DNA of 64,000 nucleotides from the IMG/VR virus record IMGVR_UViG_3300029286_001711. The stretch is one strand, 5' to 3'. Shown piece by piece: positions 1 to 64,000 of the stretch; positions within the stretch are counted from its first letter, which is position 1, and every line of letters starts with the position of its first letter. Source of the stretch: a virus. Lineage: Duplodnaviria; Caudoviricetes. The notes beneath the pieces were generated by a model. That model saw only the letters and a list, made by a program, of their open reading frames with translations, had not been told where the DNA came from and made no database searches. The position numbers and the translations under genes are program-made.

Positions 1-350
1 AACTTAAGGTTATTGAGGCTGGATTCCATAAAAAAGCGTTAATTGCACAGAATTATGGACCTTACACTATTGATTTAGTCAACGTAATTGAGTATGGTGG
101 TAAAATAAATGAGAATGGTAACGCCATCCTTATTAACTCAGTTACAAACCATAAAGATTGGTTAAAAGCGATTAAGTTTTTACATAACAATCCAGATATG
201 ATTAAGAAAATGGGTGAAAATTTATATAATACAGTTAACAGTAGATATCATATCGATGTTGTTACTAAGAATAGAGCTGAATTTTATAAGTCACTCGCTA
301 ACGAGAAAAAAGAAGAAACAAAAGAAATTGTTGAACAATTAAGTAATTAA
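1..350 (+). CDS. Glycosyltransferase (GT-B-like), C-terminal part, 5'-truncated by window edge
   Basis: Frame 3 is open from base 3 to TAA at 348-350: LKVIEAGFHKKALIAQNYGPY...KKMGENLYNTVNSRYHIDVVTKNRAEFY, a typical GT-B C-terminus. Confidence 0.65.
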   Translation, partial: LKVIEAGFHKKALIAQNYGPYTIDLVNVIEYGGKINENGNAILINSVTNHKDWLKAIKFLHNNPDMIKKMGENLYNTVNSRYHIDVVTKNRAEFYKSLANEKKEETKEIVEQLSN

Positions 351-352
351 AA

Positions 353-1081
353 ATGAAAATGAGTAAGGTACCACAAGAGAATAATTTTGATGAAAACAAA
401 TTATTATTTCTTGAGATAGCCACGGTTTCACACGAAAAATCCTATTCTGATTTAGAGAAAAATAACCCTACTATAGCAAAAATATTTGCTGATAGTAGGT
501 TTTCTCTTGCAGAAAGATTTCCCGATTTCAAATCTGGCATAGAAGAGAATAGAATTGATTCTAAATTTTTGTATGAAAAATGTGCAGGAATTTACCCAGA
601 ATTTGGTAGAATCGTTTGTGTGAGTCTAGGGGCTTTAGATTCTAAGGGTGAAATTAAAATCACCACCTTTACTGGTAGTGAAAGAGAGATACTTTTAAAA
701 ACTAGAACCGTTCTAAATACGGCAGCTTCGAAATATACCCTTTGTGGACATAATATAAAAAGTTTTGACTTACCTTACTTAGGTAAAAGGTACTTAATCA
801 ACGGTTTAAGACCACCTTCACTACTCCCAACACATGAAACTAAACCTTGGGAGATAAAAGCAATAGATACAAGAGATATTTGGACTTTTAGTGGATTTAA
901 AAGTTTTAGTTCATTACATTTAATAGCCAACTTAATGGGTATTGAAGTTACTTCATATATTAAAGGTGAAGATATCAGTAAACTGTTTTGGGATGGTGAA
1001 CTAGATAAGGTAATGGAATTTTGTGAATCTGAAATAAAAATAACAATAGAAATTATAAAAAAATACAATTCTTATGAGTAA
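353..1081 (+). CDS. PolB-type 3'-5' exonuclease-like protein (DnaQ fold) with degenerate catalytic motifs
   Basis: FLEIATV (ExoI), GHNIKSFDLPYL (ExoII), FCESEI (ExoIII); GIYPEFGRIVCVS is typical of the stand-alone PolB-exo family. Confidence 0.8.
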   Translation: MKMSKVPQENNFDENKLLFLEIATVSHEKSYSDLEKNNPTIAKIFADSRFSLAERFPDFKSGIEENRIDSKFLYEKCAGIYPEFGRIVCVSLGALDSKGEIKITTFTGSEREILLKTRTVLNTAASKYTLCGHNIKSFDLPYLGKRYLINGLRPPSLLPTHETKPWEIKAIDTRDIWTFSGFKSFSSLHLIANLMGIEVTSYIKGEDISKLFWDGELDKVMEFCESEIKITIEIIKKYNSYE

Positions 1082-1691
1082 TGATATGAATGAATACATT
1101 AAGGAATTAAAACAATTAAAATCCTTAAACCTTCTACCCCCAGAGGAGTTAGAAGAATTAGATAAATTAATTGCAATGATGGAAAGTTCCGATGTTCTTG
1201 GACTTACCCAGGAAAGTGATTATAGCGATTATAAATTACCAATTAAATTTGTTAATACATCGAAAAATCCAGACCCTAATTACGCAAAAGAAGGTGATTC
1301 AGGTATGGATTTAAGAGCTGAATTAACTGAGGTTGGTGGTAAATACGTAATGAAACCTTTTGAGAGGGCTTTAATCCCTACTGGTTTATATTTTGAGTTA
1401 CCAAACGGTTATGAGTTACAAATTAGACCTAGAAGTGGTCTTTCATTTAAAACAGGTTTAATGGCGATTCTTGGAACTGTTGATACTGGTTATCGTGGTG
1501 AGGTTAAAGTTATTTTAATCAATCTTAGTGATAAGGAATGTGTTATCGAACAAGGTGAAAGAGTTGCACAAGGCGTTATAGCACCAAGAGTTAGTAGTGA
1601 CTTTGGTAAGTTAATAAAATTAGAATCAACGAGTGAACTTTCTCAAACCGAAAGAGGTGAGAACGGATTCGGTTCAACAGGTAAGAAATAA
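1074..1691 (+). CDS. dut: Trimeric dUTPase
   Basis: Motifs GDSGMDL, RSGL, GTVDTGYRGE, AQ, RGENGFGSTG. Confidence 0.97.
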   Translation: MSNDMNEYIKELKQLKSLNLLPPEELEELDKLIAMMESSDVLGLTQESDYSDYKLPIKFVNTSKNPDPNYAKEGDSGMDLRAELTEVGGKYVMKPFERALIPTGLYFELPNGYELQIRPRSGLSFKTGLMAILGTVDTGYRGEVKVILINLSDKECVIEQGERVAQGVIAPRVSSDFGKLIKLESTSELSQTERGENGFGSTGKK

Positions 1692-1996
1692 TGGGTGGAT
1701 ATAGACCAATGCCGAAGTATTTGACAATTAAACCTTCACATATTGAAGGGTTAGGTCTTTTTGCTATCGATAACATTGATAGTGATTTTAGAATCGGTGT
1801 TACACACATAAGAGACAATAGATTTCAAGATGGTTATTCAAGAACACCTTTAGATGGGTTCTTTAATCACTCAGAAACACCAAATTGTAGGGTTGTATAT
1901 GAAGATGATTTTATTTTCTTAGAAAACATTAAAGAAATTAAAGAAGGTGAGGAGTTAACTGTCCAATATACCTTCTATAACCCAAATAAAGAATAA
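1691..1996 (+). CDS. SET-domain protein (putative lysine methyltransferase)
   Basis: SHIEGLGLFA, FFNHSETPNC and IKEGEELTVQY match the SET GxG, NHS and ELxxxY motifs. Confidence 0.85.
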   Translation: MGGYRPMPKYLTIKPSHIEGLGLFAIDNIDSDFRIGVTHIRDNRFQDGYSRTPLDGFFNHSETPNCRVVYEDDFIFLENIKEIKEGEELTVQYTFYNPNKE

Positions 1997-1997
1997 T

Positions 1998-2489
1998 ATG
2001 TCAGTAGTTGCGGTAAAAGTAGAGAAAAATAAAATCACCATAGGTGCTGATAGTATCTTAGTTTCTGGGTATACCCAAGAAAAAGATAAATTAGCTAAAT
2101 TATTCCAAAATGAATGGATGGTGGTAGGAGATGTTGGGCAAGCCCAAGAAGGTGCTTTATTTCAAATATTCTCACAAACTAGAAAACCAAGAGAATCTTC
2201 GGTTTATGCTATGACTGAATACATGTTTGAGTTTTATTCTTGGATACGTGAAAAAACTGAAGCAACTGAGTTACATAACAGTTATATCATCATCTTCCAA
2301 GATAAAGTATTTTTGATTGAGGGTTTCTTTGTGAAAGAGGTTAGTGATTACGCGGCTATTGGAGCTGGAATGGATTTCGCGTTAGCGGCATTATATCTGG
2401 GTTCAAGTGTGAATGATGCTATTAAAACATCATGTCATCTATCGATTTTATGTGAAGAACCAATTAATATTATAGAAATTAAAAAATAA
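1998..2489 (+). CDS. Ntn-hydrolase, HslV/proteasome-beta-like protein
   Basis: N-terminal M-S-VVAV...IGADS and AAIGAGMDFALAAL resemble HslV (TTIV...ADG, AIGSGG.YA.AA). Confidence 0.7.
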   Translation: MSVVAVKVEKNKITIGADSILVSGYTQEKDKLAKLFQNEWMVVGDVGQAQEGALFQIFSQTRKPRESSVYAMTEYMFEFYSWIREKTEATELHNSYIIIFQDKVFLIEGFFVKEVSDYAAIGAGMDFALAALYLGSSVNDAIKTSCHLSILCEEPINIIEIKK

Positions 2490-2498
2490 AAATAAAAA

Positions 2499-2675
2499 AT
2501 GGAAAATTTATACGATTATTACTTCCACTACAACAACTATACAGGTGAGTGGAATGCCTTTTCAAGAGAAGAATGTTACATGGGTGGTACCAAAACAAAA
2601 AAGAAAATCTATACCAATAGAGACCTAAATAAATTAATCGACGAGATTAAGAATTTAGAGTTTCAATTAGTATGA
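2499..2675 (+). CDS. Small hypothetical protein (58 aa), not in ORF track
   Basis: MENLYDYYFHYNNYTGEWNAFSREE...FQLV*; A-rich leader, and its TGA overlaps the next ATG (ATGA). Confidence 0.7.
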   Translation: MENLYDYYFHYNNYTGEWNAFSREECYMGGTKTKKKIYTNRDLNKLIDEIKNLEFQLV

Positions 2676-4273
2676 TTAGTATAGTTTACTCTACCCGCAG
2701 TATTAATAAACAATTTCAAGAACACATCAAGAAAACTATTGGTGTAAAAGATTATGAGATTGTTGAAATCATCAATAACGGAGATAAGTCTTTAACTGAG
2801 TGTTACAACTACGGTTTAGATAATACAAAAAACAAAATTGTAGTATTTTGTCATGACGATATTATTCTAAAAGAAGGGTGGGGTAAGAAAGTTATCAAAC
2901 ATTTCAATAACACCGATTATGGTGTTATTGGTATGGCTGGTACCACTGATATGTCCGAAATTGGTCGTTGGTGGCAGGATTCAACTAAAATGGTTGGAAT
3001 TGTTTCACATACTAATGAAGGTAAGACCTGGGAGAATAAGTACTCCAACAACTTTAGTGATGAAATTATTGAGACCGTCATGTTAGATGGTCTATTTTTT
3101 GTTGCCCATAAAGATAGAATTAAAAATAGGTTTGACGAGTCCTTCAAAGGATTCCATTTCTACGATGTAGATTTCACTTTTAACAACCATTTGAGTGGAG
3201 TTAAGGTTGGTGTTATGTTTGATATTAAAATCACCCATAAATCAATGGGGGCAACTAATGACGAGTGGGAAAAAAATCGTGAACAATTTATTGAAAAATA
3301 TAAAGAAAAATTACCACACAATATTAAACCAGAACTAAGGTTTGAGACTAAATCAAAAAACCTTAAAGAAGGGCCTAAACTTGGGATTATAATTCCGACT
3401 AAAGGTAATGTTCAAATGTTAAAGGATTGCATCAATTCAATCTATAAACAAGGTGGTTATCCTGGCACTAGAATAACAATTTATGTAGCTGATACAGGTT
3501 CTACCCCAGAAGAGAAAAAAGAAATCGAACAGTTCTGCTCAAGTCAAAAATTCCTTTCAGATAGACATGGTGATGCAAGATTTATTGAATACGATTTCTA
3601 TAATTTCGCTGTTATCAATAATGATGTAGTTGAAAACCACATCGAAAAAGATACTGAAGTTTTACTATTTTGTAATAATGACATTAAACTTGTTAATAAC
3701 GCAATCGAACGTATGATTGATGTTTATAATAAGAACAAGAAAAATGTTGGTACTATAGGTGCACGTCTTCATTATGGGGATAACACGGTACAACATTCTG
3801 GTATTGTTATGTTTGTTAGACAAGATGCGGGTATTGGTGTTACACACCATGGTTTAAGATCTTATCATACATACCATGATTGTTTAATCAGAAATGTTTT
3901 TGGTAATACTGGTGCATTCTTGATGATTAATAAAAAACTGTTCGATGAAATTGGTGGTTTTAATACGAATTATAGAGAATGTTTTGAAGATGTTGAATTA
4001 AATGTTCAATGTATAAATCGTCATAGAGAAAATATTTTTGTTGGTGATGCTGTTTGTTATCACTATGAAAGTCAGACAAGAAATAAGAGTGAAGAAAAGC
4101 TTAAACGTGAATCGGAAGACTACACAAAAAAGTTAATCCCATTTATATTGAACAATAAAAGAACATATAATTACTTCACAAACATTAAAGCAAGAGATTT
4201 CGAAGCTTTAATGGAAAGAAGTAAACTTTTAAAACAGGGAGATATAGATAATGCGTTTAGGAATTTCGTATAA
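2672..4273 (+). CDS. Two-domain glycosyltransferase (GT2-like + GT2)
   Basis: N-domain VVFCHDDI...FHFYDVDF; C-domain IIIPTK...YVADTGS...LLFCNNDI...GGFNTNYRECFEDVEL. Confidence 0.9.
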   Translation: MISIVYSTRSINKQFQEHIKKTIGVKDYEIVEIINNGDKSLTECYNYGLDNTKNKIVVFCHDDIILKEGWGKKVIKHFNNTDYGVIGMAGTTDMSEIGRWWQDSTKMVGIVSHTNEGKTWENKYSNNFSDEIIETVMLDGLFFVAHKDRIKNRFDESFKGFHFYDVDFTFNNHLSGVKVGVMFDIKITHKSMGATNDEWEKNREQFIEKYKEKLPHNIKPELRFETKSKNLKEGPKLGIIIPTKGNVQMLKDCINSIYKQGGYPGTRITIYVADTGSTPEEKKEIEQFCSSQKFLSDRHGDARFIEYDFYNFAVINNDVVENHIEKDTEVLLFCNNDIKLVNNAIERMIDVYNKNKKNVGTIGARLHYGDNTVQHSGIVMFVRQDAGIGVTHHGLRSYHTYHDCLIRNVFGNTGAFLMINKKLFDEIGGFNTNYRECFEDVELNVQCINRHRENIFVGDAVCYHYESQTRNKSEEKLKRESEDYTKKLIPFILNNKRTYNYFTNIKARDFEALMERSKLLKQGDIDNAFRNFV

Positions 4274-5033
4274 CTTATTTGACGGAGAAGAACTATTAGA
4301 AGGGTCAATAAGACAAATAAGGGAACATGTGGACTACGTGAGTGTAGTTTATCAGACAGTTTCAAACTTCGGTAACCCCTGTGATTCGAGATTAGTTCCG
4401 TTGTTGGAAAAATTAAAATCAGAAGGTTTAGTAGATGAATTATTTGAATACTCACCTAAAGTTAATAAAGGTGGGCACTCTAATGAAATTCAAAAAAGAA
4501 ATATAGGGTTATCCCTGTCTCAAGGTGCCGGATGTACACATCATATGTCCATGGATTCTGACGAATATTATCTACCATCAGAATTCGAAAATCTCAAAAA
4601 AAATATAATAGAGGGTGATTATGATTCATCTTATTGCCAAATGCAAACATACTATAAAAGTTGGGAGTATTCATTAGACCCAGCTGAAGAGTATTATGTT
4701 TCCTTAATCTTTAAAATCAAATCAGAGTCAAGTTACGTAATTGGAGCACCAGCTCCAGTTTTAGTAGATCCTACAAGAAGGTTAGTACCTTCAGATAGAC
4801 CTATAGTTCTAAAGAGGGAACAAATTCAAATGCATCACGGTTCTTATATTAGAAATAATGTAAGAGTTAAGTTACAAAACAGTTCAGCTTCCGTTAATTT
4901 TAATAATGATATCGATAGAATTGTTAATCATTATGATAATTGGATATATCCTAATAAAGTTTTATGGGGCGGGCTACCAAGTACATTACATAAAGTTAAA
5001 AAAGTAAAAAATCTATTCGAAAATGTTAAATAA
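4251..5033 (+). CDS. GT-A-fold glycosyltransferase-like protein
   Basis: HMSMDSDEYY (DxD) and KRNIGL; located in the glycan cluster. Confidence 0.6.
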   Translation: MRLGISYNLFDGEELLEGSIRQIREHVDYVSVVYQTVSNFGNPCDSRLVPLLEKLKSEGLVDELFEYSPKVNKGGHSNEIQKRNIGLSLSQGAGCTHHMSMDSDEYYLPSEFENLKKNIIEGDYDSSYCQMQTYYKSWEYSLDPAEEYYVSLIFKIKSESSYVIGAPAPVLVDPTRRLVPSDRPIVLKREQIQMHHGSYIRNNVRVKLQNSSASVNFNNDIDRIVNHYDNWIYPNKVLWGGLPSTLHKVKKVKNLFENVK

Positions 5034-5676
5034 TTTTTTTGATAAAATATACTGTATAAATCTTGACAGAAGGGCCGATAGATGGGAAGAGTGTCAAAAG
5101 ATATTCACCAAATTAGGACTAGAAGTAGAAAGATTTTCTGCTGTTGACGGGAAACAGTTAACATTACCACAGGGTAGTGTTTATAATGCTGAGATAGCTG
5201 GAGCTATGAGTCATACTAACGTTTTAAAATACGCTAAAGAAAAAGGGTATAAAAATATTCTAATATTAGAAGATGATGTTGAATTTCACCCAGATACTAA
5301 CATACTATTTGAAAACTTCAGTAAACAACTACCCAAAGATTGGGAAATGATATTCTTTGGTGGTAACCACGTAGGTGGTGCCGCACCTGTATCTGAAAAT
5401 GTACAAAGATTATTTGGTAGTTACGCTATTCACGCTTATGGTGTTAAGGAAGATGTTTATGATATTGTAATTAAATTCATGTCTGACAAAATAGATATGG
5501 TGTTTAATAACCAAACAACTAAATATACACCTTCTGTAGCTGCAGATTATTTTATGGCCCAACTACATAAAACATTAAATGTTTATGGATTTAAAAATCC
5601 ACATTTAGCCTGGCAAAGAACCGATTTTTCAGATATTCAGGGAGCTGTGATGAATTATGATTTTCTGAAAAAATAA
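5023..5676 (+). CDS. Glycosyltransferase family 25
   Basis: IYCINLDRRADRW, FSAVDG, SH, ILILEDDVEF. Confidence 0.9.
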   Translation: MLNNFFDKIYCINLDRRADRWEECQKIFTKLGLEVERFSAVDGKQLTLPQGSVYNAEIAGAMSHTNVLKYAKEKGYKNILILEDDVEFHPDTNILFENFSKQLPKDWEMIFFGGNHVGGAAPVSENVQRLFGSYAIHAYGVKEDVYDIVIKFMSDKIDMVFNNQTTKYTPSVAADYFMAQLHKTLNVYGFKNPHLAWQRTDFSDIQGAVMNYDFLKK

Positions 5677-5677
5677 A

Positions 5678-6424
5678 ATGAAAAAGGCAGTTATATTTGC
5701 TTCATATATCCCCAGTAAAGATAAGGTTTACATTGGTGAAGAATTTCTAAATTTCTTCGAAAAAAACTATGTTGACTATGATGTGTATGTTGGGGTTAAT
5801 CCTTCGTGTGAAGAATGGATTACAGTTTTAAATCAAAGAAACATTAAATATAAAATCACACCAGAAGAACTTGTAGTTAATTCTGATGTTTCATCATATC
5901 AATCCGCTTTAAGTTTATTGAAAGAGTCAAGTAACGAATATGATTTATATGTATTTGCACATACTAAAGGTGTAACATCTGATGCACACACCTTTAGAGC
6001 ATATGTTTTTGATAATTTTTTAGGTAAAAATAAAGAAATTGAAAGACTTTTTGAAAACGATTCAGAAATGGGTCTGTTCTCTCCTTGGTTTGGTATTTGT
6101 TCAACTAAAGGATCTATTCAAAGTTCTTTAGATACTTTTTTAGGTGAAAGTGAGTGTAAAAACACAGATTTTATGGTGAGCTACACTTTTTACGCTATTA
6201 AAGGTAGTATTATTAATGATTTTATTAAAAAAGTTAAACCTATTTTTTGGGATAAAAGAATAACGGATATTGAATACCCATACTATAGTCATGTGGTTTT
6301 AGGTAGTCACATATATTGGAATTTCAACGTCATGGGTACATTAAAAAATGATATATATTTTTTCGAAAGGGATTTCCCGATGATTGTCGAAAGATATTGT
6401 CTTAAAATAACTAATAAATTATAA
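5678..6424 (+). CDS. Putative glycan-synthesis protein (RgpF/rhamnan synthesis F-like)
   Basis: VFAHTKG and FFERDF motifs; cluster context. Confidence 0.45.
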   Translation: MKKAVIFASYIPSKDKVYIGEEFLNFFEKNYVDYDVYVGVNPSCEEWITVLNQRNIKYKITPEELVVNSDVSSYQSALSLLKESSNEYDLYVFAHTKGVTSDAHTFRAYVFDNFLGKNKEIERLFENDSEMGLFSPWFGICSTKGSIQSSLDTFLGESECKNTDFMVSYTFYAIKGSIINDFIKKVKPIFWDKRITDIEYPYYSHVVLGSHIYWNFNVMGTLKNDIYFFERDFPMIVERYCLKITNKL

Positions 6425-6427
6425 ATT

Positions 6428-7225
6428 ATGTCAACATTAAGTTTTTCTAACATCGGAACATATGGTTGGTACGGTAACCAACTATATCAAATTGCCTCAA
6501 CAATAGGTATAGCAAATAAAAACGGTATGGATTATTTATTTCCAACTTGGAAGTATTCCAAATATTTTAAAAAAGAGTTACCACAATTACCTAAACCAGA
6601 ATTGGATTTGATTAAAGGCGGTTATATAGACAGAGAAGGACCCCATCACTTTGAAGAAGTTATTATACCAGATAAAACAAAAAACTGGGATATTGGTGGT
6701 TATTTACAGTCGGAAAAATATTTTGAACACTGTAAAGATTTAGTTTTTTCTTATTTAGAACTGAAAGATGAATATAGTGATTTTATTAAAACCACTTTCG
6801 ACCCAATTTTATCCAAAAAAAATTGTGCAATACATGTTCGTAGAGGTGATTACGCTAATTTTCCAGCGTACCACCCAATGTTAGGTATGGATTATTATAA
6901 TAAAGCTATGAGTCATTTTGATGATGATACTTTGTTTATTGTATTTTCTAACGATATGGATTGGTGTAAAGCTAATTTTATCGGTGATAAATTTGTATTC
7001 ATCGATGGTGGTGATAAGACCCTAGGTGGTGATGTGATAATTGAACATAACTTAATGTCTATGTGTCAAAATATAATTACAGCCAATAGTTCATTTTCAT
7101 TGTGGGCTTCAATTTTAAATAAAAATCCTGACAAAAAAATAATATGTCCATCAGTCTGGTTTGGTCCGGCATTAAGAGGTCATAGATTGGAAGATACGTA
7201 CCCTAAAAATTCAATAATAATTTAA
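6428..7225 (+). CDS. Glycosyltransferase family 11 (alpha-1,2-fucosyl/colitosyltransferase-like)
   Basis: GNQLYQ, GYLQSEKYF, IHVRRGDY, NSSFSLWA. Confidence 0.92.
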   Translation: MSTLSFSNIGTYGWYGNQLYQIASTIGIANKNGMDYLFPTWKYSKYFKKELPQLPKPELDLIKGGYIDREGPHHFEEVIIPDKTKNWDIGGYLQSEKYFEHCKDLVFSYLELKDEYSDFIKTTFDPILSKKNCAIHVRRGDYANFPAYHPMLGMDYYNKAMSHFDDDTLFIVFSNDMDWCKANFIGDKFVFIDGGDKTLGGDVIIEHNLMSMCQNIITANSSFSLWASILNKNPDKKIICPSVWFGPALRGHRLEDTYPKNSIII

Positions 7226-7226
7226 T

Positions 7227-8006
7227 ATGACAATCAACGAATTAGCGATAAAAAATAATACAGATAAAAGTAGTTTAGACCATAATTACGCACCACTTTA
7301 TCAAATGTATTTTGATAAGTTTGTTAAAGATCCTAAAAAAATATTAGAGTTAGGTGTTTATAGTACAAGCACTATACCAACAATTGAAACTGCCGCGGCC
7401 TCTTTGAGAACTTGGTCGGAATATTTTCCCGATACTAAAATATATGGTTTAGATATTAGTGATTATAGTATGATTAATAAAACTAAACAATTCCCAAACA
7501 TTGAAATATTTGCTTGTAACGGTGAAATTATTACAGAAAATGATTTCAACCAAATCACACATCCCTGGTTGAAAGAATTATATGTTCGTCCAGAAATGGT
7601 TGGTGGTAGGATTGGGTTAGAAAAGGTGATAGAGAAATTCGGATCGGAATATGATATTATTATTGACGATGGCCCACATACAATGTCAAGTCAACAAATA
7701 TTCTTAAAATACATGTTTAAACATTTAAAATCTAAAGGTTTATTTGTTGTAGAAGACTTACATACTAGTAGGAGTATGCAAATTGACCGTAGTGGTAAGT
7801 ATCAGTTTAATTCTTGGCCATATACGGAAAAAAACACACTTTGGATGTTTGAAAATTTCTTAAGAACTAGAAATAAAACAGGACATGGTAAAATTGAGTC
7901 AGATTTTATGACAACCGAAGAGGCGGAGTATTTAGAAAACAATATTGCTGAATTATATATTGAAAAAGGTACTTATTCTGAAATAACGTTTATTATAAAA
8001 AAATAA
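7227..8006 (+). CDS. Class I SAM-dependent methyltransferase
   Basis: ILELGV, IYGLDI, YDIIIDDGPH, GLFVVEDLH. Confidence 0.85.
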   Translation: MTINELAIKNNTDKSSLDHNYAPLYQMYFDKFVKDPKKILELGVYSTSTIPTIETAAASLRTWSEYFPDTKIYGLDISDYSMINKTKQFPNIEIFACNGEIITENDFNQITHPWLKELYVRPEMVGGRIGLEKVIEKFGSEYDIIIDDGPHTMSSQQIFLKYMFKHLKSKGLFVVEDLHTSRSMQIDRSGKYQFNSWPYTEKNTLWMFENFLRTRNKTGHGKIESDFMTTEEAEYLENNIAELYIEKGTYSEITFIIKK

Positions 8007-8048
8007 TAATAATAGTAATAATTTAAAAACAAAAAACAAAAAACAAAA

Positions 8049-8822
8049 ATGAAAACATCAACATCAATATCCGATTATTTTTCCTATAAAAATGTCTGTT
8101 TAGAGGCATCTAAAAATGAAGAAGCCTTTTCTAAGTTTAAACAAAATTCTGAGTATACAACAATTTTAGAACACACAAGTAAGGAATACGGTCAAAAATA
8201 TATAGATTTTATATTAAAAACTGGATTAGATTTATCTAAAATTAATAAATTTAAAGAAAATGACGAACAGGGCAATCCAACAAAAGTTGAGTATTTGGAT
8301 CCGTTTGGATTAATATCACCATCCACATTGAGGTATGTTAAAGTTTTAAGTGAGTTGGAGAGTATTTTTGGTTCTTTAGCTAATAAAAAAATTGTAGAAA
8401 TCGGTGTTGGTTATGGTGGACAATCTAAACTAATTATGGATTATTTTAATATAGATGAATATAATTTTGTTGACCTACCAGAGGTTTTGGGTTTGACTAA
8501 AAAATATTTAGAAAAATATGGTTATAAAAATTTAAACTATTATACATACGATAGTTTACCAGAAAAAAATTATGATATTGTAATTTCTAATTATGCATTC
8601 ACTGAATGTAATAAAGGTATTCAAAAAATATATTTAGAAAAAATTATTAATAAATCAAAATCTGGTTATATCACTGGAAATCAAATTGGTCACCATTTTA
8701 ATGTTGATATGATGAATAGAGAGGAAATAAAAAACGCCATACCTAATTCTAAACTTATCGCTGAAGTTCCATTAACTCACCCCAATAACTATATTTTAAC
8801 TTGGGATAATCATGGTGATTAA
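8049..8822 (+). CDS. Putative sugar O-methyltransferase
   Basis: SPSTLRY, IVEIGVGYGG, FVDLPEV, DIVISNYAFTEC. Confidence 0.8.
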   Translation: MKTSTSISDYFSYKNVCLEASKNEEAFSKFKQNSEYTTILEHTSKEYGQKYIDFILKTGLDLSKINKFKENDEQGNPTKVEYLDPFGLISPSTLRYVKVLSELESIFGSLANKKIVEIGVGYGGQSKLIMDYFNIDEYNFVDLPEVLGLTKKYLEKYGYKNLNYYTYDSLPEKNYDIVISNYAFTECNKGIQKIYLEKIINKSKSGYITGNQIGHHFNVDMMNREEIKNAIPNSKLIAEVPLTHPNNYILTWDNHGD

Positions 8823-9603
8823 TATGGTGGGAGGTGGATTTCAACATGTTGATTGTTCGTCCGCACATAACATAAATAAACATGTTAAATGGGTTAAAGA
8901 TGGTAGTTCTAATGTTTCAATTCATATTGATTGGGCCATTTTAGACGGTTGGGGTGATAAATCAAAAAAGAAATACGCTTGGATTGCAGAATCTAGTGCT
9001 ATTAATGTTAAGTTAATAGAAAAAGTTATTTCCAGTATTGGTACTATAAATGAAGAGTATGAGTTAATTTTCACACACGATAAAAGATTATTGGATTTAA
9101 GCCCTAAAATGAGATACGCAATTCCAAACGCATGTCCTTGGGTAAAAGATATTGGGATACACTCAAAATCTAAATTAGTTTCTATGATTGCCTCTTCTAA
9201 AAATATGTGTCCAGGACACAGTTATAGATTGGGTTGGGTTAATAAACTTAGAGGTAAATTAGACCTTTACGGATCGGGACATGGTTATTTACCAACTAAA
9301 GATGCTGGGTTTAAAGATTACTATTTTTCAATAGCGATGGAAAATGATAATTACCCATCTATTTTTACTGAAAAAATAACTGACACGTTTGCCATGGGTA
9401 CAATACCTATTTTTTGGGGTAGTCCAGATATTAGTGAATTTTTTAATGAAAACGGTATTATTAGATTAACCGAAGATTTTAAAGTTTCTGATTTATCTGT
9501 CGATTTATATAACTCAAAATTCGAATATGTAAAAGAAAATTTTGAAAGAGCCTTACAGTTACCTACAGCTGAAGACTTTATTTATTTAAACTACTTAAAA
9601 TAA
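8812..9603 (+). CDS. Glycosyltransferase family 10 (alpha-1,3-fucosyltransferase-like)
   Basis: YYFSIAMEN...FTEKITDTFAMGTIPIFWG is the GT10 signature. Confidence 0.85.
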   Translation: MVINMVGGGFQHVDCSSAHNINKHVKWVKDGSSNVSIHIDWAILDGWGDKSKKKYAWIAESSAINVKLIEKVISSIGTINEEYELIFTHDKRLLDLSPKMRYAIPNACPWVKDIGIHSKSKLVSMIASSKNMCPGHSYRLGWVNKLRGKLDLYGSGHGYLPTKDAGFKDYYFSIAMENDNYPSIFTEKITDTFAMGTIPIFWGSPDISEFFNENGIIRLTEDFKVSDLSVDLYNSKFEYVKENFERALQLPTAEDFIYLNYLK

Positions 9604-10697
9604 TGGATTTTTTTAATACGACAATCTCAGATAAATCTATTGAGTACGTTAATCAGGTATTAACATCTACAATGATTTCAGCGGGTAAAAGAGCTGACTT
9701 ATTTGAGGAAAAATTAAATATGAAATACGGTTTCCCGAACCCAGTAACATTAAATAGTGGAACCGTCACAATGAGATTAGCTTTAATTGCGTCTGGGGTT
9801 AAAGAAGGTGATGAAGTTATTTTACCCGCTCAAACATTTGTCGCTACGGGTCATGTTATATTACAGTGTGGTGCTAAACCAGTATTCGCTGATATTAATT
9901 TAGATGGTAATATATCTTTAGAATCTATAAAACAAAAAATAACTAAAAAAACTAAAGCAATTATACCTGTTCATTGGGGTGGATACCCTTGTGATATGGA
10001 AGAAATAAATCAGTTAGCTAAAGAACATAATTTAATTGTAATTGAAGATGCCGCACACGCTTTAGGTGCGAAATATAGAAATAAAGAAATCGGTACTTTA
10101 TCAGATTTCACATCATTCTCTTTTCAAGCTATTAAACATTTAACTACTGGTGACGGTGGTTTATTAACATGTCTAAAAGAATCGGATTCTAAATTAGTTA
10201 AAAGATTAAGATGGTTTGATATAGACCGAGAGAATTCTATACCATCAATTTTAGGTGAAAGAGAATATGATATAACAAATGTGGGATTCAAATACCACAT
10301 GAATGATATATCAGCCTCAATCGGTTTAGGTAATCTAGAAACTATTGATACTAAATTAAGTAGAATAAAAAGTATTGCGAAAACTTACGAGAAATCATTA
10401 CAAAACATCCCAGGATTAAAACTTATGGAGTATAAAGACGATAGAGAGTCTTCATACTGGTTATTTCCAATGTTAATTGAACGTAGAATTGATTTCATTA
10501 ACAAACTAAAAGATAATGGTATACCGTCATCTGTCGTTCATTTAGGAATTGATAAGAATACACTTTTTGGTGGCAAAGATTATTCTTTAACCAATCAAAG
10601 ATATTTTGATGATAATCAAATACACATACCGATTCATGATAAATTATTAGATGAAGACGTGAATAAAATAATAGAAACAATAAAAAGTGGTTGGTAA
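9603..10697 (+). CDS. DegT/DnrJ/EryC1/StrS PLP-dependent sugar aminotransferase (perosamine synthase-like)
   Basis: NSGT, VHWGG, IEDAAHA, FSFQAIKHLTTGDGG (Schiff-base Lys present). Confidence 0.93.
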   Translation: MDFFNTTISDKSIEYVNQVLTSTMISAGKRADLFEEKLNMKYGFPNPVTLNSGTVTMRLALIASGVKEGDEVILPAQTFVATGHVILQCGAKPVFADINLDGNISLESIKQKITKKTKAIIPVHWGGYPCDMEEINQLAKEHNLIVIEDAAHALGAKYRNKEIGTLSDFTSFSFQAIKHLTTGDGGLLTCLKESDSKLVKRLRWFDIDRENSIPSILGEREYDITNVGFKYHMNDISASIGLGNLETIDTKLSRIKSIAKTYEKSLQNIPGLKLMEYKDDRESSYWLFPMLIERRIDFINKLKDNGIPSSVVHLGIDKNTLFGGKDYSLTNQRYFDDNQIHIPIHDKLLDEDVNKIIETIKSGW

Positions 10698-11416
10698 TGA
10701 TATTATCTAAAAGAAATTTAAGTGGTTTAATGGGGGTTAACAGTAATGAGAATGAAAATGGTGAGATTTTAATCTGTAAAGACATCATAAACCCAGATTC
10801 AATTGTTATAGATGTGGGTGCTAGAGATTCTGAATTACCCTACATAAATAGTAAAACAATATACCACTTATTTGAACCAATAGAATATAACTTCGAAAGA
10901 TTGGTCTCAAAATTTCGTGGGTTTACTAATGTCAAACTAAATAAGTTATGTCTATCTGACTGTGATGAAACTGTAGAAATCTATAAAGAATCTGAAAGTA
11001 TCAATAAAAGACTTAATTTTAATTATATATGGGAATCCGTTAATCCATCAAGAGTTCAAGATGGAATCAAAGAAAAAATTGAATGTATTAAACTTAAAGA
11101 TTATGTTAAGAATAGTGGGATTAAAAAAATTGACCTATTAAAGATAGATGTTGAGGGTTATGAGTTTAATGTTATTAAAGGGTTAGAAGATGAAATTAAT
11201 ATTGTAGATAATATTATTTTTGAATACAGTATCGGTACCTTTTCTTCAAGTGGGGTTGAATTATCCCAATTATTAGAACTCTTAAAAAATTTCGATTTAT
11301 ATCTAGTTCAAGATGATGGTTTAATTTATTTAGATTTTTCTCAAGAAGGTATGTATAATACTATTCGAAACATATATTATTGTAACATTCTAGCTAAAAA
11401 CAAAAAAAATGGATAA
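10691..11416 (+). CDS. FkbM-family methyltransferase
   Basis: VIDVGA, FEP, IDLLKIDVEGYE. Confidence 0.88.
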   Translation: MVMILSKRNLSGLMGVNSNENENGEILICKDIINPDSIVIDVGARDSELPYINSKTIYHLFEPIEYNFERLVSKFRGFTNVKLNKLCLSDCDETVEIYKESESINKRLNFNYIWESVNPSRVQDGIKEKIECIKLKDYVKNSGIKKIDLLKIDVEGYEFNVIKGLEDEINIVDNIIFEYSIGTFSSSGVELSQLLELLKNFDLYLVQDDGLIYLDFSQEGMYNTIRNIYYCNILAKNKKNG

Positions 11417-11966
11417 CATATTTTTCGATAAAAGTAAGTTAAAATATTGTGGTAAAAATGTTATTATAGGTAAAACTGTAAGAATAAGAAAACCCGAAGA
11501 ATGCGTTATAGGTGATGACACTATAATTGACGATTTCGCTTATATTTCATGTCCTATTGAAATAGGTAAAAATTGTCACATCGCCTCACACGTATCAATA
11601 TCTGGTGGTGCTGGTAAATTTAAGATGGGGGATTATTCTACAATATCTAACCATTGTTCAGTACATTGTGCCTCTAGTGATTATAGTAAAGTTTCATTAG
11701 ATTTACCTTCAGTTCCGACAGAAGAACAGTTCGGTGGTGAGGTTGGGGTTGTAGAATTGGGGGCTTTTGTAACGGTTGGTGCACATTCATGTATACTACC
11801 AAATGTTTTAATACCAGATGGTTTTGCCTGTGGTGCTCATACTTTAGTAAAAAATCAAGAATTTAAAGAATGGTCTCTTTATGCTGGAATACCAGCAAAA
11901 CTTATTAAAAAAAGAGACTTATCTGAAATAGAGAATAAAAATATTTTCAAAAATTATTATAAATGA
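11409..11966 (+). CDS. Left-handed beta-helix (hexapeptide) acyltransferase
   Basis: Hexapeptide repeats IGDDTIID/IGKNCHIA; YAGIPAKLIK. Confidence 0.85.
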   Translation: MDNIFFDKSKLKYCGKNVIIGKTVRIRKPEECVIGDDTIIDDFAYISCPIEIGKNCHIASHVSISGGAGKFKMGDYSTISNHCSVHCASSDYSKVSLDLPSVPTEEQFGGEVGVVELGAFVTVGAHSCILPNVLIPDGFACGAHTLVKNQEFKEWSLYAGIPAKLIKKRDLSEIENKNIFKNYYK

Positions 11967-12892
11967 AAAAAATATTAATCTTAGGGGGTTACGGATTTTT
12001 GGGTCAAAACTTAAGTAAGGTTTTTAAAGATTCTAACTATGAAATTCATTTAGAATCAAGAAGAAGTGGTTGTGATATTTTAAATTACGAACAGTTTCTT
12101 GATGTTGTTAAAAAAATTAATCCAGATATTATTATAAACGCTGCAGCTCACGTTGGTGGTGTTGGTTATGTGTCTAAAATTTCAGCTGAAGTTTGTAGTG
12201 ATAATACTTTAATGTTTATCAATATTTTTAAAGTAATAAAAGAAGTTAATAAAAATATTTTATTAATTAATCCATTAGCTAACTGTTCTTACCCTGGTGA
12301 GACATTAGAGGTGTTGGAAGAAAGTCAGTGGTGGAATGGTGTTGTACATGAATCGGTAGAATCTTATGGTAACACAAAAAAAATTGGTTTTATCCTATCA
12401 GAATGTTATAGGAAAGAGTATGGTATAAAAACAGTTAATTTATTAGTACCAAATGCTTACGGTCCTTTTGATTATACTGATGAAGAAAGAACACACGCTA
12501 TGAACGGTATTATTCTTAGATTGTTGAAATCTATTAAGAATAGAGACACTGAATTTATGATATGGGGTTCTGGTACCCCAATCAGAGAATGGGTCTATAT
12601 GGAGGACGTGGCAAGGTTAATTAAAGATATTATAGATAACAACAGTATAGAATTACCCAACCCAATAAACATTGGTCAAGAAATGGGTTTTTCAATTAAA
12701 GACTCTGTAAGTATGGTACAAAACATCTTACATACAAATTTTATCATCAACTACGATTTAACAAAAAAGGAAGGAGCACCTAAAAAAGTGATGTCCAGTA
12801 AGTTGTTTAAAGAATGTTTTCCAGATTTTACATTTACAACACCTGAAGAAGGTATTAAAGAAACTATTAGATATTATGAAAATATTATATAA
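11963..12892 (+). CDS. GDP-L-fucose synthase (Fcl/WcaG)-like extended SDR epimerase/reductase
   Basis: GGYGFLG, AAAHVGG, YGNTK, WGSGTPIREWVY. Confidence 0.85.
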   Translation: MKKILILGGYGFLGQNLSKVFKDSNYEIHLESRRSGCDILNYEQFLDVVKKINPDIIINAAAHVGGVGYVSKISAEVCSDNTLMFINIFKVIKEVNKNILLINPLANCSYPGETLEVLEESQWWNGVVHESVESYGNTKKIGFILSECYRKEYGIKTVNLLVPNAYGPFDYTDEERTHAMNGIILRLLKSIKNRDTEFMIWGSGTPIREWVYMEDVARLIKDIIDNNSIELPNPINIGQEMGFSIKDSVSMVQNILHTNFIINYDLTKKEGAPKKVMSSKLFKECFPDFTFTTPEEGIKETIRYYENII

Positions 12893-13736
12893 TTACGCAC
12901 ACAACAGATTTTTAAATACACAAGAAAGATGTACTAAAACAGGTATAGAAGTTGGTGGATTTGATAAGGCTTACCAATTTAGAATTGATGATATCGATAC
13001 TGAATTCAGAAATAAAAACTCATTTATTTTAAATCAACCAAGGGGAGCTGGATATTGGTTATGGAAATACTATTTTGCGGTTAAATTATTGAACGATGAT
13101 TCAGTAAAGGAAGGTGATTATATTTTCTACGCTGATGCGGGTTCTCATTTTATAGATAAGATAGATTATTTAATCGATACTATGGAAAGAGATGGTACAT
13201 CTTTGATGACATTTAGACAAAATCATTTAGCCTATATTTGGACTAAAAGAGATATGTTTTTACTTATGGATGCTGACACACCTAAGTTCACGCATACAGC
13301 CCAAAGAGTGGGTGGTTGGTTTTTATTTAAGAAAAATGAACTCACCAAGAAATTTTTTCAAGAATGTTTAACATATTCTTGTGATGCTAGAGTATTAACT
13401 GATATGCCAAATCAATTAGGCCAACCTAACTATCCTGGGTTTAGAGATCACAGACATGATGAATCTTTAATAAGTATTATGTCAAAAAAATATGATTTAT
13501 TTCCGTATAGGAACCCATCACAACACGGAATTGTCGATGATGTTCACTTCACAAATAACAAATATGGTGAGTTAGGTTATAAAGAAATGGTTGATAAATT
13601 CGGACCTATTTCCACTTGGTTACATAAATATGGTGTTTATTTTCACGGCGAATCTTTAAATCAATATCCAGAATTAGATATTGACGATAAATCTACATAC
13701 CCAACTATCTTAGAACTAACAAGAAACCCTAATTAA
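12876..13736 (+). CDS. Putative glycosyltransferase-like protein
   Basis: GYWLWK, YADAG, DHRHDES; cluster context. Confidence 0.5.
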   Translation: MKILYNYAHNRFLNTQERCTKTGIEVGGFDKAYQFRIDDIDTEFRNKNSFILNQPRGAGYWLWKYYFAVKLLNDDSVKEGDYIFYADAGSHFIDKIDYLIDTMERDGTSLMTFRQNHLAYIWTKRDMFLLMDADTPKFTHTAQRVGGWFLFKKNELTKKFFQECLTYSCDARVLTDMPNQLGQPNYPGFRDHRHDESLISIMSKKYDLFPYRNPSQHGIVDDVHFTNNKYGELGYKEMVDKFGPISTWLHKYGVYFHGESLNQYPELDIDDKSTYPTILELTRNPN

Positions 13737-14356
13737 TGGAAACTATAACAATATTAATACCCACGTACAACAACGCATCTAAAATTGGTAGGTGTATTGA
13801 CTCAGCATTAAATCAAACCTATAAGGACATTAAAATCGTCGTATTGAATGATGGTTCTACTGATAACACTAAAGAGATTGTTGAAGGTTACCTAAAAAAT
13901 CATAATAATATTTTTTATTATGAAAACGACGGTAATAAAGGGCGTGGATATTCAAGAAATAGAATACTAGAGTTATCAGATACAAGGTTGTCCTGTTGGT
14001 TAGATTCGGATGATTATATGGATTTGGATAAAATTAAACAACAATACGAGTATTTTTTAAAAAACGAAAATTGTAATTTTTTGGCAACACCAATGATGTG
14101 TTTATTACCAGAAAATAAAACGATACCAGGTTATTCTGGCTATGATTTTATTAAAAATGTGACTTTATTAAATTTAAGAATGATAAACCACATACCACAC
14201 CCTACTGTTATGTTTAAAACACAAATAGCTAAAGATTTGAAATTTAACCCAAATATGAATAGAGAAGAGGATTGGGATTTTTATATTAGATTATATGAGA
14301 ATGGTTATAAAGTAGACGTGATACCAAATTTACTATATTTTTATAACATGTGTTAA
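13736..14356 (+). CDS. Glycosyltransferase family 2
   Basis: ILIPTYN, NDGSTD, WLDSDD, EDWDF. Confidence 0.92.
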   Translation: METITILIPTYNNASKIGRCIDSALNQTYKDIKIVVLNDGSTDNTKEIVEGYLKNHNNIFYYENDGNKGRGYSRNRILELSDTRLSCWLDSDDYMDLDKIKQQYEYFLKNENCNFLATPMMCLLPENKTIPGYSGYDFIKNVTLLNLRMINHIPHPTVMFKTQIAKDLKFNPNMNREEDWDFYIRLYENGYKVDVIPNLLYFYNMC

Positions 14357-15287
14357 TGGAAAAAATCATTCTAATTACTGGTGGTTCTGGCCTAGTGGGT
14401 ACAGCACTCAAAAAATTTATACCTAATGCAATTTACGTAGATTCTAAAGAATATGATTTAAGGAAAGAATCTGATGTAATCAAAATGTTTGAAACTATAA
14501 AACCAAATATTGTTATACATTAGCGGCCAAAGTTGGTGGTATATTAGACAATGTTGAAAGACCAGCTGAGTATTTTATCGATAATATATTGATGAATAGT
14601 TTAATGGTTAAATACTCACATCTTTATAACGTAGAAAGATTTTTAACTATGTTAAGTAGTTGTATTTATCCTGACGTTATTGAACATTACCCTCTACAAG
14701 AAAAAGATTTACACACTGGACCACCAACGGAATCTAATTTCTCATACGGTTACGCTAAAAGATGTTTAGCTGTGTTAATAGATTCCTATAATAAACAATA
14801 TGGTACAAAATATAATTACATAACACCGTGTAACCTATACGGTATTGGTGATAAGGATGATGAGAAAAAAAGTCACTTTGTAACTTCATTAGTAAAGAAG
14901 ATATATGAGGCAAATAAAAATAATAATGACCATATTATTCTATATGGTGATGGTACTCCATTAAGACAGTTTATGTATTCTGAAGATTTAGCATACGTAA
15001 TAAATCAAATGTTAGAAAAAAACATATACGATAATTTTAATATAACTACAAATGAAAATTGTAGTATTTCAGAAATCGCTAATATAGCTTTAGAAGCTTG
15101 TGATTCTAAACATCTTAAAATTATTTACGATAAAACAAAACCAAACGGGCAATTCAGAAAAGACATTTCTAATGAGAAATTAAAATCTTTACTTCCCGAC
15201 TTCAAACCTACATCTTTAAGTAGTGGTATAAAAAAAGTTTACAAAAATTATTTATTAAATGATAAAATTAGTCAGCGACACAATTAA
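14356..15287 (+). pseudogene. WcaG/ColC-like GDP-sugar reductase interrupted by a 1-nt frameshift at about 14520
   Basis: ATG 14356 gives MEKIILITGGSGLVG...IVIH then TAG; the -1 frame continues LAAKVGG...YGYAKR...GDGTPLRQF. The ORF track shows only the 3' part (14589-15287). Confidence 0.85.
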
Positions 15288-16416
15288 TAGAGAGGATATT
15301 AACGCATTAATTGAGTGGTTACAACAAGAACCATCACCTAAATTAACAAAGGGTAACCTAACTTTTGAGTTAGAAGATAAATGGGCTAAAAAAATTGGAA
15401 CTAAGTATTCGGTATATATAAATTCAGGATCTTCAGCTATTTTACTAGCTCTCGCGGCTTTAAAACAATTAAACAGACTTAAAAATAATAAGATAGTGGT
15501 ACCCGCTTTAAGTTGGGCTACAGATGTTAGTAGTCCAATGTTATTAGGGTTAGAACCTATTATGTGTGACTGTAATCTTGATGATTTGTCCTGTGATTTA
15601 ACTCACCTTGAAGAGATTTTCCAAAAAAATAACCCCTCATCCTTAATTTTAGTTTCACCGTTAGGTTTAGTACCTAAAATGGATGAAATTATATCACTAT
15701 GTGAGAAATACGATGTTATCTTATTAGAGGACGTTTGTGAAAGTATGGGTTCAAAATATAAGAACCAATATTTAGGTAGTTTTGGTTTAGCTTCGTTTTT
15801 TTCAATGTATTTTGGTCATCACCTAAGTACAATTGAGGGTGGATTTATTAACACGAACGATGAAGAATTCTATCACATGTTAATCATGATGAGAAGTCAT
15901 GGGTGGGACAGGGATTTACCAGTTTGGAAACAGAAAGAACTTAGAGAAAAACACAATTGTAGTGATTTTGAAGCTTTGTATACGTTTTATGTACCAGGGT
16001 TTAATTTAAGGTCAACCGATTTACAAGCGTTTATTGGTTTAAGAGCTATAGACAGATTAGATGATTACGCCGAAAAAAGAAACAAAAATTTCTTTTCATA
16101 TATCGGTGGTATTGTGGGTAATAGAATTGATATTAGGGTAGATGAGGGTGACTTTATATCTAGTTTTGCTATACCTGTTGTTAGTGAACATAGGGAGTCT
16201 ATTGCTGAAGAATTAATACAAAACGGTATAGAAGTTAGACCCTTAATTGCTGGTAACATGGCAAATAAACCAATGTGGTACGAAAAATACGGTAAAGTTA
16301 ATTTACCTAATGCAGATATAATTGATAGAATGGGTTTTTATCTACCTAACCATCAAGATCTAACAGAAAAAGATATTCAAAAAATAACTACTATTATAAA
16401 TAAACATCATGTATGA
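15259..16416 (+). CDS. colD: GDP-4-keto-6-deoxy-D-mannose 3-dehydratase (ColD-type)
   Basis: DegT fold with His in place of the Schiff-base Lys (FSMYFGHHLSTIEGG); RSHGWDR and PGFNLRST; 385 aa with no Fe-S insert. Confidence 0.8.
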   Translation: MIKLVSDTINREDINALIEWLQQEPSPKLTKGNLTFELEDKWAKKIGTKYSVYINSGSSAILLALAALKQLNRLKNNKIVVPALSWATDVSSPMLLGLEPIMCDCNLDDLSCDLTHLEEIFQKNNPSSLILVSPLGLVPKMDEIISLCEKYDVILLEDVCESMGSKYKNQYLGSFGLASFFSMYFGHHLSTIEGGFINTNDEEFYHMLIMMRSHGWDRDLPVWKQKELREKHNCSDFEALYTFYVPGFNLRSTDLQAFIGLRAIDRLDDYAEKRNKNFFSYIGGIVGNRIDIRVDEGDFISSFAIPVVSEHRESIAEELIQNGIEVRPLIAGNMANKPMWYEKYGKVNLPNADIIDRMGFYLPNHQDLTEKDIQKITTIINKHHV

Positions 16417-16555
16417 AGTGTGGGAAGTAGTCAGAATTGGTGATTGTGACTTTGAACCTTTGCTATTGGTATCGAGAATTGATGACATGGAAGAGGCTAT
16501 AAAAATAAAGAATCAAAATGAAAATTATATTTTAACGGTAAACGTTAGTCAGTAA
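16409..16555 (+). CDS. Small hypothetical protein (48 aa), not in ORF track
   Basis: MYEVWEVVRIGD...VNVSQ* fills the gap between colD and phoH. Confidence 0.55.
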   Translation: MYEVWEVVRIGDCDFEPLLLVSRIDDMEEAIKIKNQNENYILTVNVSQ

Positions 16556-16557
16556 CT

Positions 16558-17352
16558 ATGAGTAAAAGAAGACCAAACAAAAGGTTGTCAGATGATGAAC
16601 AAGAAATTGTAAACAATTTTTTATCAGTAAAACCAGAGGAAAATAAAACAATCAATTCAATTAGAGTAGATGTTAAACCTAAAACTGAAAATCAAAAAAA
16701 GTTAGTTCAAGCCATTAAAGAAAAAGAAATTGTAATAGCCTCTGGGTTTCCAGGTACTGGTAAGACATTCTTAGCTTGTGCTGAAGCATTAAAATTATTA
16801 AGAAACCCAGAAAACGCTTTTAAAAAGATAATCTTAGTTAAGTCTGTAACAACACTTAAAGATGAAGAGATAGGATTTCTAAAGGGTACTATGGAAGAAA
16901 AAATGGAACCGTTTATGGATTCATTTTTAGATAATTTTAATAAGATTGTAGGTGAAAGTTTAACGACTAAACTTAGAGAACAAGGATATGTTCAAATAAA
17001 ACCGATAGCATACGTTAGAGGTAGAAGTATTGACAATTCTGTTATTATTATGGATGAGGCTCAAAATATTAGTTTAGACAATATGAGAACATTAATGACC
17101 AGGATTGGTGAAAACTCAAAAATGATTATTTTAGGTGATATCAAACAAAAAGATATTCGTAATAAAAAAGATAGTTCTTTAGAAGTTGTTATAGATAAAT
17201 TTAGAGATAAAAAAAGTTTTGGTATCGTTGAGTTAAGAAATAAAGAAGATATTGTTAGAAATAAGATTATAGAAATAATCGAAGAGGTTTTCGATCAGAT
17301 AGATGAGGAGAAATCTAATAAAGGTGGTAAAAAACAATTATTAAAAGATTAA
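16558..17352 (+). CDS. phoH: PhoH-family ATPase
   Basis: GFPGTGKT, RGRS, IIMDEAQN, GDIKQKD, DIVRN. Confidence 0.95.
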   Translation: MSKRRPNKRLSDDEQEIVNNFLSVKPEENKTINSIRVDVKPKTENQKKLVQAIKEKEIVIASGFPGTGKTFLACAEALKLLRNPENAFKKIILVKSVTTLKDEEIGFLKGTMEEKMEPFMDSFLDNFNKIVGESLTTKLREQGYVQIKPIAYVRGRSIDNSVIIMDEAQNISLDNMRTLMTRIGENSKMIILGDIKQKDIRNKKDSSLEVVIDKFRDKKSFGIVELRNKEDIVRNKIIEIIEEVFDQIDEEKSNKGGKKQLLKD

Positions 17353-17353
17353 T

Positions 17354-18013
17354 ATGAAAATAGGTGTATCAATAAACGGTGTGTTAAGAAACTTCTTCGG
17401 TCAGATAGAAAAAACACATACCAAATATTTTAACCCAGAAGATGGTGATGAATTATTTGTTGGTGATTACGATTTAGAAGCGTGGATTACTTTCCCTCAA
17501 GAGGAAGTTGTTAGAAATGAAATTCAATTTAATCCTGATTTTAATGAAAGAGAATTTTTAAAAACAGATGATATGTTAGAAACTGAAAGTGTTACTGACG
17601 ATGAAATAACAGTTGAAGAATTTATTTACGATAAATGTTGTTTGGAAATTTTTGGTTACGCTGAAGAGATGATAGATGGAGCAGTAAATACAGTAAACGA
17701 TTTAAGTTTATTTTCAACTGGTAAACACGAATTTATTATAACAAGTCGTGAGGCTGGTAGATCGGTACCGTCAACATTGTTTTTCTTATCAAAAACTGGT
17801 TGTATGATTCCAGATATTAAATTTACATTAGCTACGACAGACTGTTGGAACCATGTAGATGTTATGATTACAGACCACCCAGAAATTTTACAATCAAAAC
17901 CAGAAGGTAAATTTACTATTAAAATTGAAAAGACTTTTAATGAAAGTATACCCTCAGATTATACAGTAAGATCCGTTAAAGAACTTAGTGGTTTAGACCT
18001 ATTCAATAATTAA
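17354..18013 (+). CDS. HAD-fold 5'(3')-deoxyribonucleotidase-like protein with degenerate active site
   Basis: IGVSINGVL (DxDG equivalent), IITSRE, VDVMITDHP. Confidence 0.6.
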   Translation: MKIGVSINGVLRNFFGQIEKTHTKYFNPEDGDELFVGDYDLEAWITFPQEEVVRNEIQFNPDFNEREFLKTDDMLETESVTDDEITVEEFIYDKCCLEIFGYAEEMIDGAVNTVNDLSLFSTGKHEFIITSREAGRSVPSTLFFLSKTGCMIPDIKFTLATTDCWNHVDVMITDHPEILQSKPEGKFTIKIEKTFNESIPSDYTVRSVKELSGLDLFNN

Positions 18014-18050
18014 TATTTACTTATAACATTTAATAGTTAGATATATTTTC

Positions 18051-18428
18051 ATGAATAAATACAGAAGAGAAGAGGACGACTCAGAATTATTTAAAATCGC
18101 AGGTAATCAATATTACTTAGATTTAAACGCGTTAAGTGAATTCATTCACATTGAAAAAACTGAAAGTGTTGACGACATTTTAGGTGAGGCAAAAAAAGAA
18201 TTAGAGGATAGTCAGGAAAGTATTCAAAGTGAAGAAACCTACGCACAACTAATTGATATCACTAAATGGGAAACCACTAAGGTATTAATAGAGTCCATAT
18301 TAACAGAACAAGGTCCTGTAGATGAGGCCATGGGAGTCAAAAAATTAGAGGATCAATTATCAATACCCTTTAAATTATCATTTAACACATTACTAAAATA
18401 TAAAATCATAAAAGAAGATGGAAGATAA
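18051..18428 (+). CDS. Hypothetical protein
   Basis: 125-aa ORF in the operon. Confidence 0.7.
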   Translation: MNKYRREEDDSELFKIAGNQYYLDLNALSEFIHIEKTESVDDILGEAKKELEDSQESIQSEETYAQLIDITKWETTKVLIESILTEQGPVDEAMGVKKLEDQLSIPFKLSFNTLLKYKIIKEDGR

Positions 18429-19497
18429 CGTAAAAAGTCTCATTGTTGAATCAGTGAGTAAATTAGAGAAGAAAGATTTTAAAATCTATTTCTTCGTCAT
18501 GGATACCAAAGGTAATCCTTTAGCTTCAGTAGCTACAATATATGAACACGCTAAATTATTGCGTGAATTAGGGTATGAATCGTTGATTCTCCATGAAAAA
18601 AATGATTACGCCCCAATGGGGTTATCATTAGGTGATGAGTACGCACAGATACCTCACGTTTCAATAGAAGGTGGACAGTTAAAAGTTAATACACAGGATT
18701 TTATTGTAATACCTGAAATTTTCTCTAATGTTATGGAACAAACAGCAAAGTTACCAAGTAAGAGAATTGTATTTTCACAATCGTATGACTATATCTTTGA
18801 AATGTTATTACCTGGAAAAAATTGGGCAGATTTTGGTATTACCGATGTAATTACTACAACGGAAAAACAAAAAGAGTATGTTGAAAACCTTTTCAGTAAG
18901 AGAGTTAAAGCTGAAGTAATACCTGTGAGTATTCCAGAATATTTTAAACCTTCAGATACACCTAAAAAACCAATCATCGCCATCTCAACTCGTGACCAAA
19001 GAGATTTGGTTAAAATTTACAAAACATTTTATTTAAAATACCCTCACCTTAAGTGGGTGTCATTCCGTGACATGAGAGGTTTACCTAAAGAATCTTTCGC
19101 TAAAGCATTGAGTGAATCTTGTTTAGCTATTTGGATTGATGAAGAATCATCTTTTGGTACTTTCCCTTTAGAGGCTATGAAATCTAATGTACCTGTTTTA
19201 GGTAAAGTTCCTAATATGGTACCAGAATGGATGGATGATAAAAACGGTCTTTGGACTCATGATATTTTAATGGTTGCTGATTTAGCGGCAAACTATTTTC
19301 AAACTTGGTTAGAAGATGGTGAACCACAAGAACTATTTGATGAAATGTCAAAAGCAAAAGAATTATATACCGTTTCAAAACAAAAAGAAAAAATTGAAGA
19401 AGTTTACGGTAAATTTTTCCAAAATAGAATTAACGAACTTAAAGCTATGTTACCAGCTGAAGTTGAAAATAACGTAGAACCACAAAAAACTGTTTAA
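18418..19497 (+). CDS. GT-B (GT4-like) glycosyltransferase
   Basis: SSFGTFPLEAMKSNVPV signature. Confidence 0.75.
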   Translation: MEDNVKSLIVESVSKLEKKDFKIYFFVMDTKGNPLASVATIYEHAKLLRELGYESLILHEKNDYAPMGLSLGDEYAQIPHVSIEGGQLKVNTQDFIVIPEIFSNVMEQTAKLPSKRIVFSQSYDYIFEMLLPGKNWADFGITDVITTTEKQKEYVENLFSKRVKAEVIPVSIPEYFKPSDTPKKPIIAISTRDQRDLVKIYKTFYLKYPHLKWVSFRDMRGLPKESFAKALSESCLAIWIDEESSFGTFPLEAMKSNVPVLGKVPNMVPEWMDDKNGLWTHDILMVADLAANYFQTWLEDGEPQELFDEMSKAKELYTVSKQKEKIEEVYGKFFQNRINELKAMLPAEVENNVEPQKTV

Positions 19498-19498
19498 A

Positions 19499-20290
19499 AT
19501 GATTAATACAACTGTTATATTACCAATCCATAAAATGGATGATACTATTAGTTCTTATTTAGAAAAGGCTATTAAGAGTATCGAAAATCAAAAAGTTAAA
19601 CCAGAGGAATTATTAATTGTAGTTCCAAAAGGGTTAGAAATTAAAGTTGAAACACCTACTGATGTTAAGTTAAGAATTATCGAAAATGAAGGTAATATTG
19701 ATTTCGTATCACAAGTTAATCTTGGTGTTGAAAACGTGAAAACCACATATTTTAGTATTCTAGAAGTAGATGATGAATATTCTAAGATTTGGTTTGATAA
19801 TGTTGCTAAACATATTGAAGCTTATAACGAAGTTGATGTTTTCTTACCGATAGTACTTGATGTATCTGTAGAAGGTAGATTTTTACATTTCACAAATGAA
19901 CCTGTTTGGGCAAAAGAATTTTCGGATAAACTAGGTTTCTTAGACAATGACGCATTACTTAATTACCCAAACTTCCAACTTTCGGGAGCGGTTATTAAAG
20001 TTGAGGCTTTTAAAGCTGTTGGTGGGTTAAAACCAAGTATTAAATTACATTTTATCTATGAGTTCTTATTAAGAATGTCATATTACGATAAAAAGATGAT
20101 GACAGTACCTAAATTAGGTTATAAGAAAACCAATATGAGACCTGATTCACTTTTCTTTAACTACTACAATGGTGAAGAAAAAATTGATACAATCGAAGCA
20201 AGATTTTGGTTTAACACCGCAAGAAAAGAGTGTTATTTTAAAAACGATCGTGGAATAAAATTTGATAGAGAAAATGCTACAATCCAATAA
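19499..20290 (+). CDS. GT2-like glycosyltransferase
   Basis: VILPIH, SILEVDDEY, FKAVGGL. Confidence 0.7.
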   Translation: MINTTVILPIHKMDDTISSYLEKAIKSIENQKVKPEELLIVVPKGLEIKVETPTDVKLRIIENEGNIDFVSQVNLGVENVKTTYFSILEVDDEYSKIWFDNVAKHIEAYNEVDVFLPIVLDVSVEGRFLHFTNEPVWAKEFSDKLGFLDNDALLNYPNFQLSGAVIKVEAFKAVGGLKPSIKLHFIYEFLLRMSYYDKKMMTVPKLGYKKTNMRPDSLFFNYYNGEEKIDTIEARFWFNTARKECYFKNDRGIKFDRENATIQ

Positions 20291-21063
20291 TGGAAGAGGA
20301 GAAAAAAAGAGGCCGAAAGCCCGCAAAGGATCCTTATTTTGGTATAATACAAGAAGACGCTGTTAAAGAATTCCTATCATTAGGCTGTATGGTTGAAGAT
20401 AAGAGGGCCATAGACGGTTTCATGTGGACTGGTACAACCAAAGAAGAATTTAGACGTAACGAAATATATCGATTACATCTTCAAAGTCCCCTTAATACTA
20501 TGATTGAAAGTATTATTAGGAGATATAAACTTTATTCTAAGAACATGTCTTTTGAGGACTTACACTCAGATACTTTATCATTTTTAATGATAAAATTCCA
20601 TAAATTTAAGCCAGCAAAGAATAAAAAATCATATTCTTATTACGGTACTGTTTGTAAACATTATCTTTTAGGTAAATTAATTAAAGACGATAAAAAACTA
20701 AAAACATTAATTTCATATGAAGACATTTCTTCTGAATTGGAGGAAAATGAAGACCTATCTTATAATATTGACAACCAAGAAGTAGATTTAACATTCTTAC
20801 TGGAAGATATTTGTTCTAGTATTAAAGAAGAATTAGAAAATAAAATTCTAAATGAAAACGAAATCAGAGTTGGCAACGCTTTAATATCAATTTTAGAAAA
20901 TTGGGAGGGTGTCTTCGAAGGTCAAGAGGCGACAAACAAATACAACAAAAATCTTATATTATATTACATGAGAGAAATTACAGCTCTTAGTACAAAAGAC
21001 ATAAGAAACGCAATGAAACGATATAAAACAATTTATAAGTTAATTAAAGATGGTGGTTTATAA
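20290..21063 (+). CDS. gp55: T4 gp55-like late-transcription sigma factor
   Basis: Sigma region-2-like segment DTLSFLMIKFHKFKPAKNKKSYSYYGTVCKHYL (compare gp55 F.PEK.KNPFAYFT); last gene before the late block. Confidence 0.65.
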   Translation: MEEEKKRGRKPAKDPYFGIIQEDAVKEFLSLGCMVEDKRAIDGFMWTGTTKEEFRRNEIYRLHLQSPLNTMIESIIRRYKLYSKNMSFEDLHSDTLSFLMIKFHKFKPAKNKKSYSYYGTVCKHYLLGKLIKDDKKLKTLISYEDISSELEENEDLSYNIDNQEVDLTFLLEDICSSIKEELENKILNENEIRVGNALISILENWEGVFEGQEATNKYNKNLILYYMREITALSTKDIRNAMKRYKTIYKLIKDGGL

Positions 21064-21077
21064 AAAACCACCATTTT
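21050..21077 (+). terminator. Intrinsic terminator closing the glycan/sigma block
   Basis: ATGGTGGTTT-ataaa-AAACCACCAT-ttt. Confidence 0.7.
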
Positions 21078-21078
21078 G

Positions 21079-21086
21079 ATATTTAT
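21079..21086 (+). promoter_or_regulatory. Putative late element ATATTTAT
   Basis: 17 nt before ATG 21104, immediately after the terminator. Confidence 0.7.
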
Positions 21087-21103
21087 AAGCAAATAAACTG
21101 TTT

Positions 21104-21499
21104 ATGGCAAGACCGAAGAAAAAAGAAGTTAAATTAACAACAGATAGTTTTTTATCTATGGCTCAAGAGGCCTATAATGAACTTGTTGAACAAAGAAGTA
21201 CTTGTATTAGAACTATTAACGAAAATAAAACTAAAGTTAATGTCGAAGACATGCATGATTTAGCTAATCTTAATAAAGCAAATACTGATTTATTAAAAAT
21301 TGTCGATACAACTATAGATAAAAAATTAAGTCTAGTTAAGTTACTTAGTCAATTAATCTTTAAACCAGGTTCTAGTACTGGTGAAAATACATCTGATGGT
21401 AACATATCACCAGAAGATATGGTATTGTTAAGGGATCTTTTCAAAGATGACGGTGATAAAAAAGATGACAACGATAAAAAAGACTATAAAATTAAATAA
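21104..21499 (+). CDS. Hypothetical late protein
   Basis: 131-aa helical ORF after the late element. Confidence 0.75.
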   Translation: MARPKKKEVKLTTDSFLSMAQEAYNELVEQRSTCIRTINENKTKVNVEDMHDLANLNKANTDLLKIVDTTIDKKLSLVKLLSQLIFKPGSSTGENTSDGNISPEDMVLLRDLFKDDGDKKDDNDKKDYKIK

Positions 21500-22933
21500 A
21501 TGGGGTTCATCAATGATAAACAACAAGCCATTAATAATGTTGCTCTTTTTGAGGTATTAGGAAATTTACCAAAAGGAAGGTCAACATCCTCCCTGCAATC
21601 TGTTATATCAAAAAATAAAAATCTATTACCTTATTTAATCGATTTACTAAGTGTTACTTGTAAAGATAACGCTAAGTCACCCAAGGATAAGGGTAAGTGT
21701 GAGGCGGCAAGAATATTAGTTGAAATATTAATACAATTCTTTCCGGCATTAATTAAAATACTAAAAGAGGGGTTCATCCAGGGTATTAAAGCTGGTTTAG
21801 CTTGTGGGGCTGATTTTACAATACCAAGTCCAACACCAGTTATGACGGTTAAAGTAAAAGAAATCGATTTCGATGGTTTACTTAAAATTAACCCATCTTC
21901 AAGTAATGGTTCAATGTTTTATGGAAAAAATGCCACCACAGATTTTAATTGGTTTTTATATAACCTAATACAAACGGGTGGTTTTGCGTCTTGGAAAAAT
22001 ATATTGGATGTTACGTATTTACCTTTAACACAGGAATTTACAATGCAAATTAATAGTTCTTTTAGTGGTAGGAAATTCGATGATTTTCTAATTGCTTACA
22101 TCAACTCAATGGAACTACTTTCATTAGAAAATATGATGTCTAAATTAATGAATAACTTAACTGGTTCATTAGGTGCTAACCTACCAAATGTTAATGCAAG
22201 TTTAGATTCGTTAATAGCAAAAGAAAAAACTAACTCATTACAAGAAAGAATAACTAGTACCGATCCTTATAAAGAGGAATATCAGACAGATGATAGTTTT
22301 TTCAAATTTAGTAATGATGAGTTATTTGAAATAGAAAATGTCGCTAATCAAAAATATTTAGGTACCATTAATATAGATTTGGGGTGTGGTTTATTAGCTC
22401 TAACTTCAGATCCACAAGTGGTTAAATCAGTGTTTGATGAAGTAAGAAATACACCACCTTCTAAGGTTAATGTTGTTGTTGAAAAATCTATGACAACATT
22501 AAATAATAATTTAACGGTGGGTGTTCCAGAAGAAGATAAGAAAAAATCTAAAGAATCTCTTAATTTTAAATTAATTAATGATTTTCCTAAAGTATTAACC
22601 AATGTTGGTTTAGAACCTAAAATTGTTGCACTATATCAAATATCATCGAAAACTATTAATGACATTACTGTTAAAGCAACTAACGGTTTTGATTATGCTA
22701 AAGCGACCAAAGTTTTTTTTGAGTTCATTTCCAGAGAGTCTTTAGCGGCTTTAATAGAAATTATATTTAAACAAGTTAAACATGAACTCATAAAATTAGT
22801 TGCTGAGATTGGTGTTAAAATTGTTAAAGAACAGGCAAAAATAAAAATGAAAGCAATAGCGAGTATTGTAACTGGTGTTGTTGAAGGTGCAATTATAACT
22901 ATGCCAACGCCTAACACTTCAGAATTCACATAA
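21500..22933 (+). CDS. Hypothetical (probably structural) protein
   Basis: 477-aa ORF in the block leading to the gp5-like gene. Confidence 0.7.
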   Translation: MGFINDKQQAINNVALFEVLGNLPKGRSTSSLQSVISKNKNLLPYLIDLLSVTCKDNAKSPKDKGKCEAARILVEILIQFFPALIKILKEGFIQGIKAGLACGADFTIPSPTPVMTVKVKEIDFDGLLKINPSSSNGSMFYGKNATTDFNWFLYNLIQTGGFASWKNILDVTYLPLTQEFTMQINSSFSGRKFDDFLIAYINSMELLSLENMMSKLMNNLTGSLGANLPNVNASLDSLIAKEKTNSLQERITSTDPYKEEYQTDDSFFKFSNDELFEIENVANQKYLGTINIDLGCGLLALTSDPQVVKSVFDEVRNTPPSKVNVVVEKSMTTLNNNLTVGVPEEDKKKSKESLNFKLINDFPKVLTNVGLEPKIVALYQISSKTINDITVKATNGFDYAKATKVFFEFISRESLAALIEIIFKQVKHELIKLVAEIGVKIVKEQAKIKMKAIASIVTGVVEGAIITMPTPNTSEFT

Positions 22934-22935
22934 AA

Positions 22936-23364
22936 ATGGGAAAATGTAAAGAAATAAATCCGAATTGTACGGATTTTAAAAATCCAAATTCAATTTTAGC
23001 CTCTTTGTTAAATTTATTTAAATTACCAACTTCGAGGTCTTCATCCATGCCAACACCTTTGATTTTAGCCTCAACAGCTAGACCTGGATTAAGTCCATCA
23101 AAGGTTGCGGCAAGAATAATTCAGAGACAGGCTGACGCCGGTATACCAGTAGGCCCACTACCAAGTGGTAAAGTATCACCCGCTGAAATAATGGAACGAA
23201 TTAGGATGGAAGAAATTATTGGTGCAATAACATCGGAGATGGTTATTGATGTGGCTGTAAAGCCTGGTACTATTATTCAAGGTACTGGTGGTAACGCTGG
23301 TGGACCAGTACAGGTTGCTGGTAGTGTTGTCGGTATCGCCTCAGGTAATGCAACAGCTAGATAG
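22936..23364 (+). CDS. Hypothetical baseplate-region protein
   Basis: Gly-rich beta-type C-terminus (GTGGNAGGPVQV); next to the gp5-like gene. Confidence 0.6.
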   Translation: MGKCKEINPNCTDFKNPNSILASLLNLFKLPTSRSSSMPTPLILASTARPGLSPSKVAARIIQRQADAGIPVGPLPSGKVSPAEIMERIRMEEIIGAITSEMVIDVAVKPGTIIQGTGGNAGGPVQVAGSVVGIASGNATAR

Positions 23365-23366
23365 TT

Positions 23367-23549
23367 ATGGAAAATATTAAAAATAAAGGTAATGTTGAGT
23401 TGACCCAAATTCAAAAAGAATTAGCGACTGAATTCGAATCTGTCAGAAAAGATTTAATTAAAGTTTATGATTATTGGATTTCAGTTGAAAAAAAATATAA
23501 TGAAGTTACTAACGAATTAAATTCAAGATTCGGAATAGATAATAAGTAA
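23367..23549 (+). CDS. Small coiled-coil protein
   Basis: 60-aa heptad-like ORF. Confidence 0.6.
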   Translation: MENIKNKGNVELTQIQKELATEFESVRKDLIKVYDYWISVEKKYNEVTNELNSRFGIDNK

Positions 23550-23564
23550 TTAAAAAAGGTATAA

Positions 23565-24659
23565 ATGAGTGATCAAGTTTGGGGTAGTGTCACTATAGAC
23601 CAAAAAACTTTTCCCCTGTGGCATTATGGTATTGTTGTTTCTATTGACGATCCTTATGTAGCTGGTAGAATTAGGGTTAGAATAGAAGGTGTCGATAATG
23701 ATATCTCACAATCAAATGAATTATTAGATCCAGATAAAGGTGGACTCCCTTGGTGTCAACCCTTGATGCCGAAATTTATTAATGTTGTACCTATTGTAGG
23801 TGAGACTGTTAAAGTCGCTGTATTTGATTTTCGTAATAAAAAAATAAGAAGAGAATATATAGGCCCTGTAATCTCACAACAAAGACCACCAGAATTACTT
23901 AAGTCACCATTTTTCCCTAATAAATGGCGTGTTGAAGTTGGTAATTACAATGGAGCTTGGACTGAAGATCCTGAATCTTTAGATGGTAGCTGGAAAATAT
24001 ATCCAGATAAAGAAGATATTGCATTATTGGGTAGGAGAAATACTGATATTATTTTAAGAAATAAATCTGAATATGATGAAATAATATTAAGAGCTGGTAA
24101 AATAGATTATAAAGATATTATTGATCCTTCAAATGGTAGTAATAACAGCAATATTTTAGGGGGTAATTTCAAATTAAACAAAGTTAACCCCGCTTACATT
24201 ACAATAAACCACACACTACCACAAACTTTTACATCTACAAATGAAGAGGATGTCACAAAGAAAAAATTAAATTTAGATGATGATAGAACCCACATCAATG
24301 TGGTTGCAGATAAGATTAATCTTATTAGTCACGAAGGTTCGTCAATACGTGGTTACGCACCGGCTATTTTGAAGGGTGATGATGTATTAACCCAACTTAA
24401 AACAGAAAACGATGATTTACATCCGTTACTATATGGTGATGTTTTATGGGATTTTATGACTAAAATGAGAGCCTTTGTTGAGGGCCATATACATCCTTAT
24501 AGTGGGTTACCTCCAGATCCTTCTTTAGTTACATCAGATTTAATAACTTGGTTTAATAATAATATGGGTAAAAAGACGACCAAGAAAAATTTAGATGATA
24601 CACCATATACAGATATTGAAGGTTGTACATTCTTAAGTCGTGGTGTTAAAACTAATTAA
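23565..24659 (+). CDS. gp5: gp5/VgrG-like baseplate hub/spike protein
   Basis: OB-fold GIVVSIDDP..GRIRVRI...WCQP...PIVGETV; C-terminal HIH motif. Confidence 0.75.
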   Translation: MSDQVWGSVTIDQKTFPLWHYGIVVSIDDPYVAGRIRVRIEGVDNDISQSNELLDPDKGGLPWCQPLMPKFINVVPIVGETVKVAVFDFRNKKIRREYIGPVISQQRPPELLKSPFFPNKWRVEVGNYNGAWTEDPESLDGSWKIYPDKEDIALLGRRNTDIILRNKSEYDEIILRAGKIDYKDIIDPSNGSNNSNILGGNFKLNKVNPAYITINHTLPQTFTSTNEEDVTKKKLNLDDDRTHINVVADKINLISHEGSSIRGYAPAILKGDDVLTQLKTENDDLHPLLYGDVLWDFMTKMRAFVEGHIHPYSGLPPDPSLVTSDLITWFNNNMGKKTTKKNLDDTPYTDIEGCTFLSRGVKTN

Positions 24660-24668
24660 ATCCTTGTG

Positions 24669-24676
24669 ATATTTAT
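24669..24676 (+). promoter_or_regulatory. Putative late element ATATTTAT
   Basis: 14 nt before ATG 24691. Confidence 0.7.
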
Positions 24677-24690
24677 TATAAAAAGATTTA

Positions 24691-26238
24691 ATGGGAATAT
24701 TACGTTCATACTTCTCCAAAGACAATACAATTGTTAGAAATTCGTCTGTTAATACAGGGAGGAATCCTATTGTGGAGTTATTCCATGGTGGTTCACTTAA
24801 TCCAGATTTATTAAAATATTCAAGATACATTTTCGATGTTGATTTTGAACAAATTATTCAAAAAATAAACACAAAAGAAATTGGTTCTGTTACTAATATG
24901 AGACACGTTCTCAAAATGACTAACACTTCCTGTTTTGACGAAGAACAATTTTGTCGCACTGTTTCATCTTGTATAGGTGATATTAAAAGAGCTACGTGTT
25001 TTGATTTAACACTTTTTGAGGTACCTGAATCCTGGTGTGAAGGTAACGGTTACGATTACACACCAATAAAAGTTTCATGTGCTGACGGTGATAAAACATA
25101 TTGTGAAGGACCTTCAAATTGGTTCCAAAGAGAAAGTTTAATTACGTGTTGGTCAAATGAAGGGATTTATAACGACCCAACCAATTGGTGTTCCAGTTCT
25201 GGAACAACTTCAGGTTCTTCTGGTACAACAGTATGTAGTGGTGGAACTAATTTAGTGGTTGCCACACAACACTTCGACCATGGAGATGAAAACGTATGTA
25301 TCGATATAACAGACTACATTAACGGTCTTATATTGAGTGGATATACAGGTTTAACCTACGGTTTAGGTTTAGCTTTCCATTATCCTTTAGAAATTGCTCC
25401 ATTGGCCGATGCAGAATATGTCGGATTCTTTGGTAGAGAAACGAATACGGTTTATGAACCATTCCTTGAGACAACTTGGGATGATGTTATTAAAGATGAC
25501 CGTAACAAATTCTATTTAAATAAATGTAATGATATATGTCTTTATGTTAACGCAGGTGGACAAGCTGTTAACGCCACTTTTACTGGTGTTACAATATATA
25601 ACCAAAACGATAATGTGTTCATGTCAATCCCACCGTCTGGTATTACACAAATAACAACTGGTGTTTATTCGGTTAATATTTGTGTCGATGATGATCCTAT
25701 CTCTGGATATTGTGGAAATATTCAATTCCGTGATGTTTGGGAAGGGGTTAAAATTGGTAATAAAAAATTAGGTGATGTTGAACTTACTTTCATTGTAAAA
25801 GACGATACTGGATATTATAATATTGGTTCCACTTTAAGTGCTGGTGCTAATGGATTGGGTGTTGGTGATTCAACTAACATGTCAATTTATGACTACGAAT
25901 TCAACGTTACTGGTATTAAATACAAAGAAAAAATTAAGAGAGGTGATACTAGACGAGTTAATGTAAATGTACGTATACCATATCAGTATGACCAATCAGC
26001 TATTATAGATAAAGTTTATTATAGAATTTATATTAAAGAAGGTGGTAGTGTTGAAATAGAATATATCGATTGGCATGAAGTAAGTAGAACTGTAGATGGT
26101 AACTTTTTCTTAGTTGATACATCTTGGTTTATACCTAATGATTATTTTATGGAACTTAAAATTGAATCTGGTAATGAAGTCAGAACTTATCCATCTGTAA
26201 TTCCATTCACAATTGTATCAGAAAAGGATTGGTGTTAA
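24691..26238 (+). CDS. Hypothetical structural protein, Cys-rich with SGxT/TGxT motifs
   Basis: 515 aa, beta-rich, preceded by the late element. Confidence 0.65.
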   Translation: MGILRSYFSKDNTIVRNSSVNTGRNPIVELFHGGSLNPDLLKYSRYIFDVDFEQIIQKINTKEIGSVTNMRHVLKMTNTSCFDEEQFCRTVSSCIGDIKRATCFDLTLFEVPESWCEGNGYDYTPIKVSCADGDKTYCEGPSNWFQRESLITCWSNEGIYNDPTNWCSSSGTTSGSSGTTVCSGGTNLVVATQHFDHGDENVCIDITDYINGLILSGYTGLTYGLGLAFHYPLEIAPLADAEYVGFFGRETNTVYEPFLETTWDDVIKDDRNKFYLNKCNDICLYVNAGGQAVNATFTGVTIYNQNDNVFMSIPPSGITQITTGVYSVNICVDDDPISGYCGNIQFRDVWEGVKIGNKKLGDVELTFIVKDDTGYYNIGSTLSAGANGLGVGDSTNMSIYDYEFNVTGIKYKEKIKRGDTRRVNVNVRIPYQYDQSAIIDKVYYRIYIKEGGSVEIEYIDWHEVSRTVDGNFFLVDTSWFIPNDYFMELKIESGNEVRTYPSVIPFTIVSEKDWC

Positions 26239-26252
26239 AACTGTTATAAAAT

Positions 26253-26282
26253 AAAAAACCCCGATTTTGTCGGGGTTTTTTT
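26253..26282. terminator. Bidirectional intrinsic terminator
   Basis: AAAAAACCCCGA-ttttg-TCGGGGTTTTTT between convergent genes. Confidence 0.9.
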
Positions 26283-26298
26283 ATGCTTTGTTTAATTT

Positions 26299-26754
26299 TT
26301 AATAGAAATAAGGTTTTCCTGACTTTTGAGCGTCCATTCTTTTTCTAGTCATATCTTGTTGTTGATGTTTCATATAATCAACCTTCTTTACTTGTCTCTG
26401 TCTAACCAAGTGATTAGAAATGATTTCTTTAGATTTTCTAACTTTATCTTCAAGTTTACTAAAATCATTAACAATACCGTCGATTTCTTTACTGTAACCT
26501 TCAGCACCAGTTAATTTAGTGTTACATAAATCTTCAAATTTTCTTTTAGCATCTTGAACGACTCTAATAATGTCATCAATTCCAGGTAGTACACCATCAC
26601 CAACTTGTTTTACATTTGGTAATTTTTCTTCTTTTTCCTTTTTTTGAGTTGGTTGACCACCTTGTGCTGGGGCCGGTTGACCTTCATCTTCCTTGATGAT
26701 TTTCTTCACCAATCTTTCTATATCGTTTTCGTTAAGTCTAATTACTTTTTTCAT
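26299..26754 (-). CDS. Putative head-associated protein (likely start MKKVIRLNE at 26754)
   Basis: Leader MKKVIRLNENDIERLVKKIIKED; late element 16 nt upstream. Confidence 0.7.
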   Translation of the reverse strand: MKKVIRLNENDIERLVKKIIKEDEGQPAPAQGGQPTQKKEKEEKLPNVKQVGDGVLPGIDDIIRVVQDAKRKFEDLCNTKLTGAEGYSKEIDGIVNDFSKLEDKVRKSKEIISNHLVRQRQVKKVDYMKHQQQDMTRKRMDAQKSGKPYFY

Positions 26755-26770
26755 GTGAAATTCTTTTATT

Positions 26771-26778
26771 ATAAATAT
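26771..26778 (-). promoter_or_regulatory. Putative late element ATATTTAT
   Basis: ataaatat on +, upstream of 26754. Confidence 0.7.
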
Positions 26779-26808
26779 TTGGTAGTTAATAAAAAATTCG
26801 TACATTTG
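26778..26808 (+). promoter_or_regulatory. Bacteroidota-type housekeeping promoter TTTG-N19-TACATTTG
   Basis: -33 TTTG at 26778-81 and -7 TAnnTTTG at 26801-08; ATG at 26813. Confidence 0.75.
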
Positions 26809-26812
26809 TATA

Positions 26813-27049
26813 ATGTTAAAATTTAATGTTGGTGATAGGGTTAGAAGGTTGAATGGATTACCATTTGATTGTAGTAACAGTCACGTAGGGAAAGTTGTTG
26901 GGTTGAAAGAATCTTGGGTTGAAATCGAAGGAGAAATCTATACCACCCCACACGGTCACGTAAAGACAAATTATTTTAACCCATATTTTTTAGTTAAAGT
27001 TGAGTTAGCTACAAAATTCATTAAAAAATATAATTTCATTAAAAATTAG
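26813..27049 (+). CDS. Small hypothetical protein (KOW/SH3-like)
   Basis: FNVGDRVRR start; host-type promoter. Confidence 0.6.
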   Translation: MLKFNVGDRVRRLNGLPFDCSNSHVGKVVGLKESWVEIEGEIYTTPHGHVKTNYFNPYFLVKVELATKFIKKYNFIKN

Positions 27050-27111
27050 TTGACAGAATCGAATAAAATCAATAAGTTTAATATATAAAATAAATAACCC
27101 CGTTTCAAATT

Positions 27112-27870
27112 ATGGCAAAGAAGAAAGATTTAAAGGACCAAAATCCGAAGTTTAGCATCGATTTAATTGATATTTTAGCTGAGAATGACCCATCAGTTAC
27201 AAACAAATATTTACCTTTCATGGTAAAACAAGCTGAGACTTGGATTGATTGGTTAAAAGAAGAATTAAAAACCAACACATTCAAAGAAATGTTTGATATT
27301 GTGAAAGAGTTTGAAGACTTAGCACAAAAGAATTTATTAGAAAATAAGGATATCTATTCTTATAGTAATAACACAGAGATTGTTGATACAATCAAATTGG
27401 CTCGTGAAAAAGTAACCAAGAGTCAGGTTAAAAAGTTTGAAACTGTCACACTTTTTGAAGATGACAAATTTTTGGTAATCCAACCTCTTACCTCACGTAG
27501 TTCTGGTATGTACGGTAAATCTACCAAATGGTGTGTGGCTTCTGACCAACACGATTTCAAAAAGTATTTTAACCAATACACAGAAAACGGTGTTTTAATC
27601 TACGTGATTGATAAATCCGTTAAGGAAGAAGAAACTCGTGAGAAAATCTACTCAAAAGTAGCTTTCCACCACGATAAAACCAAATCTGGTGATGGTGCGA
27701 CGACCATTTGGGACTCTAAAGACGCACAAGTTACAGCTGTGGGTATGATGGAACTTATGGCAAGTTTACCAAAAGAAGTTATAGACGCAGTCTTCACTAA
27801 CTTTAAAGGTAAAACCAATAAAGAGGTGGCCCGTGAAAAAGGGGTAAAAGAAGAATCTAAAAACTTCTAA
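27112..27870 (+). CDS. Hypothetical protein (PcfJ-like YGxxTKWC motif)
   Basis: SGMYGKSTKWCVAS. Confidence 0.55.
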   Translation: MAKKKDLKDQNPKFSIDLIDILAENDPSVTNKYLPFMVKQAETWIDWLKEELKTNTFKEMFDIVKEFEDLAQKNLLENKDIYSYSNNTEIVDTIKLAREKVTKSQVKKFETVTLFEDDKFLVIQPLTSRSSGMYGKSTKWCVASDQHDFKKYFNQYTENGVLIYVIDKSVKEEETREKIYSKVAFHHDKTKSGDGATTIWDSKDAQVTAVGMMELMASLPKEVIDAVFTNFKGKTNKEVAREKGVKEESKNF

Positions 27871-27894
27871 TCTTTAAAAGATATATGATAATAT

Positions 27895-27930
27895 AAAAAA
27901 GGGAGGGTTTACAATACTCTCCCTTTTTTT
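27895..27930. terminator. Intrinsic terminator
   Basis: AAAAAAGGGAGGGT-ttacaat-ACTCTCCCTTTTTTT. Confidence 0.8.
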
Positions 27931-27941
27931 ATTTTTATTAA

Positions 27942-28277
27942 ATGATAAAAAAATCAATTAAAAGTTTTAACTTTGTTGTAAAGAATGATGAAACAATATT
28001 GTTAGGATCATTGAATACAATACCTGATGATAATATTGTGGGCCATCTTTTACAAACTAATGTAGACGGAGTTACTGGTTGGGTAAATACAGTACCTAAC
28101 GATTTTACGGTTAGGTTAGATATACCGAACCATCCAGATCCACAGTTTGTATTACACGCCGATGGTGATGCTATATTTACTGGACGTGTACACTCTTTAG
28201 GTTCTGTAATGTGGAATCAAGTATTAAATAGGTTAGAATTTTGGGACGGAACAAATTGGATACCAATAAACACATAA
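27942..28277 (+). CDS. Hypothetical protein
   Basis: 111 aa ending in a W-x-G-x-x-W tail motif. Confidence 0.65.
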   Translation: MIKKSIKSFNFVVKNDETILLGSLNTIPDDNIVGHLLQTNVDGVTGWVNTVPNDFTVRLDIPNHPDPQFVLHADGDAIFTGRVHSLGSVMWNQVLNRLEFWDGTNWIPINT

Positions 28278-28567
28278 TTAGATTTAACGACTTGGTGTTC
28301 AAAAAACACCCAAACGCATCAGCTATATTCACAAACCAAGCAATTGTCGTTCTACCAAACGGTCATAGAATTTCTGTTGTTGGCCCAAGAACAAGTTATC
28401 TTCTTTACGGCCTTGAAGGGGTCGGTACATATGAAATGTTAGGTACTGATTGGGAAGACCCAATTGCCTTTTTAACTGAAGACGAAGTTGACCTAATTTT
28501 GGTTAAATGCCAAAAAGGACCGTTAGATTTAATACCTGAAATAGAAAAACATAGGTTTATTAAATAA
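28241..28567 (+). CDS. Hypothetical phage protein, start uncertain (no ATG near the 5' end)
   Basis: FNDLVFKKH...NGHRISVV...LYG...TYEM; the ORF track starts it at TTG. Confidence 0.55.
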   Translation: MGRNKLDTNKHIIRFNDLVFKKHPNASAIFTNQAIVVLPNGHRISVVGPRTSYLLYGLEGVGTYEMLGTDWEDPIAFLTEDEVDLILVKCQKGPLDLIPEIEKHRFIK

Positions 28568-28586
28568 TTCTTCATATCTTTGTCTT

Positions 28587-28853
28587 ATGAAAGACATGAA
28601 ATTCAAAACCCTTAAAGAACAATACACTGAAATGATGGCTAATAAAATAGCTGTTAGTGTTGAGGACTTAACTGACAATGAAAGAAAACTCATTGAAGCT
28701 GGTTATGAGTCTTTTAAGGAAAAACTTGAGGATATTAAAATTATCGGTGATGATTTTAAAAGAGTTTCCGTTGAATTAGCTAACTTAAAATCTTACCAAG
28801 ACGACAGTAATCGTGATAGGTGGTATAAAGATGGTGATGACGATGATGATTAA
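28587..28853 (+). CDS. Hypothetical protein
   Basis: Preceded by TATCTTTG (28575-82), a Bacteroidota -7 box. Confidence 0.7.
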   Translation: MKDMKFKTLKEQYTEMMANKIAVSVEDLTDNERKLIEAGYESFKEKLEDIKIIGDDFKRVSVELANLKSYQDDSNRDRWYKDGDDDDD

Positions 28854-29287
28854 TCGTTTATATCGTTTAGATACTGTCTAATACTTCTTCTAAGTACTGG
28901 CGTATTAATTTCACTAAAAACAGTAACAAGTTCTTGGTATAACTTATTAACTAGGTATTTCTTATTTTCGTCAATAAAATAAGGTTTATCATCGACTACT
29001 ATGTAAACTTTATTATCATAGGCTTCAATCATATCGGTTTGCCACCTACCTATAACATAGTTATCTTCTAAATATTTTATCACATTATATTCAACCCCAA
29101 AAGGATCACCAATCCAATCGAAATCATTTTCTTCAGATTCTTTTAAGTATTTTTTGGTGTTATCCACCCCACATTTATGGCAAACATATGGATCATCACC
29201 ACCTTCAGATAATTTCCAAGACCACCCACATTCACAAGTAACTGATTTGACCTCTTCTTTTAATATTTTCTTAATTAAATCCCTCAT
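28850..29287 (-). CDS. Putative head-associated protein with a Zn-ribbon module
   Basis: MRDLIKKILKEE-CECG..CHKCG-YLKESEENDFDWIGD. Confidence 0.7.
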   Translation of the reverse strand: MRDLIKKILKEEVKSVTCECGWSWKLSEGGDDPYVCHKCGVDNTKKYLKESEENDFDWIGDPFGVEYNVIKYLEDNYVIGRWQTDMIEAYDNKVYIVVDDKPYFIDENKKYLVNKLYQELVTVFSEINTPVLRRSIRQYLNDIND

Positions 29288-29294
29288 ACTTCAT

Positions 29295-29302
29295 ATAAAT
29301 AT
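29295..29302 (-). promoter_or_regulatory. Putative late element ATATTTAT
   Basis: 7 nt upstream of ATG 29287. Confidence 0.7.
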
Positions 29303-29307
29303 CACGT

Positions 29308-29336
29308 AAAAAAAAAAGGGGGACTTAGTCCCCCTT
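29308..29336 (-). terminator. Intrinsic terminator after the major capsid gene
   Basis: GGGGGAC-taa-GTCCCCC followed by a U-run on the minus strand. Confidence 0.85.
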
Positions 29337-29357
29337 AGTTTTTATCTTAAATTAAGA

Positions 29358-31094
29358 TTATCTTAACTCTCTGATATCAAAAGTACGTAAACCGTCAACT
29401 CTGATGTGTCCGTAGAAACGGTTATTAACCATTTTCTTAGCGTAACGAGTCATGATACCTTTAACAGGTACGAAGTTAAACGGATTGTACATTGTAGGCG
29501 TAAGCTGCATCGGCACGTATGGTGCGTAGATGTAACCAGTGTCTAACAATGACTTACCTTTGTGTCCAATCAATACTGAGTATGATGGAGAATATGGGTC
29601 ACGATATACACTGTAACGTCCAGAAAGTGAACCGATTCTCTCGATACCCATGTTATACTGATCTTGCTCAGGAGCTGCGTTTGATACGTGGAAGTACTCT
29701 AAGTCATCCATTACCGCTGATACTTCAGACGATACAACAACGAAGTTAGCACCACCTCTTAAAGTAGCTTTGTGAATTTGAGCTGAGATTTGATTGATAG
29801 CTGTAATCAATGTCTGGTTCCAATCTTTTTGAGTGTAACCATTGTTGTTTGGTAAACGCTTCCAACCGTTGTAATCCCAACGTAATTGCCATGCCGCACC
29901 TTTACGTAAATCCATTAAGATTTCACGGTCAATTTCAGCTGCAACTTGCTCTGATAATAAAGCTGTTAATTCAGCTTCTGCATCAATGTTGTGGAATGCA
30001 CTAACGTCTTGAGCTAATTCAGGAGTCCAAGTAGCTCTTAACTTTCTTTCAGTAACGGAAACTGTTACAGATTCAAGTTCGAACGATACTTCACCCATTT
30101 CTGAAGTCATTTCAAGATCTTCGTACTGTCTCCAAGTAATCGCTACTGAAGCGTTAGTGATTGTAGTTGCTGTGTAGTTAGCTCCGATGTAACCATCAAA
30201 ACTACTTCTTTGACAACTAACACAAGTTGGATGAGTTAAATCTAGGTCGATATTAAGTTTTCCGTCTGGAGTACAAATATCACCATAGTCAACAATACCT
30301 CTACCGTATTTTTGAGTTAACAAACGGAAAGGAACAGTATTACCAACATTAAAAATTACTTGACCATCGATGTCAGTAATTGTTGTGTTTGCGATAACAG
30401 TTAATGAAGCTAAGAAAGATTCAGTATCCATCTCATTTCCATCAGGACCGATTAAACGACCAGGAGCTGAGTTGTTGAAACCAGTTACCTGAACGATTTG
30501 GTTACGTAATGAACCATCTGATGCTGCTGGAGTTTTACCTGCTGTAAGATTGAAACCACCAGTACAAGCTGTCCAAGTTACCGAAGTACCTGAAGCGATT
30601 TTTACTGTGATATTACCTTTTGACTGGTCAAACATACCATCATTATAGAATCTATCGTAAAGATTCTTTGCACAATTACCGAATACTGCTTCTGGACAGT
30701 TAACACATTCTGCTACATACATTGAATTGTGTGTACCATCTGAGTTTCTATCAGAAGTCTTAGGTACGAAGTAGAACAATTTACCGATAGGTAAGTTCAA
30801 AGCTTGTACTGATACGATGTCGTTCGCTAATAATTTAGAGAATACACGTCTAACGATAGGGAAAACTACAGTCTCGAAAGAACCAGTAGATTGACCACCA
30901 GCTGCTTGAGTTGACTCGTTAATAAGAACTGATGCTTGGTTTTCATATAACAAAGCGATGTTCTCTCTAATGTGGCCTTCTAAGCCCTCAAGGAATCCTA
31001 ATGAATCCCATTTGTTTACAGTTGCCTCACGGATAGCCTTTTGGTGCTTTAATCCGATATTACCAACTTCACCTGATTTTAATAAATATCCCAT
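29358..31094 (-). CDS. gp23: Major capsid protein, T4 gp23-like
   Basis: PIVRRVF..L.ANDIVSVQ.L..P.G, RKLRA.WT.ELAQD, ELTALLSEQVAAEIDRE, YAPYVP, KGIMTRY. Confidence 0.97.
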   Translation of the reverse strand: MGYLLKSGEVGNIGLKHQKAIREATVNKWDSLGFLEGLEGHIRENIALLYENQASVLINESTQAAGGQSTGSFETVVFPIVRRVFSKLLANDIVSVQALNLPIGKLFYFVPKTSDRNSDGTHNSMYVAECVNCPEAVFGNCAKNLYDRFYNDGMFDQSKGNITVKIASGTSVTWTACTGGFNLTAGKTPAASDGSLRNQIVQVTGFNNSAPGRLIGPDGNEMDTESFLASLTVIANTTITDIDGQVIFNVGNTVPFRLLTQKYGRGIVDYGDICTPDGKLNIDLDLTHPTCVSCQRSSFDGYIGANYTATTITNASVAITWRQYEDLEMTSEMGEVSFELESVTVSVTERKLRATWTPELAQDVSAFHNIDAEAELTALLSEQVAAEIDREILMDLRKGAAWQLRWDYNGWKRLPNNNGYTQKDWNQTLITAINQISAQIHKATLRGGANFVVVSSEVSAVMDDLEYFHVSNAAPEQDQYNMGIERIGSLSGRYSVYRDPYSPSYSVLIGHKGKSLLDTGYIYAPYVPMQLTPTMYNPFNFVPVKGIMTRYAKKMVNNRFYGHIRVDGLRTFDIRELR

Positions 31095-31123
31095 TTTTGT
31101 AGGTTTTTTTGTTTTTATTGTTA

Positions 31124-32506
31124 TTATTTTTTATAATTGTATTCCCAAAGTTTCTTCATTTCTTTTAACTCTGGATGTACAAAGACGCTTTGTTCACTAA
31201 TTTGTGATGCCCCACTTGAAGCCGTTTTGTTAATCTTCTCGTCGATTGACTCCTTAATTGGAGCTTTACCACTTGAATATTCCTTCATCAGTTGCTTATA
31301 AATAGACTGTGATTCTTTAATGCTCTTAGCACCATCAAGTCTTTTTAAAATTTCTTGTTTTTCGTCTTTTGTAGTGGAATTCTCAGTAAATAGTCTTACA
31401 GCGTAAGTAAGATTACTATTAAAAACTGCTACTTCTTGAAGTTTAGTTCTGAACTGTTTAAGAGCGTCAACCATTTTATCGTGATTCCCTTTAAGTTCTT
31501 TGTTCTCATTTTCAAGAGTTAGGTTTTTTGTATTTAAACTTGTATTTTCTTTTCTAAGTTTTATAACTTTAGATTCAGTCACACTCTCATGTGTAATACC
31601 CGCTCTAGAACCTTGTCCTTGTTTAATACGCTTGTATTTTAAATTATGAGACATGTAATCAGTATCTTTTGGCCCACTCATGTATGACATATTATCTTCA
31701 TTTTCTTCTTCTTCTTCACCAGCTTCGAATTCCATAGATTCGGTAGATTCGTGTCCATAAGACTCACCATCTTCATCATCATCTACTACAATTTCGTAGA
31801 TGATTCCCTCTTCTAAAGTATCGTTGTCAGTGCCTTCACCTAATTCAAGTTCTGGTTCCATTTCGATTTCAGAAGTTTCAACACTTCCAATTCCTTGACC
31901 ACCACCTGCGTTAAGTTCGATACGATATTCTGAACCAGATTTATTATCTTTTAAGGTTACCATTCCGTTGTCATTTACAACTTCGATTTCATCTTCTGGG
32001 CCCATTTTCTTAAAAACAGAGATTACATCGGAGTCACTAGCACCTGTAAGGTCCATAGTTTCAACATCAGTTTCGTCACCTAGACCTAAGTCAGTGTTAT
32101 CCTCACCGCCGAAATCAAGACCACCTAAATCAGTGTCTTCACCTCCGTCGTCAAGTCCACCTAAGTCTAAGTCAATATCTTCAGTGTCATCTAAATCTTC
32201 GTCCTCGTCTCCAAGTTCAAGATCTAATTCACCTTCAATACCTTCTTCACCTTCTGTGTTTTCGTCCTCATCACCTTCTCCTTCAACTTCGTCATCAGAA
32301 TCCAATTCTAAGTCCAAATCTAATTCATCCTCTTCCTTCAAATTCCTTTTTTTCTTCGAACCAGTTAATGATTCCTTTACCATTTCTTCAATTTCTGAAC
32401 CCATTGTGTGAGCCAGTATTTCTTTTGCGTTGGATTTGAAAGTGGCGTCAATTTGTGATGCCTCAAGAAGAGCTTCCTCAATAATCGATTTCTTTTCGTT
32501 TGCCAT
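31124..32506 (-). CDS. gp22: Prohead core scaffold protein, gp22-like (ATG at 32506)
   Basis: Very acidic centre, coiled-coil C-terminus, many LxE sites; directly upstream of the capsid gene. Confidence 0.75.
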   Translation of the reverse strand: MANEKKSIIEEALLEASQIDATFKSNAKEILAHTMGSEIEEMVKESLTGSKKKRNLKEEDELDLDLELDSDDEVEGEGDEDENTEGEEGIEGELDLELGDEDEDLDDTEDIDLDLGGLDDGGEDTDLGGLDFGGEDNTDLGLGDETDVETMDLTGASDSDVISVFKKMGPEDEIEVVNDNGMVTLKDNKSGSEYRIELNAGGGQGIGSVETSEIEMEPELELGEGTDNDTLEEGIIYEIVVDDDEDGESYGHESTESMEFEAGEEEEENEDNMSYMSGPKDTDYMSHNLKYKRIKQGQGSRAGITHESVTESKVIKLRKENTSLNTKNLTLENENKELKGNHDKMVDALKQFRTKLQEVAVFNSNLTYAVRLFTENSTTKDEKQEILKRLDGAKSIKESQSIYKQLMKEYSSGKAPIKESIDEKINKTASSGASQISEQSVFVHPELKEMKKLWEYNYKK

Positions 32507-32564
32507 TTTCAATTTATTTTGTTTATGGTTATTTTACTTGCAAGTATATCTGCAAGATTTCTAA

Positions 32565-32572
32565 ATAAATAT
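32565..32572 (-). promoter_or_regulatory. Putative late element ATATTTAT (scaffold-capsid operon)
   Basis: 58 nt upstream of 32506. Confidence 0.6.
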
Positions 32573-32637
32573 GTTTGCCAAACGCAAAGTGCAAATAGTC
32601 AAGAGAAATAAGTGAAAATTTTTATTTAAAATGGTGG

Positions 32638-32645
32638 ATATTTAT
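32638..32645 (+). promoter_or_regulatory. Putative late element ATATTTAT
   Basis: 5 nt before ATG 32651. Confidence 0.7.
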
Positions 32646-32650
32646 TATTA

Positions 32651-33124
32651 ATGAAAAGAAACATTAAAAATATCTTAAGAGAATTTACTGAAAACCGTAT
32701 CAAAACTGAGAATTTTGATAAAAAAGTAGATTATATGCAAAAGAAAGCAAAAGAAAATTCAAACTATCCTGAGGCTACAGAAAAAGTTAGTTACATGAAA
32801 GATAAGATAGAAAAAGATGTTAGAGACGCATATATTGATGTAACTGGTGAAGAACCCGTTAATGATGAAATTGTTATTACCGTTGATGATAACATTAAAG
32901 ACGGTAAGATTGGATCATTCAAACATCCAGAAAATGGAAAAGACCTTGGAGATATGAAAATACACCCCAAGGCCTTAAAAGATACAGAATACGTTAAAGA
33001 TATTATTAAACACGAATTAATTCATGCAGCTCACGGAGTTGAAGACACCGAAGGTAGAAACCATGGTGGTGTGTTTCAAAAAGTGGCTGACCGTGTTGGT
33101 TTACCTAAAAAATATCGTAATTAA
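32651..33124 (+). CDS. SprT-like zinc metallopeptidase
   Basis: IIKHELIHA...NHGGVFQ (HExxH + HG..F). Confidence 0.75.
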   Translation: MKRNIKNILREFTENRIKTENFDKKVDYMQKKAKENSNYPEATEKVSYMKDKIEKDVRDAYIDVTGEEPVNDEIVITVDDNIKDGKIGSFKHPENGKDLGDMKIHPKALKDTEYVKDIIKHELIHAAHGVEDTEGRNHGGVFQKVADRVGLPKKYRN

Positions 33125-33372
33125 GATTTAGATACCACCTTAACTGGTTCAGGAACTGTAACAACATCTTCAATGTCACTCTTAGTTGCCCCAACTACTT
33201 CATAATCCAAAACAGAATCCTTTAAATACAAACGTACACGAGCCTCAGCTTCAGTACAAGTCATTGCATCCACAAGATACTTAGTTTTAATTTTTTTTAA
33301 TTTACCATTTTGTTCGTTAATTGTTTCGAACTCAACCTTTACAAGGTAATACTTTGCTACATTATCTTCCAT
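33121..33372 (-). CDS. DUF4494-family protein
   Basis: YLVDAMTCTEAEAR; family typical of Bacteroidota. Confidence 0.75.
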   Translation of the reverse strand: MEDNVAKYYLVKVEFETINEQNGKLKKIKTKYLVDAMTCTEAEARVRLYLKDSVLDYEVVGATKSDIEDVVTVPEPVKVVSKS

Positions 33373-33401
33373 AATTTATAATTTTATATAATAATTTTAT
33401 C

Positions 33402-33434
33402 AAAAAAAAAGGGATATGTAAATCATATCCCCTT
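33402..33434 (-). terminator. Intrinsic terminator
   Basis: Stem GGGATATG/CATATCCC with an A9 run on +. Confidence 0.8.
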
Positions 33435-33456
33435 ATTTAATATTTTTATTTGTATA

Positions 33457-33924
33457 TTACTCTTCGTTATCTAAATCTCTTGGAGTAGGTTTACCGCCTC
33501 TAAGATGACCTAAATGTTTCTTCTCTACATTAATAAGTGACTCTCTTAATTTTTTTAAGGGTTCATCCATAGATGTTAAAAAACTTTCCATTTCTTTTCT
33601 AAAAGTATCGTCTAACATATCTGAATGAACGTTTTCAATACCTTTTAAAGCCTCAACAATTTTATTATAATTTCCTTTTACAATACCTAGATACGCACCA
33701 GCGTGTTGTGCGTACATATTGGGGTCGTCATAACCACCAATTTCATTAATTCTACTTTCTTTTATTATATTATTTTTGTGTTTTTCTATTATAGATTCAA
33801 CACTTTCATAACCTCTTTTATCTACCGATTTAAGTTTATCTAAGAAAGTATTTAAAGACATATCCAATAATTTAGGATTCCAATCTTCTCCGTGGTGTTC
33901 TTTAAGTCTTCGGTTGTTTTTCAT
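33457..33924 (-). CDS. Putative head-associated hypothetical protein
   Basis: RRLKEH and IIKESRINEIG motifs; late element at 33993-34000. Confidence 0.7.
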   Translation of the reverse strand: MKNNRRLKEHHGEDWNPKLLDMSLNTFLDKLKSVDKRGYESVESIIEKHKNNIIKESRINEIGGYDDPNMYAQHAGAYLGIVKGNYNKIVEALKGIENVHSDMLDDTFRKEMESFLTSMDEPLKKLRESLINVEKKHLGHLRGGKPTPRDLDNEE

Positions 33925-34005
33925 TTTTTTTCTGCTAGCTGCTTTTTGATCTTTTTTGCTTAAGCTGCTTTTTGCTAAAGCAGCTGCAAAAAATAAATAT
34001 CTTAT

Positions 34006-34818
34006 TTATCTTAAAAAATTATTTAATCCTTGTAATAATTTTTGATTTTTCGTGTTGGTAATATCAGTGAAGGGGATTGTTGTTGGCTTATATTCTTCTA
34101 CTAAGCTCCATTGACAAGTGTATCCATTACAACCCATTTTATTTTCTACCGATTCAGTATATGTTTTTAAATCTGAAGAATCTGAAGATATCCACGAACC
34201 TGGGGTTGATGGTGAAGTTACAATATCCCAACAAATTAATTCGAAGTCGTCTTGAACAACATTCTTACCACCTTCTTGTTTAAGGGATCCAACACCACGA
34301 GATGAAATACCAACTGTCCAACCTTTTCTAATCATGTTGACAACCTTGTCACCGACAGAACTAATAACACCTAATTTATGATAACCTGGGGTAGTATCTA
34401 GTTCTAATTTACCCATTAAGGTTTTACCTTCCCACCAAGTTTCTGTGATTCTATGCGAAACTCTATCAGCATCAATGATTGATGATTCTGGGTGGTTTAA
34501 TTCACCAAGTGAGGTTCCCATTTTAATATATTCTTGATATCTATCATTTTCTCTTTCAAGAATCTCTTTAGGATATATCCTTCCGTTTTTATTTTCAATA
34601 CCCCATTTTTGAAGTACGGCATAAACAATAACCACATCAGGCAAACTACCGTCTTTACCGATATTTGTACCTGATTTAAATTCATTTAATGTTAATAAAT
34701 GTTCTTTAATTAAATCGGAATTCTTTCTACCTTTGTATGTTAAATCAGGGGAAATGTATCCAGAGTCGTATTCAACTAAAATACCTTTACCTGTATCACC
34801 TGGTCTTAAAATTTTCAT
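34006..34818 (-). CDS. gp21: Prohead maturation protease, T4 gp21-like (ATG at 34818)
   Basis: GELNHP, GISSRGVGSL, DFELICWDIVTSPS (His/Ser/Asp triad). Confidence 0.95.
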   Translation of the reverse strand: MKILRPGDTGKGILVEYDSGYISPDLTYKGRKNSDLIKEHLLTLNEFKSGTNIGKDGSLPDVVIVYAVLQKWGIENKNGRIYPKEILERENDRYQEYIKMGTSLGELNHPESSIIDADRVSHRITETWWEGKTLMGKLELDTTPGYHKLGVISSVGDKVVNMIRKGWTVGISSRGVGSLKQEGGKNVVQDDFELICWDIVTSPSTPGSWISSDSSDLKTYTESVENKMGCNGYTCQWSLVEEYKPTTIPFTDITNTKNQKLLQGLNNFLR

Positions 34819-34834
34819 ATGCAAAGTTTTATTA

Positions 34835-34863
34835 ATAAATATGCCATAAATATCGATATTTAT
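34835..34863. promoter_or_regulatory. Divergent late-element cluster containing the perfect 18-bp palindrome ATAAATATCGATATTTAT (34846-34863)
   Basis: Three copies of the motif between the divergent protease and CCA genes. Confidence 0.75.
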
Positions 34864-34868
34864 CTTAT

Positions 34869-36809
34869 ATGAAGAATGTGGTTAGAAAAATCTTAAAAGA
34901 GAATGATTTTGATTGGGTCGGTGATATATTAAATTCAGAATATTTCCCTGCAACACCAGATATGTTAACCGTAGGTACAAAAATTATTGTAGACGGACGT
35001 GAATTAGATGATGATGAAATTACCCTGGATGAATGGGAAATGGAACCTGGAACTATAATTTCTATTGAAAAATACAATGATAATGATATTATATTAGTTA
35101 AATTTGATAATTGGATTAGTCCAGAGGGTAACAATATTGTCTTAAACTCCAGCCCAATGTGGAAAAATAAAAGGGAGGAATGTGCCGGAGATAATTGTTG
35201 GTCTTTTGTGAGAGAATATAGAAAATACCCCAATGAAGTTGATATTGACATATACTTACTAAACCCTAATTATAAAGAAAAATTGAAAGAAGAAACTATA
35301 AGAAGAGAATTAAAAATGGAACTACCAGATTCCGTATTAAGAATGAACCGTATTTTTAAAGAAAACGGTCATGAATTATATGTTGTTGGTGGTGCTGTTA
35401 GAGATTTATTAAATAAACAAGAGCCAAAAGATTTTGATTTGGCAACTGATGCTACACCAGAAAAAGTTAAATCCATGTTACGTATGTATCGTACGATAGA
35501 TATGGGGGAACAATTCGCTATTGTTAATGTTGTTACAGAAAATGGTCAATATGAGATTGCCACATTCCGTAAGGATATTGGTAAAGGTAGAAGACCCGAT
35601 TCAGTAGAGTATACTTCAATCGACCAAGATGTATTACGTAGAGATTTAACAATGAATGCTCTTTTCTATGATATAGATAAGGGTGAAGTAGTTGACTTGG
35701 TTGGTGGTATTGGTGACATAGAAAGTAACATAGTTAGGACCGTTGGTTCCGCATCCGAACGCTTTGATGAAGATAAGTTACGTATACTTAGAGCACTTAG
35801 GTTTGCAGCTAGAGTGGGTTCTGAATTAGATAAAGACATTATTGATGCAATAACCAAAGATAAAACACCCATTAGTGGTAATGGTTTACCGTTATCTCAA
35901 GAAAGAATTAGAGATGAATTTTTAAAAGGTATTAAACAGGCACAATCTGTTGGTTATTTTACTCAGATGATTGACAAGTATAATTTATGGGATTGGATAT
36001 TCTCACGTCTAGTAGTTACAACGGAACCAATGATTGAGACTAAAAATCCTTTAATATTAATAGCTACTTTATTGAGAAGTAACGATGTTAGATTAGTTGA
36101 AAAAACTTTAGTTGACAGACTTAAGTATACTTCAGACGAGGGTAAACAGATTAGTTTCTTAATACAGTTTTTAGGTTTAAACTCTAGTAATGCATTTAAA
36201 TTGAGGGAAAAATTTGAAACTAGTAAATTAGATGAAACAACTTTAATTGATTTCGCTAGATTTAACGGTATGAATATGAAATTAGTCGAAGCTTTCATAA
36301 AATATCGTATTACTACATCTGGTGATGCTCTTAAAAGAAGGGGGTTAGTGGGTAAGGAAATTGGTAATGAAAAGGAGAGATTAGAAAAAGAGATTTTTGA
36401 TAAACTCATAACCGAATCTAAAAGAAGTGTCTCCTATTCAGCTATAGTATTAACTGAAGAATCTAGAAGTAGACTACTTGAGTACGTTAAGACACCTGGT
36501 AATGATTTATTTGCAACTTGGGAAACTTTAGCTCACCATATGACTATTAATATGGGACCATTAAAAGATGAATACCGACCATTATTAGGTCAGTCATTTG
36601 ATTTATTGATTACTCACATCGGTAGAACGGATAAAGTTTTAGCTGTTAAAGTAGATACCGAATTTAGAACCAAAAATTTAAACCCGCATATTACTGTGGC
36701 GGTAAATAAAGGTGAGGGTGGTAAACCAGCAATGGCAAATCAAATAGACCAATGGACCCCTGTATACCCTTTCGAAGTGGAAGGTAAACTAGAAGAAATA
36801 TATTTCTAA
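34869..36809 (+). CDS. cca: CCA-adding/poly(A) polymerase-family tRNA nucleotidyltransferase with an N-terminal extra domain and a C-terminal 2H phosphoesterase
   Basis: VGGAVRD..DFDLATD, RRDLTMNA, RFDEDKLRILRALRF; C-terminal HHMTI and PHITV (two HxT motifs); no HD domain. Confidence 0.9.
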   Translation: MKNVVRKILKENDFDWVGDILNSEYFPATPDMLTVGTKIIVDGRELDDDEITLDEWEMEPGTIISIEKYNDNDIILVKFDNWISPEGNNIVLNSSPMWKNKREECAGDNCWSFVREYRKYPNEVDIDIYLLNPNYKEKLKEETIRRELKMELPDSVLRMNRIFKENGHELYVVGGAVRDLLNKQEPKDFDLATDATPEKVKSMLRMYRTIDMGEQFAIVNVVTENGQYEIATFRKDIGKGRRPDSVEYTSIDQDVLRRDLTMNALFYDIDKGEVVDLVGGIGDIESNIVRTVGSASERFDEDKLRILRALRFAARVGSELDKDIIDAITKDKTPISGNGLPLSQERIRDEFLKGIKQAQSVGYFTQMIDKYNLWDWIFSRLVVTTEPMIETKNPLILIATLLRSNDVRLVEKTLVDRLKYTSDEGKQISFLIQFLGLNSSNAFKLREKFETSKLDETTLIDFARFNGMNMKLVEAFIKYRITTSGDALKRRGLVGKEIGNEKERLEKEIFDKLITESKRSVSYSAIVLTEESRSRLLEYVKTPGNDLFATWETLAHHMTINMGPLKDEYRPLLGQSFDLLITHIGRTDKVLAVKVDTEFRTKNLNPHITVAVNKGEGGKPAMANQIDQWTPVYPFEVEGKLEEIYF

Positions 36810-36810
36810 T

Positions 36811-36836
36811 AAAAAACCCCGATTTCTCGGGGTTTT
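36811..36836. terminator. Bidirectional intrinsic terminator
   Basis: AAAAAACCCCGA-tttc-TCGGGGTTTT; nearly identical to the one at 26253. Confidence 0.9.
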
Positions 36837-36842
36837 GTGTTT

Positions 36843-37274
36843 CTAGTTCTTTTTCCTGTAAAATTTAAAATCTTCATCAACTTCAAATACATCGGTTATT
36901 ATCTTTTCCGATATCTTATTAAGTTTTGGTAGTAGTTTATCTGAATTAACTGGTGTTGGTTCCTTCTGGAATAACGTCATCTCTACAGACATAAAACTTC
37001 TTTTATCATGTGAAATACCTGATGATGCCATATTAAAATCCACTATTGCTTTACCAAAAAAATGATTTGTATCTAATACTTCAAATAATTTTCTCTTAAT
37101 TTTTTTAGATTTTTGTTTTATAACACCGTCAAAATTTTCCTCATACTTATTTTTTGGTTTTCCCCACGCTGATATCTGAATATAAATTGATTCAGGATTT
37201 CTGTTGTCAACCGTACCCGATATCACATTGTAGTCGTAAGGTAGATTTAATCTAATCTCTTTTCCTCTTTTCAT
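36843..37274 (-). CDS. Hypothetical protein
   Basis: 143-aa ORF. Confidence 0.7.
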   Translation of the reverse strand: MKRGKEIRLNLPYDYNVISGTVDNRNPESIYIQISAWGKPKNKYEENFDGVIKQKSKKIKRKLFEVLDTNHFFGKAIVDFNMASSGISHDKRSFMSVEMTLFQKEPTPVNSDKLLPKLNKISEKIITDVFEVDEDFKFYRKKN

Positions 37275-37278
37275 GAAA

Positions 37279-38433
37279 CTATTGTTTTATTTGCTCCATT
37301 GTTATTCCAACCTTGTCAAATACAGTTTCAATCATCACTTTTGATACACAATAAGGGTCACAGTTAGCCGCTGGTCTTCTATCTTCAAAATAACCCCTCT
37401 CGTTGGTATAAGTAGCAACAGGTATACGAATACTCGAACCCCTATCACTATTACCAAAACTAAATTCTTCCATACTTGAAGTTTCGTGTCTACCTGTTAA
37501 ACGTTTTTCATTTTCAACACCATATACATCGATGTGTTCTTTGTGACGTTCTTTTAGTTTTTCACAAGCTTCAAGAATCTTTTTTAATCCACCTTTATCA
37601 CGCATTTCTTTTGTTGAAAAATTAACGTGACAACCACTACCGTTCCAATTACCTTCAACTGGTTTTGGACTGTAAGAAATACCGAACCCATGTTTTTCAA
37701 CAACTCTTTCAAGTATGTATCGTGAAAGCCATAACTGATCCGAACCGTTAAGTGCTGTAACAGGACCTATTTGGTACTCCCATTGAGCAATTAAAACTTC
37801 AGCATTAATACCACCAATCATTAAACCGATTTCAGCACATTTATGTAAATGTTCCTCAACTAATTCTCGTCCGATAACATTTAAACCACCCACACCACAA
37901 TAGTAGTCACCCTGTGGTCTTGGTTTACCATCTGGTCCTGGATTAAACCCTAACGGGATTCCACCACCATATTTAAAATGATTTGTTTTATCTGGAGCGT
38001 GTGTAAGTACATATTCTTGCTCCCATCCGAACCACGGAACTTCTTTTAAGTTCGCATCGTATTCTTTTAATTTGAGTTCATTAAGAAGGTCTCTTAATTT
38101 AGCTCTTGTATTTGATTTATGTGGGGTTTTACCATCTGGGTTGAATACCTCACAATAAACTAATTTATGTTGATTCCCTCTAAAAGGATCGTCTACAACA
38201 TAGACGGGTTTTAGTACACAATCTGTACCCTTAAAACCATACTTTTCTTCGTCTCCAGCTTGTTTAGTTGAACTGCCATCAAAACTCCATAACGGATAAG
38301 ATTCAGGATACCCTTGTTTAGGTTGCCCATCTGTTTCTAGGATATCAGTATTATCCACCACTTTAGTTTTAGACCTAATATTTTGTGGGATATTACCATC
38401 AAGCCAAATGTACTCTAAAAATACTTTACTCAT
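37279..38433 (-). CDS. glnII: Glutamine synthetase type II
   Basis: EYIWLDG, WSFDGSST, GWEQEY, QGDYYCG, INAEV..QWEYQ, WNGSGCH, RLTGRHET, RGSSIRIP, EDRRPAANCDPY. Confidence 0.95.
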   Translation of the reverse strand: MSKVFLEYIWLDGNIPQNIRSKTKVVDNTDILETDGQPKQGYPESYPLWSFDGSSTKQAGDEEKYGFKGTDCVLKPVYVVDDPFRGNQHKLVYCEVFNPDGKTPHKSNTRAKLRDLLNELKLKEYDANLKEVPWFGWEQEYVLTHAPDKTNHFKYGGGIPLGFNPGPDGKPRPQGDYYCGVGGLNVIGRELVEEHLHKCAEIGLMIGGINAEVLIAQWEYQIGPVTALNGSDQLWLSRYILERVVEKHGFGISYSPKPVEGNWNGSGCHVNFSTKEMRDKGGLKKILEACEKLKERHKEHIDVYGVENEKRLTGRHETSSMEEFSFGNSDRGSSIRIPVATYTNERGYFEDRRPAANCDPYCVSKVMIETVFDKVGITMEQIKQ

Positions 38434-38513
38434 AATTTTGCCATTTGTTAGAAATTATTATATAGTCAATTATACTAATTATAATTGATAGAGGAAACCC
38501 CTATCTTTAAACT

Positions 38514-38540
38514 AAAAGACCTCGTTTATCGAGGTCTTTA
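38514..38540 (-). terminator. Intrinsic terminator
   Basis: AAAGACCTCG-tttat-CGAGGTCTTT. Confidence 0.8.
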
Positions 38541-38545
38541 ATTTT

Positions 38546-38857
38546 TTACTGTACAGGTGATGTTGGTTCTTCTGGTGTGATAGGTTCCATTCCTAATCCC
38601 TCCTTAGATTTACGATACCCCAATAATCCAGCCCCAGTCATTATCGTACCAGTGGCGAATAATAGAACGTTAGCTGATTCTGGTGATTTTGTATATAATG
38701 AAGAGATTGCCCCCATTACACCTACAATACCACCAATGAATACTAGGTAAATACCACAAGTTCCTGAACCAGATGTTTTACCGTTATTATTACTTGTCAT
38801 TTGTGCAAAAGAAAATTTATTAATATCTATTTGCGTGATGTCTTTTAAGTTTGCCAT
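38546..38857 (-). CDS. Two-TM membrane protein (holin-like)
   Basis: Two hydrophobic helices (GIYLVFIGG..., ANVLLFATG...). Confidence 0.5.
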   Translation of the reverse strand: MANLKDITQIDINKFSFAQMTSNNNGKTSGSGTCGIYLVFIGGIVGVMGAISSLYTKSPESANVLLFATGTIMTGAGLLGYRKSKEGLGMEPITPEEPTSPVQ

Positions 38858-39198
38858 TAGAAAAATGTTTTAATTGCTACTATTATTGATAAAACAATTT
38901 GAATAAATGCTAATATTGCAACTGTTGCAGTCCAACGATTTTTTTGTTTATAAAGTTCATCTTTAGATTCTTTCATTTGGGTCGGTGACCAAACTTCATT
39001 AACCTTTTCTTGCCAAGCTTTAAGTTCGGATGTCAATTCCTTAGTGTTTTTTACATCACTAAGTTTATCGTTTATTTCTTTAAATCTTTCATCGAAATCA
39101 CTTCTAAGGTTCTCGTAGTTGTTGTTCATCCTATCGAGTTCCTTAAGAACTAATTTTGAGTATTCAGCCCAAAGAGATTTAAAATCACTATTTTCCAT
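38857..39198 (-). CDS. Coiled-coil protein with a C-terminal TM helix
   Basis: Heptad region followed by WTATVAILAFIQIVLSIIVAI. Confidence 0.65.
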   Translation of the reverse strand: MENSDFKSLWAEYSKLVLKELDRMNNNYENLRSDFDERFKEINDKLSDVKNTKELTSELKAWQEKVNEVWSPTQMKESKDELYKQKNRWTATVAILAFIQIVLSIIVAIKTFF

Positions 39199-39452
39199 TA
39201 TACCATTTGTTTTACACCCTCAAATACAGCAATAATTGATGTAAAGAGTGCTTCATAATTTTTTAGTTTAACCCTATCATTTTGTTCATGGGTTAAATTA
39301 TTTAACCCGTCATGAATTAAACCGTTAATTTTATCTGTTAATTCGTCATGATAAGGTATTGATTCTTCCATTTCAAAAATCTCTTTTTGTGACTCCATTT
39401 TGCCCACAATTTCACGTAATTTTTTTAAATTATCTGAATTTTTATTAACCAT
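39198..39452 (-). CDS. Hypothetical protein
   Basis: 84-aa ORF, translationally coupled. Confidence 0.65.
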   Translation of the reverse strand: MVNKNSDNLKKLREIVGKMESQKEIFEMEESIPYHDELTDKINGLIHDGLNNLTHEQNDRVKLKNYEALFTSIIAVFEGVKQMV

Positions 39453-39470
39453 TTAAAACTAAGTTTTAAT

Positions 39471-40292
39471 TTAATTTGTTAAACTATTTTTTAAGTTATA
39501 TACCTTTGTAATATTTTCTTTAAACGTATCTTCACTATACACTATGTTATAAACAACATCTTTAGCTTCCAATAATTTTGATTTAATATCTAAACTACCG
39601 CCATATTCTTTAAGTGCGTTATTAATTAAAACAATGGATTCTTTTACCATGGTTTTTAAAAAAGCCTCTTTTTCTTTATCATCTGTAGACATAATAGTTT
39701 TAATAACTTTTTTCTCCTCTTCTGATAGTGTTGAATATTTTTCGTTGTACTTATCTACAGCACTGTTTAAAAATTTGTTAGCGTCTACTGTTGGTTTTTT
39801 AGTACTTTCCAAAATTTCTTTAGGTGTGGTTAACCATTTTTTAACTACCTCAAAAGATTCATGAAGTGTGTTAAGTGTCTCAACCGATTTCTCTAATGTA
39901 ATTAGGTTGTTTATTGCCTCGTGAATGTTTTTAGGTTTATTTAATAACATAGTACTAGTTGATTGAAACATTTCACCTGGTACTAAATAACTTTTATAAA
40001 TAACATTTAATTTATCACCTAATTTAATATTTTCTTTAATAATATCTTTTTTATTAAAATTATCGAAAAGAGAAATGTTTTCTTTCAAATATTCAACAGC
40101 ACTAACCTCAGAAGGTAAATACCCGTTCTCAATATTTTTATAAACAACAAATTGTGCTTTAAGAATAGGGTTTTCAACTAAATTTTTTATAAAATTTTTG
40201 TAAATTTTTTTATCCTTACTATTTTTAGATTCCGTTATATAGGAATTCGCTAAAAATTTAGCGTATATATCTTTAATTGTTCCGAAATTCAT
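39471..40292 (-). CDS. Hypothetical head-module protein
   Basis: 273 aa directly downstream of portal; late element at 40307-40314. Confidence 0.7.
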   Translation of the reverse strand: MNFGTIKDIYAKFLANSYITESKNSKDKKIYKNFIKNLVENPILKAQFVVYKNIENGYLPSEVSAVEYLKENISLFDNFNKKDIIKENIKLGDKLNVIYKSYLVPGEMFQSTSTMLLNKPKNIHEAINNLITLEKSVETLNTLHESFEVVKKWLTTPKEILESTKKPTVDANKFLNSAVDKYNEKYSTLSEEEKKVIKTIMSTDDKEKEAFLKTMVKESIVLINNALKEYGGSLDIKSKLLEAKDVVYNIVYSEDTFKENITKVYNLKNSLTN

Positions 40293-40331
40293 AATTCTTT
40301 TTTTATATAAATATTATAATTTTATAGTAAG

Positions 40332-42266
40332 TTAAAATTCTTCTTCATCTTCTTTATCTTCATCACCGATTAGGTTTTTTATACCTTCAGTCATCATCAT
40401 AATATCTTCGTTTTTACGTCTACCTTCTAATAAAAGTTTATCAATTATGTTCTTATCCTGATTACGGAAACCCTCTCCGAATCCACCTGTTTCAGGTGTT
40501 CCAGCCTCAGGACCACCAACCTCTTCTCCGCCTAGACCAGCATCTTCTCCACCTAAACCAGCATCTTCTCCACCTAAACCAGCATCTTCATCTCCACCAA
40601 AATCGAGACCACCGCCTCCACCTCCGCCGAAACCTCCACCACCTAAATCCATTCCACCTTCATCTCCACCACCTTCTTCGGTACCAGCTGTTGCTTGTTC
40701 ACCACCACCAATTTCACCGTAAAGACTATCAACTCTATTAAAGAATCCAGTCTTTTTAATTATAGACGCGGTATTCTCTAATTCAGCTGATGCGGCCCTT
40801 TCCATTCTTTGTTGTTCAAGGTCAGTTTTAATATCCTCATCAGTCCAGTTAAAGATGTTTTTCTTCGCCCAAGTATGTGATGATGGAGCAATACCACCAT
40901 CAACTTGTGAAACTAAATCTTTATAAAGTAAAACTTTTTCTTTCCATTGTTCTACTTTCAACATCTCACCTTGAGTAGATGGGTTGGTTAGATTTAAAGT
41001 GAAATTATTTAAATCATCTGTAAAACCTAAAATATATAAATGAATAATAGCTAATTTATTCAATTCCTGAATCATTGATTGTTGAATACGGTTAATAGTT
41101 CTAGCAAAACGTATATCTAACAAGGCTAAATTTTTTCCGTCACCAGCTGCCTCATCAAAACCTAAGAATGGTTTTGGTACTCTAAGAGCTGTTAATAACT
41201 TTTTCTGAATATATTCAATGTCAGCAATTTGGTCCAAATTACTGGCACCCGCCAACGTTTCAATTGGGTTTGGTGCGTTTGGATCTCTAACGGGAACAAA
41301 ATAATCTTGGTCGACTGCTAACGTATTATAACGTAAATCAACCTGACCAGTTTTTTGGTCTACAACCTGATTTCTTTTGAATTTATTAGCTACTTTTTGT
41401 ACGTAAGCATCAACGTCTTTATCATCAATGTTACCCACATATATTTTAAATACACGTCTTTCTGGTGCTCTTACAACACGATAAACTAACATTGCATCTT
41501 CAGAAAGTAATAATTGTTTCCAAATTCTTCTTGCTTTCTCTAAAACGGAAGTACCGTACGGTAATCTTCTATCATCACCCAATAATCTAAAATGGGCAAC
41601 TTCCCATGGGTTAAAATCTAAACTTTTATCACGCCAGTGGAAGGTTACTTGTTTTTTCTTAGTTGTAGCTCCATCACTTTCTTTAGTTTGTTGTGGAAAC
41701 ATACCTTCTTCCTTACGTTCCATCTCAATATTAGTTAACTGAGATGAACCGATAATACCTCTAGAGTGGTCAATTTTTAAGAATACAAAATTATCACCAT
41801 ACTTACACGTATTACGAGTCCACATTGGTAAGTTAGTTTGAATATCTATAATATTATAAAATAAATCTTCTAATACGTTTTTAACTCTTTTTGAATTTGA
41901 TTGAATAGTTAAAACCTTCCCTTGTTCACTTGGTGTACAAGATTCTTCGGACATAATATCTAAAGCGGCAGCTATTTCTGGTGTAAATTCCATTGCCTCA
42001 TAATCCATATATGACGCAATTCTTGATGTTTCGTAATAGACGGCTTTTTGGTACAATTCACTATCAACCCTAGCCCATTGAGCTTCAAGATAGTTTTGTT
42101 GTTGTCCTTCTAATTTTTCCTTTTCATACTGTTGCTTAGAGTTAGTGGTGATTACATCACCGTCACCTAAAGTGTATTTAGGGGTTGTTCTTTGAACTGG
42201 TTTGTTTTGTCCAAACAAGTAGAAGAGTTTTTGATATACTGTTAAATCTTTATTATTATCTGCCAT
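40332..42266 (-). CDS. gp20: Portal protein, T4 gp20-like
   Basis: YMDYEAMEFTPEIAAALDI, EDAMLVYRVVRAPERRVFKIYVGN, QDYFVPVR, LLTALRVP; late element at 42298-42305. Confidence 0.96.
   Translation of the reverse strand: MADNNKDLTVYQKLFYLFGQNKPVQRTTPKYTLGDGDVITTNSKQQYEKEKLEGQQQNYLEAQWARVDSELYQKAVYYETSRIASYMDYEAMEFTPEIAAALDIMSEESCTPSEQGKVLTIQSNSKRVKNVLEDLFYNIIDIQTNLPMWTRNTCKYGDNFVFLKIDHSRGIIGSSQLTNIEMERKEEGMFPQQTKESDGATTKKKQVTFHWRDKSLDFNPWEVAHFRLLGDDRRLPYGTSVLEKARRIWKQLLLSEDAMLVYRVVRAPERRVFKIYVGNIDDKDVDAYVQKVANKFKRNQVVDQKTGQVDLRYNTLAVDQDYFVPVRDPNAPNPIETLAGASNLDQIADIEYIQKKLLTALRVPKPFLGFDEAAGDGKNLALLDIRFARTINRIQQSMIQELNKLAIIHLYILGFTDDLNNFTLNLTNPSTQGEMLKVEQWKEKVLLYKDLVSQVDGGIAPSSHTWAKKNIFNWTDEDIKTDLEQQRMERAASAELENTASIIKKTGFFNRVDSLYGEIGGGEQATAGTEEGGGDEGGMDLGGGGFGGGGGGGLDFGGDEDAGLGGEDAGLGGEDAGLGGEEVGGPEAGTPETGGFGEGFRNQDKNIIDKLLLEGRRKNEDIMMMTEGIKNLIGDEDKEDEEEF
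40521..40589 (-). repeat. About 3 tandem 21-nt repeats encoding GGEDAGL in the portal tail
   Basis: ccagcatcttctccacctaaa at 40537 and 40558, partial copy at 40579, variant at 40521. Confidence 0.9.
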
Positions 42267-42344
42267 TAATTTTTTTTCAAAACTTTGTTATTTACACATA
42301 AATATTCAAATTTAAAGGTAAGCTAACAAACTTAAATGTGAATG

Positions 42345-42581
42345 TTATACTACATAGTCGCAGTCGACATAGGCCAAATGATCACCGTTAGTTAAAATAT
42401 TATACACATAAGTGGTAATATTATCTATGTAACCGTTACATCCTATTAGTCCTTTTTGGGTTTCACTTTTTTTTTGAAAAGGTGTTGGACTCCATTGATA
42501 ATTCATTGGACCAGCACCCCTTCTAACGTTTTTCGAATTAGGAAATGGGTTATTTTGTGATGTTCTTGTACTTTTAGCCAT
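42345..42581 (-). CDS. Small hypothetical protein between terminase and portal
   Basis: 78-aa ORF, coupled to terminase. Confidence 0.7.
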   Translation of the reverse strand: MAKSTRTSQNNPFPNSKNVRRGAGPMNYQWSPTPFQKKSETQKGLIGCNGYIDNITTYVYNILTNGDHLAYVDCDYVV

Positions 42582-42584
42582 TTA

Positions 42585-44408
42585 TTATTTTCTTACTATT
42601 TTTTTATTTTTTTCTTTATCCTTAAACCCACTAAGTCCCATAAAAACCCAGTTATGTTCTGATGTTGCTGTTTGAACGTGTCTAGCAAGTTCACCACTGT
42701 TTAAAAGACCGTTATATTCGGTTGTATTTAACTGACCTATAGATTCACTAGTTGTAGTTGATACAACCCAAGAGTCTAACATTGCTTTAGCTTGACCCTT
42801 ACTTTTTTCTAAATCCTTAAAAGAAGTTTGACTAACGAAACAACACATCGCAATGCCCATTAAAAGGTCATCATGATACCCTTTCATATGGTCTGGTCTT
42901 CCGTTTTTAAATACGAAAGTATCCATCTCAGCAAGTGCTCTAATAGACCTAACTTTAAATGAATCTAAACGAACAGCCTCCTCAAGTTTGGTTATGATTG
43001 TATTTCTATTTTTTTGGAAGTTAAGACCTGGTAATTTACCATCTCTCATATGTTTTTCCAATGTCTTATTGTTTGTTACTGAATCAATACCTATTACCAC
43101 ATCGTAGTACATTTTTTTTGATGAGTAACCAAGTTCAATCATTTTTAACACCGATGAAACACCGTAACCACCAGTGATATCGACAACAACAAAGGCTTCA
43201 TACCTGTTACCATACTCTGTGGCAATCTCACCTAAAATATCTGGTGCAATTTTACCGTGATATTCAGCAACCTGATGTCCTGTTGTAAAATCCATAATAC
43301 AGATAGTACCAAAGTCATCTGCAGAACCCGACGCAGCATCAACAGCCATAATATATTCATGACCGAGAATTGGATCTTCCCAAATCCACATACCATTATC
43401 CAACCATTCAGTTCTGATAGGGTCTTTAACGTTATTTTTTCTGTGGTAATCAATATATTTGTGGTTGATAACGTTGTCACCTGAACCGTTAAATGCACAC
43501 AATAGTTCTTGTGCAATCATTCTGGCGTTGTTATTTAACTGACCACACATCATCTCAAACCAAGGTGATGTTGGTGTCCAACCTTCATTTTCTAATCGTT
43601 CAAATTGAGTGAAATCCATCTCAACCATCTCATCAATAACCTCATCAGCCTCATTCTTTTTCTGCCATTTCATACCTTTGTTATAACGAGGATCTTGAAA
43701 CCATCTCATTTCAACAATATTAAATGGGTTATTGGTTTTTTCTTTTGTTGTGGCCGCCATATACGTTTTATAGTATAAAGGATCCATACCATTTGGTGTA
43801 CTAATTAAAATCGCCCTACCACCTGTAGAAAGGGCTGGTTGAGCTGCGGAGTAAACTTCTTCACCTCCTTCAATGTAAGCTGCCTCATCCATCACAAGTA
43901 GTGTTGGTGTGTAACCACGTAAGGCATCCATTGAAGTAGCTACGGCTTTTACCTCAGAACCGTTCTTTAATCTATAATGTTTTTGTGAATTTTTTTCTAC
44001 ATCAAACCAAGAGGTATCGTTACCAGTTGCCCACACATTCATCCAGTCGGGAAGTTGAGCGGTAAAATCTTTAACTTTTTTAAGGAATTCAATAGCTGTT
44101 TCTTGTTTGTTTGCCAAAATAAGTACCCTTTGTGGGTTATTTGGGTCAGCTAAAGCCGTCATAACGGCGATATAAGCCGCAGTTGTGGTTGATACACCCG
44201 CCTGACGTGGTTTCATCACAATATTAAAACGATTGTCTTTATACGCCTTAATTAATTCTTTCTGTTTAGGGAATAATTTGAAATTAACGAAACTCTTTTG
44301 TGTTTGGTCAAATGTTGTAAGGTAACCCTCAATTGCGTGAGCAGGATCTTTAATACATTTACCTATCTCTAGAAGTTTCTGACCCTTATTTTGTGGAATT
44401 GTAGACAT
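42585..44408 (-). CDS. gp17: Terminase large subunit, T4 gp17-like
   Basis: KPRQAGVST (Walker A), LLVMDEAA (Walker B), ISTPNG, AVDAASG, HDDLLMG; late element at 44431-44438. Confidence 0.96.
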   Translation of the reverse strand: MSTIPQNKGQKLLEIGKCIKDPAHAIEGYLTTFDQTQKSFVNFKLFPKQKELIKAYKDNRFNIVMKPRQAGVSTTTAAYIAVMTALADPNNPQRVLILANKQETAIEFLKKVKDFTAQLPDWMNVWATGNDTSWFDVEKNSQKHYRLKNGSEVKAVATSMDALRGYTPTLLVMDEAAYIEGGEEVYSAAQPALSTGGRAILISTPNGMDPLYYKTYMAATTKEKTNNPFNIVEMRWFQDPRYNKGMKWQKKNEADEVIDEMVEMDFTQFERLENEGWTPTSPWFEMMCGQLNNNARMIAQELLCAFNGSGDNVINHKYIDYHRKNNVKDPIRTEWLDNGMWIWEDPILGHEYIMAVDAASGSADDFGTICIMDFTTGHQVAEYHGKIAPDILGEIATEYGNRYEAFVVVDITGGYGVSSVLKMIELGYSSKKMYYDVVIGIDSVTNNKTLEKHMRDGKLPGLNFQKNRNTIITKLEEAVRLDSFKVRSIRALAEMDTFVFKNGRPDHMKGYHDDLLMGIAMCCFVSQTSFKDLEKSKGQAKAMLDSWVVSTTTSESIGQLNTTEYNGLLNSGELARHVQTATSEHNWVFMGLSGFKDKEKNKKIVRK

Positions 44409-44468
44409 AAAAATGGTGTTCCTTTATTATATAAATATTAAGAAACATCATTTAATTCTATCAGCAAT

Positions 44469-44550
44469 AAAAAACCCATCTGGAGCGAACAGATGGGTTT
44501 AATTGGGAGCTTTCATCCCACATAACTACCGCGGTCCTAAATCGTGGTAA
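44469..44550 (-). other. Three consecutive hairpins ending in an intrinsic terminator (candidate structured RNA)
   Basis: TACCACG/CGCGGTA (loop ATTTAGGAC), TGGGA/TCCCA, then AAACCCATCTG/CAGATGGGTTT + U-run. Confidence 0.6.
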
Positions 44551-44555
44551 TATTT

Positions 44556-46268
44556 TTAGTACTTTCTATTTAAAATATCTGTTAGACCTCTAACAGAATC
44601 AAAATCACCAGCATCAAGAGCTTGGTCGATAGCGTCTGTTAATTCTTCTTCAGACCAATTTTCTGGGTCATTATCTTCATCTTCACCGTCTTCAGATTCT
44701 GGTTCATCTTTTCCACCTAGAAGACCTTTTAATAGTTCGTCTTCATCTTCATCCTCTGGACCTTCTGGACCTTCTGGATTTTCTCCACCACCTTGGTCAC
44801 TAAATTGACCTAAAGCTGAATCAACATCATAGTCGTTTTGTTCTTTACGAACATCATCAGCCATTTCTCTAACGGCTCTTTTAGCTTCTTCAGAATCATT
44901 TAATAAACCCTGTACTATGCCGTTAAATTCAGCTGGTGGTAACGTTGATAATCTATTGAAAATATGGCTCTTGTATGGTAAATCGTCAGCGTTAAGTGAC
45001 TCCATAAATTTCTCCCAAATTTTTGGCCCTAGTCTAATATCCCAAGGTTCTGATTCAAGATTATCTGTTTTATCTAAAACGTAATCTCTAGTTTCTTTAT
45101 CGGCGTCAAGACCATGTAATGACATTAATTCTAACACACCTTTAGTAAGTTCGTGTAATAGGAACGGGAATGTCATACCTTGTGCGATGATTTTAGGTTT
45201 TGGACCTGAAAGGTCGACTCTAACCTGACCCGCGTGGGTACCATGTTCACTTTCTTGTGCGATTGTATCGTCATTCATAGCCCAATACATGAAATCATTA
45301 CCAGCCATAATTTTACTGTAATTATTAGCTAGATTTGGGTCTATTCTATTTAATTCATCTTGTGCTAAGTGATACATGTATTGTCCCTTACGAGCTGCAC
45401 CATGCATCATAGCGTTCATTAACCTACGTTTTGTAACGTTAGGTTTAAGTTCTTCTTCAGATTTTCCTTGAGGTGGTCTTTTATTACCCTTCTTCATTTT
45501 TAAACCTGTTTTATGTATAGGGTTTTGACCCATAATTCTAACTTCAAAATCTACCGCATCCTCTGGGATGTCATACTCTGAACGAACCAACTCTACAGCC
45601 AATCTTTCAAGTTCTGCTCTGTGTCTATCCTCTATTGGTAGAACATTTGTTAATCCTTGAAATAATGTTCTCTGTGCAGAATCAAGATTTACTTGACCAC
45701 GCCCTCCCATTTTAGCTTGAAGATTTGCCTTAACATCATTGACGATGTTGTCAGCCATTCTTTTCACTGTTTCTGGGTCTAAATGTTTTGCATAGTCATT
45801 TTCACCACTGTCAATCTTATTCTTTAAATCATCGTTCATGTCTTCTTTTAATAATCGGTTAAAAATATTTTCAATTAATTCTCTTTTTTTCATCCTAGCT
45901 GGTTCGTTAGATTCAACCATTCTAAGAATTTGTTCTTTAGTTAAATTACCTATTTGTTTGGTAACGTCATCAATTTGTTTGTCAACGTTTTTCATTTCTT
46001 CTCTATTAGCTCTAGCCTCTTCAGTATTCTTTTGAGAAGCGTTGGTATTCATTTGTTGGTCATACCTTTTTGCTCTATCAGTCATACCTGAAGGTAACGA
46101 CGCTAATTTCTTAGCGTTATCAGCCATGGATTGTGATTTTTTCACACCATTTTGGGTTCCCTCTTTCTCTTTAGTTAAATTTTGTAATTTAAGTTCTAAC
46201 TGTTTTTGTTGGTCTAGACCACTTGTGTCTTCCTCATTTACAAATTTACTAATTTTTTTATTAGTCAT
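44556..46268 (-). CDS. Large hypothetical, putative head-associated protein
   Basis: 570 aa; FVNEED, MVESN and RLLKED motifs; acidic tail. Confidence 0.7.
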   Translation of the reverse strand: MTNKKISKFVNEEDTSGLDQQKQLELKLQNLTKEKEGTQNGVKKSQSMADNAKKLASLPSGMTDRAKRYDQQMNTNASQKNTEEARANREEMKNVDKQIDDVTKQIGNLTKEQILRMVESNEPARMKKRELIENIFNRLLKEDMNDDLKNKIDSGENDYAKHLDPETVKRMADNIVNDVKANLQAKMGGRGQVNLDSAQRTLFQGLTNVLPIEDRHRAELERLAVELVRSEYDIPEDAVDFEVRIMGQNPIHKTGLKMKKGNKRPPQGKSEEELKPNVTKRRLMNAMMHGAARKGQYMYHLAQDELNRIDPNLANNYSKIMAGNDFMYWAMNDDTIAQESEHGTHAGQVRVDLSGPKPKIIAQGMTFPFLLHELTKGVLELMSLHGLDADKETRDYVLDKTDNLESEPWDIRLGPKIWEKFMESLNADDLPYKSHIFNRLSTLPPAEFNGIVQGLLNDSEEAKRAVREMADDVRKEQNDYDVDSALGQFSDQGGGENPEGPEGPEDEDEDELLKGLLGGKDEPESEDGEDEDNDPENWSEEELTDAIDQALDAGDFDSVRGLTDILNRKY

Positions 46269-46269
46269 T

Positions 46270-46689
46270 TTAATTTTTCACTTTAGTTTCATTATAATTT
46301 AGGACTAAGTCCATCGAATATAATTTATTTTCTATTGACTCTTTTGATTCACCGAATCTAAAAACAATCCTTTCTTCTGGGTAATCTTCATCACTATCTT
46401 CCAATTTCTCCCAACCTAAAGCTATAATACCTTCAACAGCGTTATAAATTTGAAATACTCCAGAGTTTTGGACTAATTCTAAGTCTAAATCTTCAGTCTT
46501 CAAGTTACCTACAAGTTTAATGTAATTAGGTTCAGGAGTCAAATCATTCTTATCTGTAACAACAGAAGATTCATACCAACTTTCATCCCAATCCCAATCA
46601 GTTCTATCCGAAAAGAGGAACTCAAAAATGTGTTCCCCTTTGTGGTTTGTACCAATTTTATTAATATATATTAGGAATAACTCTTTCAT
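46270..46689 (-). CDS. Hypothetical protein
   Basis: 139-aa ORF. Confidence 0.7.
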   Translation of the reverse strand: MKELFLIYINKIGTNHKGEHIFEFLFSDRTDWDWDESWYESSVVTDKNDLTPEPNYIKLVGNLKTEDLDLELVQNSGVFQIYNAVEGIIALGWEKLEDSDEDYPEERIVFRFGESKESIENKLYSMDLVLNYNETKVKN

Positions 46690-46691
46690 TA

Positions 46692-49232
46692 CTAATCTCT
46701 ACGTTTTTTATTACGTAACATTCTGAAATCTTCAGAATCCAAATCACCACTATCATTCATATCCAATTTATATTGGTTACCAACAAGTTTACCCTTTTTT
46801 CTAGCTTTCGGAGAAGGTTCTTCACCTGGCGTAATGTACGGCGGTGGTGTAAACGGTCTCTTAGACGGGTTTGGTCTGTCAGTATCTGGTTTTCCAGGTT
46901 TTGTTGTTGGAGCCGGTGTTGTACTTGGTTTTGATGGTGCTGTCTTTGGACTCATAGGGTTAAATCTTCTATTGTTTAATGGTAAATTATCGTCATTATC
47001 TGACATATAATCAAGGCCATTTCTTTCTCTATAGTTGTATTTAAAATCCCCATTATTATTAATATTAGTTATATCACGATTAACATCACCACTAACCCTA
47101 CCAGTACCAGCACATGCTATACAAGTATTTGGTCTAGTGCTGAATCCGATTTTTTTCTCTTGGCCAGTACCGTTACATATTGGACAAGTATCGTCATCTT
47201 CCATATAACCCATACTCTCGTTTGAACCATAATCATCTGCCATATAGTCCATATAATCCTCTTCAAACTCATCTTCATATTCTGCCTTTGGAGAAGGTTC
47301 TTCACCTGGCGTAATATATGGTGGAGGTGTAAAAGGACGTTTACTAGGGTTAGGTCTATCTGTATCTGGCTTTCCTGGTTTTGTTGTTGGAGCTGGAGTT
47401 GTGCTTGGTTTTGATGGTGCTGTTTTTGGCATCATACTTGGGACGTTATCGATATCCATCATATAGTCCGACATAAAATCTGTTTTAGATTTCACATACT
47501 CAACCATTTTACCTATCTCATCAAAATTAAAATATTTTTTCTTAGAACCACCTTTTTCAACAGTAAAATTATTACGGTCAATACGAATAAAATAGTTATC
47601 ACCTACAAGATGATCATCATCAATATCAACATCACCACCTAATTTACCTTTAACATAACGTAAAAGTTTGTCAACGTGACCTTCATCGTATCCACCCTTC
47701 ATTTTATTAACGGTTCCTTGAATGTTCATGTAATCTGTCATGTTATCAATATCTTCAACACCATCAGCGGTATAATTACCGTATAAATCTTCATCCCTAT
47801 CGTCCATATAATCTTTATTAACTTCACTATACGGGTAGGTATCATCAGACATCCAATCTTCTTCAAAATCAGGATAACCGCTTGTTTCGGTTTCATATTC
47901 ATCATAAGGTAATTCCTCATCAAAAAGTAATTGACCATCGATGTCTTCATCACCACCGATATTTGGGTTGTCTTCTCTCATCCAATCAGTCATGAAATCC
48001 TCATCTGGGTCATCATAGTCTAAACCAGAATTACCAACATAAACCTCTTCATCAACGTCAACCTCTTCTGGCGAAAACATCATATACTGATTTTCACCAG
48101 TTCTTCTATAAGAATTATCTTCATCATCAACGTTATAATTATTGGTCTCCCAATCCATCATAGGTTTTTCATTATCACCAGGATAAACATCAACATCAAC
48201 ATCTCCACCACCATAAGTTGTAGAAACAAGACCTTGTTTTTCTTCGTCAGATAAACTATTCCAATCTAAAGTTGTGTCATCAGTAACACCAGTGCCACCA
48301 CAATTTACACAACCTTCCATTTCGTCATCATAACCACTTCCTTGACAACCTGGACAATCATCGTCACCCATGTAATCCTTATCAGTTTCACCATATAAAT
48401 CACTAGCAGTTAATATATTAGATGACCCACTATCGTCACCCATGAAATCAAATTCCTCATCGGAACCTTCATCTTCTTTTTTCTTAACCGCACGAATAAT
48501 ATCTTTTTTATCTTCACTATCCATAGATTCTAAATCTAAGGCTGAAATAATACTCTTAGCAACCCACTTCATTGTATCTGAAGATAAGTCTTCAGTGTCT
48601 CTAATTTTCTGACCTAATTTACCAGTCATTTTTTGAATACTTTTAATAGGATCATCTTCATCACTTAAGTCTTCATCACCTAAAGTCATATTCTCATCTG
48701 AATCACCTTTTCCAAAATCAAAATCAGGGGCCTTATCTTCACCAGTATCACCGAAATCAAAATCAGGAGCCTTATCTTCACCAGTGTTTCCAAAATCAAA
48801 ATCAGGAGCCTTATCTTCACCAGTGTTTCCAAAATCAAAATCAGGGGTTGAAGATGGTTCAGATTTCTTTTTCGATTTAAGAACAAATCTCTTTTCCTCG
48901 ATTATATCTGAAGAAAGGATATCAGTACCTTTTTCTACGTTGAAAGTTTTGTTTAAATCTTCAAACATAAAATTAAGTTCTCTTACCGCTTCTTCATATG
49001 AATGGTATTGGTATTTTGGTTTATTAGCGACACCGCCGATAAAATCAAAATTCTTACCATCATTAGATTCTTTAATGAAATATTTTCTATTTTCTCTTAC
49101 AATACCGTAAGCTTTCCCATCTGGTGATTTTTTCACCAATTCTACGGCTGAATTTGATATACTCTCATTAACAGGTGTTTTACCCATCAATTCTCTCATT
49201 CGTTGTAAGTTTTTATTTGTTAGATTACTCAT
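46692..49232 (-). CDS. Large acidic, repeat-rich putative internal head protein
   Basis: 846 aa with a PVNES leader, DFDFG repeats, two DnaJ-type CxxCxGxG pairs, a duplicated Pro-rich block and a C-terminal EF-hand-like loop. Confidence 0.75.
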   Translation of the reverse strand: MSNLTNKNLQRMRELMGKTPVNESISNSAVELVKKSPDGKAYGIVRENRKYFIKESNDGKNFDFIGGVANKPKYQYHSYEEAVRELNFMFEDLNKTFNVEKGTDILSSDIIEEKRFVLKSKKKSEPSSTPDFDFGNTGEDKAPDFDFGNTGEDKAPDFDFGDTGEDKAPDFDFGKGDSDENMTLGDEDLSDEDDPIKSIQKMTGKLGQKIRDTEDLSSDTMKWVAKSIISALDLESMDSEDKKDIIRAVKKKEDEGSDEEFDFMGDDSGSSNILTASDLYGETDKDYMGDDDCPGCQGSGYDDEMEGCVNCGGTGVTDDTTLDWNSLSDEEKQGLVSTTYGGGDVDVDVYPGDNEKPMMDWETNNYNVDDEDNSYRRTGENQYMMFSPEEVDVDEEVYVGNSGLDYDDPDEDFMTDWMREDNPNIGGDEDIDGQLLFDEELPYDEYETETSGYPDFEEDWMSDDTYPYSEVNKDYMDDRDEDLYGNYTADGVEDIDNMTDYMNIQGTVNKMKGGYDEGHVDKLLRYVKGKLGGDVDIDDDHLVGDNYFIRIDRNNFTVEKGGSKKKYFNFDEIGKMVEYVKSKTDFMSDYMMDIDNVPSMMPKTAPSKPSTTPAPTTKPGKPDTDRPNPSKRPFTPPPYITPGEEPSPKAEYEDEFEEDYMDYMADDYGSNESMGYMEDDDTCPICNGTGQEKKIGFSTRPNTCIACAGTGRVSGDVNRDITNINNNGDFKYNYRERNGLDYMSDNDDNLPLNNRRFNPMSPKTAPSKPSTTPAPTTKPGKPDTDRPNPSKRPFTPPPYITPGEEPSPKARKKGKLVGNQYKLDMNDSGDLDSEDFRMLRNKKRRD
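46804..47429 (-). repeat. Two copies (46804-46949 and 47284-47429) of a 146-nt segment encoding an identical 49-aa Pro-rich peptide
   Basis: Direct comparison; the copies are 480 nt apart. Confidence 0.95.
48711..48846 (-). repeat. About 3.5 tandem 39-nt repeats encoding PDFDFG(N/D)TGEDKA
   Basis: aaaatcaaaatcaggagccttatcttcaccagtgtttcc unit. Confidence 0.93.
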
Positions 49233-49244
49233 ATTTTATAGTTT

Positions 49245-49541
49245 TTATTTAATTGAAAATGTTCCAGTTGAATTACCTGGATCGTTTGATAATGGGTTTT
49301 CCCATACCCCTATTGATGTTCCACTAGTAGCTCCAAATCTCTTTCTTCCGATTAGAAATGCCGCACCACTAATTAAACCACCATTACTAACACCAACTGG
49401 TATTATAACTGGTGCTGCCATAGCTGGTAATATTACATCATTAATTGTTACAGCAATCCCGTTGGGGACTAAGACAGCGTGATAATCATAACTTGTATAA
49501 TTAGCTGATGCTACTGCGTGAATTACTTCTCCTGTTACCAT
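49245..49541 (-). CDS. Small putative structural protein
   Basis: Late element at 49558-49565, embedded in the end of the upstream gene. Confidence 0.65.
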   Translation of the reverse strand: MVTGEVIHAVASANYTSYDYHAVLVPNGIAVTINDVILPAMAAPVIIPVGVSNGGLISGAAFLIGRKRFGATSGTSIGVWENPLSNDPGNSTGTFSIK

Positions 49542-50341
49542 TTTAAAATGTTTTTATATAAATATCTGTTATGTTCCAATGTTACTGATTTATCGTAAGC
49601 AACTGTTTTAATGTCAGAAAGTCTATCTAACATACCGTTACGTCTTAAAACTTTGAATACCATGTTCTCTACTGAAAACTCACCATTAGCATCTAAACCA
49701 GCTTGACGCATTTTTTTAATTTTATCTTTAATTTTGTCAGATTTCTCAACTACAGAATCGTAATTCTTAGAATCTTTCATTTCATGAAAAAGATCATCAA
49801 TAGCATCCATAATACGTTCTGATTTTAATTTAACGTTTATGTTATCGATTTTAATTGGTTTTTTCTCTGGTTGAACTACCCATTCATTTCTTAATATAGA
49901 ATAAACACCAGTAGATACGTGTTCTTCTTTGATGTCTTGTACATATATTTCAATATCAAAGCCATAAATTTTTATATCATGAGAATCGTTCCAAGCTGTG
50001 CTTTTAGTTTTTAAAAAGTCTTGAATTAAAGTCTCATCAACGGGAACCTCTGTATAATCAATAAGGATATGTAAATCTACATCGGAGTATTTAGACCAAT
50101 TATAATTAGCCAAACTTCCTGTTAAACAAATATCTTCGATATCAACCCCAGGAAGTTCCAATCCTTCAAAATAATCATCAGCAATTTTAAGTAAGGTCTT
50201 TCTAACTTCTGGTTGTAATTTTTGGTTCTCATCCCAGATTTTTGGGTTTAAGGCATCTTGCATTTTAAAACCAGTTAAATCTATCGACCTATCACTTTTA
50301 CCGACTTTCTTTACTTCTTTTATTTTTACCTTTTCTTTCAT
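49535..50341 (-). CDS. Pol-beta-superfamily nucleotidyltransferase
   Basis: LTGSLANYNWSKYSDVDLHIL (GS...DxD) and DIEIYVQD. Confidence 0.8.
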   Translation of the reverse strand: MKEKVKIKEVKKVGKSDRSIDLTGFKMQDALNPKIWDENQKLQPEVRKTLLKIADDYFEGLELPGVDIEDICLTGSLANYNWSKYSDVDLHILIDYTEVPVDETLIQDFLKTKSTAWNDSHDIKIYGFDIEIYVQDIKEEHVSTGVYSILRNEWVVQPEKKPIKIDNINVKLKSERIMDAIDDLFHEMKDSKNYDSVVEKSDKIKDKIKKMRQAGLDANGEFSVENMVFKVLRRNGMLDRLSDIKTVAYDKSVTLEHNRYLYKNILKW

Positions 50342-50348
50342 CTACATT

Positions 50349-50369
50349 ATAAATATTCATGATATTTAT
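50349..50369. promoter_or_regulatory. Back-to-back late elements ATAAATAT-tcatg-ATATTTAT
   Basis: Between divergent genes 50341(-) and 50378(+). Confidence 0.75.
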
Positions 50370-50377
50370 TAAAAAGA

Positions 50378-50710
50378 ATGAGAAAAAAGATTATTTTAAA
50401 AGAACATCAAATTAAGAAACTTATTGAAGCCAGAATTAATGATTTCAATGTAGAAGATATTGCTAAACGCCTAGAATCAATTGATTGTTCAGGTGAGGAT
50501 TTAAAGTATTTAGTTACAAATATTCTTAAAAAATACGGATATGAGGGTGTTAAAGTCCTTTTCTTAGGACATGATGAACAAACAAAAGACCTCCGATATG
50601 TTGCTTATACCGAAGGCCCAATATTTGTTTATAAAACTAAATCAGAAGTTAGTCCTGAAGACAGACCTTGTCTTACTGTTTACGAAGTAAAAGTATTCCA
50701 ACAAATCTAA
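50378..50710 (+). CDS. Putative head-associated hypothetical protein
   Basis: Leader MRKKIILKEHQIKKLIEARINDF. Confidence 0.7.
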   Translation: MRKKIILKEHQIKKLIEARINDFNVEDIAKRLESIDCSGEDLKYLVTNILKKYGYEGVKVLFLGHDEQTKDLRYVAYTEGPIFVYKTKSEVSPEDRPCLTVYEVKVFQQI

Positions 50711-51882
50711 TTACTTAATGGAAAATAAATCTTAGGGTGTGATTGATAATCATACAACTGCAGATCTTCTTCCATTAAACACTTACAAAAGTTATCATCT
50801 GAAAAACTTCTCAACACTGCTTGAGCATCAATAGGACCCACTCCACACTCACCTGATTCTGTAGGCCACCATTCCGTGTTAATGTTTAGCTTAGGTAGTG
50901 GGTATGGTTCTCTGCTTATTTGTTCTTTTACTCCATCTACATGGTTATTATAAATGTGCACATCTCCAAGATTACAGATAAGCTCATCAGGAATCATATT
51001 TACCATCTTACCTAACAGTTCTAATAACAATCCATAAGAAGCTACATTAAATGGCCACCCAAGTGCTGTATCTACTGAACGTTGATTCCAACTTAAAGAG
51101 ATTGCTCTACTTGGGATATTAAAATTGTCGTATTCAAACATATCCTCTTCTTCAGTACTTTCAACCCAAACACCATCTAACATTTTCTGAAATTTATGGG
51201 GTTTCATTTGATTGAATCTATTTGAATATAAATCCCATCTTTCTTCTCTACTCAACTCTCTTGTATAAACTTGAAATCCATAATGACAAGGTGGTAAAAC
51301 CATATGATGTAATTCACCAACATTCCAAGCATTAACCATTAATCTCCTACTATCGGGATTTTGTTTTAAATCAGTAATAAGTTGTTGGATTTGGTCTATT
51401 GTTTGAGTGTTGTATTTTTGACCACCGTAGTTAACTATTTCATTTTCCCAACGTCTCCATTGTTTACCGTAGATAGGACCTAAATCCCCCCACTCTTTAG
51501 CAAATTCATCGTGATTTTTGATGTTGAGTATAAACTCATCTAAACTCATTAATCTGTTGTGACTACCTGTTATTGGATTAAAAATTTCTTTGTAATATCT
51601 TTTTTCGAAATTTTTATAACAATCACCATCCCAAATGTGACAGTTATTATCAACTAGGTATTTGATGTTGGTGTCTCCTCTGAGAAACCATAGTAGTTCG
51701 GTGACAATCGCTTTAAAAGCCATTCGCTTGGTGGTGAGTAAAGGAAATCCGTCCCGAAAATCATGTCGGAGTTGTCTTCCAAATACTGAAATTGTTCCTG
51801 TTCCTGTTCTGTCAGTTTTTTGTTTTCCATTGTCTAAAATATCTTGAAGTAGTTCCTTATATTGTTTGTCGAGGTTGTTCAT
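50707..51882 (-). CDS. thyA: Thymidylate synthase
   Basis: DRTGTGT, GFPLLTTK, ELLWFL, LGPIYGKQWR, LPPCH, QRSVD..PFN, LGDVHIY. Confidence 0.98.
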   Translation of the reverse strand: MNNLDKQYKELLQDILDNGKQKTDRTGTGTISVFGRQLRHDFRDGFPLLTTKRMAFKAIVTELLWFLRGDTNIKYLVDNNCHIWDGDCYKNFEKRYYKEIFNPITGSHNRLMSLDEFILNIKNHDEFAKEWGDLGPIYGKQWRRWENEIVNYGGQKYNTQTIDQIQQLITDLKQNPDSRRLMVNAWNVGELHHMVLPPCHYGFQVYTRELSREERWDLYSNRFNQMKPHKFQKMLDGVWVESTEEEDMFEYDNFNIPSRAISLSWNQRSVDTALGWPFNVASYGLLLELLGKMVNMIPDELICNLGDVHIYNNHVDGVKEQISREPYPLPKLNINTEWWPTESGECGVGPIDAQAVLRSFSDDNFCKCLMEEDLQLYDYQSHPKIYFPLSN

Positions 51883-52174
51883 TTTTCTTATTTATAATTT
51901 CGTTTAACCTATTAACCTTTTCTGATGTATCAACATCGTCATTCTTTTTGGTTTGATACTTTTTAATGTGTTTACTAAAGACAGAACCTTGTGATTCAGC
52001 AATTTCAAATCTAATATAACTCTTATGGTCTATATTAGAATAGGTGTATTGACGGCCTGCATTAAATGTAATGACCAAGTCCCTGCTTGCCTGATTATAT
52101 TCAGACGCAAGAATATTGGACGATTTAAAAAGACAGGAAACTATTCCATCTTTTTCTATTCTTTCAACTAACAT
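51857..52174 (-). CDS. KTSC-domain protein
   Basis: SSNILASEYN...LVITFNAGRQYTY...AESQGSVFSKHIK. Confidence 0.85.
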   Translation of the reverse strand: MLVERIEKDGIVSCLFKSSNILASEYNQASRDLVITFNAGRQYTYSNIDHKSYIRFEIAESQGSVFSKHIKKYQTKKNDDVDTSEKVNRLNEIINKKNEQPRQTI

Positions 52175-52380
52175 TAGTCTATGTAAGTTACCCAGTTCTT
52201 TATTGTACTTAAATGATGTACTTCAGTAATAATTTTTTCATCACCATGTATGGTTAGAATTAAGTAATCACCAGTAACAGTTACAGTTACACCGTTATAA
52301 TCGTTAGAGTAAACGGAGGCGTCAAATTCTTTTGCGTTTGGATTTTCTTTGAAGAAAATTGTAATTTTTTTATAATTCAT
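52174..52380 (-). CDS. Small hypothetical protein
   Basis: 68-aa ORF, coupled. Confidence 0.65.
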   Translation of the reverse strand: MNYKKITIFFKENPNAKEFDASVYSNDYNGVTVTVTGDYLILTIHGDEKIITEVHHLSTIKNWVTYID

Positions 52381-52416
52381 ATTAAAACTTAGTTATTTTT
52401 ATTCAGAAAGGGAATG

Positions 52417-52635
52417 TTATCTAACATTACACATCTTTCTTTTTATCTTATATATATTTTTTTTATATTCTACAATGTCTTCTTCAACTAAACGGTCAAA
52501 CTCAAAATTTTTACTAGATGTTGAACTAATATAAGCATAATAATCGTATCGTTCCTTAATCTTCTTATTCAATGAACAAATCTTCAATCTATAATATAAT
52601 ATTAGGGGATATTTTTTCATAAACTTTATTTTCAT
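52417..52635 (-). CDS. Hypothetical protein (likely start MKIKF at 52635)
   Basis: The longer ORF-track version overlaps the divergent clpC start. Confidence 0.4.
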   Translation of the reverse strand: MKIKFMKKYPLILYYRLKICSLNKKIKERYDYYAYISSTSSKNFEFDRLVEEDIVEYKKNIYKIKRKMCNVR

Positions 52636-52672
52636 ACAATAGTAAATATATTTTCTAAAAAAGAAATACCCT

Positions 52673-55198
52673 ATGAGTATGAAAAAAATGGTACCTAAAG
52701 TTAGATCAATTTTAAAGAATGCTTTCAGAGAATCCATTAGACTTGGTGACTCTAAAATTAAACCAGAACATATATTACTATCAGTATTTAGCGATAAAAC
52801 AAATGGTGCAACAGAAGTTCTAAAAGAAATGGGAACAAATGTTATGGAATTAACAGAAAAGTTAGAAGGTTACTTGAGACTTAAATTAAAAAACCCTATT
52901 ATTGTAGAAGTAAAGATAATTCCTCTTAGTGAATCTTCTAAAAACGCTTTAAGTTCCGCAGAACTGGAGTCTGATAAATTAAGAGACGATTTTATAGGTA
53001 TCGAACATTTAATGTTAGCAATCTTAAAGAATCGTTCACTAGATGGGACAAAAGTTTTAGGAAATCAGGGTATTACCTATAGAACATTTAAAGAAACTTT
53101 ATTACATTTAAAACAACAAAAAATAAATATGAATATGTCAGGAGATTTTGAAGAATTAGACGACTACGGTAAGAAGGCGAAGAAAGCCTCACAAGGTAAG
53201 TCAACCACACCAATTTTAGATAATTTTGGTAAAGATGTAACCAAACTTGCCGCAGAAGGCCATATAGATCCCATCATTGGTAGGTCTGATGAAATTGAAA
53301 GAGTTTCACAAATTCTTTCAAGACGTAAAAAGAACAACCCAATTCTCATTGGAGAACCAGGTGTTGGTAAAACAGCCATCGTTGAAGGATTGGCACTTAA
53401 AATTATCGAAAGGAAATGTCCACGTATCCTTTTTGACAAACGTGTAGTTAGTTTGGATTTAGCATCACTTGTTGCTGGAACCAAATATCGTGGACAGTTT
53501 GAAGAAAGAATGAAAGGTATCATGCAGGAACTTGAAAAAGCTGACGATGTTATCCTTTTCATTGATGAAATCCACACCATGGTTGGTGCTGGTAACGCTT
53601 CAGGTTCGTTAGACGCGTCTAACATTTTAAAACCAGCGTTAGCTCGTGGTGATATCCAATGTATTGGAGCCACAACTCTCGATGAATATCGTGAGAACAT
53701 CGAAAAAGATGGAGCGTTAGCAAGACGTTTCCAAATGGTTCTTGTTGAACCGCCTTCTAAAGAAGAAACACTTATTATCCTTGATAATATTAAAGGTAAG
53801 TATGAGGACCACCACAAAGTGAGTTACTCACGTGAGGCAGTTGAAGCTTGTGTTAAATTAGCTGACCGTTATATCACAGACCGTGAACAACCAGATAAGG
53901 CTATCGACATCATGGATGAAGTTGGGGCTAGAATGCAGGTTCACATTAAACCACCACAAGATATTCTCGATTTAGAAGAGAAGATTTCTGAAGTTGGAAA
54001 ACAAAAAATTGAAGTTGTTAAGGCTCAACGTTATGAAGACGCCGCAAAACTTCGTGACGACGAAAAACGTCTTCAAGATAATCTTGAACAAGCAACCGAA
54101 GATTGGGCAAAAAACCTTGATAAGGTAAGACCCGTAATTTCAGAAGAAGATGTAGCGAAAGTTGTATCTATGGTAACAGGTATCCCTGTAACTAAGGTTG
54201 GTCAAAGTGAGACAGAGAAACTTCTCGCAATGGATAAAGAAATCAAAGATAAAGTTATCGGTCAAGATGACGCTATCGGTAAAATAACTAAAGCGATTAA
54301 GAGAAATCGTGTTGGTATTAAAAACCAAAACAAACCAATTGGTTCATTTATGTTCCTTGGTCCGACTGGTGTGGGTAAAACACACTTAGCTAAGAAATTA
54401 GCTGAAAGTATTTTTGGTTCACCTGACTCTCTTGTTCGTGTTGATATGAGTGAGTTCATGGAGAAACACTCTGTATCTAAATTAATCGGGGCACCTCCAG
54501 GGTATGTAGGTTACGAAGAAGGTGGACAGTTAACTGAGAAAATCAGAAGAAAACCATATTCAGTAATCTTATTGGATGAAATCGAAAAGGCACATCCTGA
54601 CGTGTTTAACGTATTACTTCAAGTATTAGACGAAGGTCACTTGAGTGATGGTTTAGGTAGAAAGATTGATTTCAAGAACGCACTTATCATCATGACTTCT
54701 AATGTTGGAGCACGTAAACTTCAAGAGTTTGGAGCTGGTGTTGGATTTGGAACTAAATCTAAAACTGACGGTGTTGATGAAGCAGCTGAGTCTGTAATTC
54801 AAGATTCACTTAAAAAGACTTTCTCACCAGAGTTCTTAAATCGTCTTGATGATGTTATCATCTTCAAATCTTTAGATAAAGAAGATATTAAGAAAATTGT
54901 TGAAATTCCTCTTAATGAAGTAATCGAAAGAGTAAAAGAAATGGGTTATACCCTTAAGTTTGACGAGTCTCTTAAAGAGTATCTTGTTGAAAAAGGTTAC
55001 GACGAGAAATATGGAGCACGTCCTCTTAATAGAGCAATCCAAAAGTATGTTGAAGACCCAATCTCTGAAAAGGTGTTAGATGGTGGTATTACCGCGGGTG
55101 ATACGCTTACAATATCTTACGATACCAAAACGGAAGATGTAAAAATCGACATTAAAAAGCCTAAAGCTTCTAAGAAAAAAGAAGATAAAGGTAAGTAA
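52673..55198 (+). CDS. clpC: ClpC-type AAA+ chaperone/protease ATPase subunit
   Basis: Clp-N repeats, GEPGVGKT, LFIDEIH, UVR-like QRYEDAAKLRD, GPTGVGKT, LLDEIEKAHPDV, GARPL. Confidence 0.95.
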   Translation: MSMKKMVPKVRSILKNAFRESIRLGDSKIKPEHILLSVFSDKTNGATEVLKEMGTNVMELTEKLEGYLRLKLKNPIIVEVKIIPLSESSKNALSSAELESDKLRDDFIGIEHLMLAILKNRSLDGTKVLGNQGITYRTFKETLLHLKQQKINMNMSGDFEELDDYGKKAKKASQGKSTTPILDNFGKDVTKLAAEGHIDPIIGRSDEIERVSQILSRRKKNNPILIGEPGVGKTAIVEGLALKIIERKCPRILFDKRVVSLDLASLVAGTKYRGQFEERMKGIMQELEKADDVILFIDEIHTMVGAGNASGSLDASNILKPALARGDIQCIGATTLDEYRENIEKDGALARRFQMVLVEPPSKEETLIILDNIKGKYEDHHKVSYSREAVEACVKLADRYITDREQPDKAIDIMDEVGARMQVHIKPPQDILDLEEKISEVGKQKIEVVKAQRYEDAAKLRDDEKRLQDNLEQATEDWAKNLDKVRPVISEEDVAKVVSMVTGIPVTKVGQSETEKLLAMDKEIKDKVIGQDDAIGKITKAIKRNRVGIKNQNKPIGSFMFLGPTGVGKTHLAKKLAESIFGSPDSLVRVDMSEFMEKHSVSKLIGAPPGYVGYEEGGQLTEKIRRKPYSVILLDEIEKAHPDVFNVLLQVLDEGHLSDGLGRKIDFKNALIIMTSNVGARKLQEFGAGVGFGTKSKTDGVDEAAESVIQDSLKKTFSPEFLNRLDDVIIFKSLDKEDIKKIVEIPLNEVIERVKEMGYTLKFDESLKEYLVEKGYDEKYGARPLNRAIQKYVEDPISEKVLDGGITAGDTLTISYDTKTEDVKIDIKKPKASKKKEDKGK

Positions 55199-55202
55199 TA
55201 TT

Positions 55203-55228
55203 AAAACCCCTCTAATGAGGGGTTTTTT
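55203..55228 (+). terminator. Intrinsic terminator
   Basis: AAAACCCCTC-taat-GAGGGGTTTTTT. Confidence 0.9.
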
Positions 55229-55266
55229 GTTTCAAAATAATTCATTATCTTTATAAAAAATAAATT

Positions 55267-55863
55267 ATGGGAATATACGTTAGAAATCGAAAAACATTAG
55301 AGATGAAAAAAGTATCTCACACAAAATTCACAACTTTAATTGCAACATTTTTGGTTGTTTTTTTAATAACTTTAAGAATTGGTTATGGACTTGGATATGA
55401 TGTGGGTAAAAAAACTCAATTAAAAGAAAGTGATGTAGTCCTAATATTCAACGATTTAGAAAATACTAGTTTTACACCCAAAAAATTTTATGAATACTTA
55501 AAACAAGTTAATATTAAATTCCCAGAGATTATATTCGCTCAATCAATGAAAGAGTGTGGTTTTAAATCATCACTTTTTAAAAACAACAATAACCTTTTCG
55601 GAATGAGGGAGGCTAGTAGAAGACCTAATCTACAAAGTGATATCGTAAACGGTTATGGGTATTATGATAATTGGAAATTATCGGTAATTGATTATGCTTT
55701 ATATCAAGCCAACATAGGTGTTAATAAACTTAAAACCGAAGACCAATATTTAGAATTTATTAAGGAAATGGGGTATTTTGATGTTGACCACCCAAATAAT
55801 GTTACCTACCTATCTGACGTAAAATCTATCGCTAAAAATATTGAAAAATATATTAAAGAGTAG
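55267..55863 (+). CDS. Glucosaminidase (FlgJ/GH73-like) peptidoglycan hydrolase with an N-terminal TM segment
   Basis: AQSMKECG, NNLFGM, YxxW..SV.DY, MGY; hydrophobic segment at aa about 22-45. Confidence 0.7.
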   Translation: MGIYVRNRKTLEMKKVSHTKFTTLIATFLVVFLITLRIGYGLGYDVGKKTQLKESDVVLIFNDLENTSFTPKKFYEYLKQVNIKFPEIIFAQSMKECGFKSSLFKNNNNLFGMREASRRPNLQSDIVNGYGYYDNWKLSVIDYALYQANIGVNKLKTEDQYLEFIKEMGYFDVDHPNNVTYLSDVKSIAKNIEKYIKE

Positions 55864-56133
55864 ATCCTGGTTTTTTACCACCATAAGGTACTTTCATAAC
55901 TGGAAATTTATCCCCAGTTAATCTATGACCCTTTCTAGGTAATTCTATTCTATCAATATCATGAAATTGTAAGAATTTTTCTACTTCTGCTTTAAATAAA
56001 TCCATTACTTCACGGTGTGCTAAATCTGGGTGATTTTTTTAATATCAACCATTAATTCAACTAACGTATCTTGAATAGTAGAGGCACCCTCTTTAATTAG
56101 TCTTTGTACTTTTTTATAACCCTCGTTAATCAT
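55853..56133 (-). pseudogene. Small ORF (about 93 aa if repaired) broken by a frameshift in a homopolymer run at about 56034-56040
   Basis: MINEGYKKVQRLIKEG...VDIKK, then NHPDLAHREVMDLFKAEVEKF...KKPGSTL* in the -1 frame; its ATG overlaps the DHH gene stop (ATGATTAA). Confidence 0.6.
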
Positions 56134-57586
56134 TTTGTATATCTTTAGGTTGACCACCAATTTCTGGTGTTATAGATTTTAATTCTTCAAATACAACTAA
56201 TTTAAGTTCTTTTACAAATGAATCTTGTAATTCTTTAAGGAAGAATGTACCCATTTTACCAAAATACATTAAACCCGATATGTTTGTTATACACTTATGT
56301 CCACCACTATTAGCTTGGATTATATCCCAACCAGAGATTGTTAACATTTTAAGTGCTTTTCTTTCTCTATCGTTTAAAGTGGTATATGGTTTATCTAAAA
56401 TCCTTTTTATTGCGTTTTGCCATCTTTCTACTGTGTAATCAGGTGCTGCACCGTTGGGTACTGTATTTAATCCGTTAACTGTTTCACCGTATATAGCAAT
56501 TAAATCGTTATATGTGAAACCAACACTCTCAGCCTCAAAAGATTTATGTTTTTCACCAAAGTATTTTAATGAATCGACAGTTACTCTAAAATCTCTTAAA
56601 GCGGTCTCAGATTTACTTAATACCCTTTGTGCTATTTCCCCTAAGTTAACACCCTTTAATGTTCTTTCAGATTTAAAAGGATTACAACTAGCTTGTAAAA
56701 GACCTAATGGCCATGCAATAACCAAAAAGTTAGCGTCTGGAAAATTCTTGAAGGGAACATAACGGTCATAAGCCCCAGGTTTCATTAGTGGACCACCACC
56801 ATATTGTGATATAATACCAGTTACAGAATCGTATTTAACCTTATCACTGGCTTTCATTGTCTCACCGTAAGCCATAGCGTGTTGAGTCATTACCTCTGGT
56901 GAAATATAACCCTCTTCTTTAGCCAATCCAACTATGTTTTGGTATATGTTTAAAAGAGATGGGGTACAACCCATAACTAGTCTTTCTAAAAATCTCGGTT
57001 TGTTTTTGTAAGCTAACAAAAGTTTATTAGTTACAAGAGCCATGGCTTTCTTATTACTCTCAAGACTTTTTTCTTTATCTAAAGAGAAAACAAACTTCAT
57101 AACCTGCTCTGGTGTAATACCTAACTTAGCATAGTTAGCACTATCTACTGTAGATATCATCAAGACATCCAAATGTGGAAATATTTCTTTTGGTGAAACT
57201 ATTTGTGAGATAGTTTCAACATTAGACCTAGCTTGTCTAAAAGATTTAGAAGTTTCAGCTGATGTACCGATTTGTTTATCGTGGTGGTCAGTATGAATTA
57301 TGAACATAGGTTTACCGTGAGCAAAGTCAACTAAGACTGGCATGATATCACCTTTAGCCATCGGTTTTTTAATAGCAAATTCTCTGTCACCGTATTGGAT
57401 AACTTCACAATCAACCACTTCAATTCCATAACTTTCTAAATAGTTTTTCATTGCAATAGCTGTTGTAACACCATCAGTATCTTGATGAAAATAAATCTTT
57501 GCACTCTCATATCTTTGAGCTAGTTCTTTGATGTTTCTAACACCAGATTCTAAAAGGATATTTTTTTCTAATAGTAAAGTCGACAT
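56126..57586 (-). CDS. DHH-superfamily phosphoesterase (with DHHA1-like GGH)
   Basis: FHQDTDG, LVDFAH, TDHHD, NSGGHK; late element at 57602-57609. Confidence 0.85.
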   Translation of the reverse strand: MSTLLLEKNILLESGVRNIKELAQRYESAKIYFHQDTDGVTTAIAMKNYLESYGIEVVDCEVIQYGDREFAIKKPMAKGDIMPVLVDFAHGKPMFIIHTDHHDKQIGTSAETSKSFRQARSNVETISQIVSPKEIFPHLDVLMISTVDSANYAKLGITPEQVMKFVFSLDKEKSLESNKKAMALVTNKLLLAYKNKPRFLERLVMGCTPSLLNIYQNIVGLAKEEGYISPEVMTQHAMAYGETMKASDKVKYDSVTGIISQYGGGPLMKPGAYDRYVPFKNFPDANFLVIAWPLGLLQASCNPFKSERTLKGVNLGEIAQRVLSKSETALRDFRVTVDSLKYFGEKHKSFEAESVGFTYNDLIAIYGETVNGLNTVPNGAAPDYTVERWQNAIKRILDKPYTTLNDRERKALKMLTISGWDIIQANSGGHKCITNISGLMYFGKMGTFFLKELQDSFVKELKLVVFEELKSITPEIGGQPKDIQND

Positions 57587-57608
57587 TAAAATTCTTTTAT
57601 AATAAATA

Positions 57609-57830
57609 TCACGATCTTTTATTCAATTCTTCTTCTTGAATTTTTATGTATTTATCCAAATATTGTTTAGCTTTGTATAAATCCTGAATCCCATTCTTAT
57701 GTTTCCAACGTGTAACATATTTAACGACATTACCCTCAAAAAAATCGAGGTTATGTTGTGCCGAGTAGTCCCACATCTCTGTTTTTCCTTGATTGTAGTG
57801 GGATGGGTGTGTAACTTGTTCTTTATTCAT
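57609..57830 (-). CDS. DUF3310 / T7 gp1.7-like nucleotide kinase domain protein
   Basis: VTHPSHYNQG, GNVVKYVTRW.HKNG.QDL.KA..YL. Confidence 0.85.
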   Translation of the reverse strand: MNKEQVTHPSHYNQGKTEMWDYSAQHNLDFFEGNVVKYVTRWKHKNGIQDLYKAKQYLDKYIKIQEEELNKRS

Positions 57831-57836
57831 AATTAA

Positions 57837-57868
57837 TTTGTATAATTAAAACTATTGTTATATCTTTG
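57837..57868 (+). promoter_or_regulatory. Bacteroidota-type promoter TTTG-N20-TATCTTTG
   Basis: -33 TTTG at 57837-40 and -7 box at 57861-68; ATG at 57898. Confidence 0.8.
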
Positions 57869-57897
57869 TAATTGTAAACAAAAACCTAATAAACTGT

Positions 57898-58914
57898 ATG
57901 TCAAAAACTAAAGAGACCGCACAAATCGTAAAGCTTACGGATTTCAATTTCCCACCAGAAGTATTCATACCTCTAAAAAGTGGTAAATTTATTGATACTA
58001 TAATATCCAAAAAGGGGGGTACAATGCCTGCAACCATTACAGTTGTTGTTGGTGAGCCGGGTTCGGGTAAAACAACCATGCTTGTCGATAAGATGGCTGG
58101 TATCGAGTCTATCGATAAAAATAAAAAATGTCTTTATATATCTTCCGAAATGAACCCTATTGATAATATGGAGTTAGCTGAAGATTTACCACAATTAATG
58201 GATTTAAATACATTATATCTAGCTGATTATGAAGATCCTAAAACAATTTTGGAAGATGTTCTTGATATTGGTTGGGATTACGTCCTAATTGATAGTTTCA
58301 TGGATGCTAAAGATAAAGTTAAAGATACTGCTAACATGAATTCAACAACCGTTGAAAGTTGGTTAATCAGTCTGATGATTAGACATACTAAAGGTCAAAA
58401 TAAGGCTAAAAAATACACCGCTTTTGATGTTATTCAACATATTACTAAAGGTGGTGAGTACGCTGGTTCCACAAAATTAAAACACAACACCACCGCGATG
58501 ATGTATGTTCGTATCGATGAACAAACAAATCAACGTTACCTTGTTTACGTTAAAAACCGTAGAGGTAGTATTCGTAAAAAATTATACATGTTACTCGAAG
58601 ATGGTGTTCTAGCTTACGATGGTAAAAAATATGGTGAATTAGAGAAAGCCATTAGTATTCAAAAACAAATGGATACATTCCAAAACGATAATGAGGCCAG
58701 ATTGATGGACTTACTTAAAACCTCTGAAACATCAGATAAAGAAATTTATAGTAAGATTTCTTTGGTTAAACCAGTTGGTGAGTTAGAACGTATTAGTATT
58801 GAGGAGTATAACAAAGAAATTAATGAAGCTGTTGAAAGGGTTCGTAATGGTGAAGGAATCCCTCATGAACAAGTTATGGAAGAAGTTGACAGAATTTTAG
58901 AAGGAGAAGATTAA
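57898..58914 (+). CDS. RadA/Sms-like RecA-fold ATPase
   Basis: GEPGSGKT, LYISSEM, VLIDSF, HITKGGEYAGSTKLKH, KNRRG. Confidence 0.8.
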   Translation: MSKTKETAQIVKLTDFNFPPEVFIPLKSGKFIDTIISKKGGTMPATITVVVGEPGSGKTTMLVDKMAGIESIDKNKKCLYISSEMNPIDNMELAEDLPQLMDLNTLYLADYEDPKTILEDVLDIGWDYVLIDSFMDAKDKVKDTANMNSTTVESWLISLMIRHTKGQNKAKKYTAFDVIQHITKGGEYAGSTKLKHNTTAMMYVRIDEQTNQRYLVYVKNRRGSIRKKLYMLLEDGVLAYDGKKYGELEKAISIQKQMDTFQNDNEARLMDLLKTSETSDKEIYSKISLVKPVGELERISIEEYNKEINEAVERVRNGEGIPHEQVMEEVDRILEGED

Positions 58915-58975
58915 TCGTTATTGCGGTTGTATTTATCATAAAGTATCATTATATTAAACAAAACAAAGAAAAAAC

Positions 58976-60082
58976 ATGGAAAACATTAACTACGACAATT
59001 TTAAAAAAGAAGTAAAAGAAAACTACCCAATTCGTAAGAATTTAACATTAGCTGAACTTAATATCGATTTTGAAGATGTTGAGAGTCGTAATGGTAATAT
59101 TACTCTTGAGGGTGTTAAATTAAAACTATCATCAGGAGCTTTCAAATCACTTCTTAAGACCCTTAAGATTAGTGATACCTTTATTGGTAAGTTCACAGAC
59201 ATTTTCGGTATGAATTCTCGTAACCAATTGGTTAAGATTATTAAAACCAAATTGGCAACAGCAAAAGATATGAAAATATCTATCTACATTTCTCCATCAA
59301 CAATGAGAGTGGTAGCCATCACTGACGCTGGTAAACCTTATGTTTCCCCAGAGTTCTATTTTGACATGGTTGAAAACGTTATCAATGACCACGATTTAGG
59401 TATTAGTAGCATGTCCATTTCAAGTGAGGGTAATGTTCAAATTTCTACCATTAAAAGTGGTTGGGGCTTTGATATTCCAACTTTGAAAGATGAAGCTTTC
59501 CATACTGGTGTTATTGTAACAGCCGGTCCAACGGAAGAAATCGCGATTGACCCTTACATTTTACGTCTTGTTTGTGCAAACGGAATGGTTGGTCCTCGTC
59601 GTCTTGAAATGGGTCCTCGTTTAATGAATAACAGTGTTGAAGATATTAACCGTTTCATGAATGAAATTAAGGGTTTAAGTGAAACCAATGTAAAATTTCA
59701 GGGTGTATTCTCTGATAATGTTAAGAAAATGAATTCTATTTCAGCTTCTTATAATGAAGTGTTAAAGCTTCGTGAACTTGTAGCTAACAAAGTTACAGAT
59801 AAGAATGACGCTCGTGTTGAAGCTGTTCTTGACCGTTTCTTCCCAACTAACGAGATTAAGGCCTCTTATAAAGACAAAGGTATCATCCTTGACTCTTTAA
59901 CTAACCGTCATTGGAAGAACGCTAAAACCGATATGACAGCCTGGGAACTACTTAACTCATTAACTGATGTAGCATCACACGATTACGGAATGGGAATTGG
60001 TGAACACGCTAAGAATGATTTGAGAAAACAATCTGGATTGTTTATGTTCAAAAAGGAATTCGATACAGAATTTATTCTATAA
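58976..60082 (+). CDS. DUF932-like protein
   Basis: ILRLVCANGM motif; paired with the RadA-like ATPase. Confidence 0.6.
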   Translation: MENINYDNFKKEVKENYPIRKNLTLAELNIDFEDVESRNGNITLEGVKLKLSSGAFKSLLKTLKISDTFIGKFTDIFGMNSRNQLVKIIKTKLATAKDMKISIYISPSTMRVVAITDAGKPYVSPEFYFDMVENVINDHDLGISSMSISSEGNVQISTIKSGWGFDIPTLKDEAFHTGVIVTAGPTEEIAIDPYILRLVCANGMVGPRRLEMGPRLMNNSVEDINRFMNEIKGLSETNVKFQGVFSDNVKKMNSISASYNEVLKLRELVANKVTDKNDARVEAVLDRFFPTNEIKASYKDKGIILDSLTNRHWKNAKTDMTAWELLNSLTDVASHDYGMGIGEHAKNDLRKQSGLFMFKKEFDTEFIL

Positions 60083-60083
60083 T

Positions 60084-60112
60084 AAAAAAGGGACTTTTTA
60101 AGTCCCTTTTTT
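60084..60112. terminator. Bidirectional intrinsic terminator
   Basis: AAAAAAGGGACTT-ttt-AAGTCCCTTTTTT. Confidence 0.9.
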
Positions 60113-60157
60113 ATTTAATTAATAATTAACCAATAAACATAATTAACATCACTTATC

Positions 60158-60538
60158 TCACGACATAATCTCTTTATTTTCGTTCGTTATACAAATTGTT
60201 ACTTCTATAACTGTTCCTATTTCATCATAACTTACTGTATAACCTAAAGGAGTTGCTAACGAATCTGAGGAAAAAACATTCCTATATGTTTTAGAATCAC
60301 TTTTTATAGGAATTGTTAAGGATATATCTGTGTAAAGAATATCACCTACCTGTATAATTCTACTCGATGTGTATATCATCACACCTCCTCTTGGAGGCAA
60401 AACAATTTCATTACAAGCCTCCACCGATATATTATATGGTGTTCCTAATTGGAAAGATAAAACAGGGTTAAATCTTGACCTCAATGCTCTCTCTAATTCT
60501 TGTTTTTTTAGTGTAATTTGTTCTGTTCTATCTGCCAT
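60158..60538 (-). CDS. Putative structural protein
   Basis: 126 aa, beta-rich. Confidence 0.6.
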   Translation of the reverse strand: MADRTEQITLKKQELERALRSRFNPVLSFQLGTPYNISVEACNEIVLPPRGGVMIYTSSRIIQVGDILYTDISLTIPIKSDSKTYRNVFSSDSLATPLGYTVSYDEIGTVIEVTICITNENKEIMS

Positions 60539-60549
60539 TTTTAATAAAA

Positions 60550-61128
60550 TTAATTTGTGAAAGTAATAGCTGTACCCTGAAGTATGTAAAACTCAAAATC
60601 CACATAAACTTCAGCTTCAAATATATTTGTATGTCCTGCTAACAAGGAAATATCATAGAATCGAGGGTCTATTGAATTATCCGTGTTAACCATCATTAAA
60701 CTTACAGGTACAACAAATCCACTTGCCGTTTCGTAAACTAAGGCAGATGGTGATAGTGCTGTATGACAATCTTTGAGAGATGGGTCAAAAGAATTTACAA
60801 CTGAATTGTTATCATAAACCTTGAAAGTTAAAGTATTATCAGGGTCAAAAACTGTACCTAAGTAGAAAACGTATATATTACTTCCTGACATACTTGTCGT
60901 TGGTACTATTGCACTAATACGGTATCTATCATATTTATTACCATCTACTATGTATAATGAATTTAATGGAATCATTCCACTCTGAACTTCTGAAAAAATA
61001 GTATCAGTTGTAACTGAAATGTCTGGATTTCCACTTGGTGCCCATGTAGCAGTGTTACCACTTGTGATAATAATGTAATTATTAACTGTTGCAGGTTTTA
61101 ACTGTTCTACTCTAACTTTTTGTGACAT
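60550..61128 (-). CDS. Putative tail-associated protein
   Basis: Starts MSQKVRVEQLK like the adjacent fibre (MSQVRGQQLK); late element at 61149-61156. Confidence 0.65.
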   Translation of the reverse strand: MSQKVRVEQLKPATVNNYIIITSGNTATWAPSGNPDISVTTDTIFSEVQSGMIPLNSLYIVDGNKYDRYRISAIVPTTSMSGSNIYVFYLGTVFDPDNTLTFKVYDNNSVVNSFDPSLKDCHTALSPSALVYETASGFVVPVSLMMVNTDNSIDPRFYDISLLAGHTNIFEAEVYVDFEFYILQGTAITFTN

Positions 61129-61157
61129 ATTGGTGATTAATGTTTTTTATAAATATG

Positions 61158-61187
61158 TGAAAAGCCCACTTGTGGGCGGGCTTTTCA
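61158..61187 (-). terminator. Intrinsic terminator
   Basis: TGAAAAGCCC...GGGCTTTTCA. Confidence 0.8.
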
Positions 61188-61207
61188 GTAAATTAAAGGA
61201 TTAAAAA

Positions 61208-63310
61208 TTATACGTTATAGTAGAAATCTACTCTATCGGTTGTAATTAAATTAAACCCAGCATTAGTTCCATTCCAACAGAAAAGATTAGTTGCTGCTAT
61301 AGTAGCGAAAGTTTCATAAACACCACTACCACAACCGTTAGCTGATGTAACGAAAGAACAATCTTTATCTGGTGTACCATCACCAACCACATACCAAACA
61401 CCGTTCACTGAAACACCAACATATGAACCATTTGAAGGTGTTGCTGTAATATGTAGACCAGTGTTTGCATTATTTCCGGCTGTATTACCTGAGAGTATGA
61501 CCATACCCTTATTAAGGATGGTTGGGTTAGCACCTGCTGTTTGTGTTTTCCAAGCGAAACCACCAGAACCGGCGTCATAAGTTAAAATTTGACCAGCTGT
61601 TGCTGTAGAACCCGTTACTAAAAGTTTAACTTCTTTTACACTACGGTCTTTTAAACCAACGTTCATACTCTGACCTAGAGTTACAAATGTTGATGCTGTT
61701 ACAACACCATCGTTAAATACAGTGAATCCACTGTTTGCTAACATAGCGTTTGTTACTTGACCAGTTCCGATACCGATTGTTACGGCTCCGTTTGTTGTTG
61801 TTGCTGTTAAACCAGCTTGTGCTGTTACAGATTGAATGATTGTACCACCAATTGATACTGTTCCACCACTATTATTAGTAAGTGTTAAAGTACCGTTGTT
61901 TACTGTACCACCAGTTGTGAATGTATCTCTATAAGGTAATGTGTAAACACCAGGAGCTATTGCTTGGTTATATAATAAACCAACTGTAGCGTTTGGAGAT
62001 GCTGGAGAGGCTCCAGTAGTTGTACCACCAGTTACATAGATTTCAGTTTGTGATAAAGCTGATAAACTAACAGAGTATGTAGTACCGTCATTTCTAGTGT
62101 AACTTAAAAGATTGCCACTAGTAAGTGTACCACCTGTTGTGAATATATTAACAAACGGTAAACTATAACCTGTAGCTCCATTACTGTATTGTAAGTTGAT
62201 TGTACCGTTAGGGTTAGCACTTGTACCAGAAACTGTTACAGTACCACCTGTTACGAAAGTATCATTACTATCAACAGTAGATAAATCTAAGGTATAAGTT
62301 GTTGAATTGTTTTGAACAAAGGTAGCTAATTTAGTTGTATTATTATAAGAACTACCAGTTGTAAATGTATCTTTGTATGGTAACGTGTAAGTACCAGGAG
62401 CAACACCAGTATTATATAACAACCCAATTGTTGCGTTATTATTAGATGTTGTTGCTGTTAAAGTGTTTGTACCACCAGTTACATAGATTTCAGCTTGTGT
62501 TAGAGCTGAAAGGGTAATTGTACCACCTAAAGTTACAGTACCACCACCACCTAAACCAGAACCAGCAGTTACTGTTACGTTACTGAATGTTAAAGCTGAG
62601 TTAGGAATGTTAGCTAAATTAGCTTCGTTTACATAAAGGTAAATCTGATCCGCGTTAACACCCACACCTTGTTGTACAACAACAGTGTTATCTGGTGATG
62701 CTAAAGGACCACTATTAACTGAAGTTGTTGTTAAAATAGCTGAATAAGTTGGTGTAATACCTGTTGATGGATTGGAAATTTCCCAGAAGTCATTAACTTC
62801 ATTCCATCTAATAAATACGTTTGGTTCAGAACCACGGGATACTTCAATACCAACATCTTGTGTAGGTGTACCAGCGGTGAAATTACTATTTAATAAAATA
62901 AAATTATCAGCTATTGTTACTGTTTCAGAGTTAACTGTCGTAGCCGTACCGTTTACAATTAAGTTACCGTAAATAATAACATTATTTGAGAAACCAAATT
63001 GATTCCCTGTGATTAAATTATTATTGGCTGGGTCACCTAAAACTAGGTTATTACTTGTGTTAGTATAAATTGTTTGATTATCTGTATTTACACTAAGACG
63101 TACGTTTGCACCGTTAGGGTTAACTACTGTTAAAGCAGTGGTACCTGTAACTGACTGTATAGTGTCAGCACTTAATGATATCCATTTGAATCCACCAGAA
63201 CCGGCATCGTAGGAAGGAACTTGTCCAGGACCTGCGGTACTACCCGTTACATAAAGCTTTATCGCTTCAATGGTGTTATTCTTTAATTGTTGGCCTCTAA
63301 CTTGTGACAT
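61208..63310 (-). CDS. Tail fibre-like Thr/Gly/Asn-rich protein with internal repeats
   Basis: Duplicated EIYVTGGT...GLLYN...PG.YTLPY.DTFTTG modules; late element at 63343-63350. Confidence 0.7.
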   Translation of the reverse strand: MSQVRGQQLKNNTIEAIKLYVTGSTAGPGQVPSYDAGSGGFKWISLSADTIQSVTGTTALTVVNPNGANVRLSVNTDNQTIYTNTSNNLVLGDPANNNLITGNQFGFSNNVIIYGNLIVNGTATTVNSETVTIADNFILLNSNFTAGTPTQDVGIEVSRGSEPNVFIRWNEVNDFWEISNPSTGITPTYSAILTTTSVNSGPLASPDNTVVVQQGVGVNADQIYLYVNEANLANIPNSALTFSNVTVTAGSGLGGGGTVTLGGTITLSALTQAEIYVTGGTNTLTATTSNNNATIGLLYNTGVAPGTYTLPYKDTFTTGSSYNNTTKLATFVQNNSTTYTLDLSTVDSNDTFVTGGTVTVSGTSANPNGTINLQYSNGATGYSLPFVNIFTTGGTLTSGNLLSYTRNDGTTYSVSLSALSQTEIYVTGGTTTGASPASPNATVGLLYNQAIAPGVYTLPYRDTFTTGGTVNNGTLTLTNNSGGTVSIGGTIIQSVTAQAGLTATTTNGAVTIGIGTGQVTNAMLANSGFTVFNDGVVTASTFVTLGQSMNVGLKDRSVKEVKLLVTGSTATAGQILTYDAGSGGFAWKTQTAGANPTILNKGMVILSGNTAGNNANTGLHITATPSNGSYVGVSVNGVWYVVGDGTPDKDCSFVTSANGCGSGVYETFATIAATNLFCWNGTNAGFNLITTDRVDFYYNV

Positions 63311-63369
63311 AGTTCTTTTTTATAATTTTTAGTTATTATTTAATAAATATTCTTTACTTTTAAAAAACA

Positions 63370-63873
63370 TTAGAAATAAATCATGTTTAATTCATCTGTT
63401 GTTAATATATTAAAAGGACCCGTCCATATGACACTGGTACCACCAGTTATTATATAATCATATGGACTTCCATAACGATATTTTACCCCATTAATAAAAA
63501 ATTTAGTTTCTGTTATATCCGAAGGTGTTGTCGGTAATATTGAATTAAACACTGTTTGACCCTGTGTTGATGCAGAAAAATAGAACACCACCTCAGATAC
63601 TGTAGAACCACTACTACCAAGATTTAGTAGACTCCAATCGGCATCAGTATTAACCCACGGCGGTGCTAATAACTTGTAATAATTATCGTTGTCTTGTTGA
63701 TAGACAATCATACCTTGTCTACGACGCAGTGTAGTTACAGCATTTCTCTGTATACTATTACCAACACTCCTTAAACCGTCAATACCATAAATTGGATCAA
63801 TAACAGCGTAGGTATCCCCCGTTGTACTTGGGGCTATAAAACCAGTAACCGTTACACCACCAATTATTGCCAT
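63370..63873 (-). CDS. Putative tail-associated structural protein
   Basis: RRQGMIVY motif, GQTVF, INGVKY. Confidence 0.6.
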   Translation of the reverse strand: MAIIGGVTVTGFIAPSTTGDTYAVIDPIYGIDGLRSVGNSIQRNAVTTLRRRQGMIVYQQDNDNYYKLLAPPWVNTDADWSLLNLGSSGSTVSEVVFYFSASTQGQTVFNSILPTTPSDITETKFFINGVKYRYGSPYDYIITGGTSVIWTGPFNILTTDELNMIYF

Positions 63874-63889
63874 CTTCTATTTTTTCTTT

Positions 63890-64000
63890 TTATGAACACA
63901 TCCAAACATTTAATGAACCACCAACAATATTGATAGTCCTATAAACGTTATAGGTTTGTGATACGCCATAAGCGTTATTAAATGTTACCGTACCTAAATT
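63890..64000 (-). CDS. C-terminus of a structural-type protein, truncated by window edge
   Basis: NLGTVTFNNAYGVSQTYNVYRTINIVGGSLNVWMCS*. Confidence 0.6.
   Translation of the reverse strand, partial: NLGTVTFNNAYGVSQTYNVYRTINIVGGSLNVWMCS

Follow-up and report, generated by a model that had tools for sequence, protein, structure and literature searches.

The window—the whole 64,000-nucleotide stretch of viral DNA analysed here—raises the question of why many unrelated, apparently late genes between positions 26299 and 57586 begin with a basic leader ending in [ILV]-x-E. An earlier, sequence-only reading took these leaders for address tags recognized by the prohead protease, through which the phage would load enzymes into its heads and inject them. 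The window is a portion of a ~320-kb, T4-like jumbo phage. No close cultured relative was found by blastn or tblastn against 50,697 phage records (best capsid-protein identity, ~40%), and no proteome of any relative was found in the literature. Judged by the capsid protein, the closest isolates have Flavobacterium and Microcystis as hosts. A syntenic, 96%-complete relative of 318 kb (G001) served as a stand-in for the window's own genome, and tag statistics were drawn from 80 related IMG/VR loci.

Two tight tags at protein N-termini

Two tight types of tag can be distinguished among the leaders: (i) type A, of ~11 residues, with the consensus MKxLI(K/R)KIL(K/R)E, and (ii) type B, of ~22 residues, with the consensus MKKVIRL(N/T)ExD(I/L)ExLVKKIIKE and two candidate sites. 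The window genes with canonical tags, followed by the weaker cases, are:

26689–26754, minus strand: type B tag, 22 residues (MKKVIRLNENDIERLVKKIIKE), on a 151-aa protein (gene 26299–26754)
29255–29287, minus strand: type A tag MRDLIKKILKE, on a 145-aa zinc-ribbon protein (gene 28850–29287)
32651–32683, plus strand: type A tag MKRNIKNILRE, on a SprT-like metalloprotease (gene 32651–33124)
34869–34901, plus strand: type A tag MKNVVRKILKE, then NDFDWV, on a 646-aa CCA-adding/2H phosphoesterase fusion (gene 34869–36809)
33457–33924, minus strand: conserved head-operon protein just downstream of the protease gene, with a degenerate leader (MKNNRRLKE)
50378–50428, plus strand: type B-like but diverged leader (MRKKIILKEHQIKKLIE), also present in the 318-kb relative, on a 110-aa protein
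50315–50341, minus strand: weak, non-canonical leader MKEKVKIKE on a nucleotidyltransferase (gene 49535–50341)
49164–49232, minus strand: possible, non-canonical leader ending PVNE23/S on an 846-aa protein; KPVNE is conserved in the 318-kb relative
56126–57586, minus strand: DHH-family gene whose start (MSTLLLEKNILLES) is not a canonical tag; the DHH/RecJ match runs from residues 15–17

The first gene is taken to start at an internal Met (26754) rather than at the first ATG (26805), because a promoter-like element (26771–26778) lies upstream of that Met.

The tags are real, and they are limited to N-termini. Across the 80 loci, a 7-residue core was observed 72 times at protein positions 8–14, against 1.1 expected from the internal rate; the tag Glu is residue 9 or 11 in 67 of these 72 matches, and nearly all seemingly internal copies are either the second half of a type B tag or the product of miscalled starts. 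The loose motif gives a real but modest enrichment. [ILV]-x-E lies within the first 12 residues of 12 of the 36 genes within 26299–57586, versus 3 of the 39 outside (Fisher p=0.008); the prediction from composition is 17.5% (binomial p=0.016). The tight tags are the strong signal and form a subset of the loose matches; the loose motif also occurs on unlikely cargo (e.g., the large terminase).

The individual leaders singled out by the sequence-only reading fared unevenly. Those at 26754, 29287, 32651 and 34869 are canonical tags (the first type B, the others type A), and the CCA/2H enzyme and the SprT-like protease are thus genuinely tagged. The leader at 33924 is degenerate in the window, while on the GGYDDP body of its orthologues there stands a canonical tag of type A (MNIRKIIKEELL) or a tag of type B. 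The B-like leader at 50378 has diverged but is conserved; the 49232 leader is likewise conserved but is not a canonical tag; and that at 46268 is a weak case, only loosely conserved in the 318-kb relative (KFVNEE versus KLREIEE). The nucleotidyltransferase, put forward as possible cargo, shows weak NTP_transf_2 and MTPAP-like matches, and its leader (VKIKE9), though weak and non-canonical, is conserved in the 318-kb relative. The leader at 56133 belongs to a 37-codon mini-ORF of doubtful reality. The DHH protein was rejected as cargo: the proposal is unsupported, given that a canonical tag is lacking and the domain begins at around residue 15 (the orthologue in the 318-kb relative is frameshifted). 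The observation holds for the tight subset, and several of the listed cases are weak.

At identical tag residues codon identity is 0.56, compared with 0.574 expected from codon usage; Arg is encoded by both AGA and CGT, and the Glu is invariant. Codon choice in the tags thus follows general usage, which argues for selection at the protein level. We also considered a copied, mobile promoter-plus-leader DNA cassette, and rejected it: the DNA flanking the tags shows background identity only, and the codons are not conserved.

Below these conserved N-termini, the bodies differ. In blastp clusters (E<1e-3), 54 distinct bodies stand under type A and 16 under type B, ~70 in total, and the two types interchange on one GGYDDP body. 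The possibility that type B marks a single paralogue family was rejected; the tag type seen on gene 26299–26754 heads 16 distinct clusters in relatives. Close relatives differ in gene content, and tags occur on 22 of the 403 ORFs of the 318-kb relative. The tags are, then, portable between unrelated bodies. The small tagged proteins have no family match in Pfam, PHROGs or NCBIfam; a large protein search with the tag region as query returned unnamed metagenomic proteins only, and all scores in a protein atlas search were below 0.9. A tblastn search with the 24-residue type B tag gave no match, for which the low-complexity filter is perhaps to blame.

The head module and its promoter-like element

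The tagged genes lie around, and partly within, a set of predicted head genes:

34006–34818, minus strand: S77 (T4 gp21-type) prohead protease (Pfam PF03420, E=6e-29, above cut-off)
31124–32506, minus strand: acidic scaffold-like protein, starting MANEKKSIIEEALLEA, with 17 [ILV]-x-E sites versus 8.7 expected
30915–31094, minus strand: propeptide of the gp23-type major capsid protein (gene 29358–31094), putative cut LINE60/S
40332–42266, minus strand: gp20-type portal protein (Pfam Portal_T4, E=1e-75)
34835–34863, no single strand: back-to-back ATATTTAT elements between the protease and CCA genes

With gp23- and gp20-type proteins and a scaffold beside the protease, this is a T4-type head module, and its gene order is conserved in relatives. 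The protease is 32% identical to T4 gp21 and keeps the residues aligned to His85 and Ser140. The sequence-only reading had noted the leader motif in the capsid protein, the scaffold and the protease. Firstly, the capsid protein (Pfam Gp23, E=2e-71) aligns at residue 61 with residue 11 of mature T4 gp23, and L-[IL]-x-E followed by a variable linker is found in all intact N-termini among 52 related capsid-protein ORFs; the putative cut at LINE60/S is thus supported by homology with T4 gp23 (E65 position). Secondly, the scaffold-like protein contains about twice the expected number of sites. It has no family match and is assigned by position and composition only, its position between the protease and capsid genes being conserved in relatives. 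Thirdly, the protease family alignment reveals a conserved hydrophobic-x-E before the catalytic domain and YTE/S near the C-terminus. The hydrophobic-x-Glu endings of the tags appear to be of the same kind as these predicted capsid and protease sites.

An S77 protease is present in 8 of the 16 tag-bearing records, against 6.1 expected from completeness were it universal, and there is no counter-example; this co-occurrence is confounded by shared ancestry, since the tag-bearing records all seem to come from a single clade. A complex prediction that paired protease residues 1–235 with the N-terminal 40 residues of the CCA protein gave a score of 0.00, which argues neither for nor against binding.

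The promoter-like element ATATTTAT was earlier said to precede nearly all tagged genes or their operons, and the link is borne out: 19 of its 23 window copies lie on the coding strand within 70 nt upstream of a start, and GATATTTAT is seen 11 times versus 2.5 expected. The element is found upstream of the portal, terminase, protease and scaffold genes and of most tagged genes, including those for the zinc-ribbon protein (7 nt upstream) and the 110-aa protein starting at 50378 (8 nt upstream). In the 318-kb relative, 47% of genes behind the element carry the loose motif, versus 17.6% of others (p=7e-7). The tags themselves are associated with the element (odds ratio 5.7, p=2.6e-4). Within the head operon, one to six tagged genes sit between the protease and scaffold genes, or just past the capsid gene. 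In the 318-kb relative, the element is directly upstream in only 11 of 21 tagged genes, and many of its tagged genes are remote from the head module. Tagged genes share a promoter-like element with the head genes and may be expressed late along with them.

Internal junctions and readings of the tags

One canonically tagged protein of the window is the CCA-adding/2H fusion. It matches PolyA_pol in Pfam (E=4e-35) and the CCA family in NCBIfam (E=2e-53, below the equivalog cut-off) and contains the head-domain motifs GGAVRD (residue 174), DFD (188) and RRD (257). These are features of a putative class II CCA-adding enzyme, although CCA-adding and poly(A) polymerase activities are indistinguishable by sequence here. 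A candidate C-terminal 2H domain of ~130 residues carries HMT (residue 557) and HIT (residue 607), with weak profile support (tRNA_lig_CPD, E=0.05 in the window; 8.5e-5 for a separate gene in a related locus, L037). The SprT-like protein (Pfam SprT-like, E=4e-6) has HELIH at residue 121, and a hydrophobic-x-E ending at residues 8–18 is kept in 26 of 26 distinct orthologous sequences.

Tag-like sequences also occur at module boundaries:

35283–35294, plus strand: KLKEE, residues 138–142, where the extra N-terminal module meets the CCA core
36405–36419, plus strand: LITE516/S, between the CCA body and the 2H domain
29114–29149, minus strand: YLKE50/SEENDFDW, between the zinc-ribbon and C-terminal modules of gene 28850–29287

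The KLKEE junction aligns with ILKEE, the N-terminal tag of the L004 orthologue. Indeed, the position of the tag varies across the CCA family: directly on the catalytic domain in L004, before the extra module in others, and absent in L037. LITE516/S aligns with the boundary of two separate L037 genes and corresponds to IKE in the 318-kb relative and MNE in L004. Junctions of the type [ILVM]-x-E/S-E-E-D-F-D-W separate dissimilar modules in relatives as well as in the zinc-ribbon protein. Read at face value, these junctions suggest that tailed phages may use protease-processed polyproteins, which would be unusual for them.

We consider it probable (at roughly 60%) that the tags are T4-type capsid-targeting propeptides cut by the S77 prohead protease. 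The case is circumstantial and combines (i) the protease, (ii) T4-like leaders, (iii) portability, (iv) placement in the head operon and (v) the common element; it suits several small proteins as well as the CCA/2H enzyme and the SprT-like protease. We infer the following steps. The basic, amphipathic N-terminal helix (type A or B) would draw a late-made protein into the assembling prohead core, where the S77 protease would cleave behind the Glu of the terminal hydrophobic-x-Glu, as it would at sites of the same kind in the scaffold, in the capsid protein and in its own chain. The CCA/2H fusion and other multi-module proteins would be split at their internal junctions inside the head, and the matured cargo would remain with the DNA and probably enter the host alongside it. 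Core binding, cleavage, virion retention and injection are all proposed on this basis, and the 'takeover or counter-defence kit' of the sequence-only reading would be a further step of the same conjectural kind.

A broader proposal is that this ~300-kb T4-like clade uses two interchangeable tags plus a cleavable junction for the combinatorial loading, cutting and injection of dozens of proteins, some of them polyproteins. Its cargo would include a SprT-like protease and, in the CCA-adding enzyme together with the 2H phosphoesterase, a ready-made kit for tRNA 3'-end repair, acting ahead of all phage gene expression (e.g., against tRNA-damaging defences). This we offer tentatively, as a possibility that may well prove wrong.

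Three other explanations were weighed. Tag and junction could be a structural or oligomerisation helix for a non-capsid complex, or the first helix of a loose module family, with neither cleavage nor packaging. The tag pattern, read from sequence, does predict an amphipathic helix (hydrophobics at i, i+1, i+4 and i+5), and the conserved acidic F-D-W-[AV] element that comes next in 25% of type A tags could begin a small fold. This is nevertheless unlikely: the bodies are unrelated by BLAST, the tag is nearly always at the extreme N-terminus and at a fixed distance from Met1, and the CCA-to-2H junction is a gene boundary in a relative, which is more in keeping with a separable unit than with a fold element.

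The tag could instead be read by another machine, either the phage's ClpC/ClpB-like unfoldase (52673–55198) or a host Clp, as a degron or adaptor signal that times late accessory proteins. N-terminal Met-basic-hydrophobic motifs are known ClpX recognition signals, and a ClpC-like ATPase, found in 9 of 10 related records, co-occurs with tags as well as S77 does. A Clp signal accounts neither for the invariant terminal Glu and the agreement with the cut sites of the capsid protein and the protease, nor for the junctions found inside proteins where modules meet, nor for the head-operon placement of tagged genes, and we regard it as quite unlikely.

Finally, nearly leaderless late mRNAs in an AT-rich genome could enrich the first codons in A and T (Lys, Asn, Ile, Leu), so that [ILV]-x-E would often arise by chance—Lys makes up 15% of residues 2–12 versus 8.7% overall, the promoter-like element lies just 5–30 nt from many starts, and the loose motif is enriched only about twofold in the window—but such an effect, very improbable as a general account, is very unlikely for canonical tags, whose strict core is ~60-fold enriched at N-termini, ordered in sequence with two Arg codons and an invariant Glu, and follows general codon usage, while genes without the element carry the loose motif at the composition expectation (17.6%); for the weak cases 46268, 56133 and 57586 it is possible.

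Comparison with known systems

The closest parallel to the capsid-targeting reading is T4 itself, which shares with this genome a gp21-type protease and a gp23/gp20 head. The capsid-targeting sequence (CTS) of the T4 internal proteins IPI, IPII and IPIII is ~10 residues long, starts with MK and ends in hydrophobic-x-Glu, like the tags here; IPII and IPIII start MKTYQEFIAE, alike in length and ending, and the T4 gp24 leader MAKINELLRE resembles type A. As with the tagged proteins, the bodies of the T4 internal proteins are otherwise unrelated and change fast. The T-even internal proteins have only the CTS in common, which is also able to carry foreign proteins into the head (PMC3012670). In sequence, the tags agree with the T4 CTS just in starting with MK and ending in [IL]-x-E; the likeness appears to be one of function, not ancestry.

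The differences from T4 are of three kinds. Unlike the T4 CTS, the tags come in two interchangeable types; their bodies are far more numerous (~70 across the clade); and, unlike the T4 internal proteins, some of these bodies are large enzymes or consist of several modules joined at internal junctions. The 682-aa ADP-ribosyltransferase Alt, which according to the T4 record is in the capsid and enters with the DNA, provides a precedent for packaging an enzyme of 646 aa. Whereas Alt modifies host RNA polymerase, the tagged enzymes here are a predicted tRNA-end repair fusion and a SprT-like metalloprotease; neither, to our knowledge, has been reported among virion cargo.

Should the tags indeed load cargo, the principle behind the T4 internal proteins would reach beyond three small proteins to a large set, modular and quick to evolve, with enzymes that arrive together with the DNA. 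Pre-packaged counter-defence would then gain a new class, the tRNA-end repair enzymes, as tRNA-targeting host defences act early in infection. The tags would also offer a simple sequence rule to predict the injected proteome of uncultivated phages and, for engineering, a candidate portable tag to load foreign proteins into the capsids of these phages.

Other systems offer more distant comparisons. In SPN3US and the phiKZ-like giant phages, the cleavage motif is different and the propeptides are long; these phages are not known to have a short shared N-terminal tag, and their head genes are only distantly T4-like. Published accounts describe many head proteins cut by the prohead protease and a large protein mass that is packaged and ejected (PMC7411985, PMC10052503). 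Two further likenesses are analogies of principle only: in viral polyproteins, a viral protease cuts conserved short linkers and so frees unrelated modules, and in encapsulins, a short portable peptide suffices to load cargo into an HK97-fold shell.

Relatives and head module

The window is AT-rich (G+C ~32%) and belongs to an uncultivated jumbo T4-like phage of ~320 kb, because a 318-kb IMG/VR relative estimated to be 96% complete (G001) is syntenic with it in gene order. The 50,697 deposited phage genomes include no close relative; their nearest capsid proteins, those of Flavobacterium phage immuto and Microcystis phage Mel-JY01, show ~40% identity. The related loci discussed here are the 80 best of 411 confirmed IMG/VR relatives. 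The T4-type head module comprises:

29358-31094 (-), gp23-type capsid protein (E=2e-71)
31124-32506 (-), acidic scaffold-like protein
34006-34818 (-), prohead protease of the T4 gp21-type Peptidase S77 family (E=6e-29)
40332-42266 (-), portal (Portal_T4, E=1e-75)
42585-44408 (-), large terminase

The S77 protease shares 32% identity with T4 gp21, whose His85 and Ser140 have conserved counterparts in it. Between portal and protease, the head operon carries a homologue of GlnII-type glutamine synthetase (37279-38433, -) at a position kept in relatives. Its NCBIfam match (E=8e-112) reaches 373.6 bits, the family cut-off being 500 bits; since a head operon is an odd site for a metabolic enzyme, the product may be a different ATP-grasp-like ligase. 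Some head proteins of the relatives are overlong: the G001 large terminase (126549-129707) has 1,052 aa (607 aa in the window), and the portals of several loci (L012, 3049-7452; L070, 3691-8028; L052, 36-3164) have 1,042-1,467 aa (644 aa in the window), which suggests inteins or other large insertions.

Two N-terminal tags and their bearers

The sequence-only reading proposed that late proteins share N-terminal [ILV]-x-E leaders, through which enzymes are loaded into proheads. In this loose form (anywhere in the first 12 residues), the motif is found in 12 of 36 genes inside 26299-57586 versus 3 of 39 outside (Fisher p=0.008), where composition predicts a rate of 17.5% (binomial p=0.016). The proposal thus stands in part: the leaders are enriched, but the loose form alone is a weak signal, and the canonical tags are a subset of it. 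Inside this set lies a sharp signal, the type A tag M-K-x-L-I-[KR]-K-I-L-[KR]-E. A second tag, type B, reads MKKVIRL[NT]E[SN]D[IL]ExLVK[KR]II[KR]E. Their bearers in the window, by start position, are:

26754, type B
29287, type A, 145-aa zinc-ribbon protein
32651, type A, SprT-like protease
34869, type A, CCA enzyme
50378, diverged copy of type B

These canonical tags are real and portable. Across 1,481 ORFs (the window plus the 80 related loci), the 7-residue core of the tag motif lies at protein positions 8-14 in 72 cases, where its rate at internal positions predicts 1.1; almost every copy further in is either the latter half of a type B tag or located downstream of a miscalled start. In G001, 22 of 403 ORFs carry a strict tag. 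Once stripped of their tags, the protein bodies form 54 blastp clusters for type A and 16 for type B. In most relatives, the tag on the conserved GGYDDP protein adjoining the protease is type A; in one it is type B, meaning that the two types are interchangeable. Among CCA enzymes, the tag is joined straight to the catalytic domain in five related loci (L004 and L007-L010), stands in front of one or two additional modules in the window and G001, and is absent in L037. All 26 distinct SprT orthologues retain a hydrophobic-x-Glu ending at residues 8-18, while the basic residues drift.

Could the tags be recently copied DNA cassettes? At identical tag residues, codons agree across protein families in 56% of cases (57.4% expected from general usage), and the identity of flanking DNA is at background (0.33 for the 30 nt upstream, 0.32 for the 33 nt downstream). 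Agreement at the level of codon usage and of background rules such cassettes out, and shows that selection acts on the tag peptide.

The leaders proposed for the CCA and SprT genes are both genuine type A tags. The CCA/2H product (34869-36809, +; 646 aa) has class II nucleotidyltransferase motifs and two HxT motifs, and is read as a putative fusion that would both add CCA to tRNA ends and heal them. The SprT-like protein (157 aa) has a HELIH motif; for most other tagged proteins, no family match was obtained. Two further proposals fell away: the DHH protein starts without a canonical tag and its domain begins near residue 15, and the leader at 56133 belongs to an ORF of only 37 codons.

Several gene structures in these regions deserve mention. 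In L003 (7328-9947), L011 (7290-9951) and L041 (7488-9951), the CCA enzyme is encoded in two parts: a tagged N-terminal one of 139 aa and another of ~430 aa, whose start lies just ahead of the GSGRRPD motif. The G001 orthologue of the DHH gene (56126-57586 in the window) is frameshifted within motif I (YFHQD) at about 108,900-109,100, either through an assembly error or because the gene is broken. Finally, a 73-codon ORF (57858-58079, -) overlaps an opposite-strand RecA/RadA-like gene (57898-58914, +), has no G001 homologue, and is probably not a gene.

Genomic setting and a promoter-like element

Small tagged genes form part of the head operon: one to six of them separate protease from scaffold, and the more distant relatives have theirs immediately behind the capsid gene. 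A small DUF4494 protein (33121-33372, -), with the tagged core protein on one side and SprT on the other, is kept in nearly all relatives.

The element ATATTTAT is present in 23 copies in the window (spanning 21079-63350; e.g., 32638-32645, 34856-34863 and 50362-50369), of which 19 have the orientation of the coding strand and lie <=70 nt upstream of a start. Among the genes so preceded are those for portal, terminase, protease and scaffold, tail-like genes and most tagged genes; in the window's glycan cluster, no start is preceded by the element. In G001, it precedes 11 of 21 tagged genes and 16% of the other genes (odds ratio 5.7, p=2.6e-4). Of the G001 genes behind the element, 47% have the loose motif, versus 17.6% of the rest, the latter being the composition expectation.

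Often, just 5-17 nt separate the end of the element from the ATG (5 nt for SprT and for CCA); should it act as a -10-like late promoter, the transcripts would have almost no leader or none at all. The protease and CCA genes, which diverge, are served by copies set back to back at 34835-34863. The capsid gene itself starts ATGGGATATTTATTA, with the promoter-like word GATATTTAT inside its first codons (MGYLL; 31082-31090, -). This may be coincidence or a signal; MGYLL is common to the closer relatives, and more distant ones have MSHLL or MGHLL.

Proposed cut sites, the head protease and comparison with T4

We consider the canonical tags best explained, with a probability of roughly 0.6, as T4-type capsid-targeting propeptides that would be cut by the S77 protease. 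The candidate cut sites of the head proteins agree with this reading (slashes mark the bond behind Glu). As proposed, the capsid motif, LYENQASVLINE60/STQAAGG, matches the homologous T4 gp23 site, IFENQ...GSFLTE65/AEIGG: window residue 61 is the counterpart of residue 11 in mature gp23, and among 52 related capsid-protein ORFs, L-[IL]-x-E is present in all intact N-termini, with a variable linker behind. The motif copies noted in scaffold and protease are also there. The scaffold-like protein has 17 [ILV]-x-E sites (8.7 expected), and the protease family conserves L-I-x-E/F before the catalytic domain and [FY]-[TM]-E/S near the C-terminus; gp21-type proteases self-process, and these terminal sites fit.

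Similar sites occur inside proteins. The motif acidic-F-D-W-[AV] follows 25% of type A tags versus 0.6% of untagged N-termini, and is also found internally, after [ILVM]-x-E, between modules with nothing else in common. Four or five such junctions are present in a G001 protein of 871 aa; in the window, one is seen in the zinc-ribbon protein (YLKE50/SEENDFDW), and the same motif stands right behind the CCA tag. In the CCA alignment, the N-terminal ILKEE/VVRKK of L004 is opposite the window's internal KLKEE/TIRRE, and the window's LITE516/S (IKE in G001, MNE in L004) falls in the alignment where L037 passes from one gene, CCA, to a separate one, 2H. Hydrophobic-x-Glu exactly where modules join or split is the pattern that protease-processed polyproteins would be expected to leave.

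A type B profile retrieved 16 further tag-bearing IMG/VR records. Eight contain an S77 protease; were the enzyme universal in such phages, the completeness of the records would predict 6.1. The two records with the highest completeness (89% and 76%) are among the eight. This is consistent with a link to the tags, and is not independent evidence, because all records seem to form one clade. Alternatively, the tag may have a Clp-related role: a ClpC-like ATPase is conserved as well as the S77 protease, and so co-occurrence does not separate the two. The ClpC/ClpB-like double AAA+ ATPase (52673-55198, +) is found in 9 of 10 related records; in more distant ones the match starts near residue 160, and the Clp_N domain thus seems to be missing.

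Capsid targeting, as judged from these sequences, would take in several small proteins as well as the CCA/2H enzyme and the SprT-like protease, and would not extend to DHH. In length, start and ending, type A matches the T4 leaders MKTYQEFIAE (IPII and IPIII) and MAKINELLRE (gp24). The T4 internal proteins have only their targeting sequence in common, and this sequence is able to carry foreign proteins into heads (PMC3012670). The principle is already known from T4; new here are the two interchangeable tag types, the size of the tagged set, enzymes as putative cargo, and the polyprotein-like junctions.
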